Source: an uncultured Candidatus Saccharibacteria bacterium
GTDB taxonomy: Bacteria > Patescibacteriota > Minisyncoccia > Phycocordibacterales > G965230995
Assembly: GCA_965230995.1 (NCBI GenBank)
Contig: OZ246398.1
Location: 464,213 to 528,212 of the forward strand
Direction of reading: 5' to 3'
DNA length: 64,000 nucleotides
The notes under the pieces are model-generated. The model ran no database searches. It was not told where the DNA came from and saw only the letters and a list, made by a program, of their open reading frames with translations. Both the position numbers and the translations under genes were made by a program. Below, one piece after another: positions 1-64,000 of the stretch; positions within the stretch are counted from its first letter, which is position 1, and each line of letters opens with the position of its first letter.

Positions 1-120
1 GAAGTTGGTCGCTACAGGACCGAGGAAGAAGCCGTCGAGGCGAAGTGCAAGCTGTCGCCCGAGGAACAGCACCGGACGCTTCTGAGGTCGGTCAGGCCAA
101 TGTGTCGGTAGGGTCGAGTC
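1..120 (+). CDS. 3' end of a GC-rich ORF entering the window in frame 1 (…EVGRYRTEEEAVEAKCKLSPEEQHRTLLRSVRPMCR*); hypothetical
   Basis: Open frame from window edge to TAG at 118-120. Codon usage is GC-rich, unlike the AT-rich surroundings. Confidence 0.3.
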
Positions 121-169
121 GTCCAAGAGAGTCATCCTCACGGACGACTTTCTTGTAATATATATACGA

Positions 170-200
170 AAAACCCCAAAGAATATCTTTGGGATTTAAT
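170..200 (-). terminator. Intrinsic terminator hairpin (cccaaaga-atat-ctttggg plus T-run on minus strand), downstream of the partial tRNA-Leu 3' copy
   Basis: Inverted repeat plus U-tract read on the minus strand. Confidence 0.5.
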
Positions 201-204
201 GTTT

Positions 205-224
205 TTGTGGGCAGGAGAGGACTT
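205..224 (-). repeat. Partial duplicate of the tRNA-Leu(TAG) 3' end (T-loop to discriminator, ttgtgggcaggagaggactt). Att-like remnant.
   Basis: Identical 20 nt to 401-420, where the full tRNA ends; diverges upstream of the T-loop. Confidence 0.7.
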
Positions 225-227
225 GGT

Positions 228-290
228 CGCAACTCTTCTGCTACGATAAATCTACGCGACGAAGGTTGCGACCCCGCCTCCGCGACAAGT
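228..290. repeat. Copy A of a ~58-nt conserved module (ggtcgcaactcttctgctacgataaatctacgcgacgaaggttgcgaccccgcctc); forms a 9-bp stem with ~30-nt loop
   Basis: Near-identical copy at 11158-11215. Spurious ORFs 189..395 and 11140..11364 share the peptide NSSATINLR[D/N]EG.DPASAT only because of this nucleotide conservation. Confidence 0.6.
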
Positions 291-359
291 ATTATTTTTC
301 GTAAACTCAAAATAATCTTGTGTACCGCGTCCGGCTTTCAAGTCCTTACTTCCTCACAA

Positions 360-403
360 AACAAAAAGCCCCAGAGCTATTGCTCTGAAGCTTAATGTTT
401 TTG
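360..403 (-). terminator. Intrinsic terminator directly downstream of tRNA-Leu(TAG) (gcttcagagc-aata-gctctgggg plus T-run on minus strand)
   Basis: Hairpin plus U-tract. Confidence 0.6.
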
Positions 404-484
404 TGGGCAGGAGAGGACTTGAACCTCCATGGGTTACCCCGCTTGCTCCTAAGGCAAGTGCGTCTACCATTTCGCCACCTGCCC
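404..484 (-). tRNA. tRNA-Leu (anticodon TAG), long variable arm, CCA not encoded
   Basis: Cloverleaf read by hand: acceptor gggcagg/cctgccc, anticodon loop cttagga, T-loop ttcaagt. Confidence 0.8.
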
Positions 485-571
485 ACTTCGTATTTCTACG
501 GGGGTTATAGTATCATAAAATCTGCTAATAGCAAAAGCCAATTTTGTGTTTTTTATGATAAAATCGATTAA

Positions 572-1588
572 ATGGAATACAGCATAAAGGAATTACTAAA
601 TGACGAAAGGGAATATCCGCTTGAAATATTTGGCGGTTCGTCTTTTACGCAATCAAATATTTATGCAAATTGGCAGACAAAAAAGGGGAGATGGGTCGGC
701 AGATATTTGGTAGAGAAGAATAACAAAACTATAGCTTTCTTTCAGGTAATCGAATATCCGCTTTTTTTTGGTAAAAAATGTTTATACATACCTTATGGCC
801 CAGTTTCGATAGATACTTCGAGAGATTTTTTTGTATTTTTAAAAAATTCTTTGCTCAAGATTTCAAAAGAAAGAGATGCTATTTTTGCTCGAATAGATTT
901 TGATCCAAAAATTGAATCTGATTTGTTAAATAACATTTTTACAAAATCACCGGCTTGCACATACAGCTCTTCTTTCTTCCAGCCAAGATCAGAATGGGTT
1001 CTAGATATATCAAAAAGTGAAGAAGAGATACTTTTACAGATGGAAAAAGACACCAGATATTCTGTAAAGACATCACAAAAAAGAGGAGCCGTGGGTAGTA
1101 TAATCACTGAAGATTTCGGTAAATATTTTGATGATTTTTATAACCTTCTAGAAACGACAGCAAAGAGGAATGGTTTTGGTATTCACGACAAAAAATATTA
1201 CAAGAATATTTTTGAAAGTTTAAGAAAAGAAAATGCGTTTTTATCGATTGTCTCGGGTGAAAATATTTTAGTTATAGATGTGTTTATAATTTTCGGCAAA
1301 ACAGTCCATTATGTTTTTGGATCGAGTAGTAATGAAGAAAGAAACAAATTGCCTTCATATATGGCGATTTGGAATGCTATTTTATATGTAAAAGAAAAAG
1401 GAATAGAAAATATTAATTTTGGCGGATATTCTGCCGAAGCAAAAAAAGAAAAATGGAGTGGTTTTTCTATTTTTAAAAAAGGTTGGGGTGGGGAAGAATT
1501 AAAACATTCTGATTTTTTTGATATTGTATCAAATCGTTTTTGGTATTATCTGTATTCTTTTATTAAAAAGATAAAGACCTATATATAG
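572..1588 (+). CDS. FemAB-family peptidoglycan interpeptide-bridge aminoacyltransferase (FemX-like)
   Basis: 338 aa; size and sequence pattern resemble the FemAB family. Family-level recognition by eye only. Confidence 0.45.
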   Translation: MEYSIKELLNDEREYPLEIFGGSSFTQSNIYANWQTKKGRWVGRYLVEKNNKTIAFFQVIEYPLFFGKKCLYIPYGPVSIDTSRDFFVFLKNSLLKISKERDAIFARIDFDPKIESDLLNNIFTKSPACTYSSSFFQPRSEWVLDISKSEEEILLQMEKDTRYSVKTSQKRGAVGSIITEDFGKYFDDFYNLLETTAKRNGFGIHDKKYYKNIFESLRKENAFLSIVSGENILVIDVFIIFGKTVHYVFGSSSNEERNKLPSYMAIWNAILYVKEKGIENINFGGYSAEAKKEKWSGFSIFKKGWGGEELKHSDFFDIVSNRFWYYLYSFIKKIKTYI

Positions 1589-1649
1589 TTTTAACCGCCC
1601 GGCCATATGCACATCGTGCACTGGGTTCGGGCGGTTGCGTCGGCTATCC

Positions 1650-2153
1650 TTAGTAGCCGAGGGATTGTTTTTGTCTGTTGATGATCATCCTCACGGTTTG
1701 AGGTGAGGGGGTGAGCATGCGGTCCCCGCACACCTGAAGGTGCGCCTCCTTAATCAGGTGATTGAGTGTGAATGCCAGATCTGCAATGTCGGTCGCAGGG
1801 GGGATCACCACCTGTGGTGGAACGTGACCGGGTTTTTCTGGCGGGCTCTTAACCTTTGACCAGAGCCCGCACGTGACGGTACTCAGGACGTTGTGTCGTA
1901 CCAACCGGCGTTGGTATCTCTGCATCAGACGCCTGTGATAACACAAGTCGTTTTCAGCCTTGAGACGCATTTCTTCGTCTCGAATGGCCTGACTGATGAC
2001 CCCGTCCCAGCTGACCGGGATCCACTCTCCGTGCAGGTAAGATGGAAGGAGCACTCTCGAGAGAGCCTCTGTCATCATTGGGCACGTGAAGGGAGATCCT
2101 GCGATCGTGTACGGCACGATCGCAATTTCTCGTGGTTTCGGCAAATCTCTCAC
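1650..2153 (-). CDS. Hypothetical protein encoded in a GC-rich islet (GTG start, RBS aacGGAGG upstream)
   Basis: 167-aa ORF inside a visibly GC-rich ~620-bp insert (about 1590-2215) between the FemAB gene and the tRNA pair. No recognisable domain. Confidence 0.4.
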   Translation of the reverse strand: MRDLPKPREIAIVPYTIAGSPFTCPMMTEALSRVLLPSYLHGEWIPVSWDGVISQAIRDEEMRLKAENDLCYHRRLMQRYQRRLVRHNVLSTVTCGLWSKVKSPPEKPGHVPPQVVIPPATDIADLAFTLNHLIKEAHLQVCGDRMLTPSPQTVRMIINRQKQSLGY

Positions 2154-2329
2154 AAAAACCTCCGTTTGGCTTCAAGGTTCGGCTTCCGGTTCCGCAAAAA
2201 ATATAACCTAATATAGTAAAATAGTCAAATTTTTAATTCACACATACAATGAATTTTCTTGTTCTTGAAGAATTAATATTTTTTAAACAAAAAACCTCAA
2301 AGCATTACTTTGAAGCTTAATGTTTGTAG

Positions 2330-2411
2330 TGCCGAGGATGGGGGTTGAACCCATATCCCGTTAGGGACACGATTTTAAGTCGTGCGCGTATACCAATTCC
2401 GCCACCCCGGC
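2330..2411 (-). tRNA. tRNA-Leu (anticodon TAA)
   Basis: Acceptor gccgggg/cctcggc, anticodon loop cttaaaa, long variable arm, T-loop ttcaacc. Confidence 0.8.
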
Positions 2412-2418
2412 ATAGGTG

Positions 2419-2492
2419 AGGTGCAGGCCGGGGTTGAACCGGCGCATAACAGTTTTGCAGACTGTCGCGTTAACCAACTTCGCCACTGCACC
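2419..2492 (-). tRNA. tRNA-Cys (anticodon GCA)
   Basis: Acceptor ggtgcag/ctgcacc, anticodon loop ctgcaaa, T-loop ttcaacc. Confidence 0.8.
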
Positions 2493-2623
2493 ATATTTAT
2501 TTTTTCAATGTTCAAGCTCTAAATAATCATATCTGTAGTTAGCCTCCGCTAGCCGGTGGACTACCCCTACCAATGCTTGTTATTTCAAGCATATACATTT
2601 ATATCATAAAAAAAGACCAGGTT

Positions 2624-2956
2624 CTACCTATTTTTGTCTGATTGAATTATGTGTTCAATCTTCTGTCTGTTCTTTTCTCCCATATCAATTTCAAATGAAA
2701 AATGGGGGAGAACTCTCATACGAATCTTTCCCTTGAGAAAATTTCTCATTTCTATTCTTTTTCTGTTGAGAAAATCCATCACAGCTTCCTCTTTTTCTTC
2801 GGGTAATACAGAAACATACACTATTACATCTTTGCCTTTGTTTTGTAATTCTATATTTGTAACAGTTATGAGCGAAGTTCTGTTTGATTGCAAACCGATG
2901 AACTGTGCTGTCATATTTTTTATTGCCTCGATTGTTCTTTCTTCTTTTATGCTCAT
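2624..2956 (-). CDS. rbfA: Ribosome-binding factor A
   Basis: 110 aa, RbfA-like sequence, immediately downstream of infB (conserved infB-rbfA order). Confidence 0.7.
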   Translation of the reverse strand: MSIKEERTIEAIKNMTAQFIGLQSNRTSLITVTNIELQNKGKDVIVYVSVLPEEKEEAVMDFLNRKRIEMRNFLKGKIRMRVLPHFSFEIDMGEKNRQKIEHIIQSDKNR

Positions 2957-2957
2957 A

Positions 2958-4463
2958 TTATTTTTGAACTGTTGAAAAACCTCTTATTATATCTCCTTCA
3001 GAAATTTCAAATTTTGATTCTATCATCATTCCAAATTCTCCTGTGGTTATCTCTCGCGTCTTTTCTTTTTGTTGCTGAATTTCTTGGATATTGCCTTTGC
3101 CGATTTCTGCTTCTTTCCTGATTACTTTTACCATATCTCCGATTTTAAGTGATCCAGAGAGCATCTTGCCCCCGATAACGTGTTGATCTTTTCTATTGCT
3201 AAATACTTTTAATATTTTGGCTTCTCCGGTGACTTCATCTACGAGAGAAAGGGGAGTCCTTTCTTTTAATGCGTTCTTTAGCCAATCTGTTAATTCGTAT
3301 ATTATTCCGAATGATTTTACAGTGATGTTTGTTCGTTCAATAAGGCTCTGTGCTTTTGAGTCGATTTTTGTATTAAATGCAAGGATTATTGTGTCTGGGT
3401 TAGAAGATGCTGTTTTTATGTCATTTTCAGAAACAGCTCCGATGTCTGTGTAGATTACTTGTGTTCTTATCCTTTCGTCTAATTCCATTTTGGATATTTC
3501 ATAGACCACTGCATCGGCACTCCCTGATGTGTCTGCCCTGACTATTATTGGAATTGTTTTTTTGTTCGGGTCTTCTTCGCATTGAGAAAAATTAGAACAA
3601 TCTATCTCTGCTTTATTTTCTTTTGCATAACTCTCGGCTTCTTTTTTTGTATCGAATGTGACAAAGGTGCTTCCAACGCAAGGTTGTCCTGTCCAGCCGA
3701 TTATTTTTACTGGTGAAGAAAAACTTGCACTAGATATCATTTCACCGAGAAAGTTTTCCATTATTCTAACCGGGGAATACGCACCGGCTGTTGCAACATA
3801 CGAACCTTTTTCTAGTATCCCGTCTTTGATTACCAAAGTAGCCACGGAACCTTTTTTTGGATCCATATTGCTCTCGATGACTATTCCGCTAGCATTATTT
3901 TTTTTGTTTGCTTTTAGATCTTCAAGCTCTGCCACAAGAATTATCATATCCAAAAGATCGTCGACTCCTTTTCCTGTCTTTGCGGATATTGGCACAGCGG
4001 GGATTGTTCCACCCCATCCCTCAACGTATATTTCGTTTTCAGCAAGGCTTTGTTTTGTCCTCTCTATGTTTGCTGTTTCTTTGTCGATTTTGTTTATTGC
4101 GACTATGTACGGGATTTTACCTTGGAGAATACATTTCAAAGCGTCGATTGTTTGTGGTTTTACACCTTCTTCGGCAGATACGACGAGTATTGCAATGTCG
4201 GCGACTTTCACACCGCGTGTTCTGATTGCAGAAAAAGCCTCGTGACCTGGGGTATCCAAAAACGTTATTTTAGATTGAGCCCCTTCTTTTGTTTTGTGAT
4301 CTACTTCGTAAGCAGATAGGTGTTGAGTAATGCCACCTTGTTCGTTTGCGACGATATTTGTTTTGCGGATATAGTCAAGTAGCGTCGATTTACCGTGATC
4401 GATGTGTCCCATTACCGCTACAACTGGCGGTCTTTGTATTGTGTTTTCTTTCTTGGTTTCCAT
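2958..4463 (-). CDS. infB: Translation initiation factor IF-2 (short form)
   Basis: GTPase G1 motif VAVMGHIDHGKSTLLD, then G-domain and C-terminal beta-barrel domains. Confidence 0.9.
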   Translation of the reverse strand: METKKENTIQRPPVVAVMGHIDHGKSTLLDYIRKTNIVANEQGGITQHLSAYEVDHKTKEGAQSKITFLDTPGHEAFSAIRTRGVKVADIAILVVSAEEGVKPQTIDALKCILQGKIPYIVAINKIDKETANIERTKQSLAENEIYVEGWGGTIPAVPISAKTGKGVDDLLDMIILVAELEDLKANKKNNASGIVIESNMDPKKGSVATLVIKDGILEKGSYVATAGAYSPVRIMENFLGEMISSASFSSPVKIIGWTGQPCVGSTFVTFDTKKEAESYAKENKAEIDCSNFSQCEEDPNKKTIPIIVRADTSGSADAVVYEISKMELDERIRTQVIYTDIGAVSENDIKTASSNPDTIILAFNTKIDSKAQSLIERTNITVKSFGIIYELTDWLKNALKERTPLSLVDEVTGEAKILKVFSNRKDQHVIGGKMLSGSLKIGDMVKVIRKEAEIGKGNIQEIQQQKEKTREITTGEFGMMIESKFEISEGDIIRGFSTVQK

Positions 4464-4495
4464 CGCGGTATTTTTTAGCTACTAATTGCTCCATT

Positions 4496-4963
4496 TTATT
4501 TAATTGAATTTTGTGCTTTGTTTATAACATCACGTTCTTCTTCGGAAAGTTCAAAATCAGAGCTGTTCGAAGTGAGACCTTTTGCAAAAACGCTAACGCG
4601 ATCTCTTGAGTAGAGGCTCGAAATTACTACTCCATTGCCGTCTTCGTCGATAAAAGCAGATGCAAAGCTCTGGTTTCCACCAGCACCTGTTCCCTTGAAT
4701 GGATTGAATCTGATTACTTTGACTGCTTGTATGCTTCTTCTGATTCTCTTGTCATCATAAACAAGTTGTTTTTCGGTTTTTTTTCTGAATTCCTCGATTT
4801 TTTCAATCTCCTTGCTGATTGTTTTGATTGAATCTTCGATGGATACACTTCCTTTTCCAAGAAGCATCTTGCCCATCCTCATTTCTATTCTTATTAACCA
4901 AATGGCGATTATCACAATAACCGCAAGTAAAACAATGATAAGTTGGTTTATGTCGAGTATCAT
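4496..4963 (-). CDS. DUF4446-like membrane-anchored protein
   Basis: N-terminal TM helix; RFNPF…GGNQSF motif typical of DUF4446. Confidence 0.45.
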   Translation of the reverse strand: MILDINQLIIVLLAVIVIIAIWLIRIEMRMGKMLLGKGSVSIEDSIKTISKEIEKIEEFRKKTEKQLVYDDKRIRRSIQAVKVIRFNPFKGTGAGGNQSFASAFIDEDGNGVVISSLYSRDRVSVFAKGLTSNSSDFELSEEERDVINKAQNSIK

Positions 4964-5134
4964 AGATGTATTTTAAAAAAACTATTATTTCCCCGAACCG
5001 CTTTAAAGTCTACAAGAAACCATTATACATATTGACAGGGCTTTTGTAAAACTACATTGTAATGTAACATACAATACATATGAATATATTTAATATTCTA
5101 AAAAAGAAAAAAAAGAGCAAAGATTCAATATATA

Positions 5135-6267
5135 TGGACTATGCGTCTGCGACTTTTGTTTTACCAGAAGTCCATACGGCTATGGAACCATTTTTTGATA
5201 AAAATTTTTCTAACCCAGCGAGCCTATATCAAAGTGGTTTAGATGCAAGAGAAGCAATTTCAAATGCACGAAAAGATATTGCGAATGTAATTGGTTGTAG
5301 GCCAAATGAAATATATTTTACCGCAAGCGGAACCGAATCAAACAATATGGCATTTTTGGGATTGCGAGACAAAAATGGCAGGTTTGATGGTATGCATTTT
5401 GTGACAATGAAAACAGAACATTCTTCTGTTAAAGAAATAACAAAAGAAATTGAAAGACTTGGTGGAAGTGTGAGCTGCGCAAAATCTAACGACGACGGAA
5501 TTATTGATCTTGAAGATCTAGAACTATTGATCAAGAAAGAAACTGTGATGGTTTCCGTAATGATGGTTAATAATGAAATCGGGACAATACAACCCATAAA
5601 GGAAATTGCATCTGTAATAAGACGAGCAAACAAAAAATTTGGAAAAGAAATTATTTTTCATACTGATGCTTGCCAGGCACCGCAATATCTAAAAATAGAG
5701 ATAGAAAAATTAGGTGTTTCTATGCTTACGCTTGATTCTTCAAAAATTTATGGACCAAAGGGGATCGGTATGCTTTATGTTAAAAAGGGAATTAATTTAA
5801 AGCCGATAATTTTTGGTGGTGGTCAGGAGGGGGGCTTGCGTTCGGGGACAGAAAACGTCGCAGGTATTGTTGGATTTGCTAAAGCGATGGTTATTGTAGA
5901 TTCCGATAGGAAAAAAGAAACAGAGAGAATAAAAAATATCAGAGATTATGCTTTTAAAAAAATTACAGAAAATTTTCCGTCAGCGATTATAAATGGATCT
6001 GTAGAATCTAGAATTGCAAATAATATCAATGTTTGTTTTCCTGGTATCGATTCTGAATTTGTTGTAATAAAATTAGGATACGAAGGAATAGAATGTTCTT
6101 ACGCAAGCACTTGCAAGACCTTGGGTAACGATAATTCTTCTTATGTTCTAGAAGCAATTGGAAAAAAAGATTGTGCAACTTCATCGCTAAGGTTTACTTT
6201 CGGTAGAAAAACAGAAAAAGAAGACATTGATATTTTGATCAGTACACTAAAAAAGATTATTGCTTAG
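5135..6267 (+). CDS. Cysteine desulfurase (class V aminotransferase, NifS/IscS-like)
   Basis: TASGTESNN and PLP-lysine region SSKIYGPKGIG. The ORF track starts at 5080, but the conserved N-terminus begins at MDYASATF (5135). Confidence 0.8.
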
Positions 6268-6285
6268 TGTTCTTTTATTTTATTT

Positions 6286-7134
6286 TTGCTATCATATATC
6301 TATATGGAAGACCTCACAAAACAACAAGTAATTTTGCTGGCTCTGCTCCTGTCTTTTGTTACATCAATCGGAACTGGAATTATAACCGTGTCACTTTTAG
6401 ACGAGGCGCCAGAGACTGTTACCCAGACAATAAACCGAGTCGTTGAGAGAACAATAGAAAACGTCTTGCCAACCGAGACGACCATAAAAGAAACAGAGAC
6501 TCAGACCAGAGTAGTAGTAGAAAAAGATGACACGATATCAAACGCAATATCTAAATCCTCAAAAGCATTGGTGAGAGTTTATACTGCATCAGGCGAAGAT
6601 CGTGCGTTCTTTTCAATGGGTGTTGTAGTAAGGGACGATGGACTTGTTGCTGTATCTTCTTTAGGTTTTGTTCCGACTTACAAATACATTGCTGTCTTTG
6701 ATGACAAAAAGGAATACGAATTGAAAGCTTCCGAAGAAGAATCTGTTTCTGAAATTGCTTTTCTCAAAGCTGTTTTGAAAGAAGAAGAAAATAAAAAATT
6801 TGATATCGCAGAAATTATCTCTCCCAAGGATTTAAAACTCGGTCAGACAATAATAAATATCGGAGGCGATAAAAATATGTCTGTTCAGGTGGGCAGGATT
6901 TCATCTCTACCAAAACTTAAAGACAAAGATGAAAAAGAATATATATCTGCAATAGAAACAGACATAAGTTCGGCCACATTAGGAAGCGTTATTGTTGATT
7001 TGTCGGGAATGATTGTGGGCTTTAATTCGATAGTCGGAGATCTAAAATTAAACAAATCTTTTACCCCGGCCCAAAATCTAATTCCAATTAAAAAAGAAGT
7101 CGTAGAAACCCCTCCAACAAACAACAATCCATAA
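6286..7134 (+). CDS. Membrane-anchored protein with a degenerate trypsin/HtrA-like fold (predicted inactive)
   Basis: N-terminal TM. The region aligns loosely with the HtrA protease domain, but the His and the GNSGG serine motif are absent. Confidence 0.3.
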   Translation: MLSYIYMEDLTKQQVILLALLLSFVTSIGTGIITVSLLDEAPETVTQTINRVVERTIENVLPTETTIKETETQTRVVVEKDDTISNAISKSSKALVRVYTASGEDRAFFSMGVVVRDDGLVAVSSLGFVPTYKYIAVFDDKKEYELKASEEESVSEIAFLKAVLKEEENKKFDIAEIISPKDLKLGQTIINIGGDKNMSVQVGRISSLPKLKDKDEKEYISAIETDISSATLGSVIVDLSGMIVGFNSIVGDLKLNKSFTPAQNLIPIKKEVVETPPTNNNP

Positions 7135-7206
7135 TTTGACTCTATTTCGTTAGTGTTGTATTTATAGAAGTATAATAATTTATAAGAATAGTTAATAAAT
7201 GAACAT

Positions 7207-9897
7207 ATGCCACCGTTCAATGATTTTACGACAAAGGCGAAAGAAGCAATCAGAAAGGCGCACGAGCTTGCAATAGAAAGGGGACAAAATCACGTGAGCC
7301 CTCTGCATCTTTTGACTGCTTTGGTTTTGCAAGAAGAATCGATGGTAGCTTCTATCATAGACAAACTAGAAGTAGATTCGATATTACTTACAGATTCAAT
7401 TATCGATTCGATAGAGGTCGCAGAAGGTGCGAGAACCGTATCGCCTGCATATCAAATATATTTAACTCCAGAAATGGCGCGTGTCCTCGAGGACAGCGTT
7501 AGAATAGCAAAAGCTCTGGGTGATGAATTTGTATCCACAGAGCATCTATTCATTGCAATTTCAGATATCACTGGTCCGGCAAAAGATTTGCTACGAAGAT
7601 TCAAGATTACAAAAGAAAGCATAGAAAAAGTTCTCGAAGAATTAAAAAACAGTAAAGATGCAGATATACAAAAACCAAAGAGATTCAGGACTCTGCATAA
7701 ATACACAAGAAATCTCACAAAGCTCGCTTCAGAAAACAAACTCGATCCAGTCATCGGAAGAGATAAAGAAATTTCTCGAATAATACAGATTCTCTCGAGA
7801 AGAACAAAAAATAACCCGATATTGATAGGAGAAGCTGGTGTTGGAAAAACCGCAATCGTCGAAGGCTTAGCCACCAGAATTGCAACAGGTGATGTACCAG
7901 AATCATTAAAAGACAAAGAGATGGTTTCTCTTGATCTTGGCCTTCTTATTGCTGGTACAAAATACAGAGGAGAATTCGAGGAAAGACTAAAGGCTCTCCT
8001 CAAAGATATAGAAAAATCAGACGGAAAGATAATTCTTTTTGTTGATGAAATTCATACAATAGTCGGAGCCGGTTCTTCAGAAGGTTCTATGGATGCTTCT
8101 AATATGCTAAAGCCCGCACTTGCAAGAGGCGAGCTTCGAACTGTTGGCGCGACAACTTTGCGTGAGTATCAAAAACATATCGAAAAGGATCCTGCTCTCA
8201 CAAGAAGATTTCAGCCTGTAATGGTTTCTGAACCTTCAATTGATGATGCGATGACTATTTTGCGAGGCTTAAAAGAAAAATACGAGCTCTATCACGGTGT
8301 CAGAATCACAGATGAAGCAATCAGGGCTGCTGTTAATTTATCTGCTAGATATATTTCAGATAGATTTTTGCCAGACAAAGCTGTTGACTTGATCGACGAA
8401 GCGTCTTCGCAATTAAAGATTTCTCTAGAAAATATGCCTCCGATTTTGCAAGAGACAAGATCAAAAGTGATGAAGCTTGAAATTGAGAGGGAAGCTTTAA
8501 ACAAAGAACTTTTGGATCACAAAGATTCAAAGATAGAAGACAGGCTAAAAGAAATTGAAAAAGCTGTTGCTGATTTGAAAGAAAAGACTGCCGAAATAGA
8601 GCTTAAATGGAAAAACGAAAAAGAAACAGTTTCTGACATAAAAAGAATTAAAAAAGATTTGGAAACCTTGAGACTCGAAGCCGAGGGTGCAGAAGCAAGG
8701 GCAGATTTGTCAAAAGCTGCTGAAATAAGATATGGAAAAATACCAGAACTAGAGAGAGAGCTTGATCAGAAAAGCAAGAGACTAAAAAGACTCCAGAGCT
8801 CTCGAAGAATATTAAAAGAAGAAATTACAGAACCGGACATTGCCGAAGTGGTTTCAAGATGGACTGGTGTACCTGTCACAAGGATGCTTGAGAGTGAAGC
8901 TGAAAAATTACAGAGAATGGAAGAAAAGCTTCACGAAAGAGTTGTCGGTCAAGAAGAAGCTGTCAAAAAAGTATCTGATACGATCAAGAGATCAAGAGCG
9001 GGGATTGCAGACCCAAACAAACCAATCGGATCGTTCTTGTTCCTTGGTCCAACTGGTGTTGGTAAAACAGAATTAACCAAAGCCTTGGCAGAATTTCTAT
9101 TTGATGATGAAAAGGCTCTCATCCGAGTCGATATGTCTGAATATATGGAGAAACATGCAGTGTCTAAAATAATCGGTGCTCCACCAGGATATGTTGGATA
9201 TGAAGAGGGTGGTACACTAACAGAACAAGTCAGACATAGACCATATTCTGTAATTCTCTTTGATGAAATTGAAAAAGCTCATCCCGATGCGTTTAATATC
9301 TTGCTCCAAGTCCTAGACAACGGAAGACTTACGGATGCAAAAGGTAGAACTGTTAATTTCAAAAACACAGTCATTATCCTTACTTCAAACATTGGAGCTC
9401 AGTACATAGACAAGATGGAGAAATTAGGATTCTCGAAAAGTGACAACAAGGAAAAAGAAAATTATGAAGATGTAAAATCTAAAGTCCTTGAGAGCTTGAA
9501 AGACCATTTCAAACCGGAATTCATAAACAGATTGGATGAAATAATCGTATTTGATGTGTTGTCAAGAGAAGCAATTTCAAAGATAGTCGAGATACAGATA
9601 TCTATGGTCAAAGAAAGATTGTCTCAGAAAGATGTGGCTCTCGAGGTTACAAATGATGCTCTGGAATATCTTGCAAAAGAAGGTTACAACCCTGAATACG
9701 GAGCAAGGCCTTTAAAGAGAATTATACAATCAAAGATTCTTAACCCAGTTGCGTCCCTTATGATTGGAAAGGGAATAACCAGAGGAGGTTCAATAACTAT
9801 TGGATTCAAAAAAGATGAATTAACATTCGATGTTAAAAAGGGGAGGCGTGGCTCGCTATTTCAAGAAGAAGTTATAAAGGAAACAGTGACATCATAA
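7207..9897 (+). CDS. clpB: ClpB chaperone (two AAA+ modules with long coiled-coil middle domain)
   Basis: N-domain, Walker A GEAGVGKT and GPTGVGKT, M-domain coiled coil; 896 aa. Confidence 0.9.
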
Positions 9898-9935
9898 TAT
9901 TTCAAAAACCGCACACAGTGCGGTTTTTGAAACGT
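9898..9935. terminator. Bidirectional intrinsic terminator (aaaaaccgc-acacagt-gcggttttt)
   Basis: Perfect hairpin with flanking A/T runs between convergent genes. Confidence 0.6.
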
Positions 9936-9975
9936 TAAAGCCCCAACCGGGTGGGGCTCGTGTTCGCGCAGTCCT

Positions 9976-10161
9976 TCACTGCTCTTCTCTCTTCATGCAT
10001 TCAGCAATTGCAATGAACAAGCCAGCAATTGCTACTGTGAAGCAGATGACGGTAATGATGAAGAACCCTTTCTTGCTGAAGCCTACACCAAAGTAAGCCC
10101 CGAAGAAGAGCATCAAAATTCCAATCACTGCTGGACGAAAAAGATCTTTGATTAGCTTCAT
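9976..10161 (-). CDS. Small two-TM membrane protein, hypothetical
   Basis: 61 aa, two hydrophobic helices. Confidence 0.35.
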   Translation of the reverse strand: MKLIKDLFRPAVIGILMLFFGAYFGVGFSKKGFFIITVICFTVAIAGLFIAIAECMKREEQ

Positions 10162-10216
10162 TTTGGAAGCCCTCCTTCAATATAGAATCTACATTATTTT
10201 TCTATGTGTATCAATG

Positions 10217-11044
10217 TTATAGATCTGCTCTTATGCACATAGAAAAATTTTGTGCATTTTCGCAAGATTTTCCAATATCTGTAATTCGGTATTTTTCTTT
10301 CAAGACTTCAAATTCTCCTACATCATCAATTAGACCATGATCATAAGCCAATTTATCAGAATATGCAGGTAGGACATATTTGTAGCTAAAACCAATCTGA
10401 GAATCTTTGTCAGCGATTCTGTTTACGTGTTTAACGAGGGTGTTTGTGCAGTTGTTCGTAATGGTGTTATAGAATTGTGGTTTGTTGTAGAGACTATTAG
10501 TTTTGTTCATCATATCCATAAACAAGTCTCTAGCCTTTGTCTTGCTTATTTTTATCGGGTACATGTAGACATTTCCATCCTCTCTATAATTTGTTCGAAG
10601 TTTTGTAACGTCTCTTTCGTCTGCAACAACATATATCATTTCAAACTGTCTAAACATGCCTTTGAATACATTATAAGATTCGCCTTTTTCTCTTCGTGCT
10701 TCGATTGAAATTGCAACACGTTTTCCATCTTCAAAACCAAAAACAACATAAGTGTGTGCAGTTGGTGGGTTAAATGGTGCGACAACAAAATCCACCGCAT
10801 AAAGTTTTGATAGATCGTATGTTTCGTCGTAATAACCGGGAGTAAAATCTAGAGTAGATTTATATGTAAAATTTCTTACATTGTATATCTTCATCATATC
10901 CCCGTTCATTTCAAAGTGAGCAAGCTTTTCATTGTCGACAACCCAATCACGGTTGTTGCTTGGTCTGACAATGAGAGCAAAGATGCACCATCCGATAAAT
11001 AAAATAATTATTATCCAAACTAAAACTTTTAGAAATTTTTTCAT
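10217..11044 (-). CDS. DUF4105-like exported protein (N-terminal signal anchor)
   Basis: 275 aa with NNCTN motif and DUF4105-like pattern. Confidence 0.45.
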   Translation of the reverse strand: MKKFLKVLVWIIIILFIGWCIFALIVRPSNNRDWVVDNEKLAHFEMNGDMMKIYNVRNFTYKSTLDFTPGYYDETYDLSKLYAVDFVVAPFNPPTAHTYVVFGFEDGKRVAISIEARREKGESYNVFKGMFRQFEMIYVVADERDVTKLRTNYREDGNVYMYPIKISKTKARDLFMDMMNKTNSLYNKPQFYNTITNNCTNTLVKHVNRIADKDSQIGFSYKYVLPAYSDKLAYDHGLIDDVGEFEVLKEKYRITDIGKSCENAQNFSMCIRADL

Positions 11045-11061
11045 AAATACATTTTACATTA

Positions 11062-11440
11062 ATAGGGAGGGCGTGGCGAGGAGAGGGGTTGAGGGTCCGA
11101 ACCTTACGGGGTTAGTACCGTGATTGGATTTAGGAGGGATTGATTGAGGAATTCGGTCACAACTCTTCTGCTACGATAAATCTACGCAACGAAGGTCGCG
11201 ACCCCGCCTCGGCTACAGTTTCTCGTTCCTCGAAACTGGCTTCGCAGCCTCCGTCTTTCGAATCCCTCCCTATACGCTACATAAGTACAACAAAAAAACG
11301 CTATCGCGTTTGTTTTGTGTATTTTGTGAGGACTCGAACCTTACAGGTTCAGTGCATAAGTTAGGATTTTGATTGGGAGGGATTGATCCCGCAGTTACTA
11401 AGTAAAATAATTCGTTCGTAAACTCACTCTTATTTTACTA
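11062..11440. repeat. Mosaic of short repeated modules upstream of tRNA-Tyr. Includes an X module (gaaccttacRGgttMagt…gattggattt) at ~11088 and ~11336, a Z module (ggagggattgat) at ~11122 and ~11376, Y module copy B at 11158-11215, and ttcgtaaactca at ~11410 (also at ~303).
   Basis: Direct sequence comparison with 205-320 and 18544-18600. Internal terminator-like hairpin at ~11296-11325. Confidence 0.6.
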
Positions 11441-11573
11441 AGTACTGCTGGACGCGGCTCGACGTCGTACTCGCTCCGCTCCGTGCGACATGTCTCCGCC
11501 GGTTCGAATCCCACGCAAAAGCAAAACTGCTTTTGCTTCCCTACGCAAAAATGCACCAAAGGTGCATTTTTTT

Positions 11574-11655
11574 GTGCGTAGGGAGGGATTCGAACCCCCG
11601 TAGACTATGTCGCCTGATTTACAGTCAGGTGCGATTGACCACTCCGCCACCTACG
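11574..11655 (-). tRNA. tRNA-Tyr (anticodon GTA), long variable arm
   Basis: Acceptor gcgtagg/cctacgc, anticodon loop ctgtaaa, T-loop ttcgaat. Spurious ORF 11438..11650 overlaps it. Confidence 0.8.
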
Positions 11656-11766
11656 CATTTATAGGAACGAGTATAACATACTTTAATATTTTTGGTAGGG
11701 CAAAAAAGTATGACAAAATGGCAATTTTTGATATCATAAATACCATATAAATTTAATCCATTTTTT

Positions 11767-12618
11767 ATGCAGAAACATGTTGCTGTAATTGGTTTTGGTT
11801 ACGTGGGAAAGGCTGTTGCGAATTTTCTTTCAAATAGATACATGGTTCATGTCTTTGACCCCTTTATTTCTGATGATTTGCCAGAACTAAAAAACCCAAA
11901 CATTAGGAGAGAGCAAACGAAAGAAGCCATAAACACAGTATGTGAATTTGCTGTCATTTCTGTGCCAACACCACAGGGTGGAGATGGTTCTGTTGATTTG
12001 TCTCATGTCGAAGAAGTGCTCGCTTGGTTATCTGTGCCTTTGATGATGATAAAAAGCACCGTACCACCTGGAACTGTTAAGAAACTTAAAGAAAAGACTG
12101 GCAAGAGAATTGTTTTTTCACCTGAATATATTGGTGAAGGAAATTATTTTATTCCATTTTGGAAAGGTTATCCTGACCCAAACGATATGCGAAAGCATGA
12201 ATTTATGATTGTTGGCGGAGAGAAAAAAGATACTTCAGATGCTCTTGAATATTTCAAATTAATTTATGGGGCAGATGTTAGATTTGTTCAAACAGACAGT
12301 ACAACTGCTGAACTGTGCAAATATATGGAAAACTCTTTTCTTGCAACAAAAGTTACTTTCTGTAATGAATTTTTTGAAATTGCCAGCTCGCTTGGAGTTG
12401 ATTATGACGAGCTCAGAGAAATGTGGCTACTCGATGGACGTATTGGCAGGTCACACACAGCGGTCTTTAAACACAAAAGAGGGTTCAGTGGAAAATGTTT
12501 ACCGAAAGATGTTAATGGAATAGTAAAGCGAGCAGAAGAATCTGGATACAACCCAAAACTTCTTAAATCAGTTCTAGATGTAAATAACGATTTTCTTAAA
12601 AAGAATCCACAGCAGTAA
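11767..12618 (+). CDS. Nucleotide-sugar dehydrogenase family protein (UDP-glucose/GDP-mannose dehydrogenase N-terminal and central domains only)
   Basis: Rossmann motif VIGFGYVGKAV and catalytic Cys motif GFSGKCLPKD. Stops at 283 aa without the C-terminal UDP-binding domain; alr starts 3 nt later. Confidence 0.6.
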   Translation: MQKHVAVIGFGYVGKAVANFLSNRYMVHVFDPFISDDLPELKNPNIRREQTKEAINTVCEFAVISVPTPQGGDGSVDLSHVEEVLAWLSVPLMMIKSTVPPGTVKKLKEKTGKRIVFSPEYIGEGNYFIPFWKGYPDPNDMRKHEFMIVGGEKKDTSDALEYFKLIYGADVRFVQTDSTTAELCKYMENSFLATKVTFCNEFFEIASSLGVDYDELREMWLLDGRIGRSHTAVFKHKRGFSGKCLPKDVNGIVKRAEESGYNPKLLKSVLDVNNDFLKKNPQQ

Positions 12619-12620
12619 AA

Positions 12621-13769
12621 ATGATTGAAAAAAAGGATAGGCTAGGTTTGCGGGTATGGATAGAGATAAACAAAAAAGCTCTCCTTCATAATGTTTCTGT
12701 GCTTAAAAAAATAATTGGGAAAAATACCAATTTTTGTGCTGTGGTCAAATCAAATGCTTACGGGCATGGGTTGTCTACCATATCTCAAATATTAGAAAAT
12801 GAAAAAGACGTTAATATGCTTGCGGTTGATTCGATAACAGAAGCAACCAGATTACGTGATGCTGGTATTAAGAAACCTATTTTGGTTTTAGGCTATACTC
12901 TAAAAGAAAATATTTCGATTGCTATCGAAAGAGATATTACAATAACTGTGTCGCATTTTGACTCTCTGTCTGATGTTGTCTCAGTTACAAATGAAATAAA
13001 AAAACAGATAAAAATAAATTTAAAAATAGATACAGGAATGCATAGGCAGGGATTTTCTTTAGAAGATATTTCTCTTGTAATTTCTAAACTAAAAGAAAAC
13101 AAAAATAATATTATTTTATCTGGTGTCTATACCCATTTTGCTTCTGCAAAAAATCCACAGAATACATCTCTTACAGAAACACAACTCAAAAACTTTTCTG
13201 TGGCTAGAAATATTTTTATGAAAGAGGGGATAGAAACTTTTTATCATACAAGCGCTAGTGCTGGTTCGATAATTCACAAGGATTCTCATTTTGATATGGT
13301 GAGGATTGGTGCCGGTCTGTATGGAATGTATCCATCCGAAGAGATAGAAAAGACATTCTCAGATGAAATTGTTCTCGAGCCTGTGCTTTCTCTGAGGTCA
13401 ATCATAAGTGAAATCAAGACAATAAAAACTGGTGAAGGTGTGGGGTATGATCACAGTTTTGTTGCAAAGAGAGATACCAGAATTGCCATTGTTCCTGTTG
13501 GATATTGGCACGGTGTATCTAGGTCTCTTTCAAATATTGGTAACGTAATAGTATGCGGGAAAAAAGCTCCTATTGTTGGCAGAATTTCAATGGATATGAT
13601 GACGATCGATATTACAGATATTGAAGCCAATTTACTTGATGTTGTTACAATTATTGGGGAAGAAAAAGACTCTACAATAGATTTGAAATATTGTGCAAAA
13701 AAGGCTGGGACATCTGAATACGAATTTGTGACGAGGCTCAATCCTTTGATAAAGAAAATAGTTGTATAA
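12621..13769 (+). CDS. alr: Alanine racemase
   Basis: PLP-lysine motif AVVKSNAYGHG, C-terminal beta domain. Confidence 0.85.
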   Translation: MIEKKDRLGLRVWIEINKKALLHNVSVLKKIIGKNTNFCAVVKSNAYGHGLSTISQILENEKDVNMLAVDSITEATRLRDAGIKKPILVLGYTLKENISIAIERDITITVSHFDSLSDVVSVTNEIKKQIKINLKIDTGMHRQGFSLEDISLVISKLKENKNNIILSGVYTHFASAKNPQNTSLTETQLKNFSVARNIFMKEGIETFYHTSASAGSIIHKDSHFDMVRIGAGLYGMYPSEEIEKTFSDEIVLEPVLSLRSIISEIKTIKTGEGVGYDHSFVAKRDTRIAIVPVGYWHGVSRSLSNIGNVIVCGKKAPIVGRISMDMMTIDITDIEANLLDVVTIIGEEKDSTIDLKYCAKKAGTSEYEFVTRLNPLIKKIVV

Positions 13770-13868
13770 ATACAGTTCTCATTTTAAAAAAATGTGCTAG
13801 TATTACTCCGGTTGTTCTTTAATATGTATTGGCAATATTTGCCGATACGCTCCGCATAAGTCGGAGCC

Positions 13869-13940
13869 TGGGCCTATAGTTTCAATGGTAAAACGTCGGT
13901 CTCCAAAACCGTTGTTCTCCGTTCGAGTCGGAGTGGGCCC
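13869..13940 (+). tRNA. tRNA-Trp (anticodon CCA)
   Basis: Acceptor gggccta/tgggccc, anticodon arm tcggt-ctccaaa-accgt, T-loop ttcgagt. Confidence 0.7.
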
Positions 13941-13995
13941 GCAAACAAAAAACCGCGTCCGCCAGCTGGCGGAGCGGTTTTTTGTTTGCTGGGCG
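13941..13995. terminator. Long nested palindrome terminator (gcaaacaaaaaaccgc-gtccgccagctggcggag-gcggttttttgtttgc)
   Basis: 16-bp outer stem, inner hairpin, T-runs on both sides. Confidence 0.6.
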
Positions 13996-14099
13996 GAGGT
14001 ATGTGCGTTTGCACATTACGTCTCCGACTCGAAAGGGGGAGTTTTTTGAGCTTTGTATTTGTATAGAATTTTATCTTTCATTGTGCTATCCTTTTGTAA

Positions 14100-14498
14100 A
14101 TGAAAAAAGTTTTAATCATCGGTCCAGAACCAAAGGGGGAAGTAGACATAAACAAATACAATTCACTTGTAAAAATATGTGTTGATTTCGATTGCGAGGT
14201 TATCTCTTCTCCAATAAATAGCATTCAAGGAGAAGCTTTTTCTGATTATTCTGATATTTTTAACGACATAGCAGATGCAGATATGATAATTGCAGATGTA
14301 TCAGAAGAATCAATTTTACTCGGTATGCAACTTAGAGAAGTTGATCATTTAAATAAACCATTAATTGTTATTGTAAAAGCAGGAAAAACTGCTTCGCATA
14401 TTCTGGATGGCATTCCAACTATTGCTGAAATACTTGAATATGAAGAAATAGAAGATATTACAGATGGAATTCAGCGAAACTTTACAGTAATAGAATAG
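14100..14498 (+). CDS. Hypothetical small Rossmann-like protein (possibly nucleoside 2-deoxyribosyltransferase-like)
   Basis: 132 aa; MKKVLIIGPEP… pattern. Weak, by eye only. Confidence 0.25.
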   Translation: MKKVLIIGPEPKGEVDINKYNSLVKICVDFDCEVISSPINSIQGEAFSDYSDIFNDIADADMIIADVSEESILLGMQLREVDHLNKPLIVIVKAGKTASHILDGIPTIAEILEYEEIEDITDGIQRNFTVIE

Positions 14499-15425
14499 TT
14501 ACTTCAAAAAACTTTTTACTAATCCTTTGATTTCTTTTGCATTATTTGGATTAAACCATTTGATGCTTTTGTTTCTTTTCCACCAAACTCTTTGTCTCTT
14601 TACATATTTCCAAGTGTCAGAAAAAAGATCGCTCTTTGCCTGATCCTCTGTTATCTCATTATTTGCAAGCATTGCCATATATTTTGCATCAAGGCCAAGT
14701 ATAAGCAACGCTTCCACTGGAATACCTCTCGCAATTATTTGTTTTGCTTCGTTTATCATCCCATCTTTAATTCTGCCTTCTATTCTTTTTTGAATTCTAG
14801 ATTTTAATTCTTCATCAGGTAGATCAAGCCCGATAAAAAGAGTGTCATATTTCATATCCTTGTAAGTCGGGGGCGGGGGATTTTTTCCTAATGAATTCGC
14901 AATTTCGATTGCTCTAATCAATCTAACTCTGTTATTTCTATCAATATTTTCTGCTCTTTTGTCATCGAGGCTGTTTAATTTTTGCCAAAGACTTTCAGTG
15001 CTCATTTTTTCAAGTTCACGTCTTTCGTTCATATTAGGAGGAACTTCCGGAAAATTATTTTTATATACAAGAGAGTCGATATAGAAACCAGTACCGCCAC
15101 AGATGATCGGTACTTTTTTTCTTGAAATTATTTCAGATACAATTTTTCTTGATTCAATTTTATACAATTCAACAGAATACGGCTCGCCAACAGATATAAC
15201 ATCTAGCATATGGTGGGGGATGCCCCCCATTTCTTCTTTTGTAACTTTTCCAGAAAGTAGATTTAATTCTTTATAAACCTGCCTTGAATCTGCGGATATA
15301 ATCTCTCCGTCAAATTCCTTTGCAAGAGAAATAGCCAAAGAAGTTTTGCCGGTCGATGTTGGCCCAAGCAGAACAATTACTTTCGGCTTTTTTCTTAAAA
15401 AAATATTTAAAAATTTTTCAAACAT
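14499..15425 (-). CDS. miaA: tRNA dimethylallyltransferase
   Basis: P-loop GPTSTGKTSLAI, DSRQVYK motif. Confidence 0.85.
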   Translation of the reverse strand: MFEKFLNIFLRKKPKVIVLLGPTSTGKTSLAISLAKEFDGEIISADSRQVYKELNLLSGKVTKEEMGGIPHHMLDVISVGEPYSVELYKIESRKIVSEIISRKKVPIICGGTGFYIDSLVYKNNFPEVPPNMNERRELEKMSTESLWQKLNSLDDKRAENIDRNNRVRLIRAIEIANSLGKNPPPPTYKDMKYDTLFIGLDLPDEELKSRIQKRIEGRIKDGMINEAKQIIARGIPVEALLILGLDAKYMAMLANNEITEDQAKSDLFSDTWKYVKRQRVWWKRNKSIKWFNPNNAKEIKGLVKSFLK

Positions 15426-15550
15426 ATTGAGAACCTAATATTGTTCTAAATATAGATTTTTGTCTACACAAAAACCGCTTAACGCGGTTTGTTGTTAGTG
15501 CTGTTATCATTATGCATTTTTTTAATGCCATCCTTAATATTTATTGATAT

Positions 15551-15826
15551 CTATTTCTTTAGGCTAATAAAGAATACTCCCGAAGTAATAATGTCCAATA
15601 TCTGCCAGGTACTTTTATCAAGATAGAAAGGCCAAATAGGATTAAACAGAACCGCTGTTACAACAAAGATCCAACCCCACTTTTGACTATTTGTGGTAAA
15701 AGAATTATAAGCAGAATAACATGCAATTATCATTATTGCCCACCTTAAAAATTCATAGTAACCGTAAGGTAAACTAAATACGCCAACCAGCAGAAGAATT
15801 GCGGCAATAATTTTAATGTCTTTCAT
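15551..15826 (-). CDS. Small multi-TM membrane protein, hypothetical
   Basis: 91 aa, three hydrophobic segments. Confidence 0.35.
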   Translation of the reverse strand: MKDIKIIAAILLLVGVFSLPYGYYEFLRWAIMIIACYSAYNSFTTNSQKWGWIFVVTAVLFNPIWPFYLDKSTWQILDIITSGVFFISLKK

Positions 15827-15832
15827 AATTTA

Positions 15833-16900
15833 TTAATTATCAAATAAAGTGCCTAGGTCTAATATTCTTCCAATACTTTCTGCAGTACCTGTCTCAACAT
15901 AAGTTGGTATACCTAAAACACATCCAGAATCCTTTATCGCTACTCCACCCGAACTCCCGTGTTCAATTTTTGCAGACGTTTTTATATAACGAAACCCACC
16001 ATAGTATTCGAAACCAGAAACAATTCCATCAGTGACTGTGAGCGAAGAACCTCCAACACCAGGGTATCCTAATATTGAAATATGTTCGCCTATATTTGAA
16101 GAAGCGCAATAAGTATTGGAGGTTTTATTTTTTGCATATTTAGCTAAGTCAGCTAATGTACCAGAATTTTCTCCAGATGTAATCTTAGGAATTAAATAAA
16201 TAAAATCAGCTCCATATTTATATGTCTTATAATCAGAAACTTCATATAATAAGTAATTTTGTGGATTTTTGTAATCAGGATATAGAGCAAAAATACATAA
16301 AGGTGAAGAGTTGTCATCTGGTTGTGTAACATGTAGATTTGTTTCAACAAAATAAGTTGGAAGATTAGAAGTAGATGTTTTATATAAAACACCGGAGCCT
16401 GACTGTATCTCATCACCGCTATAGTCAGCTGAGCAAAATATTTTAACGATAGACGGAGATATTGAAGACAAAATATTATTTGTAGAATTATTATTAATAG
16501 TAACTATACTTGAATTTTTTATATTAGTTTCTAGTTTACTTATCTCTAGCTCTTTCTTTGCTAGTTCTATTTTTTGAAGACGCAATTCTTCTGTTGTAGA
16601 AGCAGTAATATTATTTAGTTTATTTTGGCTTTCCTGTAATTCTTTTATAGTATTTTGAGTTTTATTATATGACAAATATAAAAATAAAAATAAAAATAAA
16701 AATAAAAAGATAATCAGTACTGATGATCCTATAATGTTACGATTATTTTTGACCTTAGACTTACAAAGTTTTAGAAAGTTCGATAATATTAAAATAATAT
16801 TTATTGTTGATTCACGATTATCAAACTTTTTACCACATTCATCGCAAAAAATGCTGTTATTTTCTAATTCATTTCCACAATTGTCACAAAAAACTCTCAT
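15833..16900 (-). CDS. Membrane-anchored trypsin-like (S1) serine peptidase with N-terminal double zinc ribbon
   Basis: CxxC…CxxC twice at the N-terminus, TM helix, coiled coil, C-terminal HGSSGG serine motif. Contains an in-frame (aaaata)n hexanucleotide repeat encoding FLFLFL. Confidence 0.55.
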   Translation of the reverse strand: MRVFCDNCGNELENNSIFCDECGKKFDNRESTINIILILSNFLKLCKSKVKNNRNIIGSSVLIIFLFLFLFLFLYLSYNKTQNTIKELQESQNKLNNITASTTEELRLQKIELAKKELEISKLETNIKNSSIVTINNNSTNNILSSISPSIVKIFCSADYSGDEIQSGSGVLYKTSTSNLPTYFVETNLHVTQPDDNSSPLCIFALYPDYKNPQNYLLYEVSDYKTYKYGADFIYLIPKITSGENSGTLADLAKYAKNKTSNTYCASSNIGEHISILGYPGVGGSSLTVTDGIVSGFEYYGGFRYIKTSAKIEHGSSGGVAIKDSGCVLGIPTYVETGTAESIGRILDLGTLFDN

Positions 16901-16901
16901 T

Positions 16902-17957
16902 TTATATGCCTAAAAAGTTATCCACCAGAGAATAATAATCAAGCATTTTATTTGCTTCATTTTTTGATGAGCTATAGTCACGGTCAGACCAGCTGTCAAT
17001 TGATTCGCATAAATAATAACCAGCCCACTCCATGTCTATGGATGCGTTTTTATAAGAAGAAGGTAATCCTGTAAAGTTGTCTCTCAGATTTTTTGAATTA
17101 GTTTGAACTGCATAACAACCATTAATAACAGCACCCGCATAAACTGATGCCAGACTATAGTCACCTTTGTTATAAGCATTTAAGTAAGAAGTGTAGTCAT
17201 CTACTGATTTACTAAAGCTATTACGTATAGAAAGTAATTGATTTGAAAAAGATTTTAGAACCTCTTCTCCTCGTGCTTGGTCAGCTAATGTATTTGCACT
17301 ACTTATTGCCGCTTGAGCATTTGCTTCCGCTTTATCTTTTGCGGCTTGTGCTGAGGCAGCAGCTTGGCGACTTTTTTCTGCTAAGGCCTTACTTGCTGCA
17401 GAATCATTTTCTAAGGCTGTCATTAACCAGCCTCCAATCTCTGTTAATTTTGTTTGGACGTTATTATAATCTGGATAGGTTGAAGATATAGATTGTAAAT
17501 CTGTTTGTGCTGATTTTAAATCTTTAACAGTAGATGTGGAACTAATTTTTGCTACCGTATTATCAAAAAGAGTTTTGTAATCAGAAAATTTTTGATTATC
17601 TTCTTTTAATTTTGCGATCTCTTTTTTCTGGTTTTCAGTGCCATAATTTGAATCTAGAGTATTTAATATGCTCAATGAGCCAGTATAATCTTTATTTCTT
17701 TGAAGTTTCTCTGCGGTGTTAATTTTTGATGAGATTTTAATATAGGCGTTCGCATTATATCCACCATATAAAAGTCCAATAACTACTACAACACCAATAA
17801 TATAAGTCACTATTGGATTTTTCCAATTAAGTTTAAATTCTGTTATTGTATTTTTCTTTTCACTAGAACTAACAGATTCTGCTCCTAGAGAAACACCGCA
17901 AGAACGACAAAATTTGCTACCTTCACGATTTTCCTTTCCACATTCATCACAATGCAT
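16902..17957 (-). CDS. Zinc-ribbon / single-TM / extracytoplasmic coiled-coil protein; paralogous architecture to the downstream peptidase
   Basis: N-terminal CDECGK…CRSCG, TM helix, Ala/Gln-rich coiled coil. Confidence 0.4.
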   Translation of the reverse strand: MHCDECGKENREGSKFCRSCGVSLGAESVSSSEKKNTITEFKLNWKNPIVTYIIGVVVVIGLLYGGYNANAYIKISSKINTAEKLQRNKDYTGSLSILNTLDSNYGTENQKKEIAKLKEDNQKFSDYKTLFDNTVAKISSTSTVKDLKSAQTDLQSISSTYPDYNNVQTKLTEIGGWLMTALENDSAASKALAEKSRQAAASAQAAKDKAEANAQAAISSANTLADQARGEEVLKSFSNQLLSIRNSFSKSVDDYTSYLNAYNKGDYSLASVYAGAVINGCYAVQTNSKNLRDNFTGLPSSYKNASIDMEWAGYYLCESIDSWSDRDYSSSKNEANKMLDYYSLVDNFLGI

Positions 17958-17970
17958 GTTATTTTAAAAA

Positions 17971-18192
17971 TTATCTAATAAAATATCCGACATCTTTATT
18001 ATAAATCTTGGCAAAAGTTTGAAGTTCGACTACGTCAACTCTTTGCTGTCCTGATTCAACATTTGAAATATGAGATTGCGGCCGTTTTAATTTTTTTGCG
18101 ACTTCAACCTGTGTCAAACCTGATTCAATTCTAGCTTTTCTTAAACGCTCCACGAAATAGGCATATTCCTTTGTTCTAATTGACTTTGTCAT
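17971..18192 (-). CDS. XRE-family helix-turn-helix transcriptional regulator
   Basis: HTH_XRE signature LTQVEVAKKL…SHISNVESG. Likely start at MTKSIRT (the track starts 10 codons earlier). Confidence 0.7.
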   Translation of the reverse strand: MTKSIRTKEYAYFVERLRKARIESGLTQVEVAKKLKRPQSHISNVESGQQRVDVVELQTFAKIYNKDVGYFIR

Positions 18193-18543
18193 AATACTAA
18201 CATTGTCTATCCAAATAATCAATATCCAAATTTTAGATATTGTAATAAACTGTATTTAGTTCCTTCACACCCGCCCCCAACCCAAAACTGACGGAAACCA
18301 AAACAGCATTTCTCCCTAGGTCTCTCCGGCGGGCGAGAAAAGAAAGTTGTTCATGTTTTGCAAAAAACGAGCACCGAATCGGAATCGTCAGGACATTTTC
18401 AAATATTCGCCGAGGGTGATCCAGAGTCGGGTGGTAGGCTTCATTCTCCGCTTTCATTTTTGAAGGTGATTATCGCAAATGATATGATTAGAACACTAAA
18501 AACAAAAATCCCAGACACTTTCGTGTCTGAGATTAATGTTTTT

Positions 18544-18600
18544 GGTGCCGAAGGAGGGACTTGAACCTTACAGGTTCAGTACCCCGATTGGATTTTTCTG
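18544..18600 (-). repeat. Partial duplicate of the tRNA-Leu(CAA) 3' end (18544-18566), fused to an X-module copy (gaaccttacaggttcagtaccccgattggattt)
   Basis: Identical ~23 nt to 18707-18729; terminator hairpins on both sides. Confidence 0.7.
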
Positions 18601-18708
18601 TTCGTTCCACTCCAGAAAAATGCACAATCGGGCTTCAGTCCCTCACGAAAGGTTCCCCGAACCTTTCTCTTCGTCACACAAAAACCGCATAACGCGGTTT
18701 GTTGTTTG

Positions 18709-18790
18709 TGCCGAAGGAGGGACTTGAACCCTCATCCCTTGCGAGACACGATTTTGAGTCGTGCGCGTATACCAATTCCGCCACTTCGGC
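18709..18790 (-). tRNA. tRNA-Leu (anticodon CAA)
   Basis: Acceptor gccgaag/cttcggc, anticodon loop ctcaaaa, long variable arm, T-loop ttcaagt. Confidence 0.8.
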
Positions 18791-18916
18791 ATAGGTTACA
18801 GTGTACTAAAAATCTACTAAAAATCCAGTGCCGTTTTTGAACCCAACATTTTGTAGCTGTCTCACATTGTGATAATATATGCTAATAAAAGGAAATAATG
18901 CCTAATCAAATTTTGT

Positions 18917-19993
18917 ATGTCACAGTTTTATAATGATTCAATATTTTGGATAGAAGTAGACAAAATCAAACCAAATCCATATCAGCCGAGAAAAGAATTC
19001 GATGAAGCACAGCTGAAAAGCCTCTCAGATTCTATTAGACAATATGGCGTTTTGCAGGCTCTTGTTGTAACCAGAAACGAAGTCGTAAAGCCCGATGGTG
19101 GTCTTGCTGTTGAATATGAATTGATTGCGGGAGAAAGAAGACTCAGAGCATCGAGGCTCGCAGGTCTAACGCAAGTTCCTTGTCTAATAAAAACAGGCGA
19201 AGAAAACAACCAGATGAAGCTTGAACTTGCGATTATCGAAAACTTGCAACGAGAGGATCTCAACCCTGTTGATAGAGCCAAAGCATTCAGACAGCTTGCA
19301 GATGAATTCGGAATGACTCATTTAAAGATTGCTGAAAAAGTCGGCAAAAGTAGGGAATATGTTTCTAACACATTGAGACTTCTTAATTTACCCGAAGAAT
19401 GTCTGAAGGCGCTTGCAGAAGGAAAAATATCCGAAGGTCACACTAGACCTCTTTTGATGCTTGCAGACAAACCAGCAGAACAGATGACTTTGTTTAAAGA
19501 AATTCTTTACAAGAAAATTACAGTTAGAGATGCGGAGCTTGTCGCTCGTAGGGTTGCTCATGAACGTTCTCGTAAAAAGGAATCTCTTCCAGATCCTTCA
19601 ATAATGGAATACGAAGAAAAACTTTCCGAATCTTTTGGTACTCGAGTCCATATCGAGAAAAAACCAAATGGAGGACAAATATTAATTGATTTCTTTTCAG
19701 AAGAAGATTTGCAGATGATTATGAATTTGGTAAAAACTGAAACAAAGAAATCTAAAGATGATATGATAAATAGGTTTATTGAAAATGGCGGAAAACCAAT
19801 ATCTGTTTTAAATGCCACACCAGCAGTACCTGTTGAACAAGCAATAAGTGAAATAGTTGGTTCTAAAGACTTTCCTGTAGAAACAGCAAAAGAACCTCAG
19901 GCGGATCAACCTATACTAGAAAAAAAGGAAGAACCAAAGCCAGTTAAGCGAGAGGAAGAAGAAACATTTTCTCTAGATAATTTCTCTATTTAG
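18917..19993 (+). CDS. parB: ParB/Spo0J-family partition protein with extended C-terminus
   Basis: ParB box GERRLRA…, HTH region; no adjacent parA. Confidence 0.75.
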   Translation: MSQFYNDSIFWIEVDKIKPNPYQPRKEFDEAQLKSLSDSIRQYGVLQALVVTRNEVVKPDGGLAVEYELIAGERRLRASRLAGLTQVPCLIKTGEENNQMKLELAIIENLQREDLNPVDRAKAFRQLADEFGMTHLKIAEKVGKSREYVSNTLRLLNLPEECLKALAEGKISEGHTRPLLMLADKPAEQMTLFKEILYKKITVRDAELVARRVAHERSRKKESLPDPSIMEYEEKLSESFGTRVHIEKKPNGGQILIDFFSEEDLQMIMNLVKTETKKSKDDMINRFIENGGKPISVLNATPAVPVEQAISEIVGSKDFPVETAKEPQADQPILEKKEEPKPVKREEEETFSLDNFSI

Positions 19994-21551
19994 TATCTTT
20001 TGGTTTTCTATCCGATGCTTTTTTGTGTTTTCGGGGAGGCAGGTTGTAATAGCCTCTAATGTGTCTTTGAGCAATTGCTGTCTTTGTAAAATCAAGCCAT
20101 TTTAGATTTGGTTTTTCGTTTGATCTTGTTGTTATTTCTACAATGTCGCCATTGTGTAATTTTGTAGATAGGGTGGTATATTTTCCATTTACTTTTGCAC
20201 CCACGGCCTTGTCGCCAATGTCAGAATGGATATTGTACGCAAAATCAATCGGAGTCGAATCAATAGGGAGATCAACCACGTCGCCTTTTGGAGTAAACAC
20301 AAAAATTCTCTCTTTCAAAAAATCACCTTTCAGATCTTCTTCATAGAGGTCGTTGTTTTTGTTGTGTTCTTGATATTCAACCAATTCTTTTATCCACTGT
20401 GGTGTGTGGGCAGATTTGTCGTCTGTATTTGTATCATCGCTTCTTTTTTGTAGCAAATATTTTACCCAAGCAAAACTAGTTTTTGCCTTTGTGTTTATTC
20501 TCTTTCCTTCTTTGTATGTAATATGCGATGCAATACCGTATTCACTCTCGCGATACATTTCTTCAGTTTTGATTTGGATTTCGACTATTGTTCCATCACC
20601 AGTAAAAATTGTAGTGTGAATACTTCTGTATCCGTTTGGTTTTGGAAAAGCAATGTAATCTTTTATACGTCCAGGAAGGGGTCTCCATGTACCATGAATA
20701 ATACCGAGAATTTGATAGCAATCAGACACTGTCGGCACTAAAACACGCAAGGCGTTGATGTCGTATATTTTTTCGATATCACCGTCTTTTCTCTTTAATT
20801 TTAACCAAAGACTATATAGGCCTTTGGTACGAAAGTCCATTTTGATATGAGAGTAATTATTCTCAGCTAAAGTTTTGTGTAGAGATTTTTGAAACTTATC
20901 GAGACTGTGTTCTGTGGCTTTGCTTTTTTCTTTTAATAGTTGTTTTGTCTTCGTGTATTCTTCTGGATAGACGTATGGGAAAGATAGATCCTCAAGAGAA
21001 CGAGAGAGTTTTCTAATTCCAAGCCTATATGCAATTGGGGCATATATCTGTAGTGTCTCTGTTGCGATTCTTAATTGTTTTTCTGGTCGCACGTGTTCCA
21101 GAGTCATCATGTTGTGCAATCTATCTGCAAGTTTAATAATCAATACACGAATATCCTGCGAAGTCGCGATAAAAAGCTTTCTCAGACTTTCATTATGTCT
21201 CTCTGATCCCTTGTATCTAATTTTTCCAAGTTTTGTTACACCTTCAATCAAAAAAAGTATTTCTTTGCCAAATTCTTTTTCTATAGTTTCTTTTTGTACA
21301 TTTACATCTTCTATGCAGTCATGCAAAAAACCAGCAGAAATTGTGTTTGCACCCATACCGAGAAGAGCTAAATTATATGCCGTTGCAAGCAGGTGAACAA
21401 AATATTGTTCACCAGAAAAACGTTTTTGATCTTTGTGAACCTCACGTGCAAAATCATGTGCTTTGGTAATCAAAGCAATATCGCTGTCTGTTGGTTCTTT
21501 TAATGCGAGGATAATATCCTTTAGGACAATTTCCTTCTTTAGATTCTGCAT
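19986..21551 (-). CDS. Bifunctional (p)ppGpp synthetase/hydrolase, RelA/SpoT family (HD, synthetase and TGS domains)
   Basis: HD motif, YRSIHTT synthetase motif, C-terminal TGS-like segment. Confidence 0.8.
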   Translation of the reverse strand: MQNLKKEIVLKDIILALKEPTDSDIALITKAHDFAREVHKDQKRFSGEQYFVHLLATAYNLALLGMGANTISAGFLHDCIEDVNVQKETIEKEFGKEILFLIEGVTKLGKIRYKGSERHNESLRKLFIATSQDIRVLIIKLADRLHNMMTLEHVRPEKQLRIATETLQIYAPIAYRLGIRKLSRSLEDLSFPYVYPEEYTKTKQLLKEKSKATEHSLDKFQKSLHKTLAENNYSHIKMDFRTKGLYSLWLKLKRKDGDIEKIYDINALRVLVPTVSDCYQILGIIHGTWRPLPGRIKDYIAFPKPNGYRSIHTTIFTGDGTIVEIQIKTEEMYRESEYGIASHITYKEGKRINTKAKTSFAWVKYLLQKRSDDTNTDDKSAHTPQWIKELVEYQEHNKNNDLYEEDLKGDFLKERIFVFTPKGDVVDLPIDSTPIDFAYNIHSDIGDKAVGAKVNGKYTTLSTKLHNGDIVEITTRSNEKPNLKWLDFTKTAIAQRHIRGYYNLPPRKHKKASDRKPKDTK

Positions 21552-21679
21552 AGTCTCATATTAGATAAAAAACGGGGGAGAGTAAAGAAGAAAAAACTTC
21601 GTACTCGTAACCCTCGTACGACATATCTCCGCGAGGCAAAAACAATTTGGCAAGCAAAGCAGTTTGCTTGCCTTTCATA

Positions 21680-23845
21680 CTACTTCTTTATTTTATGAGG
21701 ATTATGATTGGGACAATTTTTATTTGAGCATCTTTCCGGTATTGTTTTTGTCCCATCCATCATGAGACTATTGCATAGAGGACATATTGCACCTGTCGGT
21801 CTTGCTTTTATTGCATTCTTACAATCTGGATAATTTGAACAGCTATAAAATATTCCAAATCGGCCTTTTCTTTCTGTCATTTCGCCTTTGCCACAAACGG
21901 GGCATTTAACACCAGTTGATCTTCGTTTAACCTCGTTCGGGTCTTCTTTTATAAATTTACATTTCGGATAATTACTACAAGAAATGAATCGTCCGTATTT
22001 TCCATCTCTTTCAACCAAAACACCTTTTTCACATTCGGGGCATTTTTCCCCTGTTTCTTTTGGTCCCTCCAATTCTTTTCCTTCTATTGTCCTTGCACCG
22101 CTACATTCTGGAAAATCAGAACAGCTCATAAATTTTCCGCTTCTTCCGAGCTTGATTATCATTCCTTTGCCACATTTAGGGCACGGGAATTCAGCAGGGG
22201 CTTCTCCCATATTCGTAGCTTTCTCCATTTTTTCTTTGCTTTTGACTTCTTTTAAAAATGGTTTGTAGAAATCAGAAAGTGTTTTAACATATGTTCGCTT
22301 TCCAGTTGCGATTTCGTCTAATTCATCTTCCATTTCGGCAGTGAAAGAGTCGCTAATGTATGAAGGGAAATTGCTTTCAAGGAAAGAGCTCACAACATCT
22401 CCTGTGTCTGTTGGCACTAAAGCTCTTTGAACTTTGTCTACATAATTTCTGTCGACAAGAGTTTTTATAATAGAAGCATATGTAGAAGGGCGTCCGATTC
22501 CTCTTTTTTCCAATTCTTTTATGAGCCCAGCTTCGGAATATCTTGGGGGTGGGGTGGTTTGTTTTTCTTCTGTACTAATTGCAACAAAAGTTAGTTTTTC
22601 ACCGACAGAAACTTTTGGCAAATTCACGTCTTCGCTTTTGGCTGCGGGATCTGCAAGAAGCCATCCGGGAGAAAGAACTCTTGAACCATTTGCGACAAAA
22701 TCTGGAATCTTTCCTTCGGCGACTTGTACTTCTATTTTTGTTCTCATTACGAGAGCATTTTTCATCTGAGAAGCAACGGCTCTCATCCAAATCAATTTGT
22801 ACAATTTTTTCTGCTCTTCGGTACTTCCAGCGGACATTTTGAACATATCAGTTGGTCTGATTGCTTCGTGGGCTTCCTGAGCATTTTTACTTTTCTTGCT
22901 AAAAACGTGAGATTCAAAAAGATCTGCTCCGTAATTTTTTTCAACAACTGCTTTTATCTGTCCGATTGCTTGCGAGCTTAGATTTGTGCTGTCGGTTCGC
23001 ATATATGTTATGTGTCCGGCTTCGTATAATTTTTGTGCGAGCATCATTGTTCTAGACGGAGCGTATCCTAATCTAGAGCTGGCAGTTTGCTGTAATGTAG
23101 ATGTAATGAAAGGGGGTCTGGGTGCTCTTTTTGCTTCGCTTTCTTTTACTTTAGAAACAACCCAAGGACCTTTTTCTCCTAAGGTTACTATGGTATCTAC
23201 TTCGGATTTTTCTCTCGGTTCGATCGAACAGATTAAAGGCAAGTCAACCTTTTCGTTTGTTTTAGTAAGAGCAGAGATAGTCCAAAAAGTCTCAGGTTTG
23301 AATTCTCTGATTTCTCTTTCTCGTTCCATAATTATTCTAAGGGCGGGCGATTGAACCCTTCCAGCAGAAAGTCCATATCGAACTTTTTTCCAAATCAAAC
23401 CAGAGAGATCGTAACCAACCAATCTATCGAGAACTCTTCTTGCTTCTTGCGCTTCTTTTAGGTTGTTATCAATCTGTCTTGGATTTTTTAGTGCTTCGTT
23501 TACGGCATCTTTTGTAATTTCATGAAAAACGATTCTTTTCGGGTCTTTAAGTCCAAGGGCTTCTTTGATGTGCCATGCAATAGCTTCACCTTCTCGGTCG
23601 GGGTCGGTTGCGAGTACAACCTCTTCAGATTCTTTTGCGAGATCTTTTAATTCTTTTATTACTTTCTCTTTTCCTTTTGATATTTCGTAGTGGGGGATAA
23701 AGCCACCTTCTATATCAAGAGCTTTCTTATTGCTTTTAGGAAGATCTCGAACATGACCGACAGATGCACGGACTGTAAATTTGTGATCCAAATACTTTTC
23801 TATGGTCTTTGCTTTGGATGGTGACTCGACGATTAATAATTTCAT
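21680..23845 (-). CDS. topA: DNA topoisomerase I with C-terminal zinc ribbons
   Basis: TOPRIM N-terminus, catalytic Tyr region, repeated CPxCG zinc fingers. Confidence 0.9.
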   Translation of the reverse strand: MKLLIVESPSKAKTIEKYLDHKFTVRASVGHVRDLPKSNKKALDIEGGFIPHYEISKGKEKVIKELKDLAKESEEVVLATDPDREGEAIAWHIKEALGLKDPKRIVFHEITKDAVNEALKNPRQIDNNLKEAQEARRVLDRLVGYDLSGLIWKKVRYGLSAGRVQSPALRIIMEREREIREFKPETFWTISALTKTNEKVDLPLICSIEPREKSEVDTIVTLGEKGPWVVSKVKESEAKRAPRPPFITSTLQQTASSRLGYAPSRTMMLAQKLYEAGHITYMRTDSTNLSSQAIGQIKAVVEKNYGADLFESHVFSKKSKNAQEAHEAIRPTDMFKMSAGSTEEQKKLYKLIWMRAVASQMKNALVMRTKIEVQVAEGKIPDFVANGSRVLSPGWLLADPAAKSEDVNLPKVSVGEKLTFVAISTEEKQTTPPPRYSEAGLIKELEKRGIGRPSTYASIIKTLVDRNYVDKVQRALVPTDTGDVVSSFLESNFPSYISDSFTAEMEDELDEIATGKRTYVKTLSDFYKPFLKEVKSKEKMEKATNMGEAPAEFPCPKCGKGMIIKLGRSGKFMSCSDFPECSGARTIEGKELEGPKETGEKCPECEKGVLVERDGKYGRFISCSNYPKCKFIKEDPNEVKRRSTGVKCPVCGKGEMTERKGRFGIFYSCSNYPDCKNAIKARPTGAICPLCNSLMMDGTKTIPERCSNKNCPNHNPHKIKK

Positions 23846-23985
23846 AAATTCAATGTTTATAACTAAAAATGAAAATGGTCAAGTGTCTATGTATTTAATC
23901 TAGCTTTGCATTAAAAAAATTTTTTGGCAAGTTTATATAAAAACACAGGGTGCGCGGGAACTTCGTTCCCGCGCACCCGCACCAC

Positions 23986-24591
23986 CTAGCCCACCAGCGC
24001 AGATCGCCTCGAAAGCACTCGCTTCACGAACTCGAGATCTCCCTTGATTGTTGGGTACATCGTTGATACCGAGGCTGGGGCAATCAATGTTCCTTGCCCG
24101 TTTTCTTCGACGGGAACGAGATCCCCCACGGTCTTTGCTGTGATGGGTACGAGCCCGCACATTCGGGAGACTTGACTCAGTTCACGATGTTCAACCCTCA
24201 TTGCGTATCTGAGGTGCAGAGCTCCGTGTGGTATTTTTCCTCTTTTGAAGCCATGCTTGGAGAGCCTCTCGGCGACAGATTGTCCAAAGAGCCCTGCCGC
24301 TTCTCTGACAAGCCTGTCTCTGATCGGGTCCTTGTCGTCGTCAGCACAAAGTTTCGCATAGTTGATATCGCAGACGAGCGAAAGTTCGAGGACACCCGGA
24401 AGGTCTTTGGCTATGTAGCCACTTTTCCTCTTTCGGGAATCGAACTCGGGTCTCCTTCTCAAAAACACAATTCTTCCTTGATTCTTGTGTATGGTGAACA
24501 ACAAGAGCCTGATCGTGCCTGTCATTTTTGCCTCACTTGGTTGGTGTAGGGTGGTTGAAAGAACTTCTCCGTAATTAAACACCACTTTCAT
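23986..24591 (-). CDS. Hypothetical protein in a GC-rich islet inserted between dprA and topA
   Basis: ~200-aa ORF. The ORF-track start is a TTG at 24603; the first ATG is at ~24591. Compositionally atypical; no recognisable domain. Confidence 0.4.
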   Translation of the reverse strand: MKVVFNYGEVLSTTLHQPSEAKMTGTIRLLLFTIHKNQGRIVFLRRRPEFDSRKRKSGYIAKDLPGVLELSLVCDINYAKLCADDDKDPIRDRLVREAAGLFGQSVAERLSKHGFKRGKIPHGALHLRYAMRVEHRELSQVSRMCGLVPITAKTVGDLVPVEENGQGTLIAPASVSTMYPTIKGDLEFVKRVLSRRSALVG

Positions 24592-24599
24592 TTTCAAAG

Positions 24600-25460
24600 T
24601 CAAATTTTTTGTATCAAACCTATTCTTTCTTCTATTGCTCCGTTTATTTCAAGTGACATCAAAATTGCTTGTGTTTCGCTTGCTCCGAATGGTGATAATC
24701 TCAAAATTTCATTTCTTGAAATAGGTGTAGAAATCATAGAAAGTATTTTTTCTTCTTCAGCAGTTAGATTAAATTTAATTTTTATTTGTTCTTTATTTTC
24801 TGAAACAAGACCGAGCGCCTCTAAAATATCTTCCGATTTTGTTATTGGTGTAGCTCCGAGCCGAATCAACATATGTGGTCCAGAAGAATTCGGTGAAAAA
24901 ATTGAACCAGGCACGGTATAAACATCTCTGTTGTAATCTGTTGCTAATCTAGACGTGATTAATGTTCCAGATTTTTCTTCGGCCTCGATCACTAAAACTG
25001 CATTAGAGAAACCTGCCATAATTCTGTTTCTTTGTGGAAATGTCCATGGCAGGGCTTTTTGCATTGGTTCAAATTCAGAAAAAAGCCCTCCTCCATTTTT
25101 TATTATTTCATCTACAAGACCTCTGTTATTTCTCGGGTAAATAACTTTTGGATCGAGCCCTGACCCTGGAATTGCAATAGTTTGCAAACCAGATTGTATT
25201 GCACTTTTATGTGCGATTGTGTCTATACCGATAGCCAAGCCAGAAACTATTGTAATAGGGAATCCACGCAAACCAGAAATTAGTTTTTCGCAAACTTCTT
25301 TTCCATACGGGCTGTATTTTCTCGAACCGACAACACATAACCGCTTGTTTTCCAATATTGGTTTTGTTCCGACATAATAGAGGTTCTTAGGAGGTTCGGT
25401 TATTTCGAATAACTCTTCTGGTAATTCTTCTTTTGTAATGTTTTCAATTCGATATGACAT
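24600..25460 (-). CDS. dprA: DNA processing protein DprA (Smf)
   Basis: DprA Rossmann-like core (…VVGSRKYSPYG…IVSGLAIGID…). The track start (25526) overlaps the next gene's 5' end; the internal Met MSYRIENI is the more plausible start. Confidence 0.7.
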   Translation of the reverse strand: MSYRIENITKEELPEELFEITEPPKNLYYVGTKPILENKRLCVVGSRKYSPYGKEVCEKLISGLRGFPITIVSGLAIGIDTIAHKSAIQSGLQTIAIPGSGLDPKVIYPRNNRGLVDEIIKNGGGLFSEFEPMQKALPWTFPQRNRIMAGFSNAVLVIEAEEKSGTLITSRLATDYNRDVYTVPGSIFSPNSSGPHMLIRLGATPITKSEDILEALGLVSENKEQIKIKFNLTAEEEKILSMISTPISRNEILRLSPFGASETQAILMSLEINGAIEERIGLIQKI

Positions 25461-25510
25461 AATATGAGATGATCGATTTTTGCTATATAATATCACAATA
25501 AGAAAACAAT

Positions 25511-26761
25511 ATGCTTGATATTGCATTTATACGTGAACATAAAGACATCGTTGAAAACGCCGTAAAACAAAAAGGTATCAAATTATCTGTCCCGCTTTCC
25601 GAATTGATAGAGCTTTCTCAAAAGAGAAAAGATATTTCACAAAAAATTAGCGACGCCAAGGAATCTCTCGCACTAATCTCTGCAAACGACCCATCGCAGA
25701 AAAAGTCTATGATAGAAAAACTTATTTCTGATTTAACTGCCGAGCTCTCAGAAATAGACAAAAGATATATCAAGGGAATGATGGATGTTCCAAATATAAT
25801 TTCTCCCGATACACCTATGGGGGACAAAAATGTTTCTCCTAGATTAATCAGGACAAACGGCGAAAAGAAAGCAAAAATAGAAAAAAGCGGAAAAGAAATC
25901 GCTTCCTTGGTAGGACTCTCGGATGAATCGATTCTAAAAAATGTTTCTTCTAATGGATTGGTCAGAAAATATGATTATATACTTTTGAGGAATTCTTTAT
26001 TTGCTTTCATTAGCGAAAAGCTTTCATCTGGAGAATTTATTGATTCTGTTATCAAAAAAAGTGGTTATGATATTAACCCTAGAAATTTTGAAACAATAGA
26101 AATTTTTCCATTTGCGAAAAAAGTCGTGTTAAAGAGAACTGCCTACGAATCAGATAATAAAAAGATATCTACAGAAGAAGAAAATCTTGTGGATACAGAT
26201 GCGATCTCCCCAGCAATTTTAATGGACAACACCCTCGAAGAAGATGAATTGCCACAGAGATATGTTTTGTCACTTCAATCTGGAATATTAGAAAAAGACA
26301 AACAAAATTTTTCATTGCAGGAACAAAATATTGAACTTAGGTCTTTTAGTCTACCGGAATATTCTATCCAAGAGCATGAATTTTTAGCACATAACGTAGA
26401 AAATATTTTATCTTTACTCGGACTTTCTTGTGAAGTAAAACTTATGCCAGCACACAGTTTGTCTTTGGCGCAAAACAGAGCCATATCAATCGCTGTTTGG
26501 TCGCCTAATTCAGAGAAATATATCGATGTATGTGATGTCGGATTAACTACCAGTTTTGAATCGAGAAGACTTGCCACAAGAGTCCGCCGTGTGGACGGGG
26601 GCAATGATCTCGTACATCAATGCAACGCACAAATTAAAATAGAAAAAATATTATTTTTGCTTTGCGAATATTTTGCAGATGAAAAGTTTTCTCTGATAAA
26701 AATTCCGGACGTATTAAAAAAATATATGTATGGAAGAGAAATGATAAACAAAGCAGTCTAA
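25511..26761 (+). CDS. Seryl-tRNA synthetase-like protein with degenerate class-II motifs 2 and 3 (pseudo-SerRS)
   Basis: N-terminal SerRS coiled-coil start MLDIAFIREH… and C-terminus …LVHQCNAQ…IPDVLKKYM align with SerRS. Motif-2 FRSEAG is replaced by LQSGIL and motif-3 GSGLAVGR by NAQIKIEK. Confidence 0.6.
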   Translation: MLDIAFIREHKDIVENAVKQKGIKLSVPLSELIELSQKRKDISQKISDAKESLALISANDPSQKKSMIEKLISDLTAELSEIDKRYIKGMMDVPNIISPDTPMGDKNVSPRLIRTNGEKKAKIEKSGKEIASLVGLSDESILKNVSSNGLVRKYDYILLRNSLFAFISEKLSSGEFIDSVIKKSGYDINPRNFETIEIFPFAKKVVLKRTAYESDNKKISTEEENLVDTDAISPAILMDNTLEEDELPQRYVLSLQSGILEKDKQNFSLQEQNIELRSFSLPEYSIQEHEFLAHNVENILSLLGLSCEVKLMPAHSLSLAQNRAISIAVWSPNSEKYIDVCDVGLTTSFESRRLATRVRRVDGGNDLVHQCNAQIKIEKILFLLCEYFADEKFSLIKIPDVLKKYMYGREMINKAV

Positions 26762-26765
26762 TATT

Positions 26766-27599
26766 ATGCAACCGACAATACAGTCAAAAAAAAGCAAGAA
26801 CGCTGAAAACAGGAGACGAAGAAAAAAGATATTTTTTTGGTTTTTGGTTCTCTGTGTTTTGGCTTTTGTTGCGATCATAATTTTTGCTCTGAAAACACCA
26901 AAACTTTCAATTTCTGATATTTCTGTATCCGGAATAGAAACAATGCAAGCTGATTCTATTATTTCACAGGCTAGGAAAACTATATCTGGAAAATATCTTT
27001 TCTTTTTTCCCAAAGACAATGTAATTGTCTATCCAGATAAAAAAATAATAGAAAATATTCTTTCTTTAGACAGCAGAATAATGGAGGCTTCGGTTTCTGT
27101 TGATAGAAAGAGAGTTTTACATATAAGCATAAAAGAATACACGCCATTTTTTGCGTGGTGTCATAGCCAAAAATGTTTCTATACAGATGAGAGCGGGTAC
27201 ATTTTTAGAGCAATTGATTACGACCCAAAAAACTTTTTTATAGTTTTCCGCAACGGGGCAAACAAAGACAATCCAATCGGTTCTTATTGGGCTGATGGTG
27301 ATATGGAAAATATCAAAGATATGATCGAATTTTTCAAGGTTATAGAAATGCCAGTAAAAGAAATATCTTTTATGGGTAATTCTGATTATTATTTCTATAT
27401 TGAAAATGGCACAGAATTTCGTGTTGATTTTGACGGATCAATAGAAACTACTCAAAGCTATTTAGATATATTTATTACACAGAATCTGGATTTCATTAAA
27501 AATTCTGATTTCGAATATGTCGATGCTCGTTTTGGAAAAAAGATTTATTACAAAGAAAAACAGGGTGGGGAAAAGTCTAATACAGAAAGTTCTATTTAG
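26766..27599 (+). CDS. FtsQ/DivIB-like cell-division protein (TM plus POTRA)
   Basis: Basic N-terminus, TM helix, POTRA-like VDRKRVLHISIKEYTPFFAW. Confidence 0.45.
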   Translation: MQPTIQSKKSKNAENRRRRKKIFFWFLVLCVLAFVAIIIFALKTPKLSISDISVSGIETMQADSIISQARKTISGKYLFFFPKDNVIVYPDKKIIENILSLDSRIMEASVSVDRKRVLHISIKEYTPFFAWCHSQKCFYTDESGYIFRAIDYDPKNFFIVFRNGANKDNPIGSYWADGDMENIKDMIEFFKVIEMPVKEISFMGNSDYYFYIENGTEFRVDFDGSIETTQSYLDIFITQNLDFIKNSDFEYVDARFGKKIYYKEKQGGEKSNTESSI

Positions 27600-27616
27600 G
27601 ATATAATATATAGGCA

Positions 27617-28003
27617 ATGAATTTCCTTAGCGTTCTTTTTCTATATATATGGTGGCACTACACAACTGCCATAAAAGATGGTTTTGAAATATGGAAAAAA
27701 TTCGTTTGGTTTGTGTTCAATTTTTTCTCGGTACCGCTTTTAACGCGAACTTTTTTTTATAGGTTTGAGAGACTAGGCGAGAATTACAAAAAAGGATTTT
27801 CTATCACTGACAATCTTTCTGCATTTGTAGTAAATACAATGATGCGTTTGGTGGGAATGACCCTCCGTTCGATTATCATAATCGTCGGTCTTGTTGCTAC
27901 ATTTTTGGCTTGTGTCTTTGGTGTCATTGTCTTGATTCTCTGGATAATTTATCCATTACTTTTTGTCACAGCAATTATAATTGGAATAGCAAAAATTATA
28001 TGA
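27617..28003 (+). CDS. Small multi-TM membrane protein, hypothetical
   Basis: 128 aa, hydrophobic helices. Confidence 0.35.
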   Translation: MNFLSVLFLYIWWHYTTAIKDGFEIWKKFVWFVFNFFSVPLLTRTFFYRFERLGENYKKGFSITDNLSAFVVNTMMRLVGMTLRSIIIIVGLVATFLACVFGVIVLILWIIYPLLFVTAIIIGIAKII

Positions 28004-30381
28004 ATTTTGAACAATTAAAAAACCTCGCAAAATTCTATTCTCCATTAGTCACAATGGAAAAAGTTCTGTCACATAAAAATAGAAAATTCTTTGAACGTGC
28101 GTTTTTCTATTTAACAGTCATGATTTCCTTTCTATCACTCGGAATTTTCTTTGAAGTAAACGATAGGCTTTTGGGCACATTGCTTTTGTCTGGCTCGATG
28201 TGGTCTTTGTTTTTTGTTCTGGAATCTTTTTTCTATTCCCATTATTTCAAATCTGAAAAAAGCGTCTTGGGAGGATCGGAAGATATTAAAATGCCATATG
28301 AATTGGCAGAAGTAATTTTGCGAGCAGATGAAAATCACATAACCCAGAGTTTTCTCGAATCAAAAATTGGTCAATCAATATTAATCAGGCTCGGTATATC
28401 AAAAGACGAAATTGAAGAATTTTTTTCAAAGCGAAAAGACCCTCTTTCTTCTGACGAATTTGTATTAAAACAAAATAATTTATCACTCGGCTCTTTTGTT
28501 GGTGCAATAATGGAAAATGACAAAGAATTTTCTCAATTCCTGTTATCAAAAAATATTAAAAAAGAAGATGTAATAGGATGCAGTGATTGGGTAGAGAGAA
28601 TGTACCATGCCAGAAAAAAATACGAGAGATGGTGGAATATAGACAATATGGCGAGAGCAAAGGGAATTGGAAAAAAATGGGCGTATGGTATGACATATAG
28701 CCTCGAACAATATGGACGAGATATTTTGCCTAGAGTTTCCTCTGCTTCTTTTGATTTATACAAAGATGAAATAAACGAAATAGAGGCGGTACTTGCAAAA
28801 AGCGACGAAGCAAACGCTCTTTTGGTTTCTGAATATGGCAGGCCAAATCTAGATATTATAAATGGACTTGCAAAAGAAATAGAAGAAGGAACCGTTCTCA
28901 CGCCTCTCGAACACAAGAGAATTGTCTCTCTCGATTACGAGCTCTTGATTGCAAACAACGGCAGTAAAAATGCTTTAGAGAATGAAATCATTAAAGTTAT
29001 GAACGAAGCCGTAAAAGCCGGTAATGTAATCATTCTAATAGATGACCTCGTTGCTTTTGTCGCTAGTGCATATGCTGTCGGTGTAAATGTTATGGATATT
29101 ATCGACGACTATATTGCAGGTTCATATTTGCAGGTCATTTCTCTTTCGGATAAAAACGGCTTTGAAAAATATCTTCGTGTAAACGAAACAGTAGTAAAAA
29201 GATTTGAAGTAATAAAAGTTGCCGGCATAGACGAAAAAGCTCTCCTCAGAATTCTTTTGGATAGAGCATTGTATATAGAAAGTAAACAAAAAATATTTTT
29301 TACATTTCAGTCGCTCCGGGCGATAGTCACTTCTGCCGAAAGATATTATATGGATGGCTCTCCCGAAGACAAAGTGGCTGATTTTCTCTCTGAACTTGCT
29401 CCGCGAATGGAAATGAGAAAACAGATTCTTGTTTTGGATAGTGATGTATATGAGATGGTTACAGAAAAAACTGGTATACCAGTAGGCGAAGCCACAGTTT
29501 CTGAAAAAGAAAAACTTTCAAATCTCGAAGATATTATTTCAAAAAGAGTCATCGGACAAAAAGAAGCCGTAAAAGCAATTAGCGATGCTCTCCGCAGAAA
29601 TAGATCTGGTATTTCGAGCCAGAACAGGCCTATTGGTTCTTTCCTATTTCTCGGACCAACAGGAGTCGGAAAAACAGAAACATCAAAAGCTCTTGCAGAA
29701 GCCTTGTTTGGAAGCAGTAAAAAACTTTTGAGGTTAGATATGTCAGAATATAACACACCAGATGCAATCAATAGATTGATCGGCTCTCTTTCTGGTGACA
29801 AAGGTGTTCTTACGACATTAATTAGAGAAAATCCACACGGAGTGCTTCTGCTTGATGAATTCGAAAAAACTGATCCCGAAGTACTAAATCTATTTTTGCA
29901 AATATTGGACGAAGGTGTTTTTGCGGATGCCTTAGGAACAAAGGTTAATGCTCGAAATATGTTGTTTATCGCAACGACAAATGCCGGTAGTGATTTGCTA
30001 TGGGAATATACAAAAAATGGACAAAACATTTCTCAAAAGAAAACAGAAATAATTGATGAAATAATCAAGAGAAAATCTTTCAAACCAGAATTACTCAACC
30101 GTTTTGATGGCGTAATACTATTTCATCCACTTTCGGATGCTCAGCTAAGAGATATTGCAAAAATAATGTTAGAGAAGCTCGGCGAGAGACTCCGTGATCA
30201 GGGTATAAATTTTGTAGTTACAGAGGAGGCGATAGATATTTTAGTGAAAGAAGGAAGTGATCCTCAGTTCGGTGCAAGACCATTAAACAGAGCAATCCAA
30301 GACAAAATAGAATCTGCCGTTGCAAGAGATATTATGAATGGTGATTTGCAGGCAGGTATGACTTATGAATTTAAGGGCTAG
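28002..30381 (+). CDS. Membrane-anchored Clp/Hsp100-family AAA+ ATPase with a degenerate first nucleotide-binding domain
   Basis: Two N-terminal TM helices, Clp_N-like repeat, D1-like region lacking Walker A. Intact D2 (VIGQKEAV…GPTGVGKTE…) and C-terminal small domain. Start taken at MNFEQLK (28002). Confidence 0.65.
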
Positions 30382-30920
30382 GTAATTGACAATGGAATAA
30401 AAATAAATAATATCTTATTTCAGTTCCTTGACGGTGTGACGTCGCAAACAAGCCTGTACTGGCAAATGCTGGGTTGAGACAAAGGTCAGAGGGTGGCATT
30501 GGGGAATCTCGTTCGCCCCATTTCCAAACAAGGCCAGAGTATCAGCTCAAGTCAAAACCCGACTCCACACCACCCGTGCCCCGGCGGTTCACCAAGCCTC
30601 TCCCCTCGACCACGCGGTCCACTTGGGAGAGGGGAGGTGAACCGCCTTTTTTGTTACTTGACAAATAAAATGGTTGTGTTATCATTAACAACAAAGAGAG
30701 TTGCGTTGTTGATTTTGGTCGCTTGACCAAGCAATGCAACTGCTCTCCAAGTTCCTACCACGGAGCACTGGCAATGAGTGATCCCAGCAAGATGAAGATG
30801 ATCGAAACCAGTTCGGATTATACGACCACCTTCGTCGGCGCCATCCTGACCCCCGCCTGATCGGCTCCGGCATCCCGCCGGGCCCGGTCAACCAAACAGG
30901 TTCTAACCAAGGAGAGTATC

Positions 30921-30992
30921 ATGAACTGGTACCGCCATGGTTTCCGAAGTAGATTGCCCCCAATTCGCGTGCCAAGAGGCAGGCTGCGATAG
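30921..30992 (+). CDS. Possible 23-aa Arg-rich micro-ORF (MNWYRHGFRSRLPPIRVPRGRLR) with strong RBS inside a GC-rich non-coding islet
   Basis: aaGGAGag 7 nt upstream of ATG. Too short for the ORF track. Confidence 0.2.
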   Translation: MNWYRHGFRSRLPPIRVPRGRLR

Positions 30993-31062
30993 GGGGCATT
31001 ACTATTTGTGCCAAATCACATAAACCCAAGCGGGTTTTATTTTTTTATGTTATAAATCAATC

Positions 31063-32145
31063 ATGTTTGAATCACTTTTGAACATACTCAAATCAAAAAA
31101 CAAAAAGCTAAATATTCCAGAAAAAATAAATCTGGGTTTTTGGGTGAATATAAAAAAACCAGCAATAGTTTTGGCACCGATGGCAGATGTCACTGATAGT
31201 GCTTTTCGATCAGTAATTTCAAAATATGGAAAACCAGATGCAATCTGGACGGAATTCGTTTCGGCAGACGGACTTTTTCGTGGAGGATATGAAAAATTGA
31301 AATACGATTTGGTCTACGGAGAAAAAGAAAAACCAATCGTTCTTCAGCTATTTACCTCGAATCCAGAATATATGGAAAAAGCTTCACGCCTCGCAAATGA
31401 ATTGGGTTTTGATGGGATTGATATAAATATGGGTTGTCCTGATAGGTCAATAGAAAAGCAGGGTTGCGGTTCGGCAATGATAAAGACTCCAGAAAAAGCG
31501 AGAGAAATAATTCGCTCTGCGATAAGGGGTGCAGGTGGACTGCCTGTTTCTGTAAAAACTCGTCTAGGATATAACAAAGACATATTAGAAGAATGGCTAC
31601 CGGTTTTGCTATCCGAGGGTCCAGCTGTTGTGACTGTTCACGCCCGCACCAGAAAGGAGATGAGCAAGGTTCCAGCAAGATGGGAGAGGGTAAAGAGAGC
31701 TGTGGAAATTAGAAACGAGCTTGGATCAAAGACCCTCATTTTTGGTAATGGTGATGTAGAAAATCCAGAACATGCTTTGAAGCTTGCAAAAGAAACAGGT
31801 GCAGATGGTGTAATGATAGGCAGGGGAATATTTGGAAAACCCTGGCTTTTCGAAGATTTAGAAAAAAGAAAAGAGTATTTTAGTAACGGCAAAGTTTTTA
31901 ATTTGAAAGAAAAAACTCTCGAAGAAAAATTGAGAATTGCAATTGAACACACAGAAAAATTTGAAAAAGATTTTGCTGGAATAAAAAATTTTGCAATTAT
32001 GAAAAAACACTTTAAAGCTTATGCAAGTGATTTTGATGGAGCAAAAGAATTGCGTGCAAAATTGATGGAAACAAATAACGCAAAAGAAATTAAAGAAATA
32101 ATAGAAGATTTTTTGGCAAACAGAAAGTTTGGTCTTGAAAAATGA
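31063..32145 (+). CDS. tRNA-dihydrouridine synthase (Dus family) with C-terminal extension
   Basis: Dus motif VLAPMADVTDSAFR, TIM-barrel FMN-binding pattern. Confidence 0.8.
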   Translation: MFESLLNILKSKNKKLNIPEKINLGFWVNIKKPAIVLAPMADVTDSAFRSVISKYGKPDAIWTEFVSADGLFRGGYEKLKYDLVYGEKEKPIVLQLFTSNPEYMEKASRLANELGFDGIDINMGCPDRSIEKQGCGSAMIKTPEKAREIIRSAIRGAGGLPVSVKTRLGYNKDILEEWLPVLLSEGPAVVTVHARTRKEMSKVPARWERVKRAVEIRNELGSKTLIFGNGDVENPEHALKLAKETGADGVMIGRGIFGKPWLFEDLEKRKEYFSNGKVFNLKEKTLEEKLRIAIEHTEKFEKDFAGIKNFAIMKKHFKAYASDFDGAKELRAKLMETNNAKEIKEIIEDFLANRKFGLEK

Positions 32146-32202
32146 GAATGACTGTGTTTTAATAAATATAGCACCGCACATTCACTCTAACGAGGACATC
32201 GT

Positions 32203-32376
32203 AAATGAACAGCCGGGTAATCGTTTTGCCTACGGGCAAGCCGCCTTCAGATGTTGATGACGAAGGAGAGGAGATTCCTTTCTTTCCCAAACCTTCACTT
32301 GCGTGTGGAGAAATTGAAGCAAAACACGCAGAAGGTCTTGGTTACGATGTGGGTGAACCAGACATCGACGAATGAT
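32203..32376 (+). CDS. Possible 57-aa acidic small protein in a GC-rich islet, followed by a GC-rich hairpin and A-run
   Basis: ATG at 32203, stop TGA at 32374-32376. Terminator-like agccggccctcccacaggccggct downstream. Confidence 0.3.
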
Positions 32377-32475
32377 TTTCTCCCACCCTCACTCTGATCG
32401 AGTTTCTTGAGCCGGCCCTCCCACAGGCCGGCTTCAACCTTTCAAAAAAAGCCTTTTTCAAATATACTTACCTGT

Positions 32476-33507
32476 ATGACACATATTGCGCTCTATCGAA
32501 AATACAGACCACAAACATTTAATGATGTAATAGGACAGGACCATATTGTTGATTCTCTAAAGCAATCTATAAAATCAAAATCAATTGCTCACGCCTATCT
32601 ATTTGCTGGATCCAAGGGAATAGGAAAAACAAGTATTGCAAGAATTTTTGCAAGAGAAATTGATGTAAAAGACGTAGATTTATATGAGCTTGATGCTGCT
32701 TCAAATAGAGGGATAGATGACGTTAGAGCAATGCGCGAAGCTGTACAGACCGTTCCGGTTTCTTCGCCATACAAAGTCTATATAATCGATGAAGCTCATA
32801 TGTTAACAAAAGAAGCTTTTAATGCTCTTTTGAAAACTCTCGAAGAACCTCCTGCTCATATCATTTTCATTCTCGCTACTACTGAAATGGAAAAATTGCC
32901 AGATACGATAATTTCTCGCTGTCAGGTATATAAATTTAGAAAACCAGGCAAAAAAATCCTGCAAAAAGCCGTTATTGATGTTGCAAAAAAAGAAGGGGTA
33001 GATATATCTCCGGAAATAGCTCATTTAATTGCGTCTGCGGGCGGGGGAGCCTTTCGAGATACTCTTGGTGTACTTGAAAAAGTTTTGGTTAGTGTTGGCA
33101 AGAAAAAAATCACTTCTGAAAATGTAAAAGAGATACTTGGCGAGACAGCCACATCTTTTGTATATGAATATTTGGAAAGTTTTTTCTCCCACGATGTTGC
33201 CAAGGGTATAAAAGCAATTTCTCTTGCAAAAGAATCTGGTTTTCAAATGAACATTTTTGGTGGAATGGTGCTTTCCAGGTTGCGAGCTGTTCTATTTCTG
33301 AGATTTTCACCGGCAAGTAAATCTGAAATCGAAGAAGAATACGGAGAAGAATTTGAAAACCTTTCTAAAATTGCAGAAGACAAGAAAAATATCTTAAATT
33401 CTGAAAAAATGATCAAAGCAATCGAAGCGATTTCAATGATAAAGAATTCTCCGATTCCAGAATTGCCTCTCGAATTGCTTCTTTTGGATGAAAGCGACAA
33501 AAAATAG
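32476..33507 (+). CDS. dnaX: DNA polymerase III subunit gamma/tau (minimal form)
   Basis: YRPQTFNDVIGQ…, Walker A GSKGIGKTS, SRC motif TIISRCQ. Start placed at MTHIALY; the track start includes a GC-rich leader. Confidence 0.85.
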   Translation: MTHIALYRKYRPQTFNDVIGQDHIVDSLKQSIKSKSIAHAYLFAGSKGIGKTSIARIFAREIDVKDVDLYELDAASNRGIDDVRAMREAVQTVPVSSPYKVYIIDEAHMLTKEAFNALLKTLEEPPAHIIFILATTEMEKLPDTIISRCQVYKFRKPGKKILQKAVIDVAKKEGVDISPEIAHLIASAGGGAFRDTLGVLEKVLVSVGKKKITSENVKEILGETATSFVYEYLESFFSHDVAKGIKAISLAKESGFQMNIFGGMVLSRLRAVLFLRFSPASKSEIEEEYGEEFENLSKIAEDKKNILNSEKMIKAIEAISMIKNSPIPELPLELLLLDESDKK

Positions 33508-33530
33508 CCTCTGTTTAAATTTTTTGAAAA

Positions 33531-33559
33531 CAGCGAATTTTGCTTCGCAAAATTCGCTG
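33531..33559. promoter_or_regulatory. 13-bp-arm perfect palindrome (cagcgaattttgc-ttc-gcaaaattcgctg); same core recurs at 42954-42984
   Basis: Inverted repeat without a following U-tract; second copy lies between divergent gene starts. Confidence 0.4.
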
Positions 33560-33645
33560 ATTTATGGTATAACATTTCTAGCCGGCTTTTCCGGTCATAC
33601 CAAAAAATATATTGGGTTGCTCAAAAGAGTGTATATAGAAGGTTT

Positions 33646-33678
33646 GTATTTTGTAATCGTAATTATTGGGGGATCGTC
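33646..33678 (+). repeat. 33-nt direct repeat, copy 1 (gtattttgtaatcgtaattattgggggatcgtc): 22 nt of leader plus the first 11 nt of tRNA-Gln
   Basis: Exact copy at 33968-34000. The two copies bracket the small GIY-YIG gene. Confidence 0.75.
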
Positions 33679-33731
33679 CCCGCCTGCCACGCTAGCTTTG
33701 GCGTTGCGGGCAGGTAATGGTATAAATAGTT

Positions 33732-33968
33732 ATGTATTTCACCTATGTATTAAAAAGTGAAAAGGATGACGACTTATACATCGGCTATACAGAAAATCTT
33801 CGTAGAAGATTTGAACAACACAACTCTGGGTTAGTAGAGTCAACAAAAGACCGAAAACCTTTTGTGCTTGTGTATTACGAAGCTTGTACCAATAAAGATA
33901 AAGCACTACTTCGCGAGAAGTATTTAAAGTCAGGTTTCGGTAGAAGATTTTTGAAGGACAGGATATAG
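33732..33968 (+). CDS. Small GIY-YIG nuclease-family protein (COG2827-like)
   Basis: YVLKS…LYIGYTENLRRRFEQHN motif; 78 aa. Confidence 0.75.
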   Translation: MYFTYVLKSEKDDDLYIGYTENLRRRFEQHNSGLVESTKDRKPFVLVYYEACTNKDKALLREKYLKSGFGRRFLKDRI

Positions 33969-34000
33969 TATTTTGTAATCGTAATTATTGGGGGATCGTC
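33968..34000 (+). repeat. 33-nt direct repeat, copy 2 (overlaps the 5' end of tRNA-Gln)
   Basis: Identical to 33646-33678. Confidence 0.75.
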
Positions 34001-34058
34001 TAATGGTAGGACAGAGGCCTTTGAAGCCTTTAATTTTGGTTCGACTCCAAGTCCCCCA
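33990..34058 (+). tRNA. tRNA-Gln (anticodon TTG)
   Basis: Acceptor gggggat/gtccccc, anticodon arm gaggc-ctttgaa-gcctt, T-loop ttcgact. Confidence 0.7.
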
Positions 34059-34216
34059 GCAACTATATTTTCTTAGCGACTCTGTCGCTTTAGAAAATAA
34101 TTTATCCCGAACGGACGTGAGGGAGGCGTCCCGAGATACTGCGAGGGGCAACTCGCGAAGCGACAAACATCCGAGCCACAGGATGTTGTCTTGTTATTTA
34201 ATGCTAAGATATAACC

Positions 34217-34471
34217 ATGTATCACGTCTACATACTCAAATGCAAAGACGGCACGCTATACACAGGAATCACTAATGATTTAGACAGAAGATTTTCTCAA
34301 CACAAAAACGGAAAGGGTGGACACTACACCAGCTCAAAAAGAGTATCAGAAATTGTATATACAGAAGAGTACCCCGACAGATCTTCGGCATCAAAAAGGG
34401 AAGCTGAAATCAAAAAATGGCGACGAGAAAAGAAACTAGACCTCATAAAATCAAACAAGCAAAAAAATTAA
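34217..34471 (+). CDS. Second small GIY-YIG nuclease-family protein
   Basis: YHVYILKCKDGTLYTGITNDLDRRFSQH motif; 84 aa. Confidence 0.75.
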   Translation: MYHVYILKCKDGTLYTGITNDLDRRFSQHKNGKGGHYTSSKRVSEIVYTEEYPDRSSASKREAEIKKWRREKKLDLIKSNKQKN

Positions 34472-34518
34472 CAACAATAATCACGCTGTTAGTTTTTCAA
34501 TTATGCTATCATTATATT

Positions 34519-35286
34519 ATGTACAAATCATTTACCGCAGAGCAATTCAAATCGCATTTAGGACTACCTTTAAATTACAGCGTTGAAGGCTTGCTTTCGT
34601 ATGGCGCTTGGGATGAACATAAACATCTTGATGAAATTCAAAAAATCTTGAACGAATTGGGTGTCACATACAAAAGCAAAATGCTCGCGGGTTTTCTTTG
34701 TCATATTTGCGAACTTGAAATAAATGGAAAGATATATTGGTTTACTATGCTTTATGGTGGAGCAATGCTTTCAGAATACACTCATCTAGCTTGCCTTTTT
34801 GGATCAAAGAAAAATATTCACATAGGAAGCTGTGGCGGGTTATATCCAGAAATGAATTCGCTTGATTTTTTGATACCAAAATGGAGCTTCGGAGACGAAA
34901 GTACGACCAGAATTTATGGCAGGGAAGTAAAAGACAACAAACACTACTCAAACAGTGATTTGTCAGAAAAATTAAAGAGTAAAATAACAATTAAAAATAA
35001 AATCTGGGATGGCCCTATTATTACCTGCCAAGCAATGATAGGAGAAACTTGGGATGATATAAAATCATGGACAGAACAGGGGTATTACGGAGTCGAAATG
35101 GAAACATCAACCGTCTTTTCTGTTTCCAATCATTTTAATGTGCCGAGCGCGAGTCTTTTGTATGTATCAGATAATCTAGTAAAAGGGCAAGTCGTCGGCG
35201 ATGAAAGCCATATTGCAGAAAAAGAACAAAGAGAAAAAGCAAAAGACGAAGTCTACAAGGCAAGCATTAAGACTTTGATAGAGTAA
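34519..35286 (+). CDS. Nucleoside phosphorylase family protein (PNP/UDP phosphorylase fold; DeoD/MTAP-like)
   Basis: IGSCGGL…DFLIP and GVEMETSTVF…VSDNL motifs. Start taken at MYKSF (34519), because the track start overlaps the GIY-YIG gene. Confidence 0.65.
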   Translation: MYKSFTAEQFKSHLGLPLNYSVEGLLSYGAWDEHKHLDEIQKILNELGVTYKSKMLAGFLCHICELEINGKIYWFTMLYGGAMLSEYTHLACLFGSKKNIHIGSCGGLYPEMNSLDFLIPKWSFGDESTTRIYGREVKDNKHYSNSDLSEKLKSKITIKNKIWDGPIITCQAMIGETWDDIKSWTEQGYYGVEMETSTVFSVSNHFNVPSASLLYVSDNLVKGQVVGDESHIAEKEQREKAKDEVYKASIKTLIE

Positions 35287-35455
35287 CTATTCTAAAAATA
35301 AAAAAGGGGGGGGAATTAAACGGCTGTAATAATAGCCCTATGCATTTTTGGTGTTTGTAATATAGCCAAAAGTGGAATAGAATGGAAATTATGGCTTTTA
35401 TATAATATTTTAGCTTCCTAGCCTTTTAATTTTTGAAATATCTTATATCTTCATT

Positions 35456-35803
35456 ATGAAAAAAATCGATGATCTAACGAAAAGAATTATATCATTCCGA
35501 GACGCTAGGGATTGGAAACAATTTCATAATCCTAAAGACGTTGCTCTTTCGTTGGTGTTAGAAGCAACCGAGGTCATGGAACATTTTCAGTGGAAGAATA
35601 AGGAGGTGATGGATAAATATATAGTAACAAACAAAACTGATATTGGTGAAGAATTGGCAGATGTTTTGTACTGGATATTGCTCATGAGTCATGATCTCAA
35701 TATAGACGTGTTAGACGCACTAGAGAAAAAGATTAAAGTCAACGAAGGTAAATATCCGGTTGAAAAGGCAAAAGGTAAATATACTAAATACAACAAATTG
35801 TAA
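35456..35803 (+). CDS. MazG-like all-alpha NTP pyrophosphohydrolase
   Basis: EATEVMEHF and EELADVLYWIL (EExxE/D metal-binding motifs); 115 aa. Its stop codon lies 1 nt before the next gene's ATG. Confidence 0.7.
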   Translation: MKKIDDLTKRIISFRDARDWKQFHNPKDVALSLVLEATEVMEHFQWKNKEVMDKYIVTNKTDIGEELADVLYWILLMSHDLNIDVLDALEKKIKVNEGKYPVEKAKGKYTKYNKL

Positions 35804-35804
35804 T

Positions 35805-37850
35805 ATGTCTAATATAGTTACCTTTAAATATAATAAGAATAATTTTGACAAAATTAAGGATTATCATTTTGGAAAAAATTGGCCCGTGGTTTATGTCCTC
35901 GAAAACAAGAAAGAGGTTTATATCGGCCAGACAATAAATGCCTATTATAGAAGTAAACAACATTATGAAAATCCAGAGAGAAGAAAGCTAAGTGAGATTC
36001 ATATTATAACAGATGAGGAGTTTAATGTTTCTGCGACATTGGATATTGAGTCATGGCTCATTCAGTATATTTCCGCAGACGGTAAATATTTATTACAGAA
36101 TGGTAATGGAGGTCTAAGAAATCATAATTATTATGATAGGGTAAAATATGAGACTAAGTTCGAAATCACTTGGAATAAATTGCAGGAAAAGGGTATTGTG
36201 CATAACTCACTACATGACTTGAAGAATAGTGATTTATTTAAATACTCGCCATATAAATCTCTTACAGAAGATCAGTATATAATTTCAAGAGAAATTTTCT
36301 CGGATATTGTAAGTAGCCAGAACAACACAATTATTGTTAATGGAGGTGCTGGTATAGGTAAGACAATACTGGCTACTTATCTGCTTAAGTTTCTAAAGGA
36401 GCAAAAGGAAACAAGCCATCTTTCTATGGCCATTATTGTTCCAATGACACAGTTGCGCCAGTCAATTAAGAAGGTGTTTAAGAACATAAAAGGCTTATCA
36501 CCTGGTATGGTAATAAGCCCAAGTCAGGTAATTGGTGGTAAATATGATTTGGTCATTATAGATGAAGCGCATCGACTCCATCGTCCTTTAAATATTTCAA
36601 ATTTAGGCTCACATTACAAAAACAATGATAAATTAAGATTGTCGAAAAAAGAAGGAACTGAGTTGGATTGGATATTGAAGGAAACAAAAAAGCAAATATT
36701 TTTTTATGATGAAAAACAAACAGTGGGTCCATCTGGGGTTAGGAGTGAAGAATTCAAAAAAATAAATGCTAAAAATTTATTTCTTACAGGTCAAATGCGT
36801 ATTGAAGCTGGTGATGCCTACATTAAATTAATTGATGACTTTTTTAATCTTAGAAAAACAAGAAACAATAGTCTCGGAGAATATGAATTTGAGATTTATG
36901 ATGACATACGAAAATTATTTGATGACATAAAAGAAAGAAATACGAAACACGGTCTCTCTCGTGTTGTTGCTGGCTATGCTTGGCCATGGCATACAAAGCC
37001 CAATAGAAAAAAATCTAAAGATTACGACATAGAGATTGATGGATATAAGGCAGTTTGGAACTCAACAACTAAGGATTGGATGAATTCAAAAAATGCTATA
37101 AATGAAGTTGGGTGTATACATACTGTGCAGGGATATGGACTAAATTATGCTGGGGTTATAATTGGCCCGGAGTTTGGATATGATCCAAAAAGTAAAACTT
37201 TCTTCGTAGATAAGAAAAAATATTTTGACAGAAACGGTAGGGCTGGTGTTCATGATATATTAGAGCTAGAACAATATATTAAAAATATTTATAGAATTTT
37301 ATTAACACGTGGTATAAAGGGAACATATGTTTACGCTGTCGATAAAAATTTGAGAGATTACTTAAAAGATCAATTTAAGTTTAAAAATACTAAAGAAATT
37401 ATCAAAAGCAACAATATTAATAAAGAAAAAATACTTTCTCCATACGCAAATAACTATATTAATGTACCGTTAGTAGGATCTGCGCCTTGCGGAAATCCAT
37501 TATTGGGTGAAGAAAATATAGAAGATTATATTAAGGTAAAAAAAGAAAAAATAAAAATTGGATACAAATATTTTATTGTTAGGGCAGTTGGTGATTCCAT
37601 GAATATAGCTGGAATCAATGATCAAGATTTGGTTCTTTGTCGGTATTCGGAAAAGGGAGAAACTGGTGATAAGGTAATTGCGTTGTTGGGTGGTGAGAAT
37701 GTTACTATAAAGTTTTACGATAAAAGTGGAGATCGAAGAATACTACTACCAAAAAGCAGTAACCCAATACATAAACCAATTGTCCCAGAAGAGGGAGATA
37801 TTGTCCAGGGTGTAGTGCAGGAAGTTTTACCTCCTACTAATTTAAATTAA
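35805..37850 (+). CDS. Three-domain fusion: N-terminal GIY-YIG nuclease, DUF2075 (SF1-helicase-like P-loop ATPase), C-terminal LexA/UmuD-type S24 autopeptidase
   Basis: GIY-YIG: VVYVLENKKEVYIGQT…R…QHYE. DUF2075: Walker A IIVNGGAGIGKT, Walker B DLVIIDEAHRL, tail motif IHTVQGYGLNYAGVIIG. S24: cleavage loop VPLVGSAPC^GNPLLGEENIED, Ser motif VGDSM, Lys in VTIKFY, LLP…KPI tail. ATG at 35805 follows the MazG stop (the track's alternative start is 35760). Confidence 0.8.
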   Translation: MSNIVTFKYNKNNFDKIKDYHFGKNWPVVYVLENKKEVYIGQTINAYYRSKQHYENPERRKLSEIHIITDEEFNVSATLDIESWLIQYISADGKYLLQNGNGGLRNHNYYDRVKYETKFEITWNKLQEKGIVHNSLHDLKNSDLFKYSPYKSLTEDQYIISREIFSDIVSSQNNTIIVNGGAGIGKTILATYLLKFLKEQKETSHLSMAIIVPMTQLRQSIKKVFKNIKGLSPGMVISPSQVIGGKYDLVIIDEAHRLHRPLNISNLGSHYKNNDKLRLSKKEGTELDWILKETKKQIFFYDEKQTVGPSGVRSEEFKKINAKNLFLTGQMRIEAGDAYIKLIDDFFNLRKTRNNSLGEYEFEIYDDIRKLFDDIKERNTKHGLSRVVAGYAWPWHTKPNRKKSKDYDIEIDGYKAVWNSTTKDWMNSKNAINEVGCIHTVQGYGLNYAGVIIGPEFGYDPKSKTFFVDKKKYFDRNGRAGVHDILELEQYIKNIYRILLTRGIKGTYVYAVDKNLRDYLKDQFKFKNTKEIIKSNNINKEKILSPYANNYINVPLVGSAPCGNPLLGEENIEDYIKVKKEKIKIGYKYFIVRAVGDSMNIAGINDQDLVLCRYSEKGETGDKVIALLGGENVTIKFYDKSGDRRILLPKSSNPIHKPIVPEEGDIVQGVVQEVLPPTNLN

Positions 37851-37865
37851 AAAAAGTTAGCCCCT

Positions 37866-37890
37866 GCGGGTGCAGGGGCATGGACAACGA
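37866..37890 (+). terminator. Stem-loop agcccctgc-ggg-tgcaggggc after the fusion gene
   Basis: GC-rich hairpin immediately 3' of the stop codon; no clean U-tract. Confidence 0.4.
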
Positions 37891-37973
37891 ACGGGGCAAA
37901 ACGAACGAACGGGCGCCAGTTTGGTGGTTCCTAGCTCACCAAGCGAAGGAGTAAACGACAGGCCTGTTTACAC

Positions 37974-38567
37974 CTAGACCGGAGTGGAAGTGAACCACTT
38001 CCAGTGGAGAATGTGCATCGGGCTCACATTCTGATCTGGCAGGTCGGTGCGCGGCGTAGTGAGAACCATTTTGCGGTAATCATCCCAATACGCACGCTCC
38101 ATCTCCAGATAGGTGTTTCGGCATGCACCGGGGTTCTTGTCTATCTCGGCCCTAAGTGAGGACACGAGATCATCCAAGGTTTCGTGTACAGCGGGGTCTG
38201 CGGAGAATTCGTCCTGAGGTATGGTTGGCGTCTGTTGGTTTTGCCAACCCTTACTTACCACATCACGACGAGCGGTTTGCAACAATGCAAAGCAACTCTC
38301 CGTTGTGATTGGTGATGCGTTGTCGTCAGTCCAACACGAGGTAGCCCCGATGCTGTTCGGCATGTTACGCCTTCCGTTGAACCTGACGTCGAGAAGGCAA
38401 GCCCTGAGCTGAATGAGCTGGTGAATGTAGCAAGGACGTGCCGGAACAAGACCGTCTGCGGTCTTCTTCGAGAGAATCTTTACGCAAAGTCTCTCCAGTG
38501 GTCCTTGCATTACTTCCCGGACCCCATCCATGGGTCGTGAGTCACGGTGGTCGATGAGATTGCTCAT
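37974..38567 (-). CDS. Hypothetical protein, GC-rich islet gene 1 (RBS aaGGAGGac upstream)
   Basis: 197-aa ORF, atypical composition, own promoter-like motif at 38609-38633. Confidence 0.45.
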   Translation of the reverse strand: MSNLIDHRDSRPMDGVREVMQGPLERLCVKILSKKTADGLVPARPCYIHQLIQLRACLLDVRFNGRRNMPNSIGATSCWTDDNASPITTESCFALLQTARRDVVSKGWQNQQTPTIPQDEFSADPAVHETLDDLVSSLRAEIDKNPGACRNTYLEMERAYWDDYRKMVLTTPRTDLPDQNVSPMHILHWKWFTSTPV

Positions 38568-38608
38568 ATAGTCCTCCTTCGCAAGTTGTGGTTTCTCGGT
38601 TGTGTGTT

Positions 38609-38633
38609 CTATGACAAAACAGTTCTATTTCAA
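38609..38633 (-). promoter_or_regulatory. Conserved promoter/operator-like motif TTGAAATAGAACTGTTTTGTCATAG (minus strand) upstream of 37974..38567
   Basis: Near-identical to the motif at 39356-39380. Contains an AGAAC-N-GTTYT inverted repeat. Confidence 0.45.
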
Positions 38634-38733
38634 CACTATCACCATTCATATTTCAAGACAATATATATAAAAAGCGCCCCTCTACGTGAGAGGGGCGGGT
38701 GACACGGGGACGAGAACGGTGGTGCGGTGAAAA

Positions 38734-39330
38734 CTACTTCAGCTCAATCAGGTCGTGATCCACCATGTGCAACGCTGAGACCATGCGGACCCTCAGGTCA
38801 GCCCTGACCGGCAGGAGCTTTTCCTTGATCTTGTTCCAGTAGTTGAGTTCAGCCATGAGTGCTTGGAATTGATCGGGAGTAAGTTCCAGATCGTCCGTTG
38901 TGGCAATGAGAACGCCCACAATGGCATCAATAACCAAGTGGACAATCTGGTTTGCCCAGAACTTCTCCTTCTTGATCACGATGTGAGGAATCGGCGCCGA
39001 CGCGTCATGGGGGTGGCTGGCCAAGTGCTTTTGATGAGCGTGATCAGTGTGGATCAGGATACCCCGGCCACTCGAAGGGAAAAGAGCAAAAGAAGAACTT
39101 GGCGGTTCAAGCTCAGCATTCTTATATAGCTCGTGACCCCTGGCCTGCATCATGTTGTAGAGGACACAGAGGTGAACAGGGAAACGAGGACCTCTGCTTA
39201 CCCTGGTCATATTGTCCAACAAAAGATTGCAGACCCAGTCAAATTGATCCTCCAAGACATCAATCACGAGGGGTAGTGGTTCCAGTTCAAGTCGACGCAA
39301 CACCTCGAGGTCTGTTGTAGGTCCAGACAT
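38734..39330 (-). CDS. Hypothetical protein, GC-rich islet gene 2
   Basis: 198-aa ORF, atypical composition, own copy of the promoter-like motif. Confidence 0.45.
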   Translation of the reverse strand: MSGPTTDLEVLRRLELEPLPLVIDVLEDQFDWVCNLLLDNMTRVSRGPRFPVHLCVLYNMMQARGHELYKNAELEPPSSSFALFPSSGRGILIHTDHAHQKHLASHPHDASAPIPHIVIKKEKFWANQIVHLVIDAIVGVLIATTDDLELTPDQFQALMAELNYWNKIKEKLLPVRADLRVRMVSALHMVDHDLIELK

Positions 39331-39355
39331 GGCTTTCTCCCGTTATGGTTTAGCA

Positions 39356-39380
39356 CTGTGACAGAACGGTTCTATATCAA
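39356..39380 (-). promoter_or_regulatory. Conserved promoter/operator-like motif TTGATATAGAACCGTTCTGTCACAG (minus strand) upstream of 38734..39330
   Basis: Second copy of the 25-nt motif. Perfect AGAAC-c-GTTCT palindrome. Confidence 0.45.
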
Positions 39381-39503
39381 CATTAGCACTGTTACAAAAT
39401 CATCTAAATATTGACGAAATGCTGTGGTGATTTATAATAAAGGGATGATAACACGAAAATAGCTTAACATTATAAATTAAGTACCGCGCAGCGGTTTTCG
39501 TGT

Positions 39504-40937
39504 ATGCAAAAGCAAAAAAACGCACAATCTATTATTTTATCGTGTACTCATCTATCAAAAAAATTCGAAGATCTTGAAGTCCTAAAGGATGTTTCTTTTA
39601 CTGTCCACAAAGGAGAAAAAATTGGTTTGGTTGGTCCAAATGGTTCTGGCAAAAGTACATTGCTAAAAATAATTGCTGGTGAAATTAAAAATGATTCCGG
39701 TTCTGTCACTTTTGGTCAAAATATTAAAATAGAATATTTTCCTCAAGTCAGATTATCGCAGGATGAACAAAGCGGTGGTGAAATAGCAAAGAAAATACTT
39801 GCACCTATAATGGCGTCTTCTGCTGATCTGTTTCTGTTAGATGAACCAACAAATGATTTGGACGAGGATGGTCTGTCTATGGTTGAAAAATTTGTCACGG
39901 GAAGTGATAAAAGTTTTTTGATTATTTCTCACGATAGAATGTTTCTCGACAAAACAGTTTCGAAGATTATTGAAATCGACGAGACGACGAGAACTAATTT
40001 TATCTACGACGGAGGATATTCAGATTATGCTATAGAAAAATTAAACAAAATTGAAAGACAATGGAAAAATTATTCAGATAAAGCAGAAAAGCAAGAAAAG
40101 CTTCAGAGTACGACAAAACAAAAAGACGATTGGGTAAGGGAAATTGAAAAAAAGAGAAAAAATATCAAAAAACTGGCAATTCACGAAAAGGAAAAGCCAA
40201 ATGCTGCCGATTTGCGAGACGCCGAAGCGAGAGCCTCGAGACGTGCTGTAGTAATGAAGAGAAAGCTGGAAAGGTTTGTCGAAAAAACAAAAGACATAGA
40301 AAAGCCAAAAAGATTGTTGCCATTACATATTGATTTTGAAACAACACGAGGAAGTACGATTGTGTTTGAATTGAAAGACGTCGTAAAGAAAATTGGTGAT
40401 AAAGAAATTGGTCCGTTTAATTTTGTAATCCAATACGGGCAACGGCTGCATATTACTGGTCCAAACGGTTCGGGAAAAAGTACATTGATTAAAATGCTAC
40501 TTTCAGAAATAAAAAACGATTCTGGAAATATTAAAATAGGAAATGATGTAACTGTTGGCTACATACCTCAGGAAAGATCAAAAAATTTAATTGGCAAAAA
40601 CCCAGTCGAGCATTTTTTGAATTCGGTTTCTGGAATACCAGAGACAGATGCGAGAAAAATTCTCAATCGTTTTAGGATTAACGGCGAAGATGTAAAAAAA
40701 GACATATCACAGCTAAGCCCTGGTGAATATTCACGTTTGCTCATTGCGGAACTTGTTGCAAAAAAACCGAATTGCATAATTTTGGACGAGCCGAGCAACC
40801 ATTTGGATCTCGAAGTCCTAGAAGAGCTCGAGAGTGGTCTTGTGGAATATAAAGGAACGCTAATTGTGGTTAGTCACGACAGATATATGACAGAAAAATT
40901 AAACCTTGAAAAAAGTATCTATATAGAAAAGTGTTGA
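39504..40937 (+). CDS. ABC-F family ATPase (two nucleotide-binding domains, no TM)
   Basis: Two Walker A motifs GPNGSGKSTL, two signature-like motifs, short inter-domain linker. Confidence 0.7.
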   Translation: MQKQKNAQSIILSCTHLSKKFEDLEVLKDVSFTVHKGEKIGLVGPNGSGKSTLLKIIAGEIKNDSGSVTFGQNIKIEYFPQVRLSQDEQSGGEIAKKILAPIMASSADLFLLDEPTNDLDEDGLSMVEKFVTGSDKSFLIISHDRMFLDKTVSKIIEIDETTRTNFIYDGGYSDYAIEKLNKIERQWKNYSDKAEKQEKLQSTTKQKDDWVREIEKKRKNIKKLAIHEKEKPNAADLRDAEARASRRAVVMKRKLERFVEKTKDIEKPKRLLPLHIDFETTRGSTIVFELKDVVKKIGDKEIGPFNFVIQYGQRLHITGPNGSGKSTLIKMLLSEIKNDSGNIKIGNDVTVGYIPQERSKNLIGKNPVEHFLNSVSGIPETDARKILNRFRINGEDVKKDISQLSPGEYSRLLIAELVAKKPNCIILDEPSNHLDLEVLEELESGLVEYKGTLIVVSHDRYMTEKLNLEKSIYIEKC

Positions 40938-41010
40938 AAATAAATTGTGTTTGGCTATTTCTTTTAATCGATTAATTCTGATAATCTATATGCATAAATA
41001 ATAAAACAAT

Positions 41011-41526
41011 ATGTATAATATTCATCCGATTTTTGTCCATTTTCCGATAGCTCTCTTGTGTTTATATTCGATTATAAAAATACTTCCATTAAAAAAATGG
41101 TTGCCAAAGATTGCGTGGGCGGACGTGGGTTTTGTTGTGTTGCTGGTAGGTGTTTTGGGTGCTTTTAGTGCACTTTTAACAGGAGAAGTAGCAGAGGATA
41201 TTGTTAGGACAAGTCATAAATTAGTCGAACTGCATTCGTCTTTTGCTGTCGGTGCCACTTGGCTTTATGGGGCGTTGCTTGTAGGGGAATTATCTAGAAT
41301 TATATTGTCACTGCAGATTATTGAAAAACCAGCATTAGTAAATGTTAAAAAAGGTCTTACTATTCTTAAAAAAATATTCTATGCTGACCTTTTTGCAAAG
41401 GTACTTTCTGTTTTGGCACTGCTTGCAATTACGATGACCGGTCTTTTGGGTGGGGCAATTGTTTACGGTACAACTGCGGATCCGTTTACGGGTATTGTGT
41501 TAAAAATGTTTGGTATTTTTATTTAA
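41011..41526 (+). CDS. Multi-TM membrane protein, hypothetical
   Basis: 171 aa, four or five hydrophobic helices. Confidence 0.35.
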   Translation: MYNIHPIFVHFPIALLCLYSIIKILPLKKWLPKIAWADVGFVVLLVGVLGAFSALLTGEVAEDIVRTSHKLVELHSSFAVGATWLYGALLVGELSRIILSLQIIEKPALVNVKKGLTILKKIFYADLFAKVLSVLALLAITMTGLLGGAIVYGTTADPFTGIVLKMFGIFI

Positions 41527-41532
41527 AATTGT

Positions 41533-42942
41533 CTAAAAAAGTATATTTAGGATAACTCCTTTTATCGTAATATAAGCAAAATATATGAAGAACAAGGATA
41601 TTGCTGTCATTATGATATTTGTAATCGTGTTAGGACGAAGCTCTCTTGGAAGTTTTGTATTGTTTAGATAAATAAGTAGTGGTGTATAAATTGCCATTGT
41701 GAGACCCCCGAGAACTCCTGATACAGTGAGCCATGTTAGTGGTTGATTGTGTGGAATTAGAATTGCACCAATCAAAACAACAAAAATGACTATTGCATAA
41801 TACATATGCGAAAGACTGTATTTTTTTATATGTCTAAAAATTGAATCCGGATGAGCGAGGTGTGTGTTTGTATATATAATATCGCTAACAATTCTCGCAA
41901 GTGCGTCTATAACAGTCCACATAACTGAAAATAGCATAAGGAATGCCATCACAAGAAAAAGTTTAAAACCAAATACTCCCCACAGATCACCAAAAATGTT
42001 TGCTTGTACCACAGCAATTTGCATACCTTCTGGGACTAGACCTTTTGGTGTAAGTACAGCATAGGCATTTAAGGAAAGCAAAATTAATGTGAGAAAACCA
42101 AGAAGCCAAAAAACGAGACCTTGATCAATTCGAACATAACGCATCCAGCCTTTCCATTTTTTCAAATTTTCTTCATTTATTGGAAACGTATGTCCGATAG
42201 GGGAAACAGCTTCGGTTTTTCCTGTAATTGGGTTTGCTATTCTACCTGAATAATGACCCATACCATTTCCTTTGTCTCGATACCAGAGAGAAATACAAAG
42301 ATTGAGCATTCCGCCAGCACCAGCAAATACAACAGCAGTAAGAAGTGTATTCATCGGAACATCTGCGGGAATACTTCCGATATTAAACAAGCCTTTGATT
42401 GCAAGTTTTAATGTCTCTGCATCAATATTAAAGAAACTAAAACCGAGCAATATCAAAAAGAAAAGTGGAACGATAATCTTGAGGGTTTTTTCAAGCATTC
42501 CATAAGCCATTTTTCCACTAAAGGTAAGGATCAGTACCAGAGCAAGGGCGACATATGCCCAAGAATTATTTGTTCCAAAACCAAAAAGTCCGTTTAAGGT
42601 TGTTCCGATAGAACCAGCCCATCCCGGCCAAATATACAAAAGTATTGCAGAGGGTAACCAAAAAATTGGTATCCATTTAATTAATCTTGCAGAAGATGTA
42701 AAAAAGCTTTCTCCTGTTGCTAATGTATGTCTTGCGACTTCTTGGTTTATAAAAAACTGACAAGAAATACCGATTAATGCAAGCCATAATAAATCAAGCC
42801 CATATTTTGTAACCAAGTGTGGCCAGAGAATTAATTCTCCTGTGCCCATCGCAAGACCCATCACTACAATTCCAACACCGACGGCTTTTGTCCAATGTGG
42901 TGGATTTGGCAAATCTTTTGTTCCAAGTTTTGGATATATCAT
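41533..42942 (-). CDS. Polytopic membrane transporter (10-12 TM; family uncertain)
   Basis: 469 aa, hydrophobic throughout. Confidence 0.35.
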   Translation of the reverse strand: MIYPKLGTKDLPNPPHWTKAVGVGIVVMGLAMGTGELILWPHLVTKYGLDLLWLALIGISCQFFINQEVARHTLATGESFFTSSARLIKWIPIFWLPSAILLYIWPGWAGSIGTTLNGLFGFGTNNSWAYVALALVLILTFSGKMAYGMLEKTLKIIVPLFFLILLGFSFFNIDAETLKLAIKGLFNIGSIPADVPMNTLLTAVVFAGAGGMLNLCISLWYRDKGNGMGHYSGRIANPITGKTEAVSPIGHTFPINEENLKKWKGWMRYVRIDQGLVFWLLGFLTLILLSLNAYAVLTPKGLVPEGMQIAVVQANIFGDLWGVFGFKLFLVMAFLMLFSVMWTVIDALARIVSDIIYTNTHLAHPDSIFRHIKKYSLSHMYYAIVIFVVLIGAILIPHNQPLTWLTVSGVLGGLTMAIYTPLLIYLNNTKLPRELRPNTITNIIMTAISLFFIYFAYITIKGVILNILF

Positions 42943-42953
42943 AGAAAAATTAT

Positions 42954-42984
42954 AGCACGAATTTTGCGAAGCAAAATTCGTGCT
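42954..42984. promoter_or_regulatory. Palindrome agcacgaattttgc-gaa-gcaaaattcgtgct between divergent gene starts
   Basis: Same CGAATTTTGC-N3-GCAAAATTCG core as 33531-33559. Confidence 0.45.
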
Positions 42985-42995
42985 AAAATATAAAC

Positions 42996-43517
42996 ATGAT
43001 GTACAAAATAGGTGACGTTGTTTCTGTTAATAACAAAATGCAAAAGGGATATTCTTTTGTAATTTCAGAAAAAGAAGGTCAAAATTTTCATCCAGATTTT
43101 CGCCCGGATCTTTCTCCAAAGGAAATGCTCGAAATAGGTGTCTTTGGCGGAAAATATATGAGCGATATGCCAAGCGAATATCCAAAAGATTGGTTTAAAA
43201 ATGCAAAACTTACAACTGACGGAAAAAGACACGAGGAATTGAATTTTTTCAAAATAAATGCAAGTCAACCTCTATCTGTTTGGAGGAAAAAAGGATGGAT
43301 AAATGAAATGGACCCACGCGGTTGGTTTGAATGGTATTGCAGATATTATCTCGGAAGAAGAGAAAAAGACGAAGACGAAAGGCAAATAAAACGCTGGAAG
43401 GCCATAAAAAGACATATTGGCCAAATTGTAAAAAACTGCAAGGCTGGAGATCAGTTTTGCCGTCCAAAACAGAAACAGGCTATTCTCCACTGGGCATATG
43501 ACAGTAGAAAAATGTGA
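42996..43517 (+). CDS. Hypothetical basic protein (PRGWFEWYCRYYLGRR motif)
   Basis: 173 aa; no confident family assignment. Confidence 0.3.
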   Translation: MMYKIGDVVSVNNKMQKGYSFVISEKEGQNFHPDFRPDLSPKEMLEIGVFGGKYMSDMPSEYPKDWFKNAKLTTDGKRHEELNFFKINASQPLSVWRKKGWINEMDPRGWFEWYCRYYLGRREKDEDERQIKRWKAIKRHIGQIVKNCKAGDQFCRPKQKQAILHWAYDSRKM

Positions 43518-43530
43518 TATAATTTGATCT

Positions 43531-44061
43531 ATGACAACAACAGATCCAGCAAAAATCGCACAATTAAAAGCAAATGTAGAAAGAATCAAGTCGGAAATTA
43601 CATCACTCGATCAACAAATGAGTGTTGCTAAAAATAAACTAACACAAGTCGAACAAGAAAAATCAGAAAAGGAAAAATTAACACAGACAGTAGAGCAGTC
43701 CATAAGAACACAAGAACAAGTTAAACAACAAATTGACGGCGAGATATACACAAAAAAACAGCAGATTGAAAGGGAACAGGAACAGTTTAGGAGAGATATC
43801 GAGAATCAAATTAATGTAAAAAAACGACAGTTTGAAGTAATGCTAGATCAATTCAAAAAAGATGCCGAAAATAGAAAGAATAGTATTGTACGAGAAATTG
43901 ACAAATTGAGGACTGATTTAAGCAATGCAAAAAGTGGGACAGGTAGTCTAGATACAAAAAGGAGGCTGGCAGATGGAGAAATAGAGAAAATTGAAAGTCA
44001 AAAAGATAATAAAAAAAGAGAATTAGCAGCAGCTGAAATGGAATTGAGAAAAGCCGCCTAG
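43531..44061 (+). CDS. Gln/Glu-rich coiled-coil protein
   Basis: 176 aa, heptad-like periodicity. Confidence 0.35.
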   Translation: MTTTDPAKIAQLKANVERIKSEITSLDQQMSVAKNKLTQVEQEKSEKEKLTQTVEQSIRTQEQVKQQIDGEIYTKKQQIEREQEQFRRDIENQINVKKRQFEVMLDQFKKDAENRKNSIVREIDKLRTDLSNAKSGTGSLDTKRRLADGEIEKIESQKDNKKRELAAAEMELRKAA

Positions 44062-44086
44062 TTTTGTTTTGAAATAGAATTCCATA

Positions 44087-45757
44087 ATGAATCAAAAAAC
44101 CGCCCTAGACATACTCAAAGCCGGTAGAAATGTCTATCTGACTGGACCAGCTGGAAGCGGAAAAACATATGTCATACGCCAGTATGTTGAATATTTAAAA
44201 CAAAGGGGAGTCGGGGTAGCAATTACTGCTTCGACTGGTATTGCCGCAACTCATATTGGTGGTGTGACTATACATTCTTGGTCGGGGATTGGTCTCCGTG
44301 ATTTTTTGTCTTCATATCATATTGATGAATTAACAGAAAAAGAATATCTATTTAAAAGATATGAAAAAACAAAGGTGCTCGTAATTGATGAAATATCAAT
44401 GCTACACCCTAATATGCTCGACGGCATTGATAGAATTGCCAGAGCAATGAAAGGTAGTGATCAGCCTTTCGGAGGAATTCAGATTGTCTTGTCTGGAGAT
44501 TTTTTTCAATTACCGCCAATAGTGAGAGGAGAAGAAGAATTAGCTTTTGTCACAAAATCAAAAGCGTGGAAGGAATCAGATATCCGAATTTGCTATCTCG
44601 AGGAACAATGGCGACAAAATGATTCGTCACTTGAAAGAATTTTAAATGAAATGAGAAGCGGGGAAGTTTCTGTCGAAACGAAGGAATTGCTTTCTCAGTA
44701 TTCCGAAGACAAAAATATTGGTGATTTTGTACCAACAAGGCTTTTTACACACAACAGAAATGTTGATGAATTAAATGCTGTAGAATTATCAAAACTACCT
44801 GGAGACACTTATCAATATGAAATGCATAGTAAGGGCAAGAAACATATTGTAGAAAATATTATAAAAGGTATTTTAGCTCCAGAGGTATTGTCTCTAAAGA
44901 AAAATGCAGTCGTAATGTTTGTAAAAAATAATTTTGAAGAAGGGTACGTTAATGGAACCTTGGGTGTAGTCGAGGAATTCGATGAAAACGATATGCCAGA
45001 AGTTAGAACTTTTAAAGGTGATTTGATAAAAGTATCGGGAGCAAAATGGATTATCGAAGAAAATGGAAAAGTTCTTGGGGAAGTGACACAGTTGCCTCTA
45101 CGTCTCGCGTGGGCGATTACAATACACAAAAGCCAAGGAATGACATTGGATTGTGCTGAAATTGATCTCTCCGAAGCGTTCGTCCCTGGGCAGGGTTATG
45201 TGGCTCTTTCTAGATTGCGTTCCCTAGAGGGGCTTGTTTTGAGGGGTGCAAATGATATTGCTTTTATGGTTCATCCAAATGTGCTCAAGATGGATATTTC
45301 TCTGAAGAAAGAATCAAACAAATGGGAAAAGGTAATAGCTAGATTTTCTGATGCAGAAATTACCGAAATGCATAATGATTTTATAATAAAATGTGGGGGA
45401 ACTGTTGATGAAAAAGAAATTGAAAAAAACAAGAATAAAGAAAACGAAGCTATGCCAGAGAAGGTCTCTACTTATGAAAAAACCAAGCTCCTAATTTTAG
45501 AAAAAAAGTCATTGCAAGAAATGGCAGATCAAAGGGGAATGACTATTGGTACTATTATATCCCACATAGAAAAACTATCTGAAAAAGGAGAAGATTTGGA
45601 TATTTCATATCTAAGACCAAAAGAAGCTGATTTAAAAAAGATAAAAAGTGCTTTTGCAAAGAGTAAAGATGATAAACTAACACCGGTATGGAAAAAGTTA
45701 AAAGGAAAATATTCGTTCGAAGAACTGCGTATAGCAAAATTATTTATTAAAAAATGA
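44087..45757 (+). CDS. Pif1/RecD-like SF1B DNA helicase with C-terminal extension
   Basis: Walker A GPAGSGKTY, DExx VLVIDEISM, motif ITIHKSQGMT. Confidence 0.7.
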   Translation: MNQKTALDILKAGRNVYLTGPAGSGKTYVIRQYVEYLKQRGVGVAITASTGIAATHIGGVTIHSWSGIGLRDFLSSYHIDELTEKEYLFKRYEKTKVLVIDEISMLHPNMLDGIDRIARAMKGSDQPFGGIQIVLSGDFFQLPPIVRGEEELAFVTKSKAWKESDIRICYLEEQWRQNDSSLERILNEMRSGEVSVETKELLSQYSEDKNIGDFVPTRLFTHNRNVDELNAVELSKLPGDTYQYEMHSKGKKHIVENIIKGILAPEVLSLKKNAVVMFVKNNFEEGYVNGTLGVVEEFDENDMPEVRTFKGDLIKVSGAKWIIEENGKVLGEVTQLPLRLAWAITIHKSQGMTLDCAEIDLSEAFVPGQGYVALSRLRSLEGLVLRGANDIAFMVHPNVLKMDISLKKESNKWEKVIARFSDAEITEMHNDFIIKCGGTVDEKEIEKNKNKENEAMPEKVSTYEKTKLLILEKKSLQEMADQRGMTIGTIISHIEKLSEKGEDLDISYLRPKEADLKKIKSAFAKSKDDKLTPVWKKLKGKYSFEELRIAKLFIKK

Positions 45758-45771
45758 TATAATATTTTTAT

Positions 45772-46167
45772 ATGGAAACACAAAATTGGTATGCGATGTT
45801 AGTAAAACCAGATTGGGCACCGCCATCATGGCTTTTTGGTCCGGTTTGGTCTTTTTTGTACGCTGTGATCATTATTTCTTTTGGTGCAGTATTTTATGAG
45901 GTTATAAAGAAAAAGATTCCTGCTTTTATTGCTGTGCCGTTTATATTGAATCTAATATTTAATCTTATTTTCAGTCCAATTCAATTCGGCTTGCAGAACA
46001 ATGTGCTCGCAATGATTGATATCTTCCTCGTCTTGGGTACATTGATTTGGGCTATGGTTAAAATATGGCCACGTATGAAATGGGTTGCTCTTGTAAATAT
46101 TCCATATCTGATTTGGGTTTCTTTTGCTACGGTACTGCAAGTTACCATAACGGTAATGAACCTGTAA
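45772..46167 (+). CDS. tspO: TspO/MBR family tryptophan-rich sensory protein
   Basis: W-rich pattern KPDWAPPSWLFGPVWSFLY. Confidence 0.7.
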   Translation: METQNWYAMLVKPDWAPPSWLFGPVWSFLYAVIIISFGAVFYEVIKKKIPAFIAVPFILNLIFNLIFSPIQFGLQNNVLAMIDIFLVLGTLIWAMVKIWPRMKWVALVNIPYLIWVSFATVLQVTITVMNL

Positions 46168-46261
46168 TTGTGGATAAAATCCTTTCTTTCTATCCTAACT
46201 GGGTGATATAATTTTAATAAGCACGAGTGGTCGAAGTGCCATTTATATTAATTTACTTACC

Positions 46262-46465
46262 ATGGTAAATAAACTAACAGTTCTTGATGTAGTCACATTG
46301 ATTCTCGTAATCGTTGGTGGACTAAACTGGGGACTTGTAGCAATCAATCCAGCATACGACCTTGTAGCAATGCTCCCAGGAGCAGTAGCAACAGTTGTCT
46401 ATGTTTTGGTTGCTCTTTCAGCTGTATATCTTGCACTTGTTGCATCAAAGCTTGCTCGAAAGTAA
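46262..46465 (+). CDS. DUF378-like small membrane protein
   Basis: VGGLNWGLVAI motif; 67 aa. Confidence 0.55.
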   Translation: MVNKLTVLDVVTLILVIVGGLNWGLVAINPAYDLVAMLPGAVATVVYVLVALSAVYLALVASKLARK

Positions 46466-46512
46466 CAATTAAAACAAAAACACCGACCCTTTGGGTCGGT
46501 GTTTTTGTTTTT

Positions 46513-48087
46513 TTAATTTATCTTGAGAGGGCAAGCTAGTGTAGTACTTTTAATTGGAGCAATTATTTCACGAACCCTCGTGTCATCTTTTGAATCTATA
46601 CAAAATATACCTTCTTCTGGAATTTCTACTGATACTGCCCAGTCTGTTGCGTTTCCTGTTGCTGGTTTACCACAAACAATCTTTGCTTCAGGGAAATCAA
46701 TCGTTATTTTGCTTAATACTTTTTTTATGTCTGCGCTCTGTGTTTTTTTGTTTGCTCCGCATACTCCGTTATAGTTTTTATTATCAATACTTTCGTAATA
46801 TGCATAATTTCCAATATCAAGTAAATACGACTCTATTATCCTTTTTGGATTTGAAGAACTAAAGACACCCATTAATTCTTCAAAAGTCATCCATTCATCA
46901 GGTGGGTATATTTCTACGGGAACGTTATAGTTAGTAATATTTAATGTGACATCTAAATCAGCAGACATAATTGCAGGTGTGCTAGTAATATCTGTTGCTT
47001 TTAAGTTCAATCTGTAGAGAAGATTGTCTTTTGTACCTATAAAGGCATACAGTAATATTTTGTCTAGATCAGATGAAGCGTTATTTAATTCTGCTATTTC
47101 AGAATCAGACAAGTCGTTTCCGGTAACTTCCTTTTGAGCTTCTGTAATAAATTTTAGTAATTTTCCTTGGTCAATTGAAATTTTATATTTTCTTGTTTTT
47201 ACACCTGAGATTTCTTCTACACCATCTTTTTCCGCCTTTATAGGGTTATTTTTTTGGAATATTGGATATATCTTTTGATATGTCTCGTTATCAAATGAAT
47301 CAACTGGAACTGGGATTGGTGCACTTGTTGTTAGTGTTTCTAGACCTTGGCTAATTGGAATTGAAAACCAGTTTCCGATAATTGGCGAAAAATCAATAAA
47401 CATTGATAATATTGCAGGTACGCTTGTTACCTGTACATACAAATTTTCATCACCTGGCATTTTTACTGATGCCTGTACTGAATTATTTTCTGTATCTTCA
47501 CCCATTGTTGCTTTGACTGTAAGATCTGCCTTGTCTACTATTTTATCAGTAATAGAAACTTTTCCTGATATGCTCATATCTAAATTGTCGCTAGGACTGT
47601 CTTTAACTGTGATTTTTGTTTCTAGAGAATAGCTAAAAGATGAAGTTTTTTCCATTGCTTCCACGACGTCCTCAAAAATTGATAGAGCATTGCTTCCGCC
47701 CCATTTTGCATAAGCAAGAGTTCCTCCTACTGCAATTATTATAATAACAGCTACAATTGCTGTGATTTTTAGAACAGCGCTATGTCCGTTGTTTGGTGCC
47801 GTAGATACAGACGAATTAGACATCAATGGTTCTGGCTGTGTTGTTCCCATGTTTTGTTCCGGCTTTATTTCAGGTGTGGTTGTTTCTGTCACTTCAGGTA
47901 CTGTCTCTGTGACTTCTTTCTTTGTGTTTGCAAAAGACATACTTTGACCAGCCTCGATTTCTCGAAAGGCTTGGTCGATATCAGATTTTGTCCAATTATT
48001 TGGGAGGAGTTCTTCTATTATTATTTCTTTTGTTGCCCCTTGAGACAAACGTTTTGAAATGTACTGATTTAATTCAGGGTATGACAT
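46513..48087 (-). CDS. Hypothetical single-TM protein with large extracytoplasmic domain
   Basis: 524 aa; N-terminal cytoplasmic segment, TM, long Ser/Thr-rich region. Confidence 0.35.
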   Translation of the reverse strand: MSYPELNQYISKRLSQGATKEIIIEELLPNNWTKSDIDQAFREIEAGQSMSFANTKKEVTETVPEVTETTTPEIKPEQNMGTTQPEPLMSNSSVSTAPNNGHSAVLKITAIVAVIIIIAVGGTLAYAKWGGSNALSIFEDVVEAMEKTSSFSYSLETKITVKDSPSDNLDMSISGKVSITDKIVDKADLTVKATMGEDTENNSVQASVKMPGDENLYVQVTSVPAILSMFIDFSPIIGNWFSIPISQGLETLTTSAPIPVPVDSFDNETYQKIYPIFQKNNPIKAEKDGVEEISGVKTRKYKISIDQGKLLKFITEAQKEVTGNDLSDSEIAELNNASSDLDKILLYAFIGTKDNLLYRLNLKATDITSTPAIMSADLDVTLNITNYNVPVEIYPPDEWMTFEELMGVFSSSNPKRIIESYLLDIGNYAYYESIDNKNYNGVCGANKKTQSADIKKVLSKITIDFPEAKIVCGKPATGNATDWAVSVEIPEEGIFCIDSKDDTRVREIIAPIKSTTLACPLKIN

Positions 48088-48156
48088 AGTTTTTTATTAA
48101 TTATTCAATAGAATTATACAACACAAACGTTGTATATAGTAAAAAGTTATGCACAG

Positions 48157-48834
48157 TTAGAAAAAAGATTCAGTAAAAATATTTATTTCGGGAACATTTT
48201 GTGCCTTGAGACCTTTCCAAATATCTCTTACAAATTCTATCGAGCCGCAAATAAAAAATTCTGTGTTATTTTTATCATCTAATATCTCTGTAATTTCCTT
48301 TGGATTAATTCTTGTCAGTTTAGTACCACTTATTTTTTCTCTTGTTATATGAGGGTGAAAATTTTTTCCTAGTATCTTTTTAAATTCATCAAAATAAACC
48401 ATATCTTCTTTTGTTTTTGAGCTGTACCAAAGTCTTAAACCGCCTATTTCTTTTGAAGATTTTATCATTGAATGAAACGGAGTAATTCCAATGCCTCCGG
48501 CTATAAAAACCTTGTTTGTGTTATCTTCTTCTGAATAAAAAAAGCCGTAGGGTAGGGATATGTGTATTTTGTCGCCAATATTACGCTCGTTTAGATATGA
48601 AGAAAAAACGCCAATCTTTTTAACTGTAATTGAAATATATGGATCAAAAATAGAGCTAGATATACTGTATGATTTCGCTTCCGTGCCTATTTCTGGTGCA
48701 AAAATATTTATATATTGACCGGGGACAAAATTAGAAAAAATATTTCTATCAAAAAAAAGAGAAAATATATCTTTACTATGATATTTTTTATCTATTATTT
48801 TTGCATTAATTTTCTTTTCCTCCATTTTTTTCAA
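48157..48834 (-). CDS. FNR-like FAD/NAD(P)-binding oxidoreductase
   Basis: FAD-binding barrel plus GGIGITP NAD-binding motif. Confidence 0.5.
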   Translation of the reverse strand: MKKMEEKKINAKIIDKKYHSKDIFSLFFDRNIFSNFVPGQYINIFAPEIGTEAKSYSISSSIFDPYISITVKKIGVFSSYLNERNIGDKIHISLPYGFFYSEEDNTNKVFIAGGIGITPFHSMIKSSKEIGGLRLWYSSKTKEDMVYFDEFKKILGKNFHPHITREKISGTKLTRINPKEITEILDDKNNTEFFICGSIEFVRDIWKGLKAQNVPEINIFTESFF

Positions 48835-49261
48835 AATCGTTTATTGCCTCACGAAGTGCGTGATGTCCTAAAACAGAACAATGGTATTTTCTATCAGGAA
48901 GGCCACCCAGTCTTTCAATGATTGTCTCGGCTGTTATCCGTTTTGCTTTGGATAAATCCATTCCGCCATTTTCTGTTACCATAACCGATACCATCGATGT
49001 TGAAGCGATAGCAGATGCGCATCCAAAAGTTCTCCATTTACACTCTGTAACCTTGCCTTCTTTTACTTTTATCCACATTGCCATCATATCTCCGCAGGCA
49101 GGACTACCAACAATACCAACTCCATCAGCAACGTAATTTTTTTCGTCGAGCAATAAATTTCTCGGATTAAAGAAATGATCTTTTACTGTGTCGCTATATA
49201 CCCAAGATCCATTTTCTCCGGTGCATATTCCGTCTGTAATTTTTGTCTCTGTATTTTTCAT
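48806..49261 (-). CDS. IscU/NifU-like Fe-S cluster scaffold
   Basis: GSPACGD…FGCASAIAS cysteine motifs. Confidence 0.7.
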   Translation of the reverse strand: MKNTETKITDGICTGENGSWVYSDTVKDHFFNPRNLLLDEKNYVADGVGIVGSPACGDMMAMWIKVKEGKVTECKWRTFGCASAIASTSMVSVMVTENGGMDLSKAKRITAETIIERLGGLPDRKYHCSVLGHHALREAINDFEKNGGKEN

Positions 49262-49944
49262 CTAATGTTACATTCTTTTACATATTCAAGCATTGTTTTT
49301 CTTATTTCCTCGAATTCTTCGTCACTATATGTTGTTTTCTTGATGAATTGTGGGTTGAGAATTCTTGTTGCTACAAATTTTTGTAGAAAATATTTTTTTG
49401 CACCTTTTATTGCTTTGCCGATTAACGGAAAGTCTTCTTTTGGCAAAAGCGCTTTAACTACTGTGGTTCTGAATTCGTAATCAAGCCCAGAATTTTTGAT
49501 TATTTCTATACTTTCTTTTATCTTCTTTAAATCTACAGCACGACCGACAGTCGCACCATATTTTTCTAGTGGTGATTTTATATCCATAGCAATATAGTCA
49601 ACCAATTTTTCCTTTATTGCTTTCTTTAATACCTGAGGGTTTGTGCCATTGCTGTCTAATTTTACAAGAAAACCCATGCCTTTTATTTTTTTGATAAAAG
49701 GCAATAGGTCGTCCTGCATTGTAGGTTCGCCACCTGTAATTGTGACAGCATCAAGAGAACCTTTTCTTTTTTCTAGAAATTCAAAGAATTTTTCTTCGTC
49801 GAGTTCATTTTCTATTGTCTCGTCGACTAAATCTGGGTTGTGACAGAAAGGACATCTAAAGTTACATCCAATCGTAAAGATGATAGCCGATATTTTTCCG
49901 GGATAATCAATAAGCGAAAACTTTTGTAGTCCGCCGATTCTCAT
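49258..49944 (-). CDS. nrdG: Anaerobic ribonucleotide reductase activating protein (radical SAM)
   Basis: CNFRCPFCHNP motif; adjacent to nrdD. Confidence 0.8.
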   Translation of the reverse strand: MRIGGLQKFSLIDYPGKISAIIFTIGCNFRCPFCHNPDLVDETIENELDEEKFFEFLEKRKGSLDAVTITGGEPTMQDDLLPFIKKIKGMGFLVKLDSNGTNPQVLKKAIKEKLVDYIAMDIKSPLEKYGATVGRAVDLKKIKESIEIIKNSGLDYEFRTTVVKALLPKEDFPLIGKAIKGAKKYFLQKFVATRILNPQFIKKTTYSDEEFEEIRKTMLEYVKECNIR

Positions 49945-49962
49945 AATGATTTTTGTTAAGGG

Positions 49963-52152
49963 CTATTTCTTCTTCTCTTTTTTAGTTTCGACTGCAATGT
50001 TGGCACACATTTTTCCATCGATTGCTTTCGCGTCTATATGTGATCTGATAGCGTATTCTGCTTGTTTTCCGTTGTTCCAGTTTTCAACTGGTCGTAGGTA
50101 ACCAACTATTCGTGTATAGACTTCACAGTGGTTACTGCAAGTAGGGCAAGTTTTTGCTTCTCCGTGAATGTATCCATGGTTTGAACAGACGCTGAATGTT
50201 GGTGAAAGGGTAAAGTATGGAAGGCGATAATTTTCACAAACTTTTTTGACTAATTGTTTTACTGATTCTGGATTGTCTATTCTTTCGCCAAGGAAGAAGT
50301 GAATAACAGTACCGCCTGTGTATTTTGTTTGGAGGTTATCCTGAAGGTCTAGAATCTCAAACATATCATTTGTGTGATTAACAGGAAGATGTGTCGAGTT
50401 TGTATAGAAAGGATCTTTTGCTTCTTTACCAATTCCGTTTGCAAAGATCATATCTTTGTATTTTTTCTGATCCAAAAGAGCCAATCTGTATGATGTGCTT
50501 TCTGCCGGTGTTGCTTCTAGGTTGTAATTGTTTCCAGTTTCTTCTTGGTAATCTGCGATTCGCTCTCGCATAAGATCCATAACCTTTTCTGCCAATTTCA
50601 TTCCTTTCTTTGATCCTATATTGTCTCCGGTTATGAGTCTGACTGCTTCGTTCATTCCAACCAATCCTATTGTTGAAAAATGGTTTTTCCAGTATGAGCC
50701 GTTGATTTTTCGTATTTCTGAAAGGTAATATTTTGTATATGGGTAAAGATTATTTTCAGTTAATTTCTCAAGAATCTTTCGTTTAATCTCGAGACTTTCT
50801 TTTGCGGTATCCATTAAGGCAAAAAGTTTTTCGATGAATTTCTTTTCGTCTTTTGTGTCGTATGCAAGTCTAGGCATATTAATAGTTACAACACCAACAG
50901 AACCAGTGAGTGGATTTGCGCCAAATAGACCTCCTCCTCGTTTGTTCAATTCTCGGTTGTCGATTCGCAATCTGCAACACATTGATCTTGCGTCTTCTGG
51001 GGACATATCAGAATTGATGAAATTAGAGAAATATGGAATTCCGTATTTTGAAGCGACATCCCACAATCTCGCAACTCTTGGGTTGTTCCAATCAAAATCT
51101 TTTGTGATGTTGTATGTTGGGATAGGGAAAGTAAAGACTCGTCCAGAAGCGTCACCTTCTTGCATGACTTCTAGAAATGCTGTATTTAGCATATCCATTT
51201 CTCTTTGGAATTCACTGTAAGTTTCTTTTTGGACTTGGCCGCCACGTAGAACACCCATCTCTTTGTAATATGAAGGAACAGTTAGGTCGAGAGTGATGTT
51301 TGTAAATGGTGTCTGGAATCCGACACGAGTTGGTACGTTTACATTGAAAACAAATTCTTGCAATGCTTGTTTTACTTCTGCAAAAGACAGGTGATCGTAC
51401 CAGATAAATGGTGCGAGCAATGTATCAAAGTTTGAAAGTGCTTGCGCTCCCGCAGCTTCGCCTTGGAGGGTATAGAAGAAGTTCACTATTTGTCCCAAGG
51501 CAGTCCTAAAATGTTTTGGGGGTCTGCTAGATAATTTTCCTGGTACTCCGCCAAATCCTCTTTTCAAAATGTCTTGCAAATCCCATCCCACGCAATATAC
51601 AGAGATGAGGTTTAGATCATGAATATGAAAGTCACCACTTAAATGTGCATCTCTTACGTGTTCAGGATAAATTTTGTTTAGCCAATATGTTTTGCTAATT
51701 TCAGAAGAAAGATAGTTGTTTAGTCCCTGTAGAGAAAAACCCATATTGCTGTTTTCCCTTACTTTCCAGTCTGCCAAATCAAGATATGAGTCAACGAGAC
51801 TAATAGATTCTGTATTTACTATATTTCTAATCTGGGCGTGTTGTTCTCGATACAAAATGTAGGCTTTTGCTGTTGTGTGATATTTTGATGTGAGCAAAAC
51901 CTCTTCTACTATGTCCTGTACGTCTTCAACATTAGGAATTGCGTCCTTTGATTTTAGATTTGAAAAAAGTTTTTTGACTACTTGTTTGGTCAAATCTTCT
52001 GCGAGACCGTGTTTGTATTCACCAGTTGCCCTTAGCGCCTTTTCGATAGCTCGGGTTATCTTTTTTTCTTCAAATTGAACTACTTTTCCATCTCTCTTGG
52101 TAATATTTTGGGGAGAACCCACCGCTAACGCTTTATTTTTTGGCGCTTTCAT
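49963..52152 (-). CDS. nrdD: Anaerobic ribonucleoside-triphosphate reductase
   Basis: C-terminal glycyl-radical motif TRIVGYLRP, Cys-rich zinc site, N-terminal ATP-cone-like segment. Confidence 0.85.
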   Translation of the reverse strand: MKAPKNKALAVGSPQNITKRDGKVVQFEEKKITRAIEKALRATGEYKHGLAEDLTKQVVKKLFSNLKSKDAIPNVEDVQDIVEEVLLTSKYHTTAKAYILYREQHAQIRNIVNTESISLVDSYLDLADWKVRENSNMGFSLQGLNNYLSSEISKTYWLNKIYPEHVRDAHLSGDFHIHDLNLISVYCVGWDLQDILKRGFGGVPGKLSSRPPKHFRTALGQIVNFFYTLQGEAAGAQALSNFDTLLAPFIWYDHLSFAEVKQALQEFVFNVNVPTRVGFQTPFTNITLDLTVPSYYKEMGVLRGGQVQKETYSEFQREMDMLNTAFLEVMQEGDASGRVFTFPIPTYNITKDFDWNNPRVARLWDVASKYGIPYFSNFINSDMSPEDARSMCCRLRIDNRELNKRGGGLFGANPLTGSVGVVTINMPRLAYDTKDEKKFIEKLFALMDTAKESLEIKRKILEKLTENNLYPYTKYYLSEIRKINGSYWKNHFSTIGLVGMNEAVRLITGDNIGSKKGMKLAEKVMDLMRERIADYQEETGNNYNLEATPAESTSYRLALLDQKKYKDMIFANGIGKEAKDPFYTNSTHLPVNHTNDMFEILDLQDNLQTKYTGGTVIHFFLGERIDNPESVKQLVKKVCENYRLPYFTLSPTFSVCSNHGYIHGEAKTCPTCSNHCEVYTRIVGYLRPVENWNNGKQAEYAIRSHIDAKAIDGKMCANIAVETKKEKKK

Positions 52153-52252
52153 ATGCTATACTTTATTAACCGATATTCGACGCAAAGTGTGCGTGACGAA
52201 TATCATATTTATAATCGTCTATACGTTTAATTATACATCGACGAACATCTAT

Positions 52253-52561
52253 ATGACAAAAATAGACACAAAAAAGTTGGGGATAAACGAAGAAGAGCTC
52301 TGCCCGGAGTGTTTTAAAGTTGTCGGTTCATCCAGTCGTTACAAGCTGGTTTGTTTTTTGGGGCAAAAAAATGAGGGGGCTACTGTAACAGAGATTACAG
52401 ACAAACTCAAGTTGAAACAACCCACAGTCAGTCATCATTTGAATGTATTAAAATCAATAAATGCAGTATTATGTGAAGAAAGGGGCAAAGAAAGAGTTTA
52501 CAAGTTAAATGAAAACGCACACTGTTTTGAGGAATGTAAAATTCCATATGGTATAAATTAA
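52253..52561 (+). CDS. ArsR/SmtB-family HTH regulator
   Basis: wHTH pattern with ELCPECF Cys pair. Internal Met start MTKIDTKK chosen, because the track start overlaps the nrdD 5' end. Confidence 0.55.
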   Translation: MTKIDTKKLGINEEELCPECFKVVGSSSRYKLVCFLGQKNEGATVTEITDKLKLKQPTVSHHLNVLKSINAVLCEERGKERVYKLNENAHCFEECKIPYGIN

Positions 52562-52564
52562 TAT

Positions 52565-53656
52565 ATGAGATCATATATTGAACGAACAAAAAGTTTTTTA
52601 AATAAACACGAACGTCGAATATCCGTTTTTGCTCTCCTAGCCGGATTCGTTTTTGACTCTCTGACTCTGACTCAGATAGATAGGCTATATGACAATATGG
52701 TTATTATCGCGTATATCGTGATAGCTTCCATTGGTATATTTATAGTCAATCTATATAGTAACGGTAGAATAGTCGGTAGACTTTTTTCTCTGATTGATTC
52801 GATGTTTCCTATTTTGATTCAATTTGCATTTGGTGGACTTTTTAGCGCGTTTACTGTTTTTTACTCGAGGAGTGCTACTCTTTCTGGTAGCTGGCCATTT
52901 TTGCTTGTGCTTGTCGGTCTGCTCATCGGTAATGAATTTTTAAAGAAGCATTATAGATTGTTTACTCTTCAAATCGGGCTACTATTTTTTGTTGTCTATT
53001 CGTATTTGATTTTTGTGGTGCCAATTTTGTTACAAAAAATGGGGACGATCGTTTTCCTTACGAGCGGGGTTCTTGCTTATATAATTTTGAGATATTATTT
53101 GAAACTTTTTTCAAAATTTGTACCCGAATTATATTCAAAAGCAAAGTTCTGGATTAATTTATCAGTCGTTTCTATATTAGTTGTAGTTAATACTTTATAT
53201 TTCTTGAATTATATTCCGCCAATTCCACTATCGCTAAAGCATATTGGTGTTTATCACAGTATTGTGCGGGGTAGCTCTGGTGATTTTGTTGTTAGATACG
53301 AAGAAAAACCTTGGTACAAAAAATTCTTTTTTACTGATGTTTACAAAAAAGAAGGAGACGGACGTGTTTATGTGCTTAGCAATATTTATGCACCTGTTGA
53401 TTTAACCGCAGATATTATTCACGAATGGCAAAAATATGACGATGTAACTGGTGAATGGAAAAAAGTTTTTGAAATATCATTTCCAGTAAGGGGCGGTAGG
53501 TCTCAGGGTTATAGGGGATATAGCTACAAAGAAAATCCAGATATCGGATTATGGAGAGTAAATGTAAAAACAGCCAAAGGTCAGATTGTTGGTAGACAAA
53601 AATTCCGAGTCGAGCAATCAACAGGCAATATAAACATTGTTCAAAAGGTGATGTAA
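52565..53656 (+). CDS. Multi-TM membrane protein with C-terminal soluble beta-rich domain (DUF2914-like)
   Basis: 363 aa; about six TM helices, then a 150-aa hydrophilic domain. Confidence 0.35.
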   Translation: MRSYIERTKSFLNKHERRISVFALLAGFVFDSLTLTQIDRLYDNMVIIAYIVIASIGIFIVNLYSNGRIVGRLFSLIDSMFPILIQFAFGGLFSAFTVFYSRSATLSGSWPFLLVLVGLLIGNEFLKKHYRLFTLQIGLLFFVVYSYLIFVVPILLQKMGTIVFLTSGVLAYIILRYYLKLFSKFVPELYSKAKFWINLSVVSILVVVNTLYFLNYIPPIPLSLKHIGVYHSIVRGSSGDFVVRYEEKPWYKKFFFTDVYKKEGDGRVYVLSNIYAPVDLTADIIHEWQKYDDVTGEWKKVFEISFPVRGGRSQGYRGYSYKENPDIGLWRVNVKTAKGQIVGRQKFRVEQSTGNINIVQKVM

Positions 53657-53945
53657 ATATCGTCCAAAAAACAATATAGATTTTGATTTTAAATTAATTT
53701 AAATAACCTTACGTTAATCTAAATTAGTAAAAGTTCGTTTTAAAAATTATTTTACAAAAAAAGTCATTTTTGATTGGAATTTTTAGATACTCAAAAAATA
53801 TCATTTCCGATATATCCTCTTAACCACAAGGATATATCGAAAAACCCTTATTTAAAGCCATTTGTGTACTTGACAAAAAAGATATATCGGTTATGGTTTT
53901 GCCAGAACCAGATGTTTGAGAACCACCATAAACCGGGAGATTCCC

Positions 53946-54461
53946 ATGAGTGCCCAAGACTGGAAACAGGCCGTGAACGAAGAGCGCGAAAGAAAAGAGC
54001 AGGAGAGAAAGGATCTTGCGGAAGCAGAAGCAAGGATGAAAGTTCGCGTGGCTGAGGTGTGGACTGTCCTGCATGAGTTCGAAAAAAGTGACGCTGCGAA
54101 GGATGCTTCTGAGTTTCTCCGTATGCTCTACAAGGAGGGCTACGTCATCGGAGGGTATGTGAGTTATTCCATCAGTAGGGTTAGAAGCCACAAGAGTGTA
54201 CCGTTGCAGCTCGGACGATACGCTAAGGTGCAATTTGATTTTGTGGATTCTGTGTGGCTTTTTTTATCTTATCCTCCTGATCCTTTTTTTAGTTTTGCCT
54301 TCACGTATCGTGATGATAACGATGACGGCAGAGCTCTCGAGAAACTCCTGAGTGAGGATCCGGAACTTGATGGCAAAAAGATTCTGAAACTCTTCACTGA
54401 CTTTCTTGACGAGGAGGTCAAGAAGTGGAAACTGAGGCAGGCGGAGAAGTCAGGGAAGTAG
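53946..54461 (+). CDS. Hypothetical protein in a GC-rich islet (start at MSAQDWK)
   Basis: The 5'UTR/RBS accataaaccgggagattccATG is almost identical to that of 38734..39330. Promoter-like TTGACA-16-TATGGT with gatatatc half-site repeats upstream. Confidence 0.45.
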   Translation: MSAQDWKQAVNEERERKEQERKDLAEAEARMKVRVAEVWTVLHEFEKSDAAKDASEFLRMLYKEGYVIGGYVSYSISRVRSHKSVPLQLGRYAKVQFDFVDSVWLFLSYPPDPFFSFAFTYRDDNDDGRALEKLLSEDPELDGKKILKLFTDFLDEEVKKWKLRQAEKSGK

Positions 54462-54628
54462 CGGACGACTCGACGCCCGTAAAACCACCCGAGGGACATT
54501 GGTCCAGGGTGGTTTTTCTTTTGTATTATGTTCCTAAAGGCAAAAGCGAAGCTTTTGCCTTTCTAGATGTTAAAGAAATATTAACTCGATACCTTTTAAT
54601 TAATTAGTCTTTGTAGTAAAATACTGGA

Positions 54629-56182
54629 ATGGCTATTACAGAAATAGAGCAGATTTTTTCCGACATAAAGAAAGAGCAATTCTATGACATTTTAAAACAA
54701 AGCGATGGCAGAAACATCGCTGTCAATTCTTTTACTCACAATGTCGGTGGTTTTTATGAGAAGATAAGATACGTAGTCGATTACAAAGACGAACACAATA
54801 TTGCTCGTGACGCTGTTGCGAGAATGCTGAAGAGAATTCTAACCTATCACGATCTTGCTAGGGCGGGGGAATTGCTTTTGACCGAATTAGTCAGTGGACG
54901 TTATTTGCCAAATGATGCAGTCAGTGAAAAAAATTCCGAGATAATTCTAGCTATAGTTAAAAAATACATCTCTCTTTCAAAAGAGCTAGAAATGAACAAT
55001 GACTTTGCTATCAGGATGGCATCGTCTGAAATAGAAAGATACCTTAACCCTAGAACTTCAGAAAACCCTGTTGCTAACGCTTTTTACAATATAATCAAAA
55101 AGAAAGTCGACAGGAATCTGGGCGAATACGCTGTTGATTTTGAAATATGTCTATATATAGCGTGTAGAAAGAAAATATTTGATGAAGACGTACACGGACT
55201 TCGCTATTTCGTCTTGCTCTGGAAATTCCCAGAAATCCAGAATTACACAGAAGGGTCTCCGCTATCTCCGTCTCTAAAATCTGAAATCAAAAGAGTAATT
55301 GCAGAAATAGACAAAATAATTTCTTCACCTCTTTTAAATAGAACACTTGCAAAGCTTAGAAATGATGGAGTCTATTTTTCTCTAATTCACGAACTGGTAA
55401 AGAGATACGGCATGGGAGCCGAATTGTATTTTGCTGACCAAACTCTTCTCGAAGAAAAGATGCGAGGAATTCTTTCAGAAATGTATACGACGAGAGAAAA
55501 ATTGACCAAAAGAAGTGGTAGGCAAGCAGTGTTGTTTGTTTTGTTTACAAAGGTGATTATCGCTCTTGCCTTGGAGGTGCCTTTTGAATATTTTATATTG
55601 CATCAGATAGATTACGTCCCTCTGGGAACAAATATTCTATTTCACCCAATATTACTTATGTTTATGGTCGCGAGCGCACCAAAAGGGAGCGATAAAAATA
55701 CCGAAAATATCATAAATGGAGTCAATGCAATTCTATCCGGAGAAGCGGGCAAAAAAATATATATTTCAAGACGTGGCCCCGGAGGATTTATATCCTTCTT
55801 GTTCGGTGTATTTTACTTTGTTTTGTATGTTGCTGTTTTGGGTGCAATTATTGCAACCTTAAAGGCTATCCATTTCAATCCAGCAAGTATCGCATTGTTC
55901 CTCTTGTTCCTAGCTCTTGTTAGCTATTTTGGAATGAGAATCAGACATAAAGCAAAACTTTGGGTTGTTGATTACAAGAGAAGGGGGCTCATATCTCTCT
56001 TGTGGAATTATGCAACTTTGCCAATAGTTAGAATGGGTAGATGGTTAAACGAAAGATTTTCTACAATCAACGTCTTTGTATTTATCTTGGACTTTATTGT
56101 TGAAACACCATTCAAAATATTGCTCGGAACATTTGATAACTTTGTATCATATCTAAACGAAAAGAAAGACGAATTAGTATAA
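54629..56182 (+). CDS. Hypothetical protein with C-terminal TM helices
   Basis: 517 aa. Confidence 0.35.
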   Translation: MAITEIEQIFSDIKKEQFYDILKQSDGRNIAVNSFTHNVGGFYEKIRYVVDYKDEHNIARDAVARMLKRILTYHDLARAGELLLTELVSGRYLPNDAVSEKNSEIILAIVKKYISLSKELEMNNDFAIRMASSEIERYLNPRTSENPVANAFYNIIKKKVDRNLGEYAVDFEICLYIACRKKIFDEDVHGLRYFVLLWKFPEIQNYTEGSPLSPSLKSEIKRVIAEIDKIISSPLLNRTLAKLRNDGVYFSLIHELVKRYGMGAELYFADQTLLEEKMRGILSEMYTTREKLTKRSGRQAVLFVLFTKVIIALALEVPFEYFILHQIDYVPLGTNILFHPILLMFMVASAPKGSDKNTENIINGVNAILSGEAGKKIYISRRGPGGFISFLFGVFYFVLYVAVLGAIIATLKAIHFNPASIALFLLFLALVSYFGMRIRHKAKLWVVDYKRRGLISLLWNYATLPIVRMGRWLNERFSTINVFVFILDFIVETPFKILLGTFDNFVSYLNEKKDELV

Positions 56183-56187
56183 AAAAT

Positions 56188-56964
56188 ATGGGAGTAAAAA
56201 GAACAATAATAATATTATTTCTTATTGCGATAGCAATTATTGCTTATGTTGTTTGGGAAAAGCAATATTCTATTTCTGTTGATACAGAGACTCCTCAGAA
56301 AAAGTACCAATACATAACTATTCCAGAGACACAAACCAAAGTACCTATTGATGATGTTGATTCTGATAATCTAGTATCTTTTTTTGATGCCGAAAGTAAT
56401 CGTTCTGGAATGGTTTCAATATTAAGAGATTTTCAAATTAAAAATGGAGAAAAAATTGTAGTTCCAGTAGCTGTTGATTTTGGAGGTACAGGAAAATTTC
56501 TCTATATAATTGAAAAGGATGGTTTGACCGAAAAAAATTACTTTGTTGGAGACAGGATTATTTTTGAAGGACTCTCATTCTCGGATGGAAATATTTATGC
56601 AGAATATTTGTCCAGAAAAGATGATGAACCTTTCATTGCCGAGCCGACCGTTCCCGCCTTTATTTCTATATTAGATACTATGGTGATAAATGTATTTGGT
56701 GATACAAAAGAAAATATTTTTATTGGTGATGAAAACAGTGTTATTCTAAAAGAAGATTGGTTAAAAGATGACAAAATATTTGCAGAAAATATTTTGTCTG
56801 GAGTATCTGAAAAAACACTTGAAATACAAGCAAAAAAAGTTGAAAATAAAGAAGGTTTTTTTGAGATAAAAATAGATCTTCAAAATGAAAATCCAGATTT
56901 CTACGTCGAACTTTCAAACAAAGACAAGACAAAGAAAGCTCAAATCAAAGCACTTGCAAAATAG
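56188..56964 (+). CDS. Hypothetical signal-anchored protein
   Basis: 258 aa, N-terminal TM. Confidence 0.35.
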   Translation: MGVKRTIIILFLIAIAIIAYVVWEKQYSISVDTETPQKKYQYITIPETQTKVPIDDVDSDNLVSFFDAESNRSGMVSILRDFQIKNGEKIVVPVAVDFGGTGKFLYIIEKDGLTEKNYFVGDRIIFEGLSFSDGNIYAEYLSRKDDEPFIAEPTVPAFISILDTMVINVFGDTKENIFIGDENSVILKEDWLKDDKIFAENILSGVSEKTLEIQAKKVENKEGFFEIKIDLQNENPDFYVELSNKDKTKKAQIKALAK

Positions 56965-57018
56965 TGAAAGAAAAGATATTTATATTCGTATAAATATTAC
57001 GAAGTAATTTTTAATTAT

Positions 57019-58308
57019 ATGAGTATCAAAAATTTCATAATTCAAAATAAAAAAACAATCATAACTCAGGTAGTAATAACTTTTGTGGTTGTAGCTCTTT
57101 GTTTCTTGGCAATTTTTGCATTTTTGCAAAATAATATGGACAAGGTGATTTCTTTTGTTGCGCAAAATTACGAGGAAAATATCAAAGAAGACGAATCTGA
57201 AAATATACAGGAAACTTCTATTAAAACAGACGAACCTATTTCTTCATCACCAGTTTTTATGAGCGAGGAGTCAAAAGTAGTAAACTTGGTTAAAAAAGCT
57301 GACCCAGCTGTCGTATCAATCGTTGTTTCTAAAGACGTTCCAATATTAGAAAAATATTATTCTAATCCGTTTGGTGATTTGTGGGGTGATAATTTCTTTA
57401 GTATTCCACAATACAGACAAAATGGCACAGAAAAAAAACAAGTCGGTGCTGGTTCAGGATTTATTGTCTCTGCCGATGGTTTGGTTGTAACAAATAGACA
57501 TGTAGTGTCTGATGAATCAGCAAGCTATACGCTTTATACCAACGAAGGAAAATCTTATGATGTCGAAGTTGTTGCAAGAGACACATATCTTGATTTGGCG
57601 ATACTCAGAATTAAAGGAGGAAAGGACTTCCCGTATCTTTCTTTTGCTGATTCCGACAAAATTTTGCTTGGGCAAACTGTTGTTGCTATAGGAAACGCTC
57701 TGGGGGAATTTAGAAATTCTGTTTCTGTTGGAGTGGTGTCTGGATTATCTAGATCAATTACAGCAGGCGACGGACAAGGCAATAGCGAAGTTCTAGAAAG
57801 GGTAATCCAAACAGACGCTGCAATTAATCATGGAAATTCAGGCGGGCCTCTGCTTGATATAAACGGAAAGGTGATCGGTGTAAATGTAGCAGTTGCCGAG
57901 GGTTCAGAAAATATCGGTTTTGCTCTTCCTGGAAATGCAATTAAAAATGCGCTTGAATCAGTAAAAAAGACAGGTCAAATAGTCAGACCATATTTAGGTG
58001 TTAGATATTTGCAAATCACAGATGAATTAAAAGAGAAAAATAATATTCCAGTTGACTATGGTGTAATTGTAACAAAAGGTAAAACCGATTCAGAATTAGC
58101 AGTTATACCGGGTTCTCCTGCTGACAAAGCTGGTGTGCTTGAAAACGATATAATCCTAACGATAGATGGACAAAAAATCGACCAGGATCGAAGCCTTACA
58201 TCAATAATACAAAGTAAAAAAGTGGGAGATAGGGTAGAACTTAGAATTATGAGGAAAGGTTCGGCCATTTCTCTCTATGCTGTTCTCGAAAAAAGTAACA
58301 TAAAATAA
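57019..58308 (+). CDS. HtrA/DegP-family serine protease with PDZ domain
   Basis: His/Asp/Ser triad context; GNSGGPLLD; C-terminal PDZ. Confidence 0.8.
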   Translation: MSIKNFIIQNKKTIITQVVITFVVVALCFLAIFAFLQNNMDKVISFVAQNYEENIKEDESENIQETSIKTDEPISSSPVFMSEESKVVNLVKKADPAVVSIVVSKDVPILEKYYSNPFGDLWGDNFFSIPQYRQNGTEKKQVGAGSGFIVSADGLVVTNRHVVSDESASYTLYTNEGKSYDVEVVARDTYLDLAILRIKGGKDFPYLSFADSDKILLGQTVVAIGNALGEFRNSVSVGVVSGLSRSITAGDGQGNSEVLERVIQTDAAINHGNSGGPLLDINGKVIGVNVAVAEGSENIGFALPGNAIKNALESVKKTGQIVRPYLGVRYLQITDELKEKNNIPVDYGVIVTKGKTDSELAVIPGSPADKAGVLENDIILTIDGQKIDQDRSLTSIIQSKKVGDRVELRIMRKGSAISLYAVLEKSNIK

Positions 58309-58326
58309 TTTCTCTATAGGCTTATA

Positions 58327-58824
58327 TTGATGTATAATAGTGTAATGGAAATAGCACTGCCAGTAATTGTATTTTTGTTGTTTGCAATCTCGCTCATTGG
58401 AATATTTTTGCCTTTTGTACCCGGACTTGCTTTGGCATGGATTGGATTCATTATCTTTGTTCTCTCGAAAGGGGTATTTTTGGCTCATATTTGGTGGATT
58501 ATTTTGCTTACACTACTTACGATAATTGCACTGCTATCAGATACGATATTTTCGCTCGTAGGGGCAAAAGCATACAATTCTAGCAAATATGGCATAATCG
58601 GCGGATTTTGCGGTTTTATTTTAGGATTCTTTGTAATGCCACCAGTTGGAATAATTATCCTGCCATTTGTCGGTATATATCTCGGAGAGATCTTTTCTGG
58701 TAAGGATTCTAAACAAGCAACAAAAGCAATTTGGGGTGCTTTAATTGGGATGCTTGTATCCGTTGGTCTGAAGGTTCTTGTGTGGTGTATGCTTTTGATA
58801 GCGCTTTTACTTCTTATTTTCTAA
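58327..58824 (+). CDS. DUF456-like membrane protein
   Basis: 165 aa, four TM helices. Confidence 0.45.
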   Translation: MMYNSVMEIALPVIVFLLFAISLIGIFLPFVPGLALAWIGFIIFVLSKGVFLAHIWWIILLTLLTIIALLSDTIFSLVGAKAYNSSKYGIIGGFCGFILGFFVMPPVGIIILPFVGIYLGEIFSGKDSKQATKAIWGALIGMLVSVGLKVLVWCMLLIALLLLIF

Positions 58825-58827
58825 AAA

Positions 58828-59388
58828 ATGAACGAGGCTATATTTTTAAAAGGGGTTTTAGGCGACGACCCTGTGCTTGAAAGAGGTTTTCCTGAAATTG
58901 CCTTTTTTGGTAGATCAAATGTTGGGAAATCTTCATTAATTAATGCTGTACTAGGAAAAAAAGATTTAGCAAGATCAAGCAATAAACCAGGAAAGACGCT
59001 TGAGCTTAATGTTTATGAAGTAAACAGAAAAAAACTTTTTCTGGATTTTCCGGGTTTTGGTTATGCAAAGACTTCGATAGAAAAAAGAGAAAAAATTAGA
59101 TCGCTTGTAATCTGGTATCTTTCAACCAGAAAGGAAAAAAATACGATTTCAGTTCTCGTAATTGATTCAAAAGCAGGAATTACAGAGACTGACACAGAAC
59201 TTCTAGAAATAGCCACAAAAGAGAATATAAAAATAATAATTGTTTGCAATAAAATAGACAAACTAAACCAAAAAGAGAAAGCTCTTTTAAAAAAACAAAT
59301 TGATACAGTGGTGAAAGATTTACCGGTCCATTTCGTCTCTGTAAAAGACAGTATTGGAATAACAGAATTAAAAGAAATTTTAATATAA
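58828..59388 (+). CDS. engB: Ribosome biogenesis GTPase EngB (YsxC/YihA)
   Basis: G1 motif GRSNVGKSSLIN; G-domain only; 186 aa. Confidence 0.8.
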   Translation: MNEAIFLKGVLGDDPVLERGFPEIAFFGRSNVGKSSLINAVLGKKDLARSSNKPGKTLELNVYEVNRKKLFLDFPGFGYAKTSIEKREKIRSLVIWYLSTRKEKNTISVLVIDSKAGITETDTELLEIATKENIKIIIVCNKIDKLNQKEKALLKKQIDTVVKDLPVHFVSVKDSIGITELKEILI

Positions 59389-59392
59389 AAAA

Positions 59393-59605
59393 ATGGAAAA
59401 AAGACTTTATAGAAGCAGAAAAAACAAGGTTATATTCGGACTCGTTGGCGGTCTTGCGCAGTATTTCAATATAGATGCCTCACTTTTGCGTGTTTTGTGG
59501 TTAATTTTTACATTTCTCGGTATAGGAGGTCTATTTATCGTCTATATAATTGCTTATTTTGTCGTCCCGCTTGAGCCGGAGATGACAAACACCGAAAACA
59601 AATAG
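59393..59605 (+). CDS. PspC-domain protein
   Basis: LYRS…GLVGGLAQYF…LRVLWLI pattern. Confidence 0.6.
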   Translation: MEKRLYRSRKNKVIFGLVGGLAQYFNIDASLLRVLWLIFTFLGIGGLFIVYIIAYFVVPLEPEMTNTENK

Positions 59606-59679
59606 CAATTAAAATCGCTTTTTGTCCAGTGCTTTAATGTGATAGAATAGTTGTATTAATAACCTAATGATTTTTCGGT

Positions 59680-60189
59680 ATGGAAGAAGCATTTAACAAG
59701 ACGACCGTAAGCTATTTTGCAGCGGGATTGGTGATTGGTTTTATTGTGGGTTTTTTAGTAACTGGTGATGAGGGGAAAGAAGCAAAATATTTTGAGGACG
59801 AAAAAACACCGCAGGCTATTTCCGATGATACAGTATTAATTCCTAACCAAGAAAACAGAACGCTTTCAAAAGACATAGTTTTACGAGCAGAAGATCAAAA
59901 AGCCGGAGTGGCTGTGACAGTTGCCGAAGTAAATGTTCCATCAGTGAGCTGGATTGCGATAAGGGAAGATAAAAATGGTGAACTTTCGTGGATACTTGGC
60001 GCTAGAAAACTTGCTTCGGGAGTACACAAAGATGTTTATGTTCCTCTCCAAAGATCAACAACAGCCGGAATGTTATATCATGTAGTTGTCTATGAAGACG
60101 ACGGTGATAATATATTTGATTACAAAGCAGATAATCTAGTTTCTCTAGAAAACGGAAAATTTCTCACAGAAGATTTTAGAACGTTATAA
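59680..60189 (+). CDS. Hypothetical signal-anchored protein
   Basis: 169 aa. Confidence 0.35.
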   Translation: MEEAFNKTTVSYFAAGLVIGFIVGFLVTGDEGKEAKYFEDEKTPQAISDDTVLIPNQENRTLSKDIVLRAEDQKAGVAVTVAEVNVPSVSWIAIREDKNGELSWILGARKLASGVHKDVYVPLQRSTTAGMLYHVVVYEDDGDNIFDYKADNLVSLENGKFLTEDFRTL

Positions 60190-60195
60190 CAAAAT

Positions 60196-60894
60196 ATGAA
60201 AAAACAAAGGAGGCTTGCGATATTCGATATTGACGGGACTCTTGTAAGGGGGAGCCTCCTTATTTCTTTGATTGAAGGCCTGATTGAAGAAGGTGTTTTT
60301 CCATTGTCAGCGAGAAAGATTTTTTCAAAAGAAAAAGCATTATGGGAGACGAGAAAGGGTACGTATTCTGATTATATAGAATGCGTAATTGATTCTTTTT
60401 TGATGAATATCAAGGGTGTTTCTTATGAGGATGTGTTGGCTGTATCTAAAAAAGTAGCAAAAGAAAACAAAGACAAAGTCTATATTTATACAAAAAGTCT
60501 AATTTTTGATCTAAAAAAGAAAGGCTATTATGTTCTCGCAATCTCTAATTCACCCAAAATTATTTTGGATATTTTTTGCAAAGACTACGGTTTTGATAAG
60601 ATATACGGACGTTTTTATGAAATCGGCCCAAATGACAGATTTACAGGTGAAATTACCGATTTACATTTAATTGGAAACAAAGCAAATATTGTTAAAAGAG
60701 TTCTCGAAAAAGAAGGATTGTCTCTGGATGGTTCAATAGGTGTCGGTGATACCGAAAGTGACATACCATTTTTGGAATTAGTTAGTGAACCAATTTGTTT
60801 TAACCCAAACAGCGGTTTGTATAAACACGCTCGCAGACAAAAATGGAAAATTTTTGTCGAAAGAAAAGATATGATATATGATATATCGAAATGA
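60196..60894 (+). CDS. HAD-superfamily hydrolase (subfamily IB-like)
   Basis: Motif I FDIDGTL; later GDTESD motif. Confidence 0.65.
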   Translation: MKKQRRLAIFDIDGTLVRGSLLISLIEGLIEEGVFPLSARKIFSKEKALWETRKGTYSDYIECVIDSFLMNIKGVSYEDVLAVSKKVAKENKDKVYIYTKSLIFDLKKKGYYVLAISNSPKIILDIFCKDYGFDKIYGRFYEIGPNDRFTGEITDLHLIGNKANIVKRVLEKEGLSLDGSIGVGDTESDIPFLELVSEPICFNPNSGLYKHARRQKWKIFVERKDMIYDISK

Positions 60895-61460
60895 GTAAAA
60901 GATTTTTTACTTTAGATTATATATTTTTGTACATTTGTCTCATTTTAATTTTGTGGATGTATCTTAGTTATTGTGCTGTAAATGATATTCCACGAGATAA
61001 TATGTCGATTGAAAGGATTTCTGGAGCCTTGGAAGTCCGCGATTACAAAAAAGGCAATATAATCGGTAAAGAAATAGTTTTCTCTAATTTTGGTTTTTGG
61101 TCTGAAGTAAAAAAAGTCAAAAAAGAGCTTTCAGAAAACGGAATAAAATTAGTTGAGTATCCATACTATTTGTATTTTGCTAAAGATGGAAAAACAAGCG
61201 TCTATTTTTATTCTGAAGAAACAACCAAATACCCAGATGGATTTGAAGTTTTAGGAAATCTTGAAGACACTGCTTATGTGGGGTTTAACTGGTATCCAAC
61301 AGAAAATAATCAAAAAAAGACTTTAGAAAAAATAGACAGAATATTAGGATCCTCTTCAATTGGTTACGACAAAAATGGATATTGGGTAGAAGTGGTTGCT
61401 CCGCCATATATCATTCCATTTATGGCACATAATGGTGTTTTTGTACCTATGAAAAAATGA
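60891..61460 (+). CDS. Hypothetical signal-anchored protein
   Basis: 189 aa. Confidence 0.3.
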   Translation: MSKRFFTLDYIFLYICLILILWMYLSYCAVNDIPRDNMSIERISGALEVRDYKKGNIIGKEIVFSNFGFWSEVKKVKKELSENGIKLVEYPYYLYFAKDGKTSVYFYSEETTKYPDGFEVLGNLEDTAYVGFNWYPTENNQKKTLEKIDRILGSSSIGYDKNGYWVEVVAPPYIIPFMAHNGVFVPMKK

Positions 61461-61506
61461 TTGTTGTTGTGCTATAATATTTTCATAACAACGTAATTTT
61501 CTTTTT

Positions 61507-62409
61507 ATGCAAATTGGATATGTCGGGCTCGGTAAAATGGGTCTAAATATGTGTCTTAGGTTAAAAGAGAGGGGAAATGATGTTATTGCTTTTAACCGTG
61601 GTGAAGAAGGTAGAATAGAAGCCAGAAATCAGGGGCTTTTTGTTGCGGATTCACTGGAAGAAATGGTGTCTAAACTTTCTGTTCCTAGAACAGTTTTTGT
61701 GATGGTTAGTCATGCTGGTGTTGAAGAAGTTGTACAGAAACTTCTGCCTCTTTTATCAAAGGGGGATACAATAATAGATGGTGGAAATACAAAATATACA
61801 GACACAAAACGTAGAGCGGTAGATATCGCAAATGCTGGTATAAGATTTCTTGATGCTGGAGTGTCAAACGGACCGGGTGGTGCGAGAAATGGCGCTTGCG
61901 TTATGGTTGGTGGAGAGAGGGATGTTTATATGGAATACATAAAGCTCTTTGAGGATATTTCTGTACCAGATGGATATGGATATATGGGCAAAAGTGGAGC
62001 AGGACATTTTGTAAAAATGGTTCACAACGGTATTGAATACGGAATAATGCAGGCTATAGCCGAAGGTTTTGCTGTGATGAATAATTCTGATTATAAACTA
62101 GACCTAAAAGAAGTAGTCAGAGTATATCAGCATAAGAGTGTTATTGAATCTAGACTGGTAGGCTGGTTAGGGAGTGCCTACGATAAACATGGCCAGGATC
62201 TCGAAGGTATTTCCGGTGAAGTGTCCCATAGCGGTGAGGGGCAATGGACAGTCGAGACTGCAAAAGAAATGGGTATATCAGTTCCTGTAATCGAAGGTTC
62301 TTTTAAATTCAGGGTAGACTCAAAAGGTAACCCGAGCTATACAGGAAAAATTGTTTCAGCCTTGAGAAATGAATTCGGCGGACATGATGTAACAGAAAAG
62401 AAAATATGA
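61507..62409 (+). CDS. 6-phosphogluconate dehydrogenase-like (short, NAD-binding Gnd/YqeC type)
   Basis: GLGKMGLNM Rossmann motif and 6PGDH-like C-terminal half. Confidence 0.65.
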   Translation: MQIGYVGLGKMGLNMCLRLKERGNDVIAFNRGEEGRIEARNQGLFVADSLEEMVSKLSVPRTVFVMVSHAGVEEVVQKLLPLLSKGDTIIDGGNTKYTDTKRRAVDIANAGIRFLDAGVSNGPGGARNGACVMVGGERDVYMEYIKLFEDISVPDGYGYMGKSGAGHFVKMVHNGIEYGIMQAIAEGFAVMNNSDYKLDLKEVVRVYQHKSVIESRLVGWLGSAYDKHGQDLEGISGEVSHSGEGQWTVETAKEMGISVPVIEGSFKFRVDSKGNPSYTGKIVSALRNEFGGHDVTEKKI

Positions 62410-63665
62410 AGTACGAAATTTTTGGAGAGACGAAAACTAAAATAGACGAAAATTATCTCGCTTTTCTAAAGACAAGAGTCAAAGAAAAAAAGTTTGAGAT
62501 TGGCGAGGATTCTTTAAACGCAGTCTTTGATTCTGAAAATATTGATACTGTATTTGATATAACAGAAAAATTTAACACACCAGAATTAAGCCATATATTT
62601 GTTGTTGGAATCGGCGGTTCTTCGCTTGGTTCAAAAGCTGTCTATGGTGCATATTTTGGAAAAAACGATAGCGACCAAAAAAGAAAAATATTCTGGCTCG
62701 AAAGTGTAGATGCAGATTTAATTAAACAAGCAGAAAAAACTATTGGCTCATTATCTTCAAAAAATAATCTAGCAATAATAATTGCGAGCAAATCTGGAGC
62801 CACAACAGAAACTCTTGCGAATGCCGGAATAGTTTTGTCGTTTTGCGAGAAAAAATGGGGAGATGTCAGCGATAGGATTGTTGTTATAACAGATGCTAAT
62901 ACCACATTACACAAATGGGCAGAAGAAAACAGTGTCGAATTTGTTTTAAATAAGAAAAGCATTGGCGGAAGATATTCTGTATTTTCACCTTTTGGTTTGT
63001 TGCCTCTGTCACTTGCGGGTTTTCCAGTTAGAGATTTTATCTCTGGTGGTATTGATGCGGTTGATCAAGTCGGCGTAGATAATTTTTCTTCTGTGTTTGC
63101 TAATTCAGTTTTTAATTCATATGAAGAAGGAACAAATATTGTAGATTTCTTTGTCTTTTCATTGAGATATAACAGTTTGGGACTGTGGTATAGACAGTTG
63201 CTTTCAGAGAGTCTCGGGAAAGATAGAGACATAGATAATAATAAAATCAAGAAAGGCATATTACCAACGGTATCAGTTGGTACGGATGATTTACATTCAG
63301 TCCTTCAGTTATATCTATCAGATTCTGGAAAAAGATTTACTATATTCATTAAACACTTAACAGATTTTGATTATAAAATTGAAGCACATTCGATATTCAA
63401 AAAATATCCATTTTTGTCTGGAAAAAATACCAGCGAAATAAAAAATGCAATATTTAACAGTGTTCTCGATTCGTACAAGGACGAAAAATTACCATTTATA
63501 AATATTGATTTAGACAAGGAAAATATTGCAAAAGATTTGGGATATTTTATGCAATCAATTATGATTTCAACAATGATGCTTGCTCATATGATGAAAGTAA
63601 ATGCATTCAATCAACCGAAAGTGGAAAATTACAAAAACGTGACAAGAAAAATTCTGGAAAAATAA
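62406..63665 (+). CDS. pgi: Glucose-6-phosphate isomerase
   Basis: SIS-domain motif VVGIGGSSLGSKAV; 419 aa. Confidence 0.7.
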   Translation: MKYEIFGETKTKIDENYLAFLKTRVKEKKFEIGEDSLNAVFDSENIDTVFDITEKFNTPELSHIFVVGIGGSSLGSKAVYGAYFGKNDSDQKRKIFWLESVDADLIKQAEKTIGSLSSKNNLAIIIASKSGATTETLANAGIVLSFCEKKWGDVSDRIVVITDANTTLHKWAEENSVEFVLNKKSIGGRYSVFSPFGLLPLSLAGFPVRDFISGGIDAVDQVGVDNFSSVFANSVFNSYEEGTNIVDFFVFSLRYNSLGLWYRQLLSESLGKDRDIDNNKIKKGILPTVSVGTDDLHSVLQLYLSDSGKRFTIFIKHLTDFDYKIEAHSIFKKYPFLSGKNTSEIKNAIFNSVLDSYKDEKLPFINIDLDKENIAKDLGYFMQSIMISTMMLAHMMKVNAFNQPKVENYKNVTRKILEK

Positions 63666-63666
63666 T

Positions 63667-64000
63667 ATGAAAATAGTCTGCGATATTGGTGGAACGAAAA
63701 CAAGAATTGCAAAATCAATCAACAATGAACTTGGTGATATATTTGTTTTTGATACACCTCAAAAATATGAGGGTGGTTTAAATGAAATTATAAAATACAT
63801 AAAAAAATATTCTGATTGTGATTCAGTTGTAATTGGAATTGCAGGAAATATTGACAAGACGAATAATACTCTTGTTTTTAGCCCTAATTTACCACAGTGG
63901 GTTGGAAAAAATATTATTTTAGATATTAAAAAAGAAATTAATGCAGACAACGTAAAGATTGAAAATGATACTGCTCTGGCCGGTTTGGGAGAAGCAGAAT
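63667..64000 (+). CDS. ROK-family glucokinase (5' partial; runs off window end)
   Basis: MKIVCDIGGTKTRIA… and later ALAGLGEAE. Confidence 0.6.
   Translation, partial: MKIVCDIGGTKTRIAKSINNELGDIFVFDTPQKYEGGLNEIIKYIKKYSDCDSVVIGIAGNIDKTNNTLVFSPNLPQWVGKNIILDIKKEINADNVKIENDTALAGLGEAE

Follow-up and report, generated by a model that had tools for sequence, protein, structure and literature searches.

The T-loop is a known sublocation of att sites within tRNA genes. In tRNA-associated genomic islands bounded by attL and attR, and in CIMEs, a direct repeat begins in the T-loop, the tRNA is left intact, and a small element without an integrase gene can lie between the repeats. The same features are found behind the tRNA-Leu(TAG) gene of an uncultured Candidatus Saccharibacteria bacterium, within the 64,000-nucleotide stretch of contig OZ246398.1 analyzed here (the window). 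The element at this position, E1, and its relatives differ from the island remnants in that their arms are specific to many tRNAs, an inverted copy of the tRNA end is also present, the interior is a covarying three-way junction, and no integrase is linked to them.

The tRNA-like noncoding RNAs (YrlA Y RNAs, mascRNA, the viral TLS, and the tRNA-like domain of tmRNA) resemble the elements in having a closing helix of acceptor and T-stem type and a 3' end at the discriminator. By analogy, maturation of the elements by tRNA-end enzymes is plausible. However, the elements lack a D arm, an anticodon arm, and a true T-loop, their closing helix is entirely Watson–Crick, and each tRNA gene has its own element, which copies its neighbor. 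Neither ARAGORN nor the Rfam tRNA model detects the elements as tRNAs. Like MITEs, REP/BIME repeats, and tRNA-derived SINEs, the elements are short, noncoding, highly structured, multicopy, intergenic, and sometimes arranged in tandem; unlike these, they lie strictly behind a tRNA on the same strand, with arms re-templated from the neighbor. A MITE or classical transposon was rejected as an identification, as there are no fixed terminal inverted repeats and no target duplication of fixed length; the arms vary with the tRNA, and the identity spans approximately 18–64 nt.

The primer-binding sites of retroviruses and LTR retrotransposons also contain about 18–21 nt complementary to a specific tRNA 3' end, extending into the T-loop. 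In contrast, the complement in the elements lacks CCA, is paired in cis to a sense copy, and resides in a bacterial chromosome; with no adjacent ORF or linked reverse transcriptase at the element either, this identification was not retained. A further possible likeness is to archaeal tRNA introns with box C/D guides and to the tigRNAs of TIGR-Tas, which are likewise tRNA- or CPR-associated and combine tandem sheared-GA (K-turn-like) motifs with target-complementary segments. The elements have no box C/D consensus, and their arms of 19–26 nt are paired to one another. A tigRNA has a length of 36 nt and two spacers of 9 nt each (PMC12045711); TIGR-Tas arrays were rejected because both the unit size and the spacer logic differ. 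Hammerhead and other known self-cleaving ribozymes were set aside as well, since by our reasoning the order of the junction strands does not fit, and there was no Rfam hit. Full-text literature searches found no description of such elements, and the family has apparently not been described so far.

The tRNA-Leu(TAG) gene, which has no encoded CCA, lies on the minus strand at 404–484, as called by both ARAGORN and the Rfam tRNA model (59.3 bits; the two place the start at 403 or 404), in agreement with the first-pass annotation of this DNA. It is followed by terminator 1 (356–393, minus strand), which the terminator scan identified as a hairpin at 393→366 and a T-run; this had also been proposed before. 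The previously reported duplication of the tRNA 3' end is real, although its length had been given as 20 nt. We find an exact repeat of 30 nt, with a proximal copy at 392–421 and a distal copy at 196–225, both on the minus strand (repeat family D1). It comprises the last 19 nt of tRNA-Leu(TAG), starting at the T-loop CAAGT and running to the discriminator, together with an 11-nt trailer, CAAAAACATTAA. In the distal copy, the tRNA-derived part (207–225) is the 3' arm of the element, and 196–206 is the copied trailer. When up to three mismatches are allowed, the repeat has two matches in the window and none in any of 100 shuffles. A hairpin and then a T-run follow each copy. The hairpin of terminator 2 (170–193) had likewise been noted; it was found at 175–193, but the scan lists it on the plus strand, and it is the reading of the minus strand that gives the hairpin followed by GTTTTTCG. 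Terminator 2 is common to E1 and a convergent GC-rich ORF that ends at approximately 108. An AP2-like identity considered for the end of this ORF (1–108) was dropped, as there was no Pfam hit. The DNA immediately to the left of the locus, at 1–160, is GC-rich and foreign-looking.

Between the two repeat copies lies an element with a complete architecture. The intervening DNA had been described as a hairpin module plus ttcgtaaactca; instead, E1 (about 196–361, minus strand) consists of a closing helix P1 and two further helices, P2 and P3, which together form a three-way junction. A covariance model of type II elements (R2, see below) matches it at 208–351 on the minus strand over all model positions, 1–130 of 130, with 70.5 bits and an E-value of about 1e-18. 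Since R2 was built from ten type II elements of other genomes, with no sequence from the window in its seed, this test is independent. E1 begins 52 nt past the end of the tRNA gene, has no coding capacity, and has no adjacent ORF.

The 5' arm of P1, GTGAGGAAGTAAGGACTTGAA (337–357, minus strand), is an inverted copy of the tRNA-Leu(TAG) 3' end, as seen from the inverted repeats I1 and I2, the fold, the R2 alignment, and the sequence itself. It agrees with a perfect complement at 16 of 21 bases; the part derived from the T-loop and T-stem is fully matched (10/10), and the acceptor part has decayed. The 3' arm (207–225) matches the tRNA 3' end at 15 of 15 positions. The P2 helix (276–335, minus strand) is formed by GCC...GGC, CGCG/CGCG, and ACAAGAUUAUUUU/AAAAUAAUACUUGU. 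It is capped by a U-GA-G...C-GA-A loop, GAGUUUACGA, at 299–308; the assignment is based on the fold, on type II covariation, and on the homologous P2 helices of loci L107 and L011 (CGGTAYACAAG...CTTGTCG). P3 (226–273, minus strand) is a long hairpin, GGUCGCAACC...GGUUGCGACC, which corresponds to the core of the 58-nt module recognized in the first-pass annotation and to the type II P3, with homologs in L004 and other loci. The junction of E1 carries CTTGAAAGCCGGA, GGAGGCGGGGTCGC, and GCGACCAAGTCC in alignment A4, in keeping with the type II consensus of GAAAG(A/C)CGGA, GAGGCGGGGUCG, and G(C/U)GACC ahead of the 3' arm.

The proposal that the two segment ends pair (aaggactt / aagtcct) was borne out. 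This helix closes a 158-nt fold with z = −5.3, and it corresponds to the P1 that is conserved and covaries throughout the family. For the read-through transcript (196–484), the fold has z = −8.4. Its minimum free energy structure resembles a tRNA carrying an insertion of about 196 nt in the T-loop, in which the tRNA 3' end, terminator 1, and the 5' arm form one long quasi-palindrome (inverted repeat I1, 337–361 versus 399–423, 80% complementary).

Further elements occur in the window. The second copy of the 58-nt module, reported at 11158–11215, is contained in E2b, a second type II element behind tRNA-Tyr (11138–11271, minus strand; R2, 76.9 bits), whose 5' arm, TAGGGAGGGATTCGAA, is a perfect complement of the 3' part of tRNA-Tyr. 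Positions 225–280 and 11155–11210 are 94.6% identical over 56 nt (E = 5e-20), and the two elements that share this 95% identical module within one genome have different P2 helices. Directly behind tRNA-Tyr (11574–11656) lies E2a (11315–11517, minus strand), in which a type II element at 11369–11517 (R2, 34.2 bits) is fused to a type I-like P3/3' module at 11315–11394 (R1, 27.9 bits). A 20-mer from the 58-nt module has no match in IMG/VR and none in the GTDB representatives, a set that does not contain the source genome, and the module was rejected as a widespread repeat. Its exact sequence is confined to one lineage; P3 hairpins that are homologous to it but have diverged occur at other loci. 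E3 (18540–18678, minus strand; fold z = −5.7), identified from the sequence, is a type I element behind tRNA-Leu(CAA) (18708–18790), and its score of 90.7 bits with R1 is not independent, as its sequence was part of the R1 seed. E3 ends with an exact 23-nt copy of the tRNA-Leu(CAA) 3' end, followed by CAAAAACATTAA and a terminator.

E1 is a type II member of a family of structured elements of about 100–170 nt in Patescibacteria. In metagenome-assembled genomes of this group, the elements lie directly behind tRNA genes on the tRNA strand and fall into two related cassette types, I and II. A separate model was built for type II because the type I model, R1, barely detects E1 (11.2 bits). An exact motif, the 18-mer ACTGAACCTGTAAGGTTC, served as the seed for the type I hits; it occurs in at least 118 stretches of GTDB representative genomes, and among those with an assigned phylum nearly all belong to Patescibacteria. 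Of 121 hits, 95 follow a tRNA on the same strand, at distances that cluster at 96–149 nt, and the tRNAs concerned have 31 different anticodons. Type II elements occur behind at least 12 tRNA species, either 45–78 nt behind the tRNA or behind a type I unit, with a spacing like that of E1 in L004, L064, L096, L065, L098, L073, and L082. Some units are arranged in tandem arrays, and a terminator-like hairpin follows every unit. In some relatives, no terminator separates the tRNA from the element. Near-identical cassettes are found at different tRNAs within one genome, and at orthologous tRNAs the window has type II elements where other genomes have type I. The motif is nearly absent from viral sequences, with 2 hits in 2.9 million IMG/VR viral contigs, and a phage origin was rejected on this basis. 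Searches against Rfam 15 returned only tRNAs at gathering thresholds, nothing over the elements in window positions 1–19000 at E ≤ 5, and nothing over the elements at four loci with canonical members at E ≤ 1. In L063, a group I intron hit was traced to the interior of a second tRNA gene and has no connection with the element.

In each element, the 3' end of the neighboring tRNA is present twice, once in direct and once in inverted orientation. A survey of the 300 nt on either side of 152 tRNAs located the complement of the T-loop/T-stem 3' strand 79 times downstream and 4 times upstream, and a direct copy of the 3' end 54 times downstream and never upstream. Eight type II elements have a 15/15 copy of the tRNA 3' end. 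At the tRNA-Tyr loci of seven genomes, the 5' arm of each element tracks the T stem of that genome's own tRNA. The positions at which the tRNA has a G·U pair or a mismatch reveal the origin of this arm: it is the complement of the tRNA 3' strand in 25 of 28 cases in the acceptor stem and in 27 of 35 in the T stem, and in the element helix the G3·U70 pair of tRNA-Ala is replaced by A-U. The 5' arm is thus derived by inversion from the tRNA 3' strand and does not reproduce the 5' strand. By this analysis, the element is neither a copy of the tRNA 5' half nor an aminoacylatable minihelix. A tRNA mimic chargeable by aminoacyl-tRNA synthetases was also rejected, as the cognate acceptor identity pairs are not preserved.

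On its left, the direct repeat always begins in the T-loop, whereas its right boundary differs between loci. Past the T-loop, about 18 to 64 nt are identical. Of the 22 exact cases, 16 have an identity that ends at the tRNA 3' end, with unrelated trailers; at six type I loci, it extends over 27–64 nt and continues 9–46 nt past the tRNA end, at times including the trailer and terminator. The complement in the 5' arm ends at the discriminator plus one genomic base, and a U-run precedes it.

Both structures covary. In alignments that were themselves fitted to the covariance models, 24 of 26 pairs in the type I set (129 hits) and 28 of 31 in the type II set (28 hits) show compensatory changes; the fraction of paired cells is 91.6% for type I (68.6% in shuffles) and 91.9% for type II (65.3%), and the covariation scores are 0.441 (0.118 in shuffles and at most 0.098 with slid partners) and 0.626 (0.193 and at most 0.106), respectively. 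In alignment A6, 10 of the 12 pairs of the type II P3 covary. On the tRNA strand, G·U pairs outnumber A·C pairs by 112 to 50, and one G·U pair of the type II P3 is kept in 20 of 26 sequences. Several unpaired junction and loop nucleotides (GUACU, UGUAA, GAAAG, and GGGGUC) are conserved, as is a tandem-GA hairpin motif.

We propose that E1 is not a scar but a host-maintained, co-transcribed RNA partner of the tRNA gene that may serve, for instance, as a decoy, as a spare copy, or as a platform on which tRNA 3' ends are processed; we consider this somewhat more probable than its alternatives taken together. The apparent duplicate of the tRNA 3' end is the 3' strand of the closing helix P1, built into the element, with the inverted copy of the same tRNA segment, placed right after the tRNA terminator, as its 5' strand. 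Between these arms lies the conserved three-way junction, with P2 under its U-GA-G...C-GA-A cap and P3 as the long hairpin. No promoter is visible for E1 and a good intrinsic terminator separates it from the tRNA, so its transcription would depend on read-through of terminator 1 in the tRNA direction; it would presumably end at terminator 2. The predicted RNA would hold a copy of the last ~20–26 nt of the tRNA in a fully Watson–Crick helix. Carrying the acceptor-stem and T-stem sequence of the neighboring tRNA, this helix might be trimmed by tRNA-end processing enzymes. Selection may keep the arms matched to the tRNA, or the system of quasi-palindrome and direct repeats may correct them from a template. 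The partly decayed acceptor-side arm of E1 (16/21) counts against this RNA reading, and the covariation and the G·U bias would fit a single-stranded DNA intermediate as well. Moreover, the repeats that run past the tRNA end (11 nt here and up to 46 nt elsewhere), the tandem arrays, and the exchange of modules within a genome resemble traces of duplicated or mobile DNA, not of a functional RNA.

The duplication had originally been read as a scar of integration, that is, as the attL/attR remnant of a tyrosine or serine integrase targeting the tRNA, left by a decayed island or by a CIME mobilized in trans by an integrase encoded elsewhere in the genome. The usual T-loop att geometry is indeed present, as the exact 30-nt repeat flanks the insert from the T-loop to beyond the tRNA 3' end, and the GC-rich, foreign-looking DNA at 1–160 is a further point in favor of this reading. 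The segment is also, as had been stated, too small for an integrase gene. An att system, however, would have one fixed core and one or a few target tRNAs, whereas the same cassette families stand behind many tRNA species (31 anticodons for type I), each time with both arms specific to that tRNA. Because both arms derive from the particular tRNA, a fixed attP cannot account for the cassettes, and since the tRNA end invariably occurs in inverted form too, they are not a product of att recombination. The interior is a conserved covarying structure shared with other metagenome-assembled genomes, and 17 ORFs of the window that were scanned, ten between 1650 and 14498 and seven more, contain no integrase domains. 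We consider a classical integrase scar very improbable, and a miniature element mobilized in trans would need a nonclassical, target-copying mechanism. Such a mechanism is envisaged if the cassettes are selfish, non-autonomous mobile elements (MITE-, SINE-, or intron-like) that target tRNA T-loops, a possibility that we take seriously while judging it the less probable one. A cassette bounded by inverted T-loop-like sequences might insert through template switching, target-primed copying, or homologous reintegration of a small circle; insertion would duplicate the target from the T-loop onward, leaving the tRNA intact, and create the inverted arm. This would suit the fixed left and variable right edges of the repeat (9–46 nt past the end at six type I loci and 11 nt in E1), the derivation of the 5' arm by inversion of the 3' strand, the tandem arrays, and the turnover between type I and type II units at orthologous tRNAs. 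The near-identical cassettes at different tRNAs of one genome and the read-through fold, a tRNA with its T-loop interrupted by ~196 nt, point in the same direction. On the other hand, the elements have no linked transposase, reverse transcriptase, or integrase, an autonomous form was not encountered, and viral contigs hold only the two motif hits mentioned above. The identity mostly stops at the tRNA 3' end (16/22) in front of unrelated trailers. In addition, the elements are conserved at orthologous tRNAs of divergent genomes, with compensating helices and invariant unpaired nucleotides, and such upkeep in streamlined genomes of ~0.7 Mb is not expected for junk.

A role at the level of DNA appears unlikely, though less so than an integrase scar. 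Here, the long quasi-palindromes centered on the tRNA terminators would act as cruciforms or single-strand hairpins, serving as fail-safe bidirectional terminators, insulators, or replication and recombination signals, and they would grow and be homogenized by template-switch "quasi-palindrome correction". In agreement with this, a single long inverted repeat spans the tRNA 3' end, the terminator, and the 5' arm, the arms are Watson–Crick copies, and a terminator-like hairpin follows every unit. However, the excess of G·U over A·C pairs on one strand, together with a conserved G·U pair, argues against it, as do the conserved unpaired nucleotides and the tandem-GA hairpin, which are typical of folded RNA and not of duplex DNA; P2 and P3 also lie outside the palindrome. 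Returning to the structured RNA partner that we favor, a bolder extension is that in Patescibacteria most tRNA genes are each accompanied by a "shadow" RNA, or by two. These would form a new class of RNA coupled to tRNAs, in which a spare 3' segment identical to that of the tRNA, from T-loop to discriminator, is clamped by its antisense on a conserved, protein-binding three-way junction. We regard this generalization as speculative and put it forward only tentatively. The task of shadow RNAs might be the protection, repair, or processing of tRNA 3' ends; nucleases attacking tRNA tails or T-loops, for instance, might be countered with a decoy or a spare part. Another possibility is that they direct a factor to tRNA genes, or else to the corresponding attP sites on integrating elements.

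If the elements are what we propose, a class of structured elements has gone unnoticed in an entire bacterial superphylum, with approximately one element for each tRNA gene, copying the 3' end of this neighbor in both directions. Such elements would account for the GC-rich "intergenic" islands that follow tRNAs in the AT-rich genomes of CPR bacteria. In annotation, such repeats are prone to be misread as att sites or as the boundaries of genomic islands. For RNA biology, they add two covarying RNA architectures that are new, in which junctions are conserved and a tandem-GA hairpin recurs. In evolutionary terms, either these minimal genomes would harbor a new cellular function coupled to tRNAs, or mobility would follow a new principle, with the target gene serving as the template from which an element renews its arms. 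The few Patescibacteria that can be cultivated would allow both possibilities to be tested directly.

A 1960-bp Logan contig begins inside tRNA-Leu(TAG) (at ~436) and covers neither E1 nor the DNA farther left, and the closest FemAB relatives in a database of 5.8 billion proteins are only about 54% identical. The window also contains a truncated 5' remnant of an element behind tRNA-Trp (13990–14033, plus strand), which consists of a partial acceptor complement, the H1 hairpin, and CTCCGACTCGAA; the latter matches the complement of the T-loop and T-stem 3' strand at 11 of 12 positions.

The tRNA-Leu(TAG) gene lies on the minus strand at 403/404-484 (ARAGORN; Rfam, 59.3 bits) and is followed by the element E1 (~196-361, minus). 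The first-pass annotation had described a duplicated tRNA 3' end of 20 nt; the duplication is present, but a repeat search gives an exact direct repeat of 30 nt (196-225 = 392-421), longer because it starts inside the T-loop and runs past the discriminator through 11 nt of trailer (on the tRNA strand, CAAGTCCTCTCCTGCCCA followed by CAAAAACATTAA). With up to three mismatches allowed, only these two copies match in the window, and none in 100 shuffles. A terminator scan places a textbook terminator after the proximal copy (393 to 366 plus a T-run, minus). A second terminator, also described earlier, does stand behind the distal copy: the hairpin at 175-193, listed on the plus strand in the scan, is followed on the minus strand by GTTTTTCG. 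The recurrence of a conserved hairpin module of 58 nt, whose core is the inner helix P3 of E1, was likewise recovered (225-280 against 11155-11210, 94.6% identity over 56 nt), and the pairing proposed between the two segment ends closes a three-way junction in the predicted fold of the RNA 204-361 (minus; z = -5.3).

Comparable units occur at other tRNAs of the window; each opens, directly 3' of the tRNA terminator, with the T-loop and T-stem 3' strand of its cognate tRNA in reverse-complement form. Behind tRNA-Leu(CAA) (18708-18790, minus) lies E3, an element of ~140 nt (18540-18678, minus; fold z = -5.7), which closes with 23 nt identical to the 3' terminus of the tRNA, followed by CAAAAACATTAA and a terminator. 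Two units, E2b (11138-11271, minus) and E2a (11315-11517, minus), follow tRNA-Tyr and carry degenerate copies of its 3' end. Behind tRNA-Trp only a truncated 5' remnant is present (13990-14033, plus), consisting of a partial acceptor complement, a hairpin (H1) and CTCCGACTCGAA; the rest of the element is absent, and the cut before a gene promoter makes it look like a decayed unit. The window has a GC content of 36.6% and genes including FemAB, a short IF-2 and ClpB; its source is a Patescibacteria-type genome, and the next-best relatives of FemAB are only ~54% identical. The trailer motif (A)CAAAAACATTAA with a terminator hairpin is found at 2311-2325, 196-206, 392-402 and 18533-18544, at three tRNA-Leu loci or their elements, and the Leu(TAG) and Leu(TAA) terminators look ~80% alike as judged by eye.

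Outside the window, we probed one genome per GTDB species with the 18-mer ACTGAACCTGTAAGGTTC, common to two window elements, and obtained at least 118 stretches. Among the matches listed, nearly all records with a phylum-level name are Patescibacteria; the names, taken from record titles, include Paceibacteria, Nomurabacteria, Parcubacteria, Kaiser-, Zambryski- and Taylorbacteria, Minisyncoccia and MAGs labelled Saccharibacteria. Only two hits were found in 2.9 million viral contigs. In this survey, which was seeded with the exact type I motif and counted among the matches listed, a tRNA precedes the motif on the same strand of the fetched locus for 95 of 121 hits. The interval from tRNA end to motif clusters at 96-149 nt, and 31 anticodons are represented; in 22 of 81 tRNA-motif pairs, the tRNA's own T-loop-to-discriminator sequence is repeated exactly in the 18-20 nt that follow GGTTC of the motif. 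For the 152 tRNAs having both flanks available, a complement of the T-loop/T-stem 3' strand (at least 10/12, within 300 nt) lies downstream of 79 and upstream of 4, and a direct 3'-end copy (at least 12/14, within 300 nt) downstream of 54 and upstream of none.

On the tRNA strand, a unit reads tRNA, trailer and terminator hairpin, 5' arm, cassette, 3' arm and usually a second terminator. The first part of the 5' arm complements the acceptor 3' strand and the second the T-stem 3' strand and T-loop; in type I units H1 often separates them, with a spacing of exactly 25 nt in many copies. The 3' arm repeats the tRNA from T-loop to discriminator. The cassette comprises a junction GAAG or GAAAG, a long helix P2 with the tip motif U-GA-G...C-GA-A, a junction GUACU or GGGGUC, and P3. 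Where the tRNA has a G.U pair or mismatch, the 5' arm complements the 3' strand perfectly (at 25 of 28 sites in the acceptor stem and 27 of 35 in the T stem) and follows the tRNA 5' strand at only one and three sites, respectively. By this comparison, the 5' arm copies the tRNA 3' end in inverted orientation and is not a remnant of the tRNA 5' half. Since such sites become Watson-Crick pairs, as in tRNA-Ala, where G3.U70 turns into A-U, the element helix does not retain the synthetase identity pairs.

Two cassette types can be distinguished. In type I, P3 is short (GAACC-UGUAA-GGUUC). A covariance model, R1, seeded with 31 elements from other genomes and E3, gives 129 hits in 100 loci from the listed matches and barely detects E1 (11.2 bits). 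E1 departs from type I in several respects: its 5' arm is uninterrupted (H1 is missing), its P3 is long, its junction reads GAAAGCCGGA and it carries the motif GAGGCGGGGUCG. Searches with nhmmer and patterns found this build in other MAGs (L019, L004, L107, L011, L076, L063, L003, L039, L101 and L096); P3 of L004 is homologous to the 58-nt module, and P2 of E1 (CGGUAYACAAG...CUUGUCG) recurs in L107 and L011. A second model, R2, seeded with ten type II elements from other genomes and no window sequence, matches E1 at full length (208-351, minus; 70.5 bits, E = 1e-18), E2b with 76.9 bits and E2a with 34.2 bits. E1 is thus a type II element. R2 recovers 28 elements across the fetched loci, placed 45-78 nt behind the tRNA (52 nt for E1) or behind a type I unit; in eight type II units the tRNA 3' end is matched at 15/15 positions.

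In alignments derived from these models, and hence biased towards them, 91.6% of cells are paired in type I (68.6% in shuffles) and 91.9% in type II (65.3%), with compensatory changes in 24 of 26 and 28 of 31 pairs and covariation scores of 0.441 (shuffles 0.118, slid partners at most 0.098) and 0.626 (0.193 and at most 0.106). P3 also covaries in type I hits without the seed motif (GAAGU/ACUUC, GGUCA/UGACC), where the UGUAA loop and GUACU junction stay constant. Among paired columns, G.T outnumbers A.C (112 vs 50 overall, 52 vs 14 in P2), one G.U pair of the type II P3 is kept in 20 of 26 sequences, and the unpaired nucleotides of junctions and loops do not vary. These features point to a folded single strand of tRNA polarity, most simply an RNA. 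Co-transcription is the natural reading in relatives with no terminator between tRNA and element (L004, L008, L010 and L021). Given the good terminator behind tRNA-Leu(TAG), E1 would depend on read-through. Folding of the resulting 289-nt RNA gives z = -8.4; in its predicted minimum, the 5' arm pairs with the tRNA's own 3' part and the distal copy with the 5' acceptor strand of the tRNA, so alternative pairings are available.

The hairpin U-GA-G...C-GA-A (e.g., GAGCAAAGCGAA or GAGTTTACGAA) may be a K-loop-like protein-binding site. It occurs at the P2 tips of most elements, within type II P3 helices, in the T-loop-position insertion of many type I units, and directly after the tRNA in terminator-less trailers (L004, L010, L021 and L048).

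At the tRNA-Tyr loci of seven genomes, including that of the window, an element is present at every one. Its 5' arm matches the T stem of its own genome (TAGG, TTGG, GAGG, AAGG, TGGG), so the arms have followed the tRNA through time; H1 differs in sequence but keeps its hairpin. In 16 of 22 exact cases identity ends no more than 3 nt from the tRNA end and the trailers are unrelated, which argues that selection or templated correction maintains the match between the 3' arm itself and the tRNA. Signs of DNA-level turnover are also seen: direct repeats can reach 9-46 nt beyond the tRNA end into trailer and terminator, elements occur as tandem arrays, orthologous tRNAs bear different unit types, and two window elements with differing P2 helices share the 58-nt P3 at 95% identity.

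From these sequence patterns, we cautiously favor a host-maintained, tRNA-coupled structured RNA. Such an RNA would hold the duplicated tRNA 3' segment within a Watson-Crick helix that resembles the acceptor and T stems and sits on a conserved three-way junction, and would probably be released by tRNA-end processing enzymes; it could act as a decoy, spare part, processing platform or guide. The main rival, a selfish element with T-loops as its target, from which its arms are re-templated, seems less likely to us. Exactly the observed geometry would result if templates were switched at the palindromes of T-loop and terminator, or if a DR-bounded circle re-integrated. A purely DNA-level palindrome function is improbable: it fits the quasi-palindromes but conflicts with the strand-asymmetric G.U pairs and the conserved junctions. 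The classical att scar or cis-mobilisable element of the first-pass annotation fails because the elements are distributed over many tRNAs with tRNA-specific arms, the inverted copy of the tRNA end is obligatory and the structured interior is conserved. No Rfam 15 family matches the elements, and full-text literature searching found no description of them. TIGR-Tas likewise occurs in CPR, yet is a different system from these tRNA-linked elements.

L053 (JBLHQB010000018.1; MAG label Patiriisocius, Flavobacteriaceae) holds six type I-like units (510-603, 2179-2379 and 5097-5553), mostly in two tandem clusters, with no ARAGORN-detectable tRNA upstream, and may be a misbinned contig or carry solo or transferred copies. 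In L063, from a Paceibacterota MAG, a group I intron (3902-4212, plus; Rfam 47.9 bits, slightly below the threshold of 50) sits in the anticodon loop of a tRNA followed by a type I and then a type II element.

The window also contains GC-rich stretches (50-55%) with small orphan ORFs and no Pfam hit, at 1650-2153, 23986-24603, 37974-38567 and 38734-39330 (minus), 53916-54461 and 1-108 (plus), and 30412-31040. At least two, 30412-31040 and 53916-54461, have their own TTGACA-type promoter-like sequence and terminator-like hairpin, and two adjoin tRNA or element loci; the stretches have the appearance of gene cassettes of foreign or selfish origin. Just after tRNA-Gln, a short ORF starting MYHVYILKCKDGTLYTGITNDLDRRFSQHKNG (34217-34470, plus) presumably resembles a GIY-YIG nuclease domain, which we take as a candidate assignment.

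Follow-up and report, generated by a model that had tools for sequence, protein, structure and literature searches.

Which processes place short GC-rich segments between the genes of an AT-rich, small-genome candidate phyla radiation bacterium, and do such segments share one origin? The window (the whole stretch of 64,000 nucleotides analysed here) has a GC content of 36.6%. An earlier reading, made from the letters and their open reading frames (the sequence-only reading), had listed seven GC-rich segments against this background, and all seven were recovered, at ~47–52% GC, by a 100-base sliding window with a cut-off of GC ≥ 0.48. The resulting calls were 1–533 (GC 0.49, including a tRNA; GC 0.51 for 1–300), 1562–2521 (GC 0.49, including two tRNAs), 23899–24479 (GC 0.51), 30409–31045 (GC 0.52), 32163–32483 (GC 0.47), 37803–39393 (GC 0.51), and 53880–54564 (GC 0.48); in the sixth islet, high GC content stops near 39355 rather than at 39500. 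We consider it fairly probable that these islets represent a compositional class of three kinds, i.e., acquired orphan genes, structured RNA genes, and a native small gene.

Orphan ORFs, of which at most one or two had been attributed to each islet, were found as five genes (A, B, C1, C2, and D), while the segment at 30400–31060 contains no credible ORF and the segment at 32160–32460 contains a conserved gene. Gene A (1650–2153, reverse strand; GC3 0.643, z = 8.8) encodes a 167-aa protein (pI 9.4) from a GTG start codon with GGAGG ahead of it; a promoter-like site (TTGACT-17-TATATT, 10/12 matches) is located at 2200–2228 on the same strand, and a GC-rich hairpin at 1593–1636, between A and a convergent FemAB gene, lacks a good U-tract toward A. 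Gene B (23986–24525, reverse strand; 179 aa, pI 10.0, GC3 0.553) is flanked by dprA (24600–25526) and topA (21680–23845); its terminator hairpin (23949–23980, reverse strand) reads GGGTGCGCGGGAAC...GTTCCCGCGCACCC followed by a T-run, and the −35 element of its putative promoter (24574–24603, reverse strand; TTGACT-18-TTTAAT, read by eye) overlaps the dprA stop codon. Genes C1 (37974–38567; 197 aa, GC3 0.611, terminator 37860–37879) and C2 (38734–39330; 198 aa, GC3 0.613, terminator 38675–38697), both on the reverse strand, are weak paralogues (26% over 76 aa). Gene D (53946–54461, forward strand; 171 aa, GC3 0.544, terminator 54481–54523) is preceded by a promoter-like site (53870–53897; TTGACA-16-TATGGT) and by three GATATATCG palindromes at 53808–53889. 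Each of the five stands as a unit of one gene, equipped with a ribosome-binding site and a terminal hairpin of its own, and is laid out as an AT-rich promoter region, a 5′ UTR of 30–50 nt, a Shine-Dalgarno sequence, an ORF of 167–198 codons, and a GC-rich hairpin. A further GC-rich ORF, Z (1–155, forward strand), is cut by the window edge, which leaves its C-terminal 36 codons (1–111) and a hairpin (113–155); the fragment matched no family. The flanks had been described as housekeeping genes throughout, which is correct for dprA and topA around B but not for all neighbors of C1/C2 and D: the former lie between an ABC-F ATPase gene and a gene (35760–37850, forward strand, not GC-rich) encoding a defence-type fusion of a helicase (Schlafen-group-3/Nhi-like) and an S24 (LexA-type) peptidase, identified by Pfam and by PADLOC (Nhi, E = 1.2e-12) and preceded by a MazG-like gene (35456–35803), and D lies between genes for a DUF2914 protein and a protein without an assigned family.

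The five ORFs differ from host genes at the third codon position, with GC3 values of 0.54–0.64 (z = 6.4–8.8) as compared to a mean of 0.275 (sd 0.042, maximum 0.368) among 46 host ORFs. All five are longer than expected from dinucleotide shuffles (p = 0.004–0.03 each, with p = 0.029 for A; combined p ~1e-6, Fisher), all have GC2 as the lowest of the three codon positions, and each has a Shine-Dalgarno sequence with a start codon as well as a hairpin immediately 3′ of the stop codon. Codon choice is likewise unlike that of the host: AAG represents 68% of Lys codons (21% in host genes), CTC 38% of Leu codons (13%), TTA 1% (22%), and CAC 83% (39%), with AGA/AGG accounting for 52% of Arg codons in the islet genes. 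While relative synonymous codon usage (RSCU) in islet and host genes is uncorrelated (r = −0.24 to 0.14), leave-one-out correlations among the islet genes are 0.31–0.66, and the mean islet–islet correlation (0.437) exceeds a null based on GC3 only (0.248 ± 0.085, p = 0.007); a Paceibacterota locus of 52% GC has a different dialect. A, B, C1, C2, and D derive from a coding background of ~50–55% GC with a codon dialect common to all of them.

Repeated horizontal acquisition, one of the explanations offered earlier, is the best reading for five and probably six of the islets, which combine foreign, common codon usage with a lack of homologues, but does not apply to those at 30400–31060 and 32160–32460. 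Judged from composition alone, A, B, C1, C2, and D are best read as putative horizontally acquired orphan genes from a source of ~50–55% GC, and the truncated Z is probably another. None of the five full genes (0/5) matched any family library. A search for B with full phmmer among 1.84 billion representatives returned only B itself, and C2 and D each returned only themselves among 5.8 billion clusters; A forms a singleton cluster without a viral, phage, plasmid, or PDB match, and C1 had no match in viral, phage, or plasmid collections. Protein searches found no donor lineage, and the high-GC taxon or host suspected earlier is at most a candidate donor. As a rule, orphan genes have a higher AT content than the genome around them, and phages do not normally exceed the GC content of their hosts, which makes the source of these genes odd. 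The genes may stem from a single source or from a small number of similar ones, would have entered intergenic spacers through illegitimate or site-specific recombination, and may still be short of drift to the composition of the host. Comparison with relatives was informative for B only, as relatives closer than L006 are known only from contigs of 4–5 kb. L006, the sole syntenic comparator and a distant one (45% ClpC identity), has kept the order ParB-RelA-TopA-DprA-SerRS-x-x-ClpC-Dus-small-DnaX; its dprA-topA spacer of 289 bp contains no gene, and B is absent.

The same five genes could instead be native and lineage-specific, either born de novo within GC-rich transcription units between genes, of the type found at 30400–31060, or held GC-rich by selection, with no transfer involved. 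GC-rich, non-coding, independently transcribed units do occupy intergenic slots with fast turnover in this lineage, long chance ORFs are available in GC-rich sequence, the promoter regions are host-like, and the complete absence of homologues fits de novo birth. However, strong codon-position periodicity and a specific common dialect beyond GC3 are unexpected in young de novo ORFs, and five ORFs of 167–198 codons in five islets exceed chance; we therefore regard a native origin as unlikely.

A family of small selfish cassettes had also been raised earlier; in this view, every islet would be a copy of a single type of mobile unit, similar to an integron cassette or a MITE, with gene boundaries as its insertion sites. 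The units are alike in size and layout, Z and A adjoin tRNA genes (Z beside a duplicated tRNA 3′ end), and some upstream sequences recur. The 5′ UTR and ribosome-binding site said to be nearly identical in C2 and D does exist as a motif, CCATAA(A)C(C)GGGAGA-nnn-CCATG, which takes in the Shine-Dalgarno sequence and the start codon, but it is short, differs by two indels, and is modest evidence for a common origin; a gapless version matched the D copy only and had at least one match in 18 of 100 shuffles. A stronger match, absent from the sequence-only reading, is a 27-nt block upstream of the paralogues C1 and C2, with 24 of 27 positions identical and a 17-nt core (ATAGAACnGTTyTGTCA) that has exact matches at these two sites only; the block includes an operator-like palindrome, ATAGAACTGTTTTGTCA, upstream of C1 (38612–38628, reverse strand) and its twin, ATAGAACCGTTCTGTCA, upstream of C2 (39359–39375). 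Against a cassette family, all-against-all blastn of the islet DNA returned only chance matches of 11–15 nt, the islets have no common terminal motif or shared ends, and terminal inverted repeats or target-site duplications at B, C, and D were limited to AT-rich 9–10-mer chance matches. The terminal hairpins are unlike one another in sequence and resemble ordinary terminators; no attachment site or integrase marks B, C, or D, and the flanking genes examined (the window covers 64 kb, the genome at least 743 kb) include no integrase, recombinase, or transposase. A selfish cassette family is thus quite improbable.

Duplicated tRNA 3′ ends occur at two places in the window and, among the orphan-gene islets, only beside Z. 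There, a structured element linked to tRNA-Leu(tag), designated alpha (190–345, reverse strand; fold z = −6.2), ends in a 30-nt copy (197–226) of the tRNA-Leu(tag) 3′ end and its flank (393–422) and includes a 63-nt repeat, D5 (225–287); alpha had no Rfam match. In the second duplication, 18537–18567 is repeated at 18700–18730. Two GC-rich patches that adjoin tRNA genes, at 11039–11685 and 18235–18819, were not among the segments listed earlier.

GC-rich structured RNAs, also proposed as an explanation, account for the islet at 30400–31060 alone. The longest ORF in this islet (77 codons) is below the shuffle mean of 101, and the whole islet folds well beyond its shuffles (z = −7.1). Its first non-coding unit (30420–30652, forward strand; fold z = −3.6) has a structured core, a strong terminator (30583–30652), and a promoter read from the sequence at 30386–30413 (TTGACA-16-TAATAT); the second (30658–31046, forward strand; fold z = −4.85) would specify a structured RNA of ~350 nt, with a promoter read likewise at 30658–30685 (TTGACA-16-TATCAT) and a terminator at 31022–31046. 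With no coding potential, its own promoters and terminators, and a fold beyond shuffles, the islet has the generic features of structured RNA genes; stable RNA structure, conspicuous against an AT-rich background, gives it its high GC content. Rfam returned no match to the islet at E ≤ 10, scans by E-value across the window, this islet, and the relatives found nothing in the islets, the gathering threshold yielded seven tRNAs and nothing else in the whole window, and ARAGORN found no credible tmRNA, in agreement with the earlier reading by eye, which had found no RNase P, SRP, or tmRNA consensus motif; 6S RNA was not matched either. The ClpC-Dus spacer is also GC-rich and structured in three relatives, i.e., L004 (348 bp, fold z = −5.3), L005 (574 bp, z = −8.4), and L011 (838 bp, z = −12.8), and measures only 48 bp in L006. 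No homology was detected between the RNAs of this islet and those in the gap of the relatives, and conservation is positional only. One hairpin RNA is common to L005 and L011, with three one-sided pair-preserving changes in its inner stem and with outer stems that differ in sequence between the two; a model built from it found nothing in the window or in L004. The gap between ClpC and Dus is probably an intergenic slot that holds two independently transcribed small structured RNAs here and different small RNAs in related genomes.

Extending this explanation to all islets would make the long ORFs by-products of GC-richness, which leaves fewer stop codons. GC-rich shuffles of ~630 nt do produce longest ORFs averaging ~100 codons (maxima 197–251), A (z = −5.4) and C1 (z = −4.1) fold beyond shuffles, with terminators accounting for only part of this, and the ClpC-Dus islet truly belongs to the RNA type. 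However, B, C2, and D are little structured (z = −1.2 to −2.2), no Rfam family was matched, and the ORF lengths, depressed GC2, Shine-Dalgarno sequences, and adjacent hairpins described above hold for 5/5 genes; we consider it very improbable that all islets are RNA genes.

The islet at 32160–32460 represents the third kind. Gene E (32205–32375, forward strand), located between Dus and DnaX, encodes an acidic protein of 56 aa (pI 4.1) that is 60% identical to the product of L004 4696–4863, which lies within a GC-rich patch (4657–4991) and has the same Dus-DnaX position, promoter, and terminator context. Because it is conserved with the same composition in this relative, gene E is native. Its GC3 is only 0.386, with first codon positions contributing the GC, and the islet owes its GC content to amino-acid composition and the terminator. 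Conservation with the same composition in relatives, named in the sequence-only reading as an observation that would speak against its account, was therefore found for two of them (gene E in L004; the ClpC-Dus spacer in L004, L005, and L011).

Mis-assembly, which had been named alongside it, is unlikely: independent Logan contigs (SRR14271366 and SRR14271374) match at 99.97–100% identity over five junction regions, namely those of A, B, the ClpC-Dus islet, and E plus the right-hand one of D, with C1/C2 outside this coverage. That a GC-richer organism from the same sample contributed the islets through chimeric assembly is scarcely credible, since, although the genome was assembled from metagenomic data and one Logan contig (L001) changes over, at a tRNA gene, to the sequence of a related species, the 742,714-bp NCBI contig and the Logan assemblies of two runs agree at every base across the checked junctions, and the promoter and terminator context around each islet is of host type, with the B promoter running into the dprA stop codon.

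The islets are a phenomenon of an already known kind. In Patescibacteria, both horizontal transfer and genomic islands have been described, the former accounting for up to 13% of genome length (PMC12455944). The islets resemble acquired orphan genes and small genomic islets in their atypical GC content and codon usage, their orphan or hypothetical products, their intergenic or tRNA-adjacent sites, and their self-contained expression signals; they differ from usual orphan genes in being GC-richer than the genome, from multi-gene genomic islands in carrying a single gene of ~0.6 kb each, and from genomic islands in that neither mobility genes nor a donor could be traced. The tRNA 3′-end duplications at Z and at 18537–18730 are reminiscent of attachment-site scars or cis-mobilisable relics at tRNA genes; unlike in tRNA-targeting integrative elements, only ~140–170 nt of highly structured, gene-free sequence lie between the repeats, the flanking genes examined include no integrase, and B, C1/C2, and D are not beside tRNA genes. 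Integron gene cassettes are likewise small single-ORF units with an imperfect GC-rich inverted repeat after each; however, the units described here have their own promoters, are dispersed rather than arrayed, and have no common attC-like consensus, and neither an integrase nor attI was found nearby. Klein, Misulovin and Eddy, in PNAS in 2002, reportedly sought ncRNA genes as GC-rich islands in AT-rich hyperthermophiles. The ClpC-Dus islet and the tRNA-linked patches resemble such islands in owing their GC content to encoded stable RNA structure and in their promoters, terminators, and strongly negative fold z values, but the ClpC-Dus islet belongs to no known RNA family and its sequence is unconserved among relatives that use the slot.

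The products of the orphan genes are best explained as soluble cytoplasmic proteins; because structure prediction gave pLDDT values of only 32–40, any function assigned to them is a guess. C1 and C2 are probably a tandem duplicate pair with a common operator-like palindrome, located beside a defence-type helicase. From genomic context and orphan status, the likeliest role of the orphan products would be an accessory one, in conflict or host interaction.

All GC-rich segments listed in an earlier sequence-only reading of this stretch were recovered with 100-base sliding windows at GC ≥ 0.48, as were tRNA-containing patches; the GC content of the whole window is 36.6%. The ORFs in five islets have a GC3 of 0.544–0.643 (z = 6.4–8.8 versus the 46 host ORFs, whose GC3 averages 0.275 ± 0.042 and never exceeds 0.368). 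We read this GC-rich series as a putative compositional class with three contents, i.e., orphan protein genes that would have been acquired horizontally from unknown source(s) of about 50–55% GC, small structured RNA genes that would sit within a conserved intergenic slot, and one small protein gene that would be native.

The orphan genes comprise A (1650–2153, minus strand, 167 aa), B (23986–24525, minus strand, 179 aa), C1 (37974–38567, minus strand, 197 aa), C2 (38734–39330, minus strand, 198 aa), and D (53946–54461, plus strand, 171 aa), in addition to Z (1–111, plus strand), the C-terminus of an ORF truncated at the window edge. Read from the sequence, most islets are complete single-gene transcription units: every complete unit presents a Shine-Dalgarno sequence 5–9 nt ahead of the start codon and a GC-rich hairpin directly 3′ of the stop codon (those of C1 and C2 were found by a terminator scan as well), and the region upstream of each unit is AT-rich. 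The upstream region of A presents a 10/12 match to sigma-70, and the putative −35 element of B overlaps the stop codon of dprA. The observed ORFs (167–198 codons) exceed the longest ORFs in dinucleotide shuffles of each islet (mean 89–103 codons; p = 0.004–0.03 each), with a combined p of ~1e-6 for the five lengths in a Fisher calculation on the individual values. In all five, the second codon position has the lowest GC (0.33–0.44, versus 0.54–0.64 for GC1 and GC3), a periodicity typical of genuine coding DNA. B, C2, and D fold little beyond their shuffles (z = −1.2 to −2.2); A and C1 fold better than theirs (z = −5.4 and −4.1), an excess to which their terminators contribute. Based on ORF length, codon periodicity, and the modest folding of B, C2, and D, we conclude that A, B, C1, C2, and D are protein genes.

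Searches for homologues of these proteins returned none. B matched only itself among 1.84 billion representative proteins (exhaustive phmmer), C2 and D matched only themselves among 5.8 billion clusters (deep protein search), and A, C1, C2, and D are singleton clusters. No relatives of A and C1 were found in viral contigs, phage genomes, or plasmids (viral-contig scans and tblastn), none of the seven islet peptides matched Pfam, PHROGs, PADLOC, or NCBIfam, and phmmer against PDB sequences gave only noise at E ≥ 0.03 for the islet proteins. AlphaFold2 single-sequence models (pLDDT of 39.7 for C2 and 32.4 for B) were too poor for a fold search. The only related pair among the orphan proteins is C1–C2 (26% over 76 aa); these two genes also have in common a 27-nt upstream block, with a core (ATAGAACnGTTyTGTCA) that occurs exactly at those two sites only. 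A 5′ UTR motif proposed to link C2 and D is indeed present, but it spans ~20 nt, includes the ribosome-binding signals, and requires two indels, and is thus weak evidence of common origin. Upstream of D, three copies of the palindrome GATATATCG were found within 82 bp (53808–53889), one of them inside the promoter spacer, against an expectation of 0.32 copies in the whole window; this triplet represents a possible operator.

Codon usage in the islets differs from that of the host for Lys (AAG share of 68% versus 21%), Leu (CTC, 38% versus 13%; TTA, 1% versus 22%), His (CAC, 83% versus 39%), and Ile (ATA, 11% versus 38%); AGA/AGG account for 52% of islet Arg codons, Leu is rich in CTC/CTG, and GC3 is ~0.6. 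In relative synonymous codon usage (RSCU), no islet gene correlates with host genes (r = −0.24 to 0.14), and each correlates with the remaining islet genes taken together (r = 0.31–0.66). Their resemblance to one another is greater than under a null model in which protein sequences and the GC3 of every gene are kept fixed (mean of 0.437 versus 0.248 ± 0.085; p = 0.007), indicating a common dialect and more than GC-richness. The orphan genes might instead have been born de novo from GC-rich transcribed spacers, an origin against which their strong periodicity and common codon dialect speak; horizontal acquisition is our preferred reading. Horizontal transfer has been documented in Patescibacteria (PMC12455944). 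A Paceibacterota locus of 52% GC differs from the islet dialect (CGC/CGG, 72% of Arg; AAG, 25% of Lys). The dialect presumably resembles that of moderate-GC methanogenic archaea. Some Patescibacteria are hosted by methanogenic archaea (PMC9600506, PMC10936435). The common dialect hints at capture from the host of this episymbiont or from mobile elements of that host; the broader proposal, that the GC-rich units form a genome-wide class of independently transcribed, lineage-specific orphan protein and small RNA genes captured in this way and serving host interaction, is a long shot.

Proteins of the window also occur on an NCBI contig of 742,714 bp. The nearest homologues of ClpC belong to contigs of relatives, with identities of 66% (L004; 5 kb), 58% (L005 and L011; 4–5 kb), and 45% (L006; 44 kb), and the best ClpC match in species-representative genomes is one distant Paceibacterota metagenome-assembled genome (38%). 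The window thus belongs to a poorly sampled lineage of Patescibacteria (candidate phyla radiation), which limits every comparative test.

Islet 30400–31060, in the spacer between the ClpC and Dus genes, contains no ORF above chance and comprises two units. The first consists of TTGACA-16-TAATAT followed by a ~230-nt RNA with a very strong terminator at 30583–30652 (fold z = −3.6), and the second of TTGACA-16-TATCAT followed by a ~350-nt RNA that ends at 31022–31046 (fold z = −4.85). No Rfam match to this islet was found at E ≤ 10, and Rfam scans of the window, the islet, and the relatives with gathering and E-value thresholds returned only tRNAs; ARAGORN, run with introns allowed or with relaxed thresholds, made only calls of low quality that we did not trust. 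Structured RNA, one of the explanations originally offered for the islets, fits this one (z = −7.1 as a whole), but extending it to all islets as RNA genes fails for A–D on their ORF statistics and codon periodicity. The three closest relatives likewise have an enlarged ClpC–Dus spacer with high GC and pronounced structure, namely L004 (348 bp, z = −5.3), L005 (574 bp, z = −8.4), and L011 (838 bp, z = −12.8); in L006 it measures 48 bp. Alignment of the spacers from the window, L004, L005, and L011 revealed homology for the L005–L011 pair alone, which has in common a hairpin RNA (3611–3707 in L005 and 3107–3208 in L011) with an 11-bp inner stem carrying pair-preserving changes, an outer stem whose sequence differs between the two, and a C-rich loop of 25 nt, UUGCCAUCAUCCCnGCAC(A)nUCCCC. 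A covariance model of this hairpin had no match in the window or L004, suggesting that the slot is conserved while its RNA content turns over. The C-rich unpaired stretches suggest regulators that may pair with Shine-Dalgarno sequences. A 23-codon ORF (MNWYRHGFRSRLPPIRVPRGRLR; 30922–30993, plus strand), with a strong ribosome-binding site (AAGGAGAG) ahead of it, lies within the second unit, the predicted fold of which sequesters both binding site and start codon. Its HGFRSRL stretch resembles the HGFRxRM motif of ribosomal protein L34, probably by coincidence.

Gene order is kept in L006 (ParB-RelA/SpoT-TopA-DprA-SerRS-x-x-ClpC-Dus-small gene-DnaX), where the TopA–DprA spacer is 289 bp long, AT-rich, and empty, suggesting that B was inserted relative to the L006 lineage or lost there, a comparison that covers B alone. 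The islets had been placed between housekeeping genes, which holds for some; the flanks of others include a FemAB-family gene on one side and tRNA-Leu/tRNA-Cys on the other (A), a DUF2914 protein and an unknown protein (D), and, for C1/C2, an ABC-F ATPase that follows them and a MazG-like gene and a Schlafen-group-3/Nhi-like helicase–S24 peptidase fusion that precede them, a neighborhood that looks like a variable, defense-type region. The fusion (35456–37850 with the MazG-like gene) is a 696-aa protein with a C-terminal LexA-type S24 peptidase, a defense-like architecture directly upstream of C1/C2. The suggestion that the islets form a family of selfish cassettes fails, as neither shared ends nor mobility features were found: around each islet, the only candidates for target-site duplications or terminal inverted repeats were AT-rich 9–10-mers, no DNA similarity between islet ends was detected, and the flanking genes examined include no recombinase.

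Highly structured elements of a separate family follow immediately after tRNA genes (Leu-tag, Tyr, and Leu-caa) on the minus strand (190–345, 11060–11300, 11330–11520, and 18540–18670; z = −6.2, −2.2, −6.7, and −10.3), with another member at 14970–15130 of L001, an independently assembled contig matching the window. Each ends in a copy of the T-loop and the 3′ acceptor strand of its tRNA, after which comes a terminator of its own. The modules that they share are a closing stem (GGACUUG/CAAGUCC) made with the tRNA-derived piece, a hairpin with a conserved loop (GAGUUUACGAA) on differing stems, and a 63-nt repeat, D5 (225–287 and 11155–11217; 92% identical), the core of which is absent from the viral contigs searched. 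One element, from a related species, presents a compensatory change in the closing stem, and none has an Rfam match. They may be scars left at attachment sites by integrative elements that target tRNA genes, or else a new tRNA-3′-mimic RNA family. L001 equals the window at 99.97% up to the 3′ half of tRNA-Leu(caa) (18707); beyond, it represents a related species (14970–16362; about 64–82% identical in nucleotides), where DUF1653 and miaA come right after the tRNA. Four AT-rich genes of the window (15551–18222), encoding an Xre/CapH-like HTH protein, a 351-aa protein, a 355-aa protein with a protease-like C-terminus, and a 91-aa protein, are absent from L001 at the matching place, pointing either to a tRNA-linked island or to an assembly that jumped from one co-occurring relative to another. 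A perfect 23-nt palindrome, CGAATTTTGC(T/G)(T/A)(C/A)GCAAAATTCG, occurs in two copies 9.4 kb apart (33534–33556 and 42958–42980) that are 100% complementary to each other, one of them in a divergent promoter region (42935–43003).

Independent Logan assemblies, made from two runs (SRR14271366 and SRR14271374), contradict a chimeric origin: in them, four contigs (L001, L002, L007, and L012) reproduce, at 99.97–100% identity, the junctions of A, B, the ClpC–Dus islet, and E as well as the right-hand junction of D; the islets are thus not assembly artefacts, with the C1/C2 junctions lying outside the checking contigs. The 26-kb contig L012 begins at 53659, three bases beyond the stop codon of the gene that precedes D. 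The AT-rich spacer starts here, and the GC-rich part follows ~240 bp further on. Strain heterogeneity at this junction could account for the break; breaks in other Logan contigs fall within tRNA-Leu genes.

The islet at 32160–32460 contains E (32205–32375, plus strand), which encodes an acidic 56-aa protein. Its GC3 is just 0.386, and its GC resides in first codon positions (Gly, Glu, Asp, Pro, and Ala) and in the terminator. L004 carries a 60%-identical gene in the same place, with a similar promoter/terminator context and local GC-richness, and E therein shows the conservation with like composition that the sequence-only reading had named as speaking against foreign islets; E is thus native. 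Among the islet proteins, only E had a tblastn match in the fetched loci of relatives, and a metagenome scan with the E alignment returned L004 alone.

Compositional islets of foreign orphan genes and GC-rich RNA genes in AT-rich genomes are both already known kinds; what is unusual here is that the orphan genes are GC-richer than the genome, form single-gene units, and use a dialect matching nothing sampled. The phenomenon is ordinary in kind and its examples are unusually clean, meriting an annotation note and not constituting a discovery in itself. For the annotation of such AT-rich reduced genomes, three classes can be told apart by GC content alone and should not be lumped: orphan genes of foreign origin, small RNA genes lacking annotation, and a small number of native genes whose amino-acid usage is skewed. 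The five orphan proteins and two small RNAs, all unannotated and family-less, may belong to the accessory repertoire of a poorly sampled candidate phyla radiation lineage, with possible roles in host interaction or conflict. If the dialect could be assigned to an organism found alongside, sequence alone would indicate where an uncultured episymbiont obtained its foreign DNA, and possibly which host it has.

Follow-up and report, generated by a model that had tools for sequence, protein, structure and literature searches.

Hairpin units with tRNA-matched flanks downstream of a tRNA-Tyr gene in a small-genome bacterium of the Patescibacteria

In REPs, a conserved GTAG motif lies next to the foot of a hairpin, and the core of these repeats is conserved within one species group. 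The attC sites of integrons are set by folded hairpins and conserved unpaired bases, with RYYYAAC/GTTRRRY as their R''/R' motifs. Tyrosine-integrase islands split and restore a tRNA gene, and a displaced fragment of that gene marks the end of the island (PMC4383910).

The genomes of Patescibacteria are minimal and contain little non-coding DNA, yet elaborate and conserved hairpins, matched to the tRNA and 100-200 bp in extent, accompany many of their tRNA genes. This repeat family, present at hundreds of tRNA loci in these tiny genomes, is apparently undescribed, and no published description of the elements was found in the full-text literature, the coverage of which falls short of all journals.

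Here, we present an analysis of such hairpins in 64 kb of chromosomal DNA from a small-genome bacterium of the Patescibacteria (CPR), the whole of which is referred to as the window. The window harbors seven tRNA genes, and its housekeeping neighbours include the genes for ClpB, alanine racemase, MiaA, ParB, and a FemAB-family protein. Named relatives of the ParB protein are annotated as Paceibacterota or Patescibacteria. The repeats are located on the 3′ side of the tRNA-Tyr gene, between this gene and a gene encoding an Lnb_N domain. An initial annotation had described them as a mosaic of modules shared with two tRNA-Leu loci, attributed to serial site-specific insertions or, alternatively, to a family of small structured RNAs. 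Our results support this interpretation in part.

The repeat stretch at tRNA-Tyr and its sister loci

Read in the direction of the tRNA, the order within a unit begins with the tRNA gene itself, which ends in the segment S, comprising the T-loop, the 3′ strand of the T-stem, the 3′ strand of the acceptor stem and the discriminator. It is followed by a palindromic bidirectional terminator (t1) and by S′, the exact reverse complement of S. GAA, a long variable hairpin and GTACT come next and lead to the X core, which consists of a 5-bp hairpin with a TGTAA loop and, canonically, the stem GAACC/GGTTC; a Y hairpin can substitute for it. In canonical X units, the T-loop contributes its GGTTC to the stem of the X hairpin. 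Behind the core lie GA(A/T), with or without a mini hairpin of 14 nt in the T-loop of the far S, and the far S itself, a direct copy of T-stem, acceptor strand and discriminator which sometimes extends into the trailer. The older trailer of the tRNA and its terminator complete the order. Pairing is possible between S′ and the far S, over about 16 bp, and closes a three-way junction.

At the locus studied here, the units carry copies of the 3′ end of tRNA-Tyr(GTA) at 11574-11656 on the minus strand (ARAGORN; 63 bits with Rfam), which serves as their functional anchor. It is well supported that 11060-11573 represents a decayed stack of four units of one multi-copy family anchored at this gene, namely two truncated X-type units, one complete Y-type unit and one complete unit proximal to the tRNA. 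X, Y and the third core type of this locus all bear flanks derived from tRNA-Tyr. Apart from small corrections of coordinates and wording, all pieces of the mosaic of reusable, tRNA-linked modules were recovered. The array had been closed at 11440, which is too early, as the repeat structure runs on to 11573 and reaches up to the tRNA at 11574.

The tRNA is separated from its inverted 3′-end copy by the bidirectional terminator t1 at 11547-11573, composed of an A-run, a hairpin and a T-run. The adjoining proximal unit occupies 11393-11547 on the minus strand and extends past the end coordinate given before. From the tRNA outwards, it contains the inverted acceptor 3′ strand with the discriminator (CCCTACGCA, 11539-11547), an inserted hairpin H of 26 nt (11513-11538), the inverted tRNA-Tyr T-loop with CCC (11503-11512), a second hairpin (11464-11489) homologous to the long hairpin of another locus (L061), and the long hairpin with a TTCGTAAACTCA loop (11393-11446), all on the minus strand. 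Its far copy, at 11375-11388 on the minus strand (gggagggattgatc), is again a decayed direct copy, the second in the stretch, of the T-loop and T-stem of tRNA-Tyr. The motif ttcgtaaactca, part of the initial description, is found at 11415-11426 and at about 298-309.

Next in the stack is X unit 2 (11326-11374, minus strand), made up of a displaced and decayed tRNA 3′ end (minus strand GGTTCGAGTCCTCAC), the core at 11336-11355 and the 5′ half of a long hairpin. Its segment 11330-11353 is 96% identical to 18557-18580 (BLAST within the window, E of about 1e-4 to 4e-4), and the covariance model matched 11327-11436 with 25.3 bits (E = 0.004); in the same search of the window, the model missed X unit 1. 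Where a terminator-like hairpin had been noted before, a palindrome (11296-11311) gave terminator-like scores for either strand; it represents an old t1 that remained from a former position next to the tRNA.

The complete Y-type unit lies at 11155-11277 on the minus strand. Besides the Y hairpin (11155-11203), it has CCGCCTCGGC, a further, short hairpin at 11216-11238 and the 3′ end of tRNA-Tyr in inverted orientation (TTCGAATCCCTCCCTAtaCGC, 11257-11277), of which 11257-11272 matches 11594-11579 in 16/16 positions. Its counterpart at the first tRNA-Leu locus was confirmed: 11155-11217 and 225-287 are 92% identical over 63 nt, and BLAST aligned 72 nt at 90% (E of about 1e-19). At 11132-11144 on the minus strand, the Y unit has its far copy, in which the T-loop and the 3′ strand of the T-stem are repeated directly in decayed form (plus-strand aggagggattgat, compared with tagggagggattcgaa at 11579-11594 in the tRNA). 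Taken together, 11132-11277 on the minus strand has a predicted fold with z = -4.8. Two ORFs, 189-395 and 11140-11364, read the Y module in the same frame. They had been regarded as artefacts of the repeat, and this was borne out by Y homologues elsewhere, which keep the hairpin and have stops in that frame. Both public contigs of this strain stop inside the Y module.

The outermost unit, X unit 1 (11099-11131, minus strand), shows the core variant GAACCTTACGGGGTTAGTAC and is 85% identical to 18563-18595 (BLAST within the window, E of about 1e-4). Like X unit 2, it is cut off after the 5′ half of the long hairpin, and this applies to both X copies in 11060-11440. Its far copy comprises the oldest displaced remnants of the tRNA 3′ end (11063-11103, minus strand GGTTCGGACCCTC...CCCTCCCTA), in which a degenerate T-loop, the T-stem and the start of the tRNA-Tyr acceptor 3′ strand can be recognized; CCCTCCCTA corresponds to the T-stem 3′ strand and acceptor start of the tRNA at 11574-11656.

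These assignments modify several details of the initial annotation. The sequence ggagggattgat does occur twice (11133-11144 and 11376-11387); it had been listed as a module of its own and is instead the slightly decayed reverse complement of the T-stem and loop of tRNA-Tyr. The halves resembling T-arms are real copies of tRNA 3′ ends, and the view that they were captured from outside does not hold, since the flanks match the adjacent tRNA in direct as well as in inverted orientation. Three X copies were confirmed, with cores at 11099-11118, 11336-11355 and 18563-18582. The junction, given before as ctgtaa/ggttc for all of them, reads cctgtaa/ggttc in two and ccgtaa/ggttc in the first copy (11099-11110).

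As previously stated, the modules are common to tRNA-Tyr and both tRNA-Leu loci. Inside the 64-kb window, they are confined to these three tRNA loci. All three, Tyr, Leu(TAG) and Leu(CAA), have a downstream duplicate of the tRNA 3′ end and, located between the module (X or Y) and the tRNA, this same end in inverted orientation (337-361, 11257-11272, 11503-11547, and 18633-18677). Downstream of tRNA-Leu(TAG), a Y-type unit spans 196-421 on the minus strand (repeat families D3, D5, and I12). Here, the tRNA 3′ end with its trailer forms a direct repeat (196-225 = 392-421, 30/30) enclosing the Y hairpin (225-273), a long hairpin (288-319) and an inverted tRNA-like 3′ end (337-357).

Downstream of tRNA-Leu(CAA) lies an intact X-type unit at 18545-18700 on the minus strand. 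Its parts are a direct copy of the tRNA 3′ end (18545-18567), the core (18563-18582), the long hairpin (18583-18632), the inverted T-loop and T-stem (18633-18644), H (18645-18668), the inverted acceptor strand (18669-18677) and a terminator-like t1 (18682-18700); 18507-18534 also scores as terminator-like. The segments 18537-18567 and 18700-18730 form a direct repeat of 94% identity. The covariance model scores 18554-18645 with 78.7 bits, this sequence being itself in the seed of the model, and the computed fold of the unit is the multi-branch structure expected from pairing of S′ with the far S, with -60.6 kcal/mol (z = -6.5).

The unit family beyond the window

The X core pattern was found at at least 120 metagenome loci, and the exact X 20-mer in at least 118 stretches of species-representative genomes. 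As about one chance occurrence of this 20-mer is expected in the 596 Gb of the latter collection, the family clearly exceeds chance. The conditions set for dropping the initial annotation, modules without further copies and stems without covariation, do not apply, as copies are abundant elsewhere and their stems covary. Nearly all X core matches listed have the same flanking architecture. Among the matches listed, 79 of 80 genome records are labelled as Patescibacteria or bear uninformative names, the labels including Paceibacteria, Nomura-, Zambryski- and Kaiserbacteria as well as 'Saccharibacteria' MAGs; several unit copies occur per MAG, and the tRNAs adjoining the cores represent 36 different anticodons. 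Of the 192 cores from listed loci with any tRNA, 169 lay on the strand opposite to a tRNA gene and no more than 300 nt beyond its 3′ end. The distance from core to tRNA is mostly 55-300 nt with a mode of 100-140 nt, and there is one orientation.

Y represents a second core type in the position of X and, by eye, occurs at other tRNAs and in other genomes; further core types besides X and Y exist. The exact Y 24-mer had no match in the reference genomes, as the variability of Y defeats exact searches. At tRNA-Leu(CAA), which has an X-type unit in the window, a Y-type unit is present in a relative with 81% ParB identity. Comparison of the loci with ParB homologues gave one relative with a different synteny, and the contig of the other relative breaks inside the unit.

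The similarity of the flanks to the neighbouring tRNA was quantified for 155 units. The near, inverted copy of the T-stem has at most one mismatch to this tRNA in 124 units, the far, direct T-stem copy is present by the same measure in 145, and an acceptor copy was detected in 105. In 85 of the 155, hairpin H of about 25 nt sits exactly between the acceptor and T-stem parts of S′, the layout also seen in the proximal unit at tRNA-Tyr. G·U pairs and mismatches within the tRNA distinguish its two strands: here, the inverted copy corresponds to the 3′ strand in 86 cases, to the 5′ strand in 3 and to neither in 11. It follows that the copy tracks the 3′ strand and is an inverted repeat at the DNA level, as opposed to a duplicate of the tRNA 5′ half. 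At several loci, the direct repeat extends into the trailer, so it was genomic DNA that was duplicated and not the mature tRNA. The far copy ends at the discriminator, CCA follows in 13 of 72 cases, and a terminator lies behind it in the examples inspected. Two possible sources of the copies were rejected on these grounds. For cDNA of the mature tRNA, CCA is present in too few cases (13/72) and several copies share the trailer of the gene; an inverted tRNA gene with an internal deletion would not give copies which track the 3′ strand and the trailer instead of the 5′ strand and the leader.

The loci also provide evidence of turnover. One (L011) has three nested remnants of far copies, and another (L005) four tandem units of 88 nt ending in the 3′ end of a different tRNA. 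A third (L034) forms the chain S, terminator, S′, X, S, terminator, S′, and in an orphan unit (L144) the tRNA is missing exactly at the discriminator. At L142 and L058, blocks of tRNA end plus unit are duplicated around protein genes. An autonomous version of the element, with a gene between core and tRNA, was considered for these two loci and discarded, as the genes are of housekeeping type (HAD hydrolases by eye) and not recombinases. Hairpin types assort independently: the same type of long hairpin or H is found at different tRNAs, and one tRNA has different combinations across genomes. The same hairpin types also recur at the same tRNA across genomes, which would fit long vertical inheritance of a functional element as well.

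In a search for mobility machinery, no recombinase, integrase or transposase recurred within 3 kb across about 240 loci, and none was seen in the few loci inspected. Recurrent neighbours are of the housekeeping or synteny type and comprise UPF0102, HTH and DUF5673 proteins, one cluster resembling the CCA-adding enzyme by eye. A Y1 HUH transposase (RAYT) was absent from the recurrent neighbour families examined and from the part of the window ORFs scanned. In 2.9 million viral contigs (IMG/VR), the X 20-mer and the Y 24-mer gave 0 matches, and a relaxed core pattern gave 54, all due to chance and none forming a hairpin. Among the loci examined, neither a pair of empty and filled alleles nor an excised circle was seen.

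Possible nature of the units

In the reading we favour, the units may be non-autonomous, hairpin-structured DNA cassettes which are added serially at the T-loop/3′ end of tRNA genes and then decay. We hold this tentatively and rate its chance as somewhat short of even. The cassettes would recombine at the repeat formed by the T-loop and 3′ end of the tRNA. Each addition would place a new tRNA 3′ end, together with a terminator, beside the gene, and the previous 3′ end with its unit would be pushed outward and decay by truncation. An enzyme acting in trans might recognize the hairpins with conserved loops in folded form, as single-stranded or cruciform DNA, and hairpin modules might be swapped between units via the shared core and T-loop sequences. 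Applied to tRNA-Tyr in the window, the scheme would amount to at least four rounds of addition involving three core types.

This reading is favoured by perfect palindromes poor in G·U pairs, the place of the units behind a terminator, the signature of a regenerated gene plus a displaced fragment, familiar from islands that target tRNA genes (PMC4383910), heterogeneous stacks, orphans, and the shuffling of modules. Against it, the conserved GTACT and TGTAA loops and junctions with their covarying stems resemble functional RNAs. The two strands also differ, the fold of the tRNA strand being better by about 2-4 kcal/mol and its long hairpin having roughly twice the number of G·U pairs. The reading is weakest in that it names no enzyme and does not account for how units gain copies of the 3′ end of their own tRNA. 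An imported cassette should not match T-stem and acceptor at 36 tRNAs, and the copies are therefore putatively made locally or kept by gene conversion. With respect to the serial site-specific insertions proposed initially, successive additions and displaced 3′ fragments fit well; since no recombinase was found near the units and no copy in viral contigs, site-specific insertion as such is retained as a proposal.

A second explanation starts from the conservation of structure. All helices pair far above shuffled-partner controls, with several pair types per position. The X hairpin has 32 complementary stem variants in the retrieved loci, the TGTAA loop and GTACT being fixed, and RNAalifold found compensatory changes in 18 of 20 predicted pairs. 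Covarying stems, together with GTACT, TGTAA and GAA as conserved single-stranded elements, are consistent with a structured RNA containing a three-way junction, transcribed by read-through with the tRNA and closed by a helix between the acceptor/T-stem 3′ strand of the tRNA and its antisense. Such an RNA could be excised by RNase P/RNase Z and act in 3′-end processing of the neighbouring tRNA, in quality control or in defence. The very stable folds predicted for the units at tRNA-Leu(CAA) and tRNA-Tyr, the better fold of the tRNA-sense strand in 165 of 203 units (88 of 110 for the long hairpin alone), the recurrence of the same hairpin types at the same tRNA across genomes and the end of the far copy at the discriminator, occasionally with CCA and, in inspected examples, with a terminator behind it, point in the same direction.

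Other observations make an RNA of this kind rather unlikely. The tRNA and the unit are separated by t1, a terminator-like hairpin with a T run at 75 of 97 loci (an A run at 72), and truncated or orphaned copies are many. Promoter-like sites for the opposite orientation are not enriched upstream (9/193 compared with 16/193 on the control strand), and for the same reason an independent gene on the strand opposite to the tRNA was discarded. G·U pairs make up 4-5% of the pairs in the acceptor and T stems of tRNAs next to the units; the units are poorer in them, with 0.4% (X hairpin), 0.8-1.7% (H) and 2-4% (long hairpin). In addition, the closing helix is an exact copy of the 3′ strand in which the G·U identity pairs are erased, and it is thus no faithful mimic of an acceptor stem. 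Searches of the window and the model locus in Rfam 15 gave only tRNAs, both at the gathering threshold and with E up to 10, the sub-threshold miRNA and sRNA models being unrelated. The alternative of a small structured RNA family offered by the initial annotation likewise lacks promoter support, and the units sit behind a terminator.

It is likewise possible, though doubtful, that the units form an unrecognized class of host elements in which the core is clamped by a helix templated from the tRNA 3′ end. They could be tRNA-specific RNAs, antisense and mimic at once, with roles in maturation, surveillance or defence, or a new kind of recombination system for which T-arm DNA is a programmable site and which carries the target sequence over into the element.

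A further reading is passive growth of palindromes, without dedicated function or machinery. Template switching during replication, at the terminator hairpin, would repeatedly extend the palindrome into the tRNA 3′ end and give S, S′, S and so on, and the spacer hairpins would be neutral and gene-converted. Long perfect palindromes do run from the acceptor 3′ strand through the terminator, with at least 8 perfect outer pairs at 31 of 97 loci, and G·U pairs are nearly absent. The tRNA-Trp gene of the window has the inverted copy and hairpin H without a core or far copy, and 12 further tRNAs have an inverted acceptor copy only. We nevertheless regard passive growth as improbable, because it leaves unexplained an identical core 20-mer at hundreds of loci in many genera, the fixed order and spacing of five distinct hairpins, the conserved loops with covarying stems, and the occurrence of several core families (X, Y and others) in one position.

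Scars of phages or islands, in which tyrosine-integrase elements inserted into the tRNA T-loop were later deleted and their attL and attR arms joined, would account for regenerated tRNAs with displaced 3′ fragments, for direct repeats from the T-loop onward (the island signature of PMC4383910) and for the two loci with protein genes between duplicated blocks, but are very improbable given 0 true copies of the X core and none of the Y 24-mer in 2.9 million viral contigs, the lack of an integrase near about 240 loci, the need for the same precise deletion product of 100-170 nt independently at hundreds of loci, and an inverted tRNA copy and covarying hairpins which are not features of att arms.

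As mobile cassettes, the units would constitute a tRNA-templated insertion system without a recombinase of its own. Such a system would reshuffle the neighbourhoods of tRNA genes, break short-read assemblies and lead to spurious ORF calls. Should the units be RNAs, a poorly understood quarter of bacterial diversity would contain a new family of tRNA-specific regulators or mimics. Under either reading, annotators gain a model for the removal of false genes and tRNA pseudogene calls, and the 20-nt core with the GTACT and TGTAA motifs provides a defined experimental target.

Comparison with known systems

Comparison with RNAs that resemble tRNAs, i.e. the tRNA-like domain of tmRNA, mascRNA, YrlA and viral TLS, reveals a common acceptor/T-stem helix that extends to the discriminator and sometimes to CCA, and helices in place of the T-loop. 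The units differ in that their 5′ strand is perfectly antisense to the 3′ strand, instead of being the 5′ strand of the tRNA itself, and in that they lack a canonical T-loop fold. Hammerhead ribozymes, retrons, integron attC sites and the ends of IS200/IS605 elements were excluded by the absence of their defining motifs or adjacent genes.

With integron cassettes and attC sites, the units have in common the proposed serial addition beside a fixed site, in which the newest member is proximal, and covarying stems with conserved unpaired bases. In contrast, IntI, attI and Pc are lacking, cassettes are ORF-less as a rule, and the anchor is a tRNA gene. By eye, neither the T-loop GTTCGAA nor the core corresponds to RYYYAAC/GTTRRRY, and no integrase is adjacent.

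The REP/BIME/REPIN-RAYT group and MITE-like repeats may be comparable as short, non-coding hairpins between genes, in multiple copies, with a motif at the foot (here GTACT), a mosaic organization and a position near terminators. As in REPs, the units probably depend on an enzyme encoded elsewhere. In contrast to REPs and REPINs, they are tied to tRNA 3′ ends in one orientation and have flanks templated by the tRNA, and their core spans many genera instead of one species group.

Islands and prophages that target tRNA genes (the T-loop sublocation class and the Islander concept, PMC4383910) share the tRNA 3′ end as a target, the regenerated gene, the displaced direct repeat from the T-loop onward and the stacking. 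No matching viral attP for the X or Y core was found in IMG/VR. Compared with such islands, the units are far more compact, with 100-200 bp, without an integrase or ORFs and usually without cargo, and they add an inverted copy of the tRNA and a conserved core of several hairpins.

Core families and the Y hairpin

The slot between the inverted and the direct copies of the tRNA 3' end, which holds the X module (a 5-bp hairpin with a TGTAA loop) or the Y hairpin, is also filled by other conserved core families. These were found downstream of their tRNAs in several loci fetched from public genomes and metagenomes (L029, about 1550-1750; L058, about 6950-7110; L036, L096, L120 and L180), with motifs such as ...GTGTCCCGCGGCACC..TAGATTGTGAG... 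and ...GACGAAAAAGTTTTAGTCGAGG.... Their position in the same slot makes X and Y just two representatives of a larger core superfamily.

Public short-read data include two contigs from the strain of the window (L001 and L002) that match it with 100% identity, and both end within one 30-mer of the Y hairpin (window 11174-11203). This 30-mer occurs only once in the window, and the shared end point therefore suggests that it has additional contexts elsewhere in the genome or in the population.

Possibly incomplete or displaced elements in the window

Past the plus-strand tRNA-Trp gene (window 13870-13942), a palindromic terminator is followed by an inverted copy of the acceptor, T-stem and T-loop of this same tRNA (13988-14033), interrupted by a hairpin insert at 14000-14018. 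Neither a core nor a far direct copy, the displaced second tRNA end at the outer edge of a unit, is present at this tRNA, and the arrangement may represent a unit at an early stage or an incomplete one.

The terminator located 3' of tRNA-Leu(CAA) (18676-18706) recurs as a 31-nt copy with 97% identity at 15466-15501, downstream of miaA, and the copy includes the initial bases of the tRNA end (GTGC). As there is no tRNA nearby, it may be a mobile terminator or the relic of a lost tRNA locus. Furthermore, tRNA-Leu(TAG) and tRNA-Leu(TAA) have trailers and terminators (359-400 and 2285-2325, respectively) with 86% identity over 42 nt and with the motif AAAAACATTAA in common, which is also present after the displaced tRNA-Leu(CAA) end. 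Trailers appear to be exchanged between tRNA loci.

Immediately past the displaced 3' fragment of tRNA-Leu(TAG), window 1-150 opens with the end of an ORF (...EVGRYRTEEEAVEAKCKLSPEEQHRTLLRSVRPMCR*) with a G+C content clearly above that of its surroundings, followed by a hairpin; this segment may be foreign DNA adjoining the locus. Another ORF (34219-34430, MYHVYILKCKDGTLYTGITNDL...), whose product by eye resembles a GIY-YIG nuclease-family protein, directly follows tRNA-Gln(TTG), a tRNA gene carrying no unit in the window.

Tandem and gene-flanking units in other genomes

In the public locus L005 (4650-5030), tRNA-Arg(TCG) is followed downstream by four 88-nt X units in tandem, the final one terminating in sequence from the 3' end of another tRNA (GGTTCGATTCTCCCTGCCCGCA). 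This arrangement implies that tRNA loci have rearranged with each other through the common core. In two further loci, L142 (4160-5960) and L058 (5700-7250), one or two protein genes, among them in both cases a presumed HAD-type hydrolase candidate judged by eye, lie between duplicated blocks, each made up of a tRNA 3' end, a terminator and a unit, and the older tRNA copy is a fragment only. These arrangements look like small insertions with cargo, located at the tRNA.
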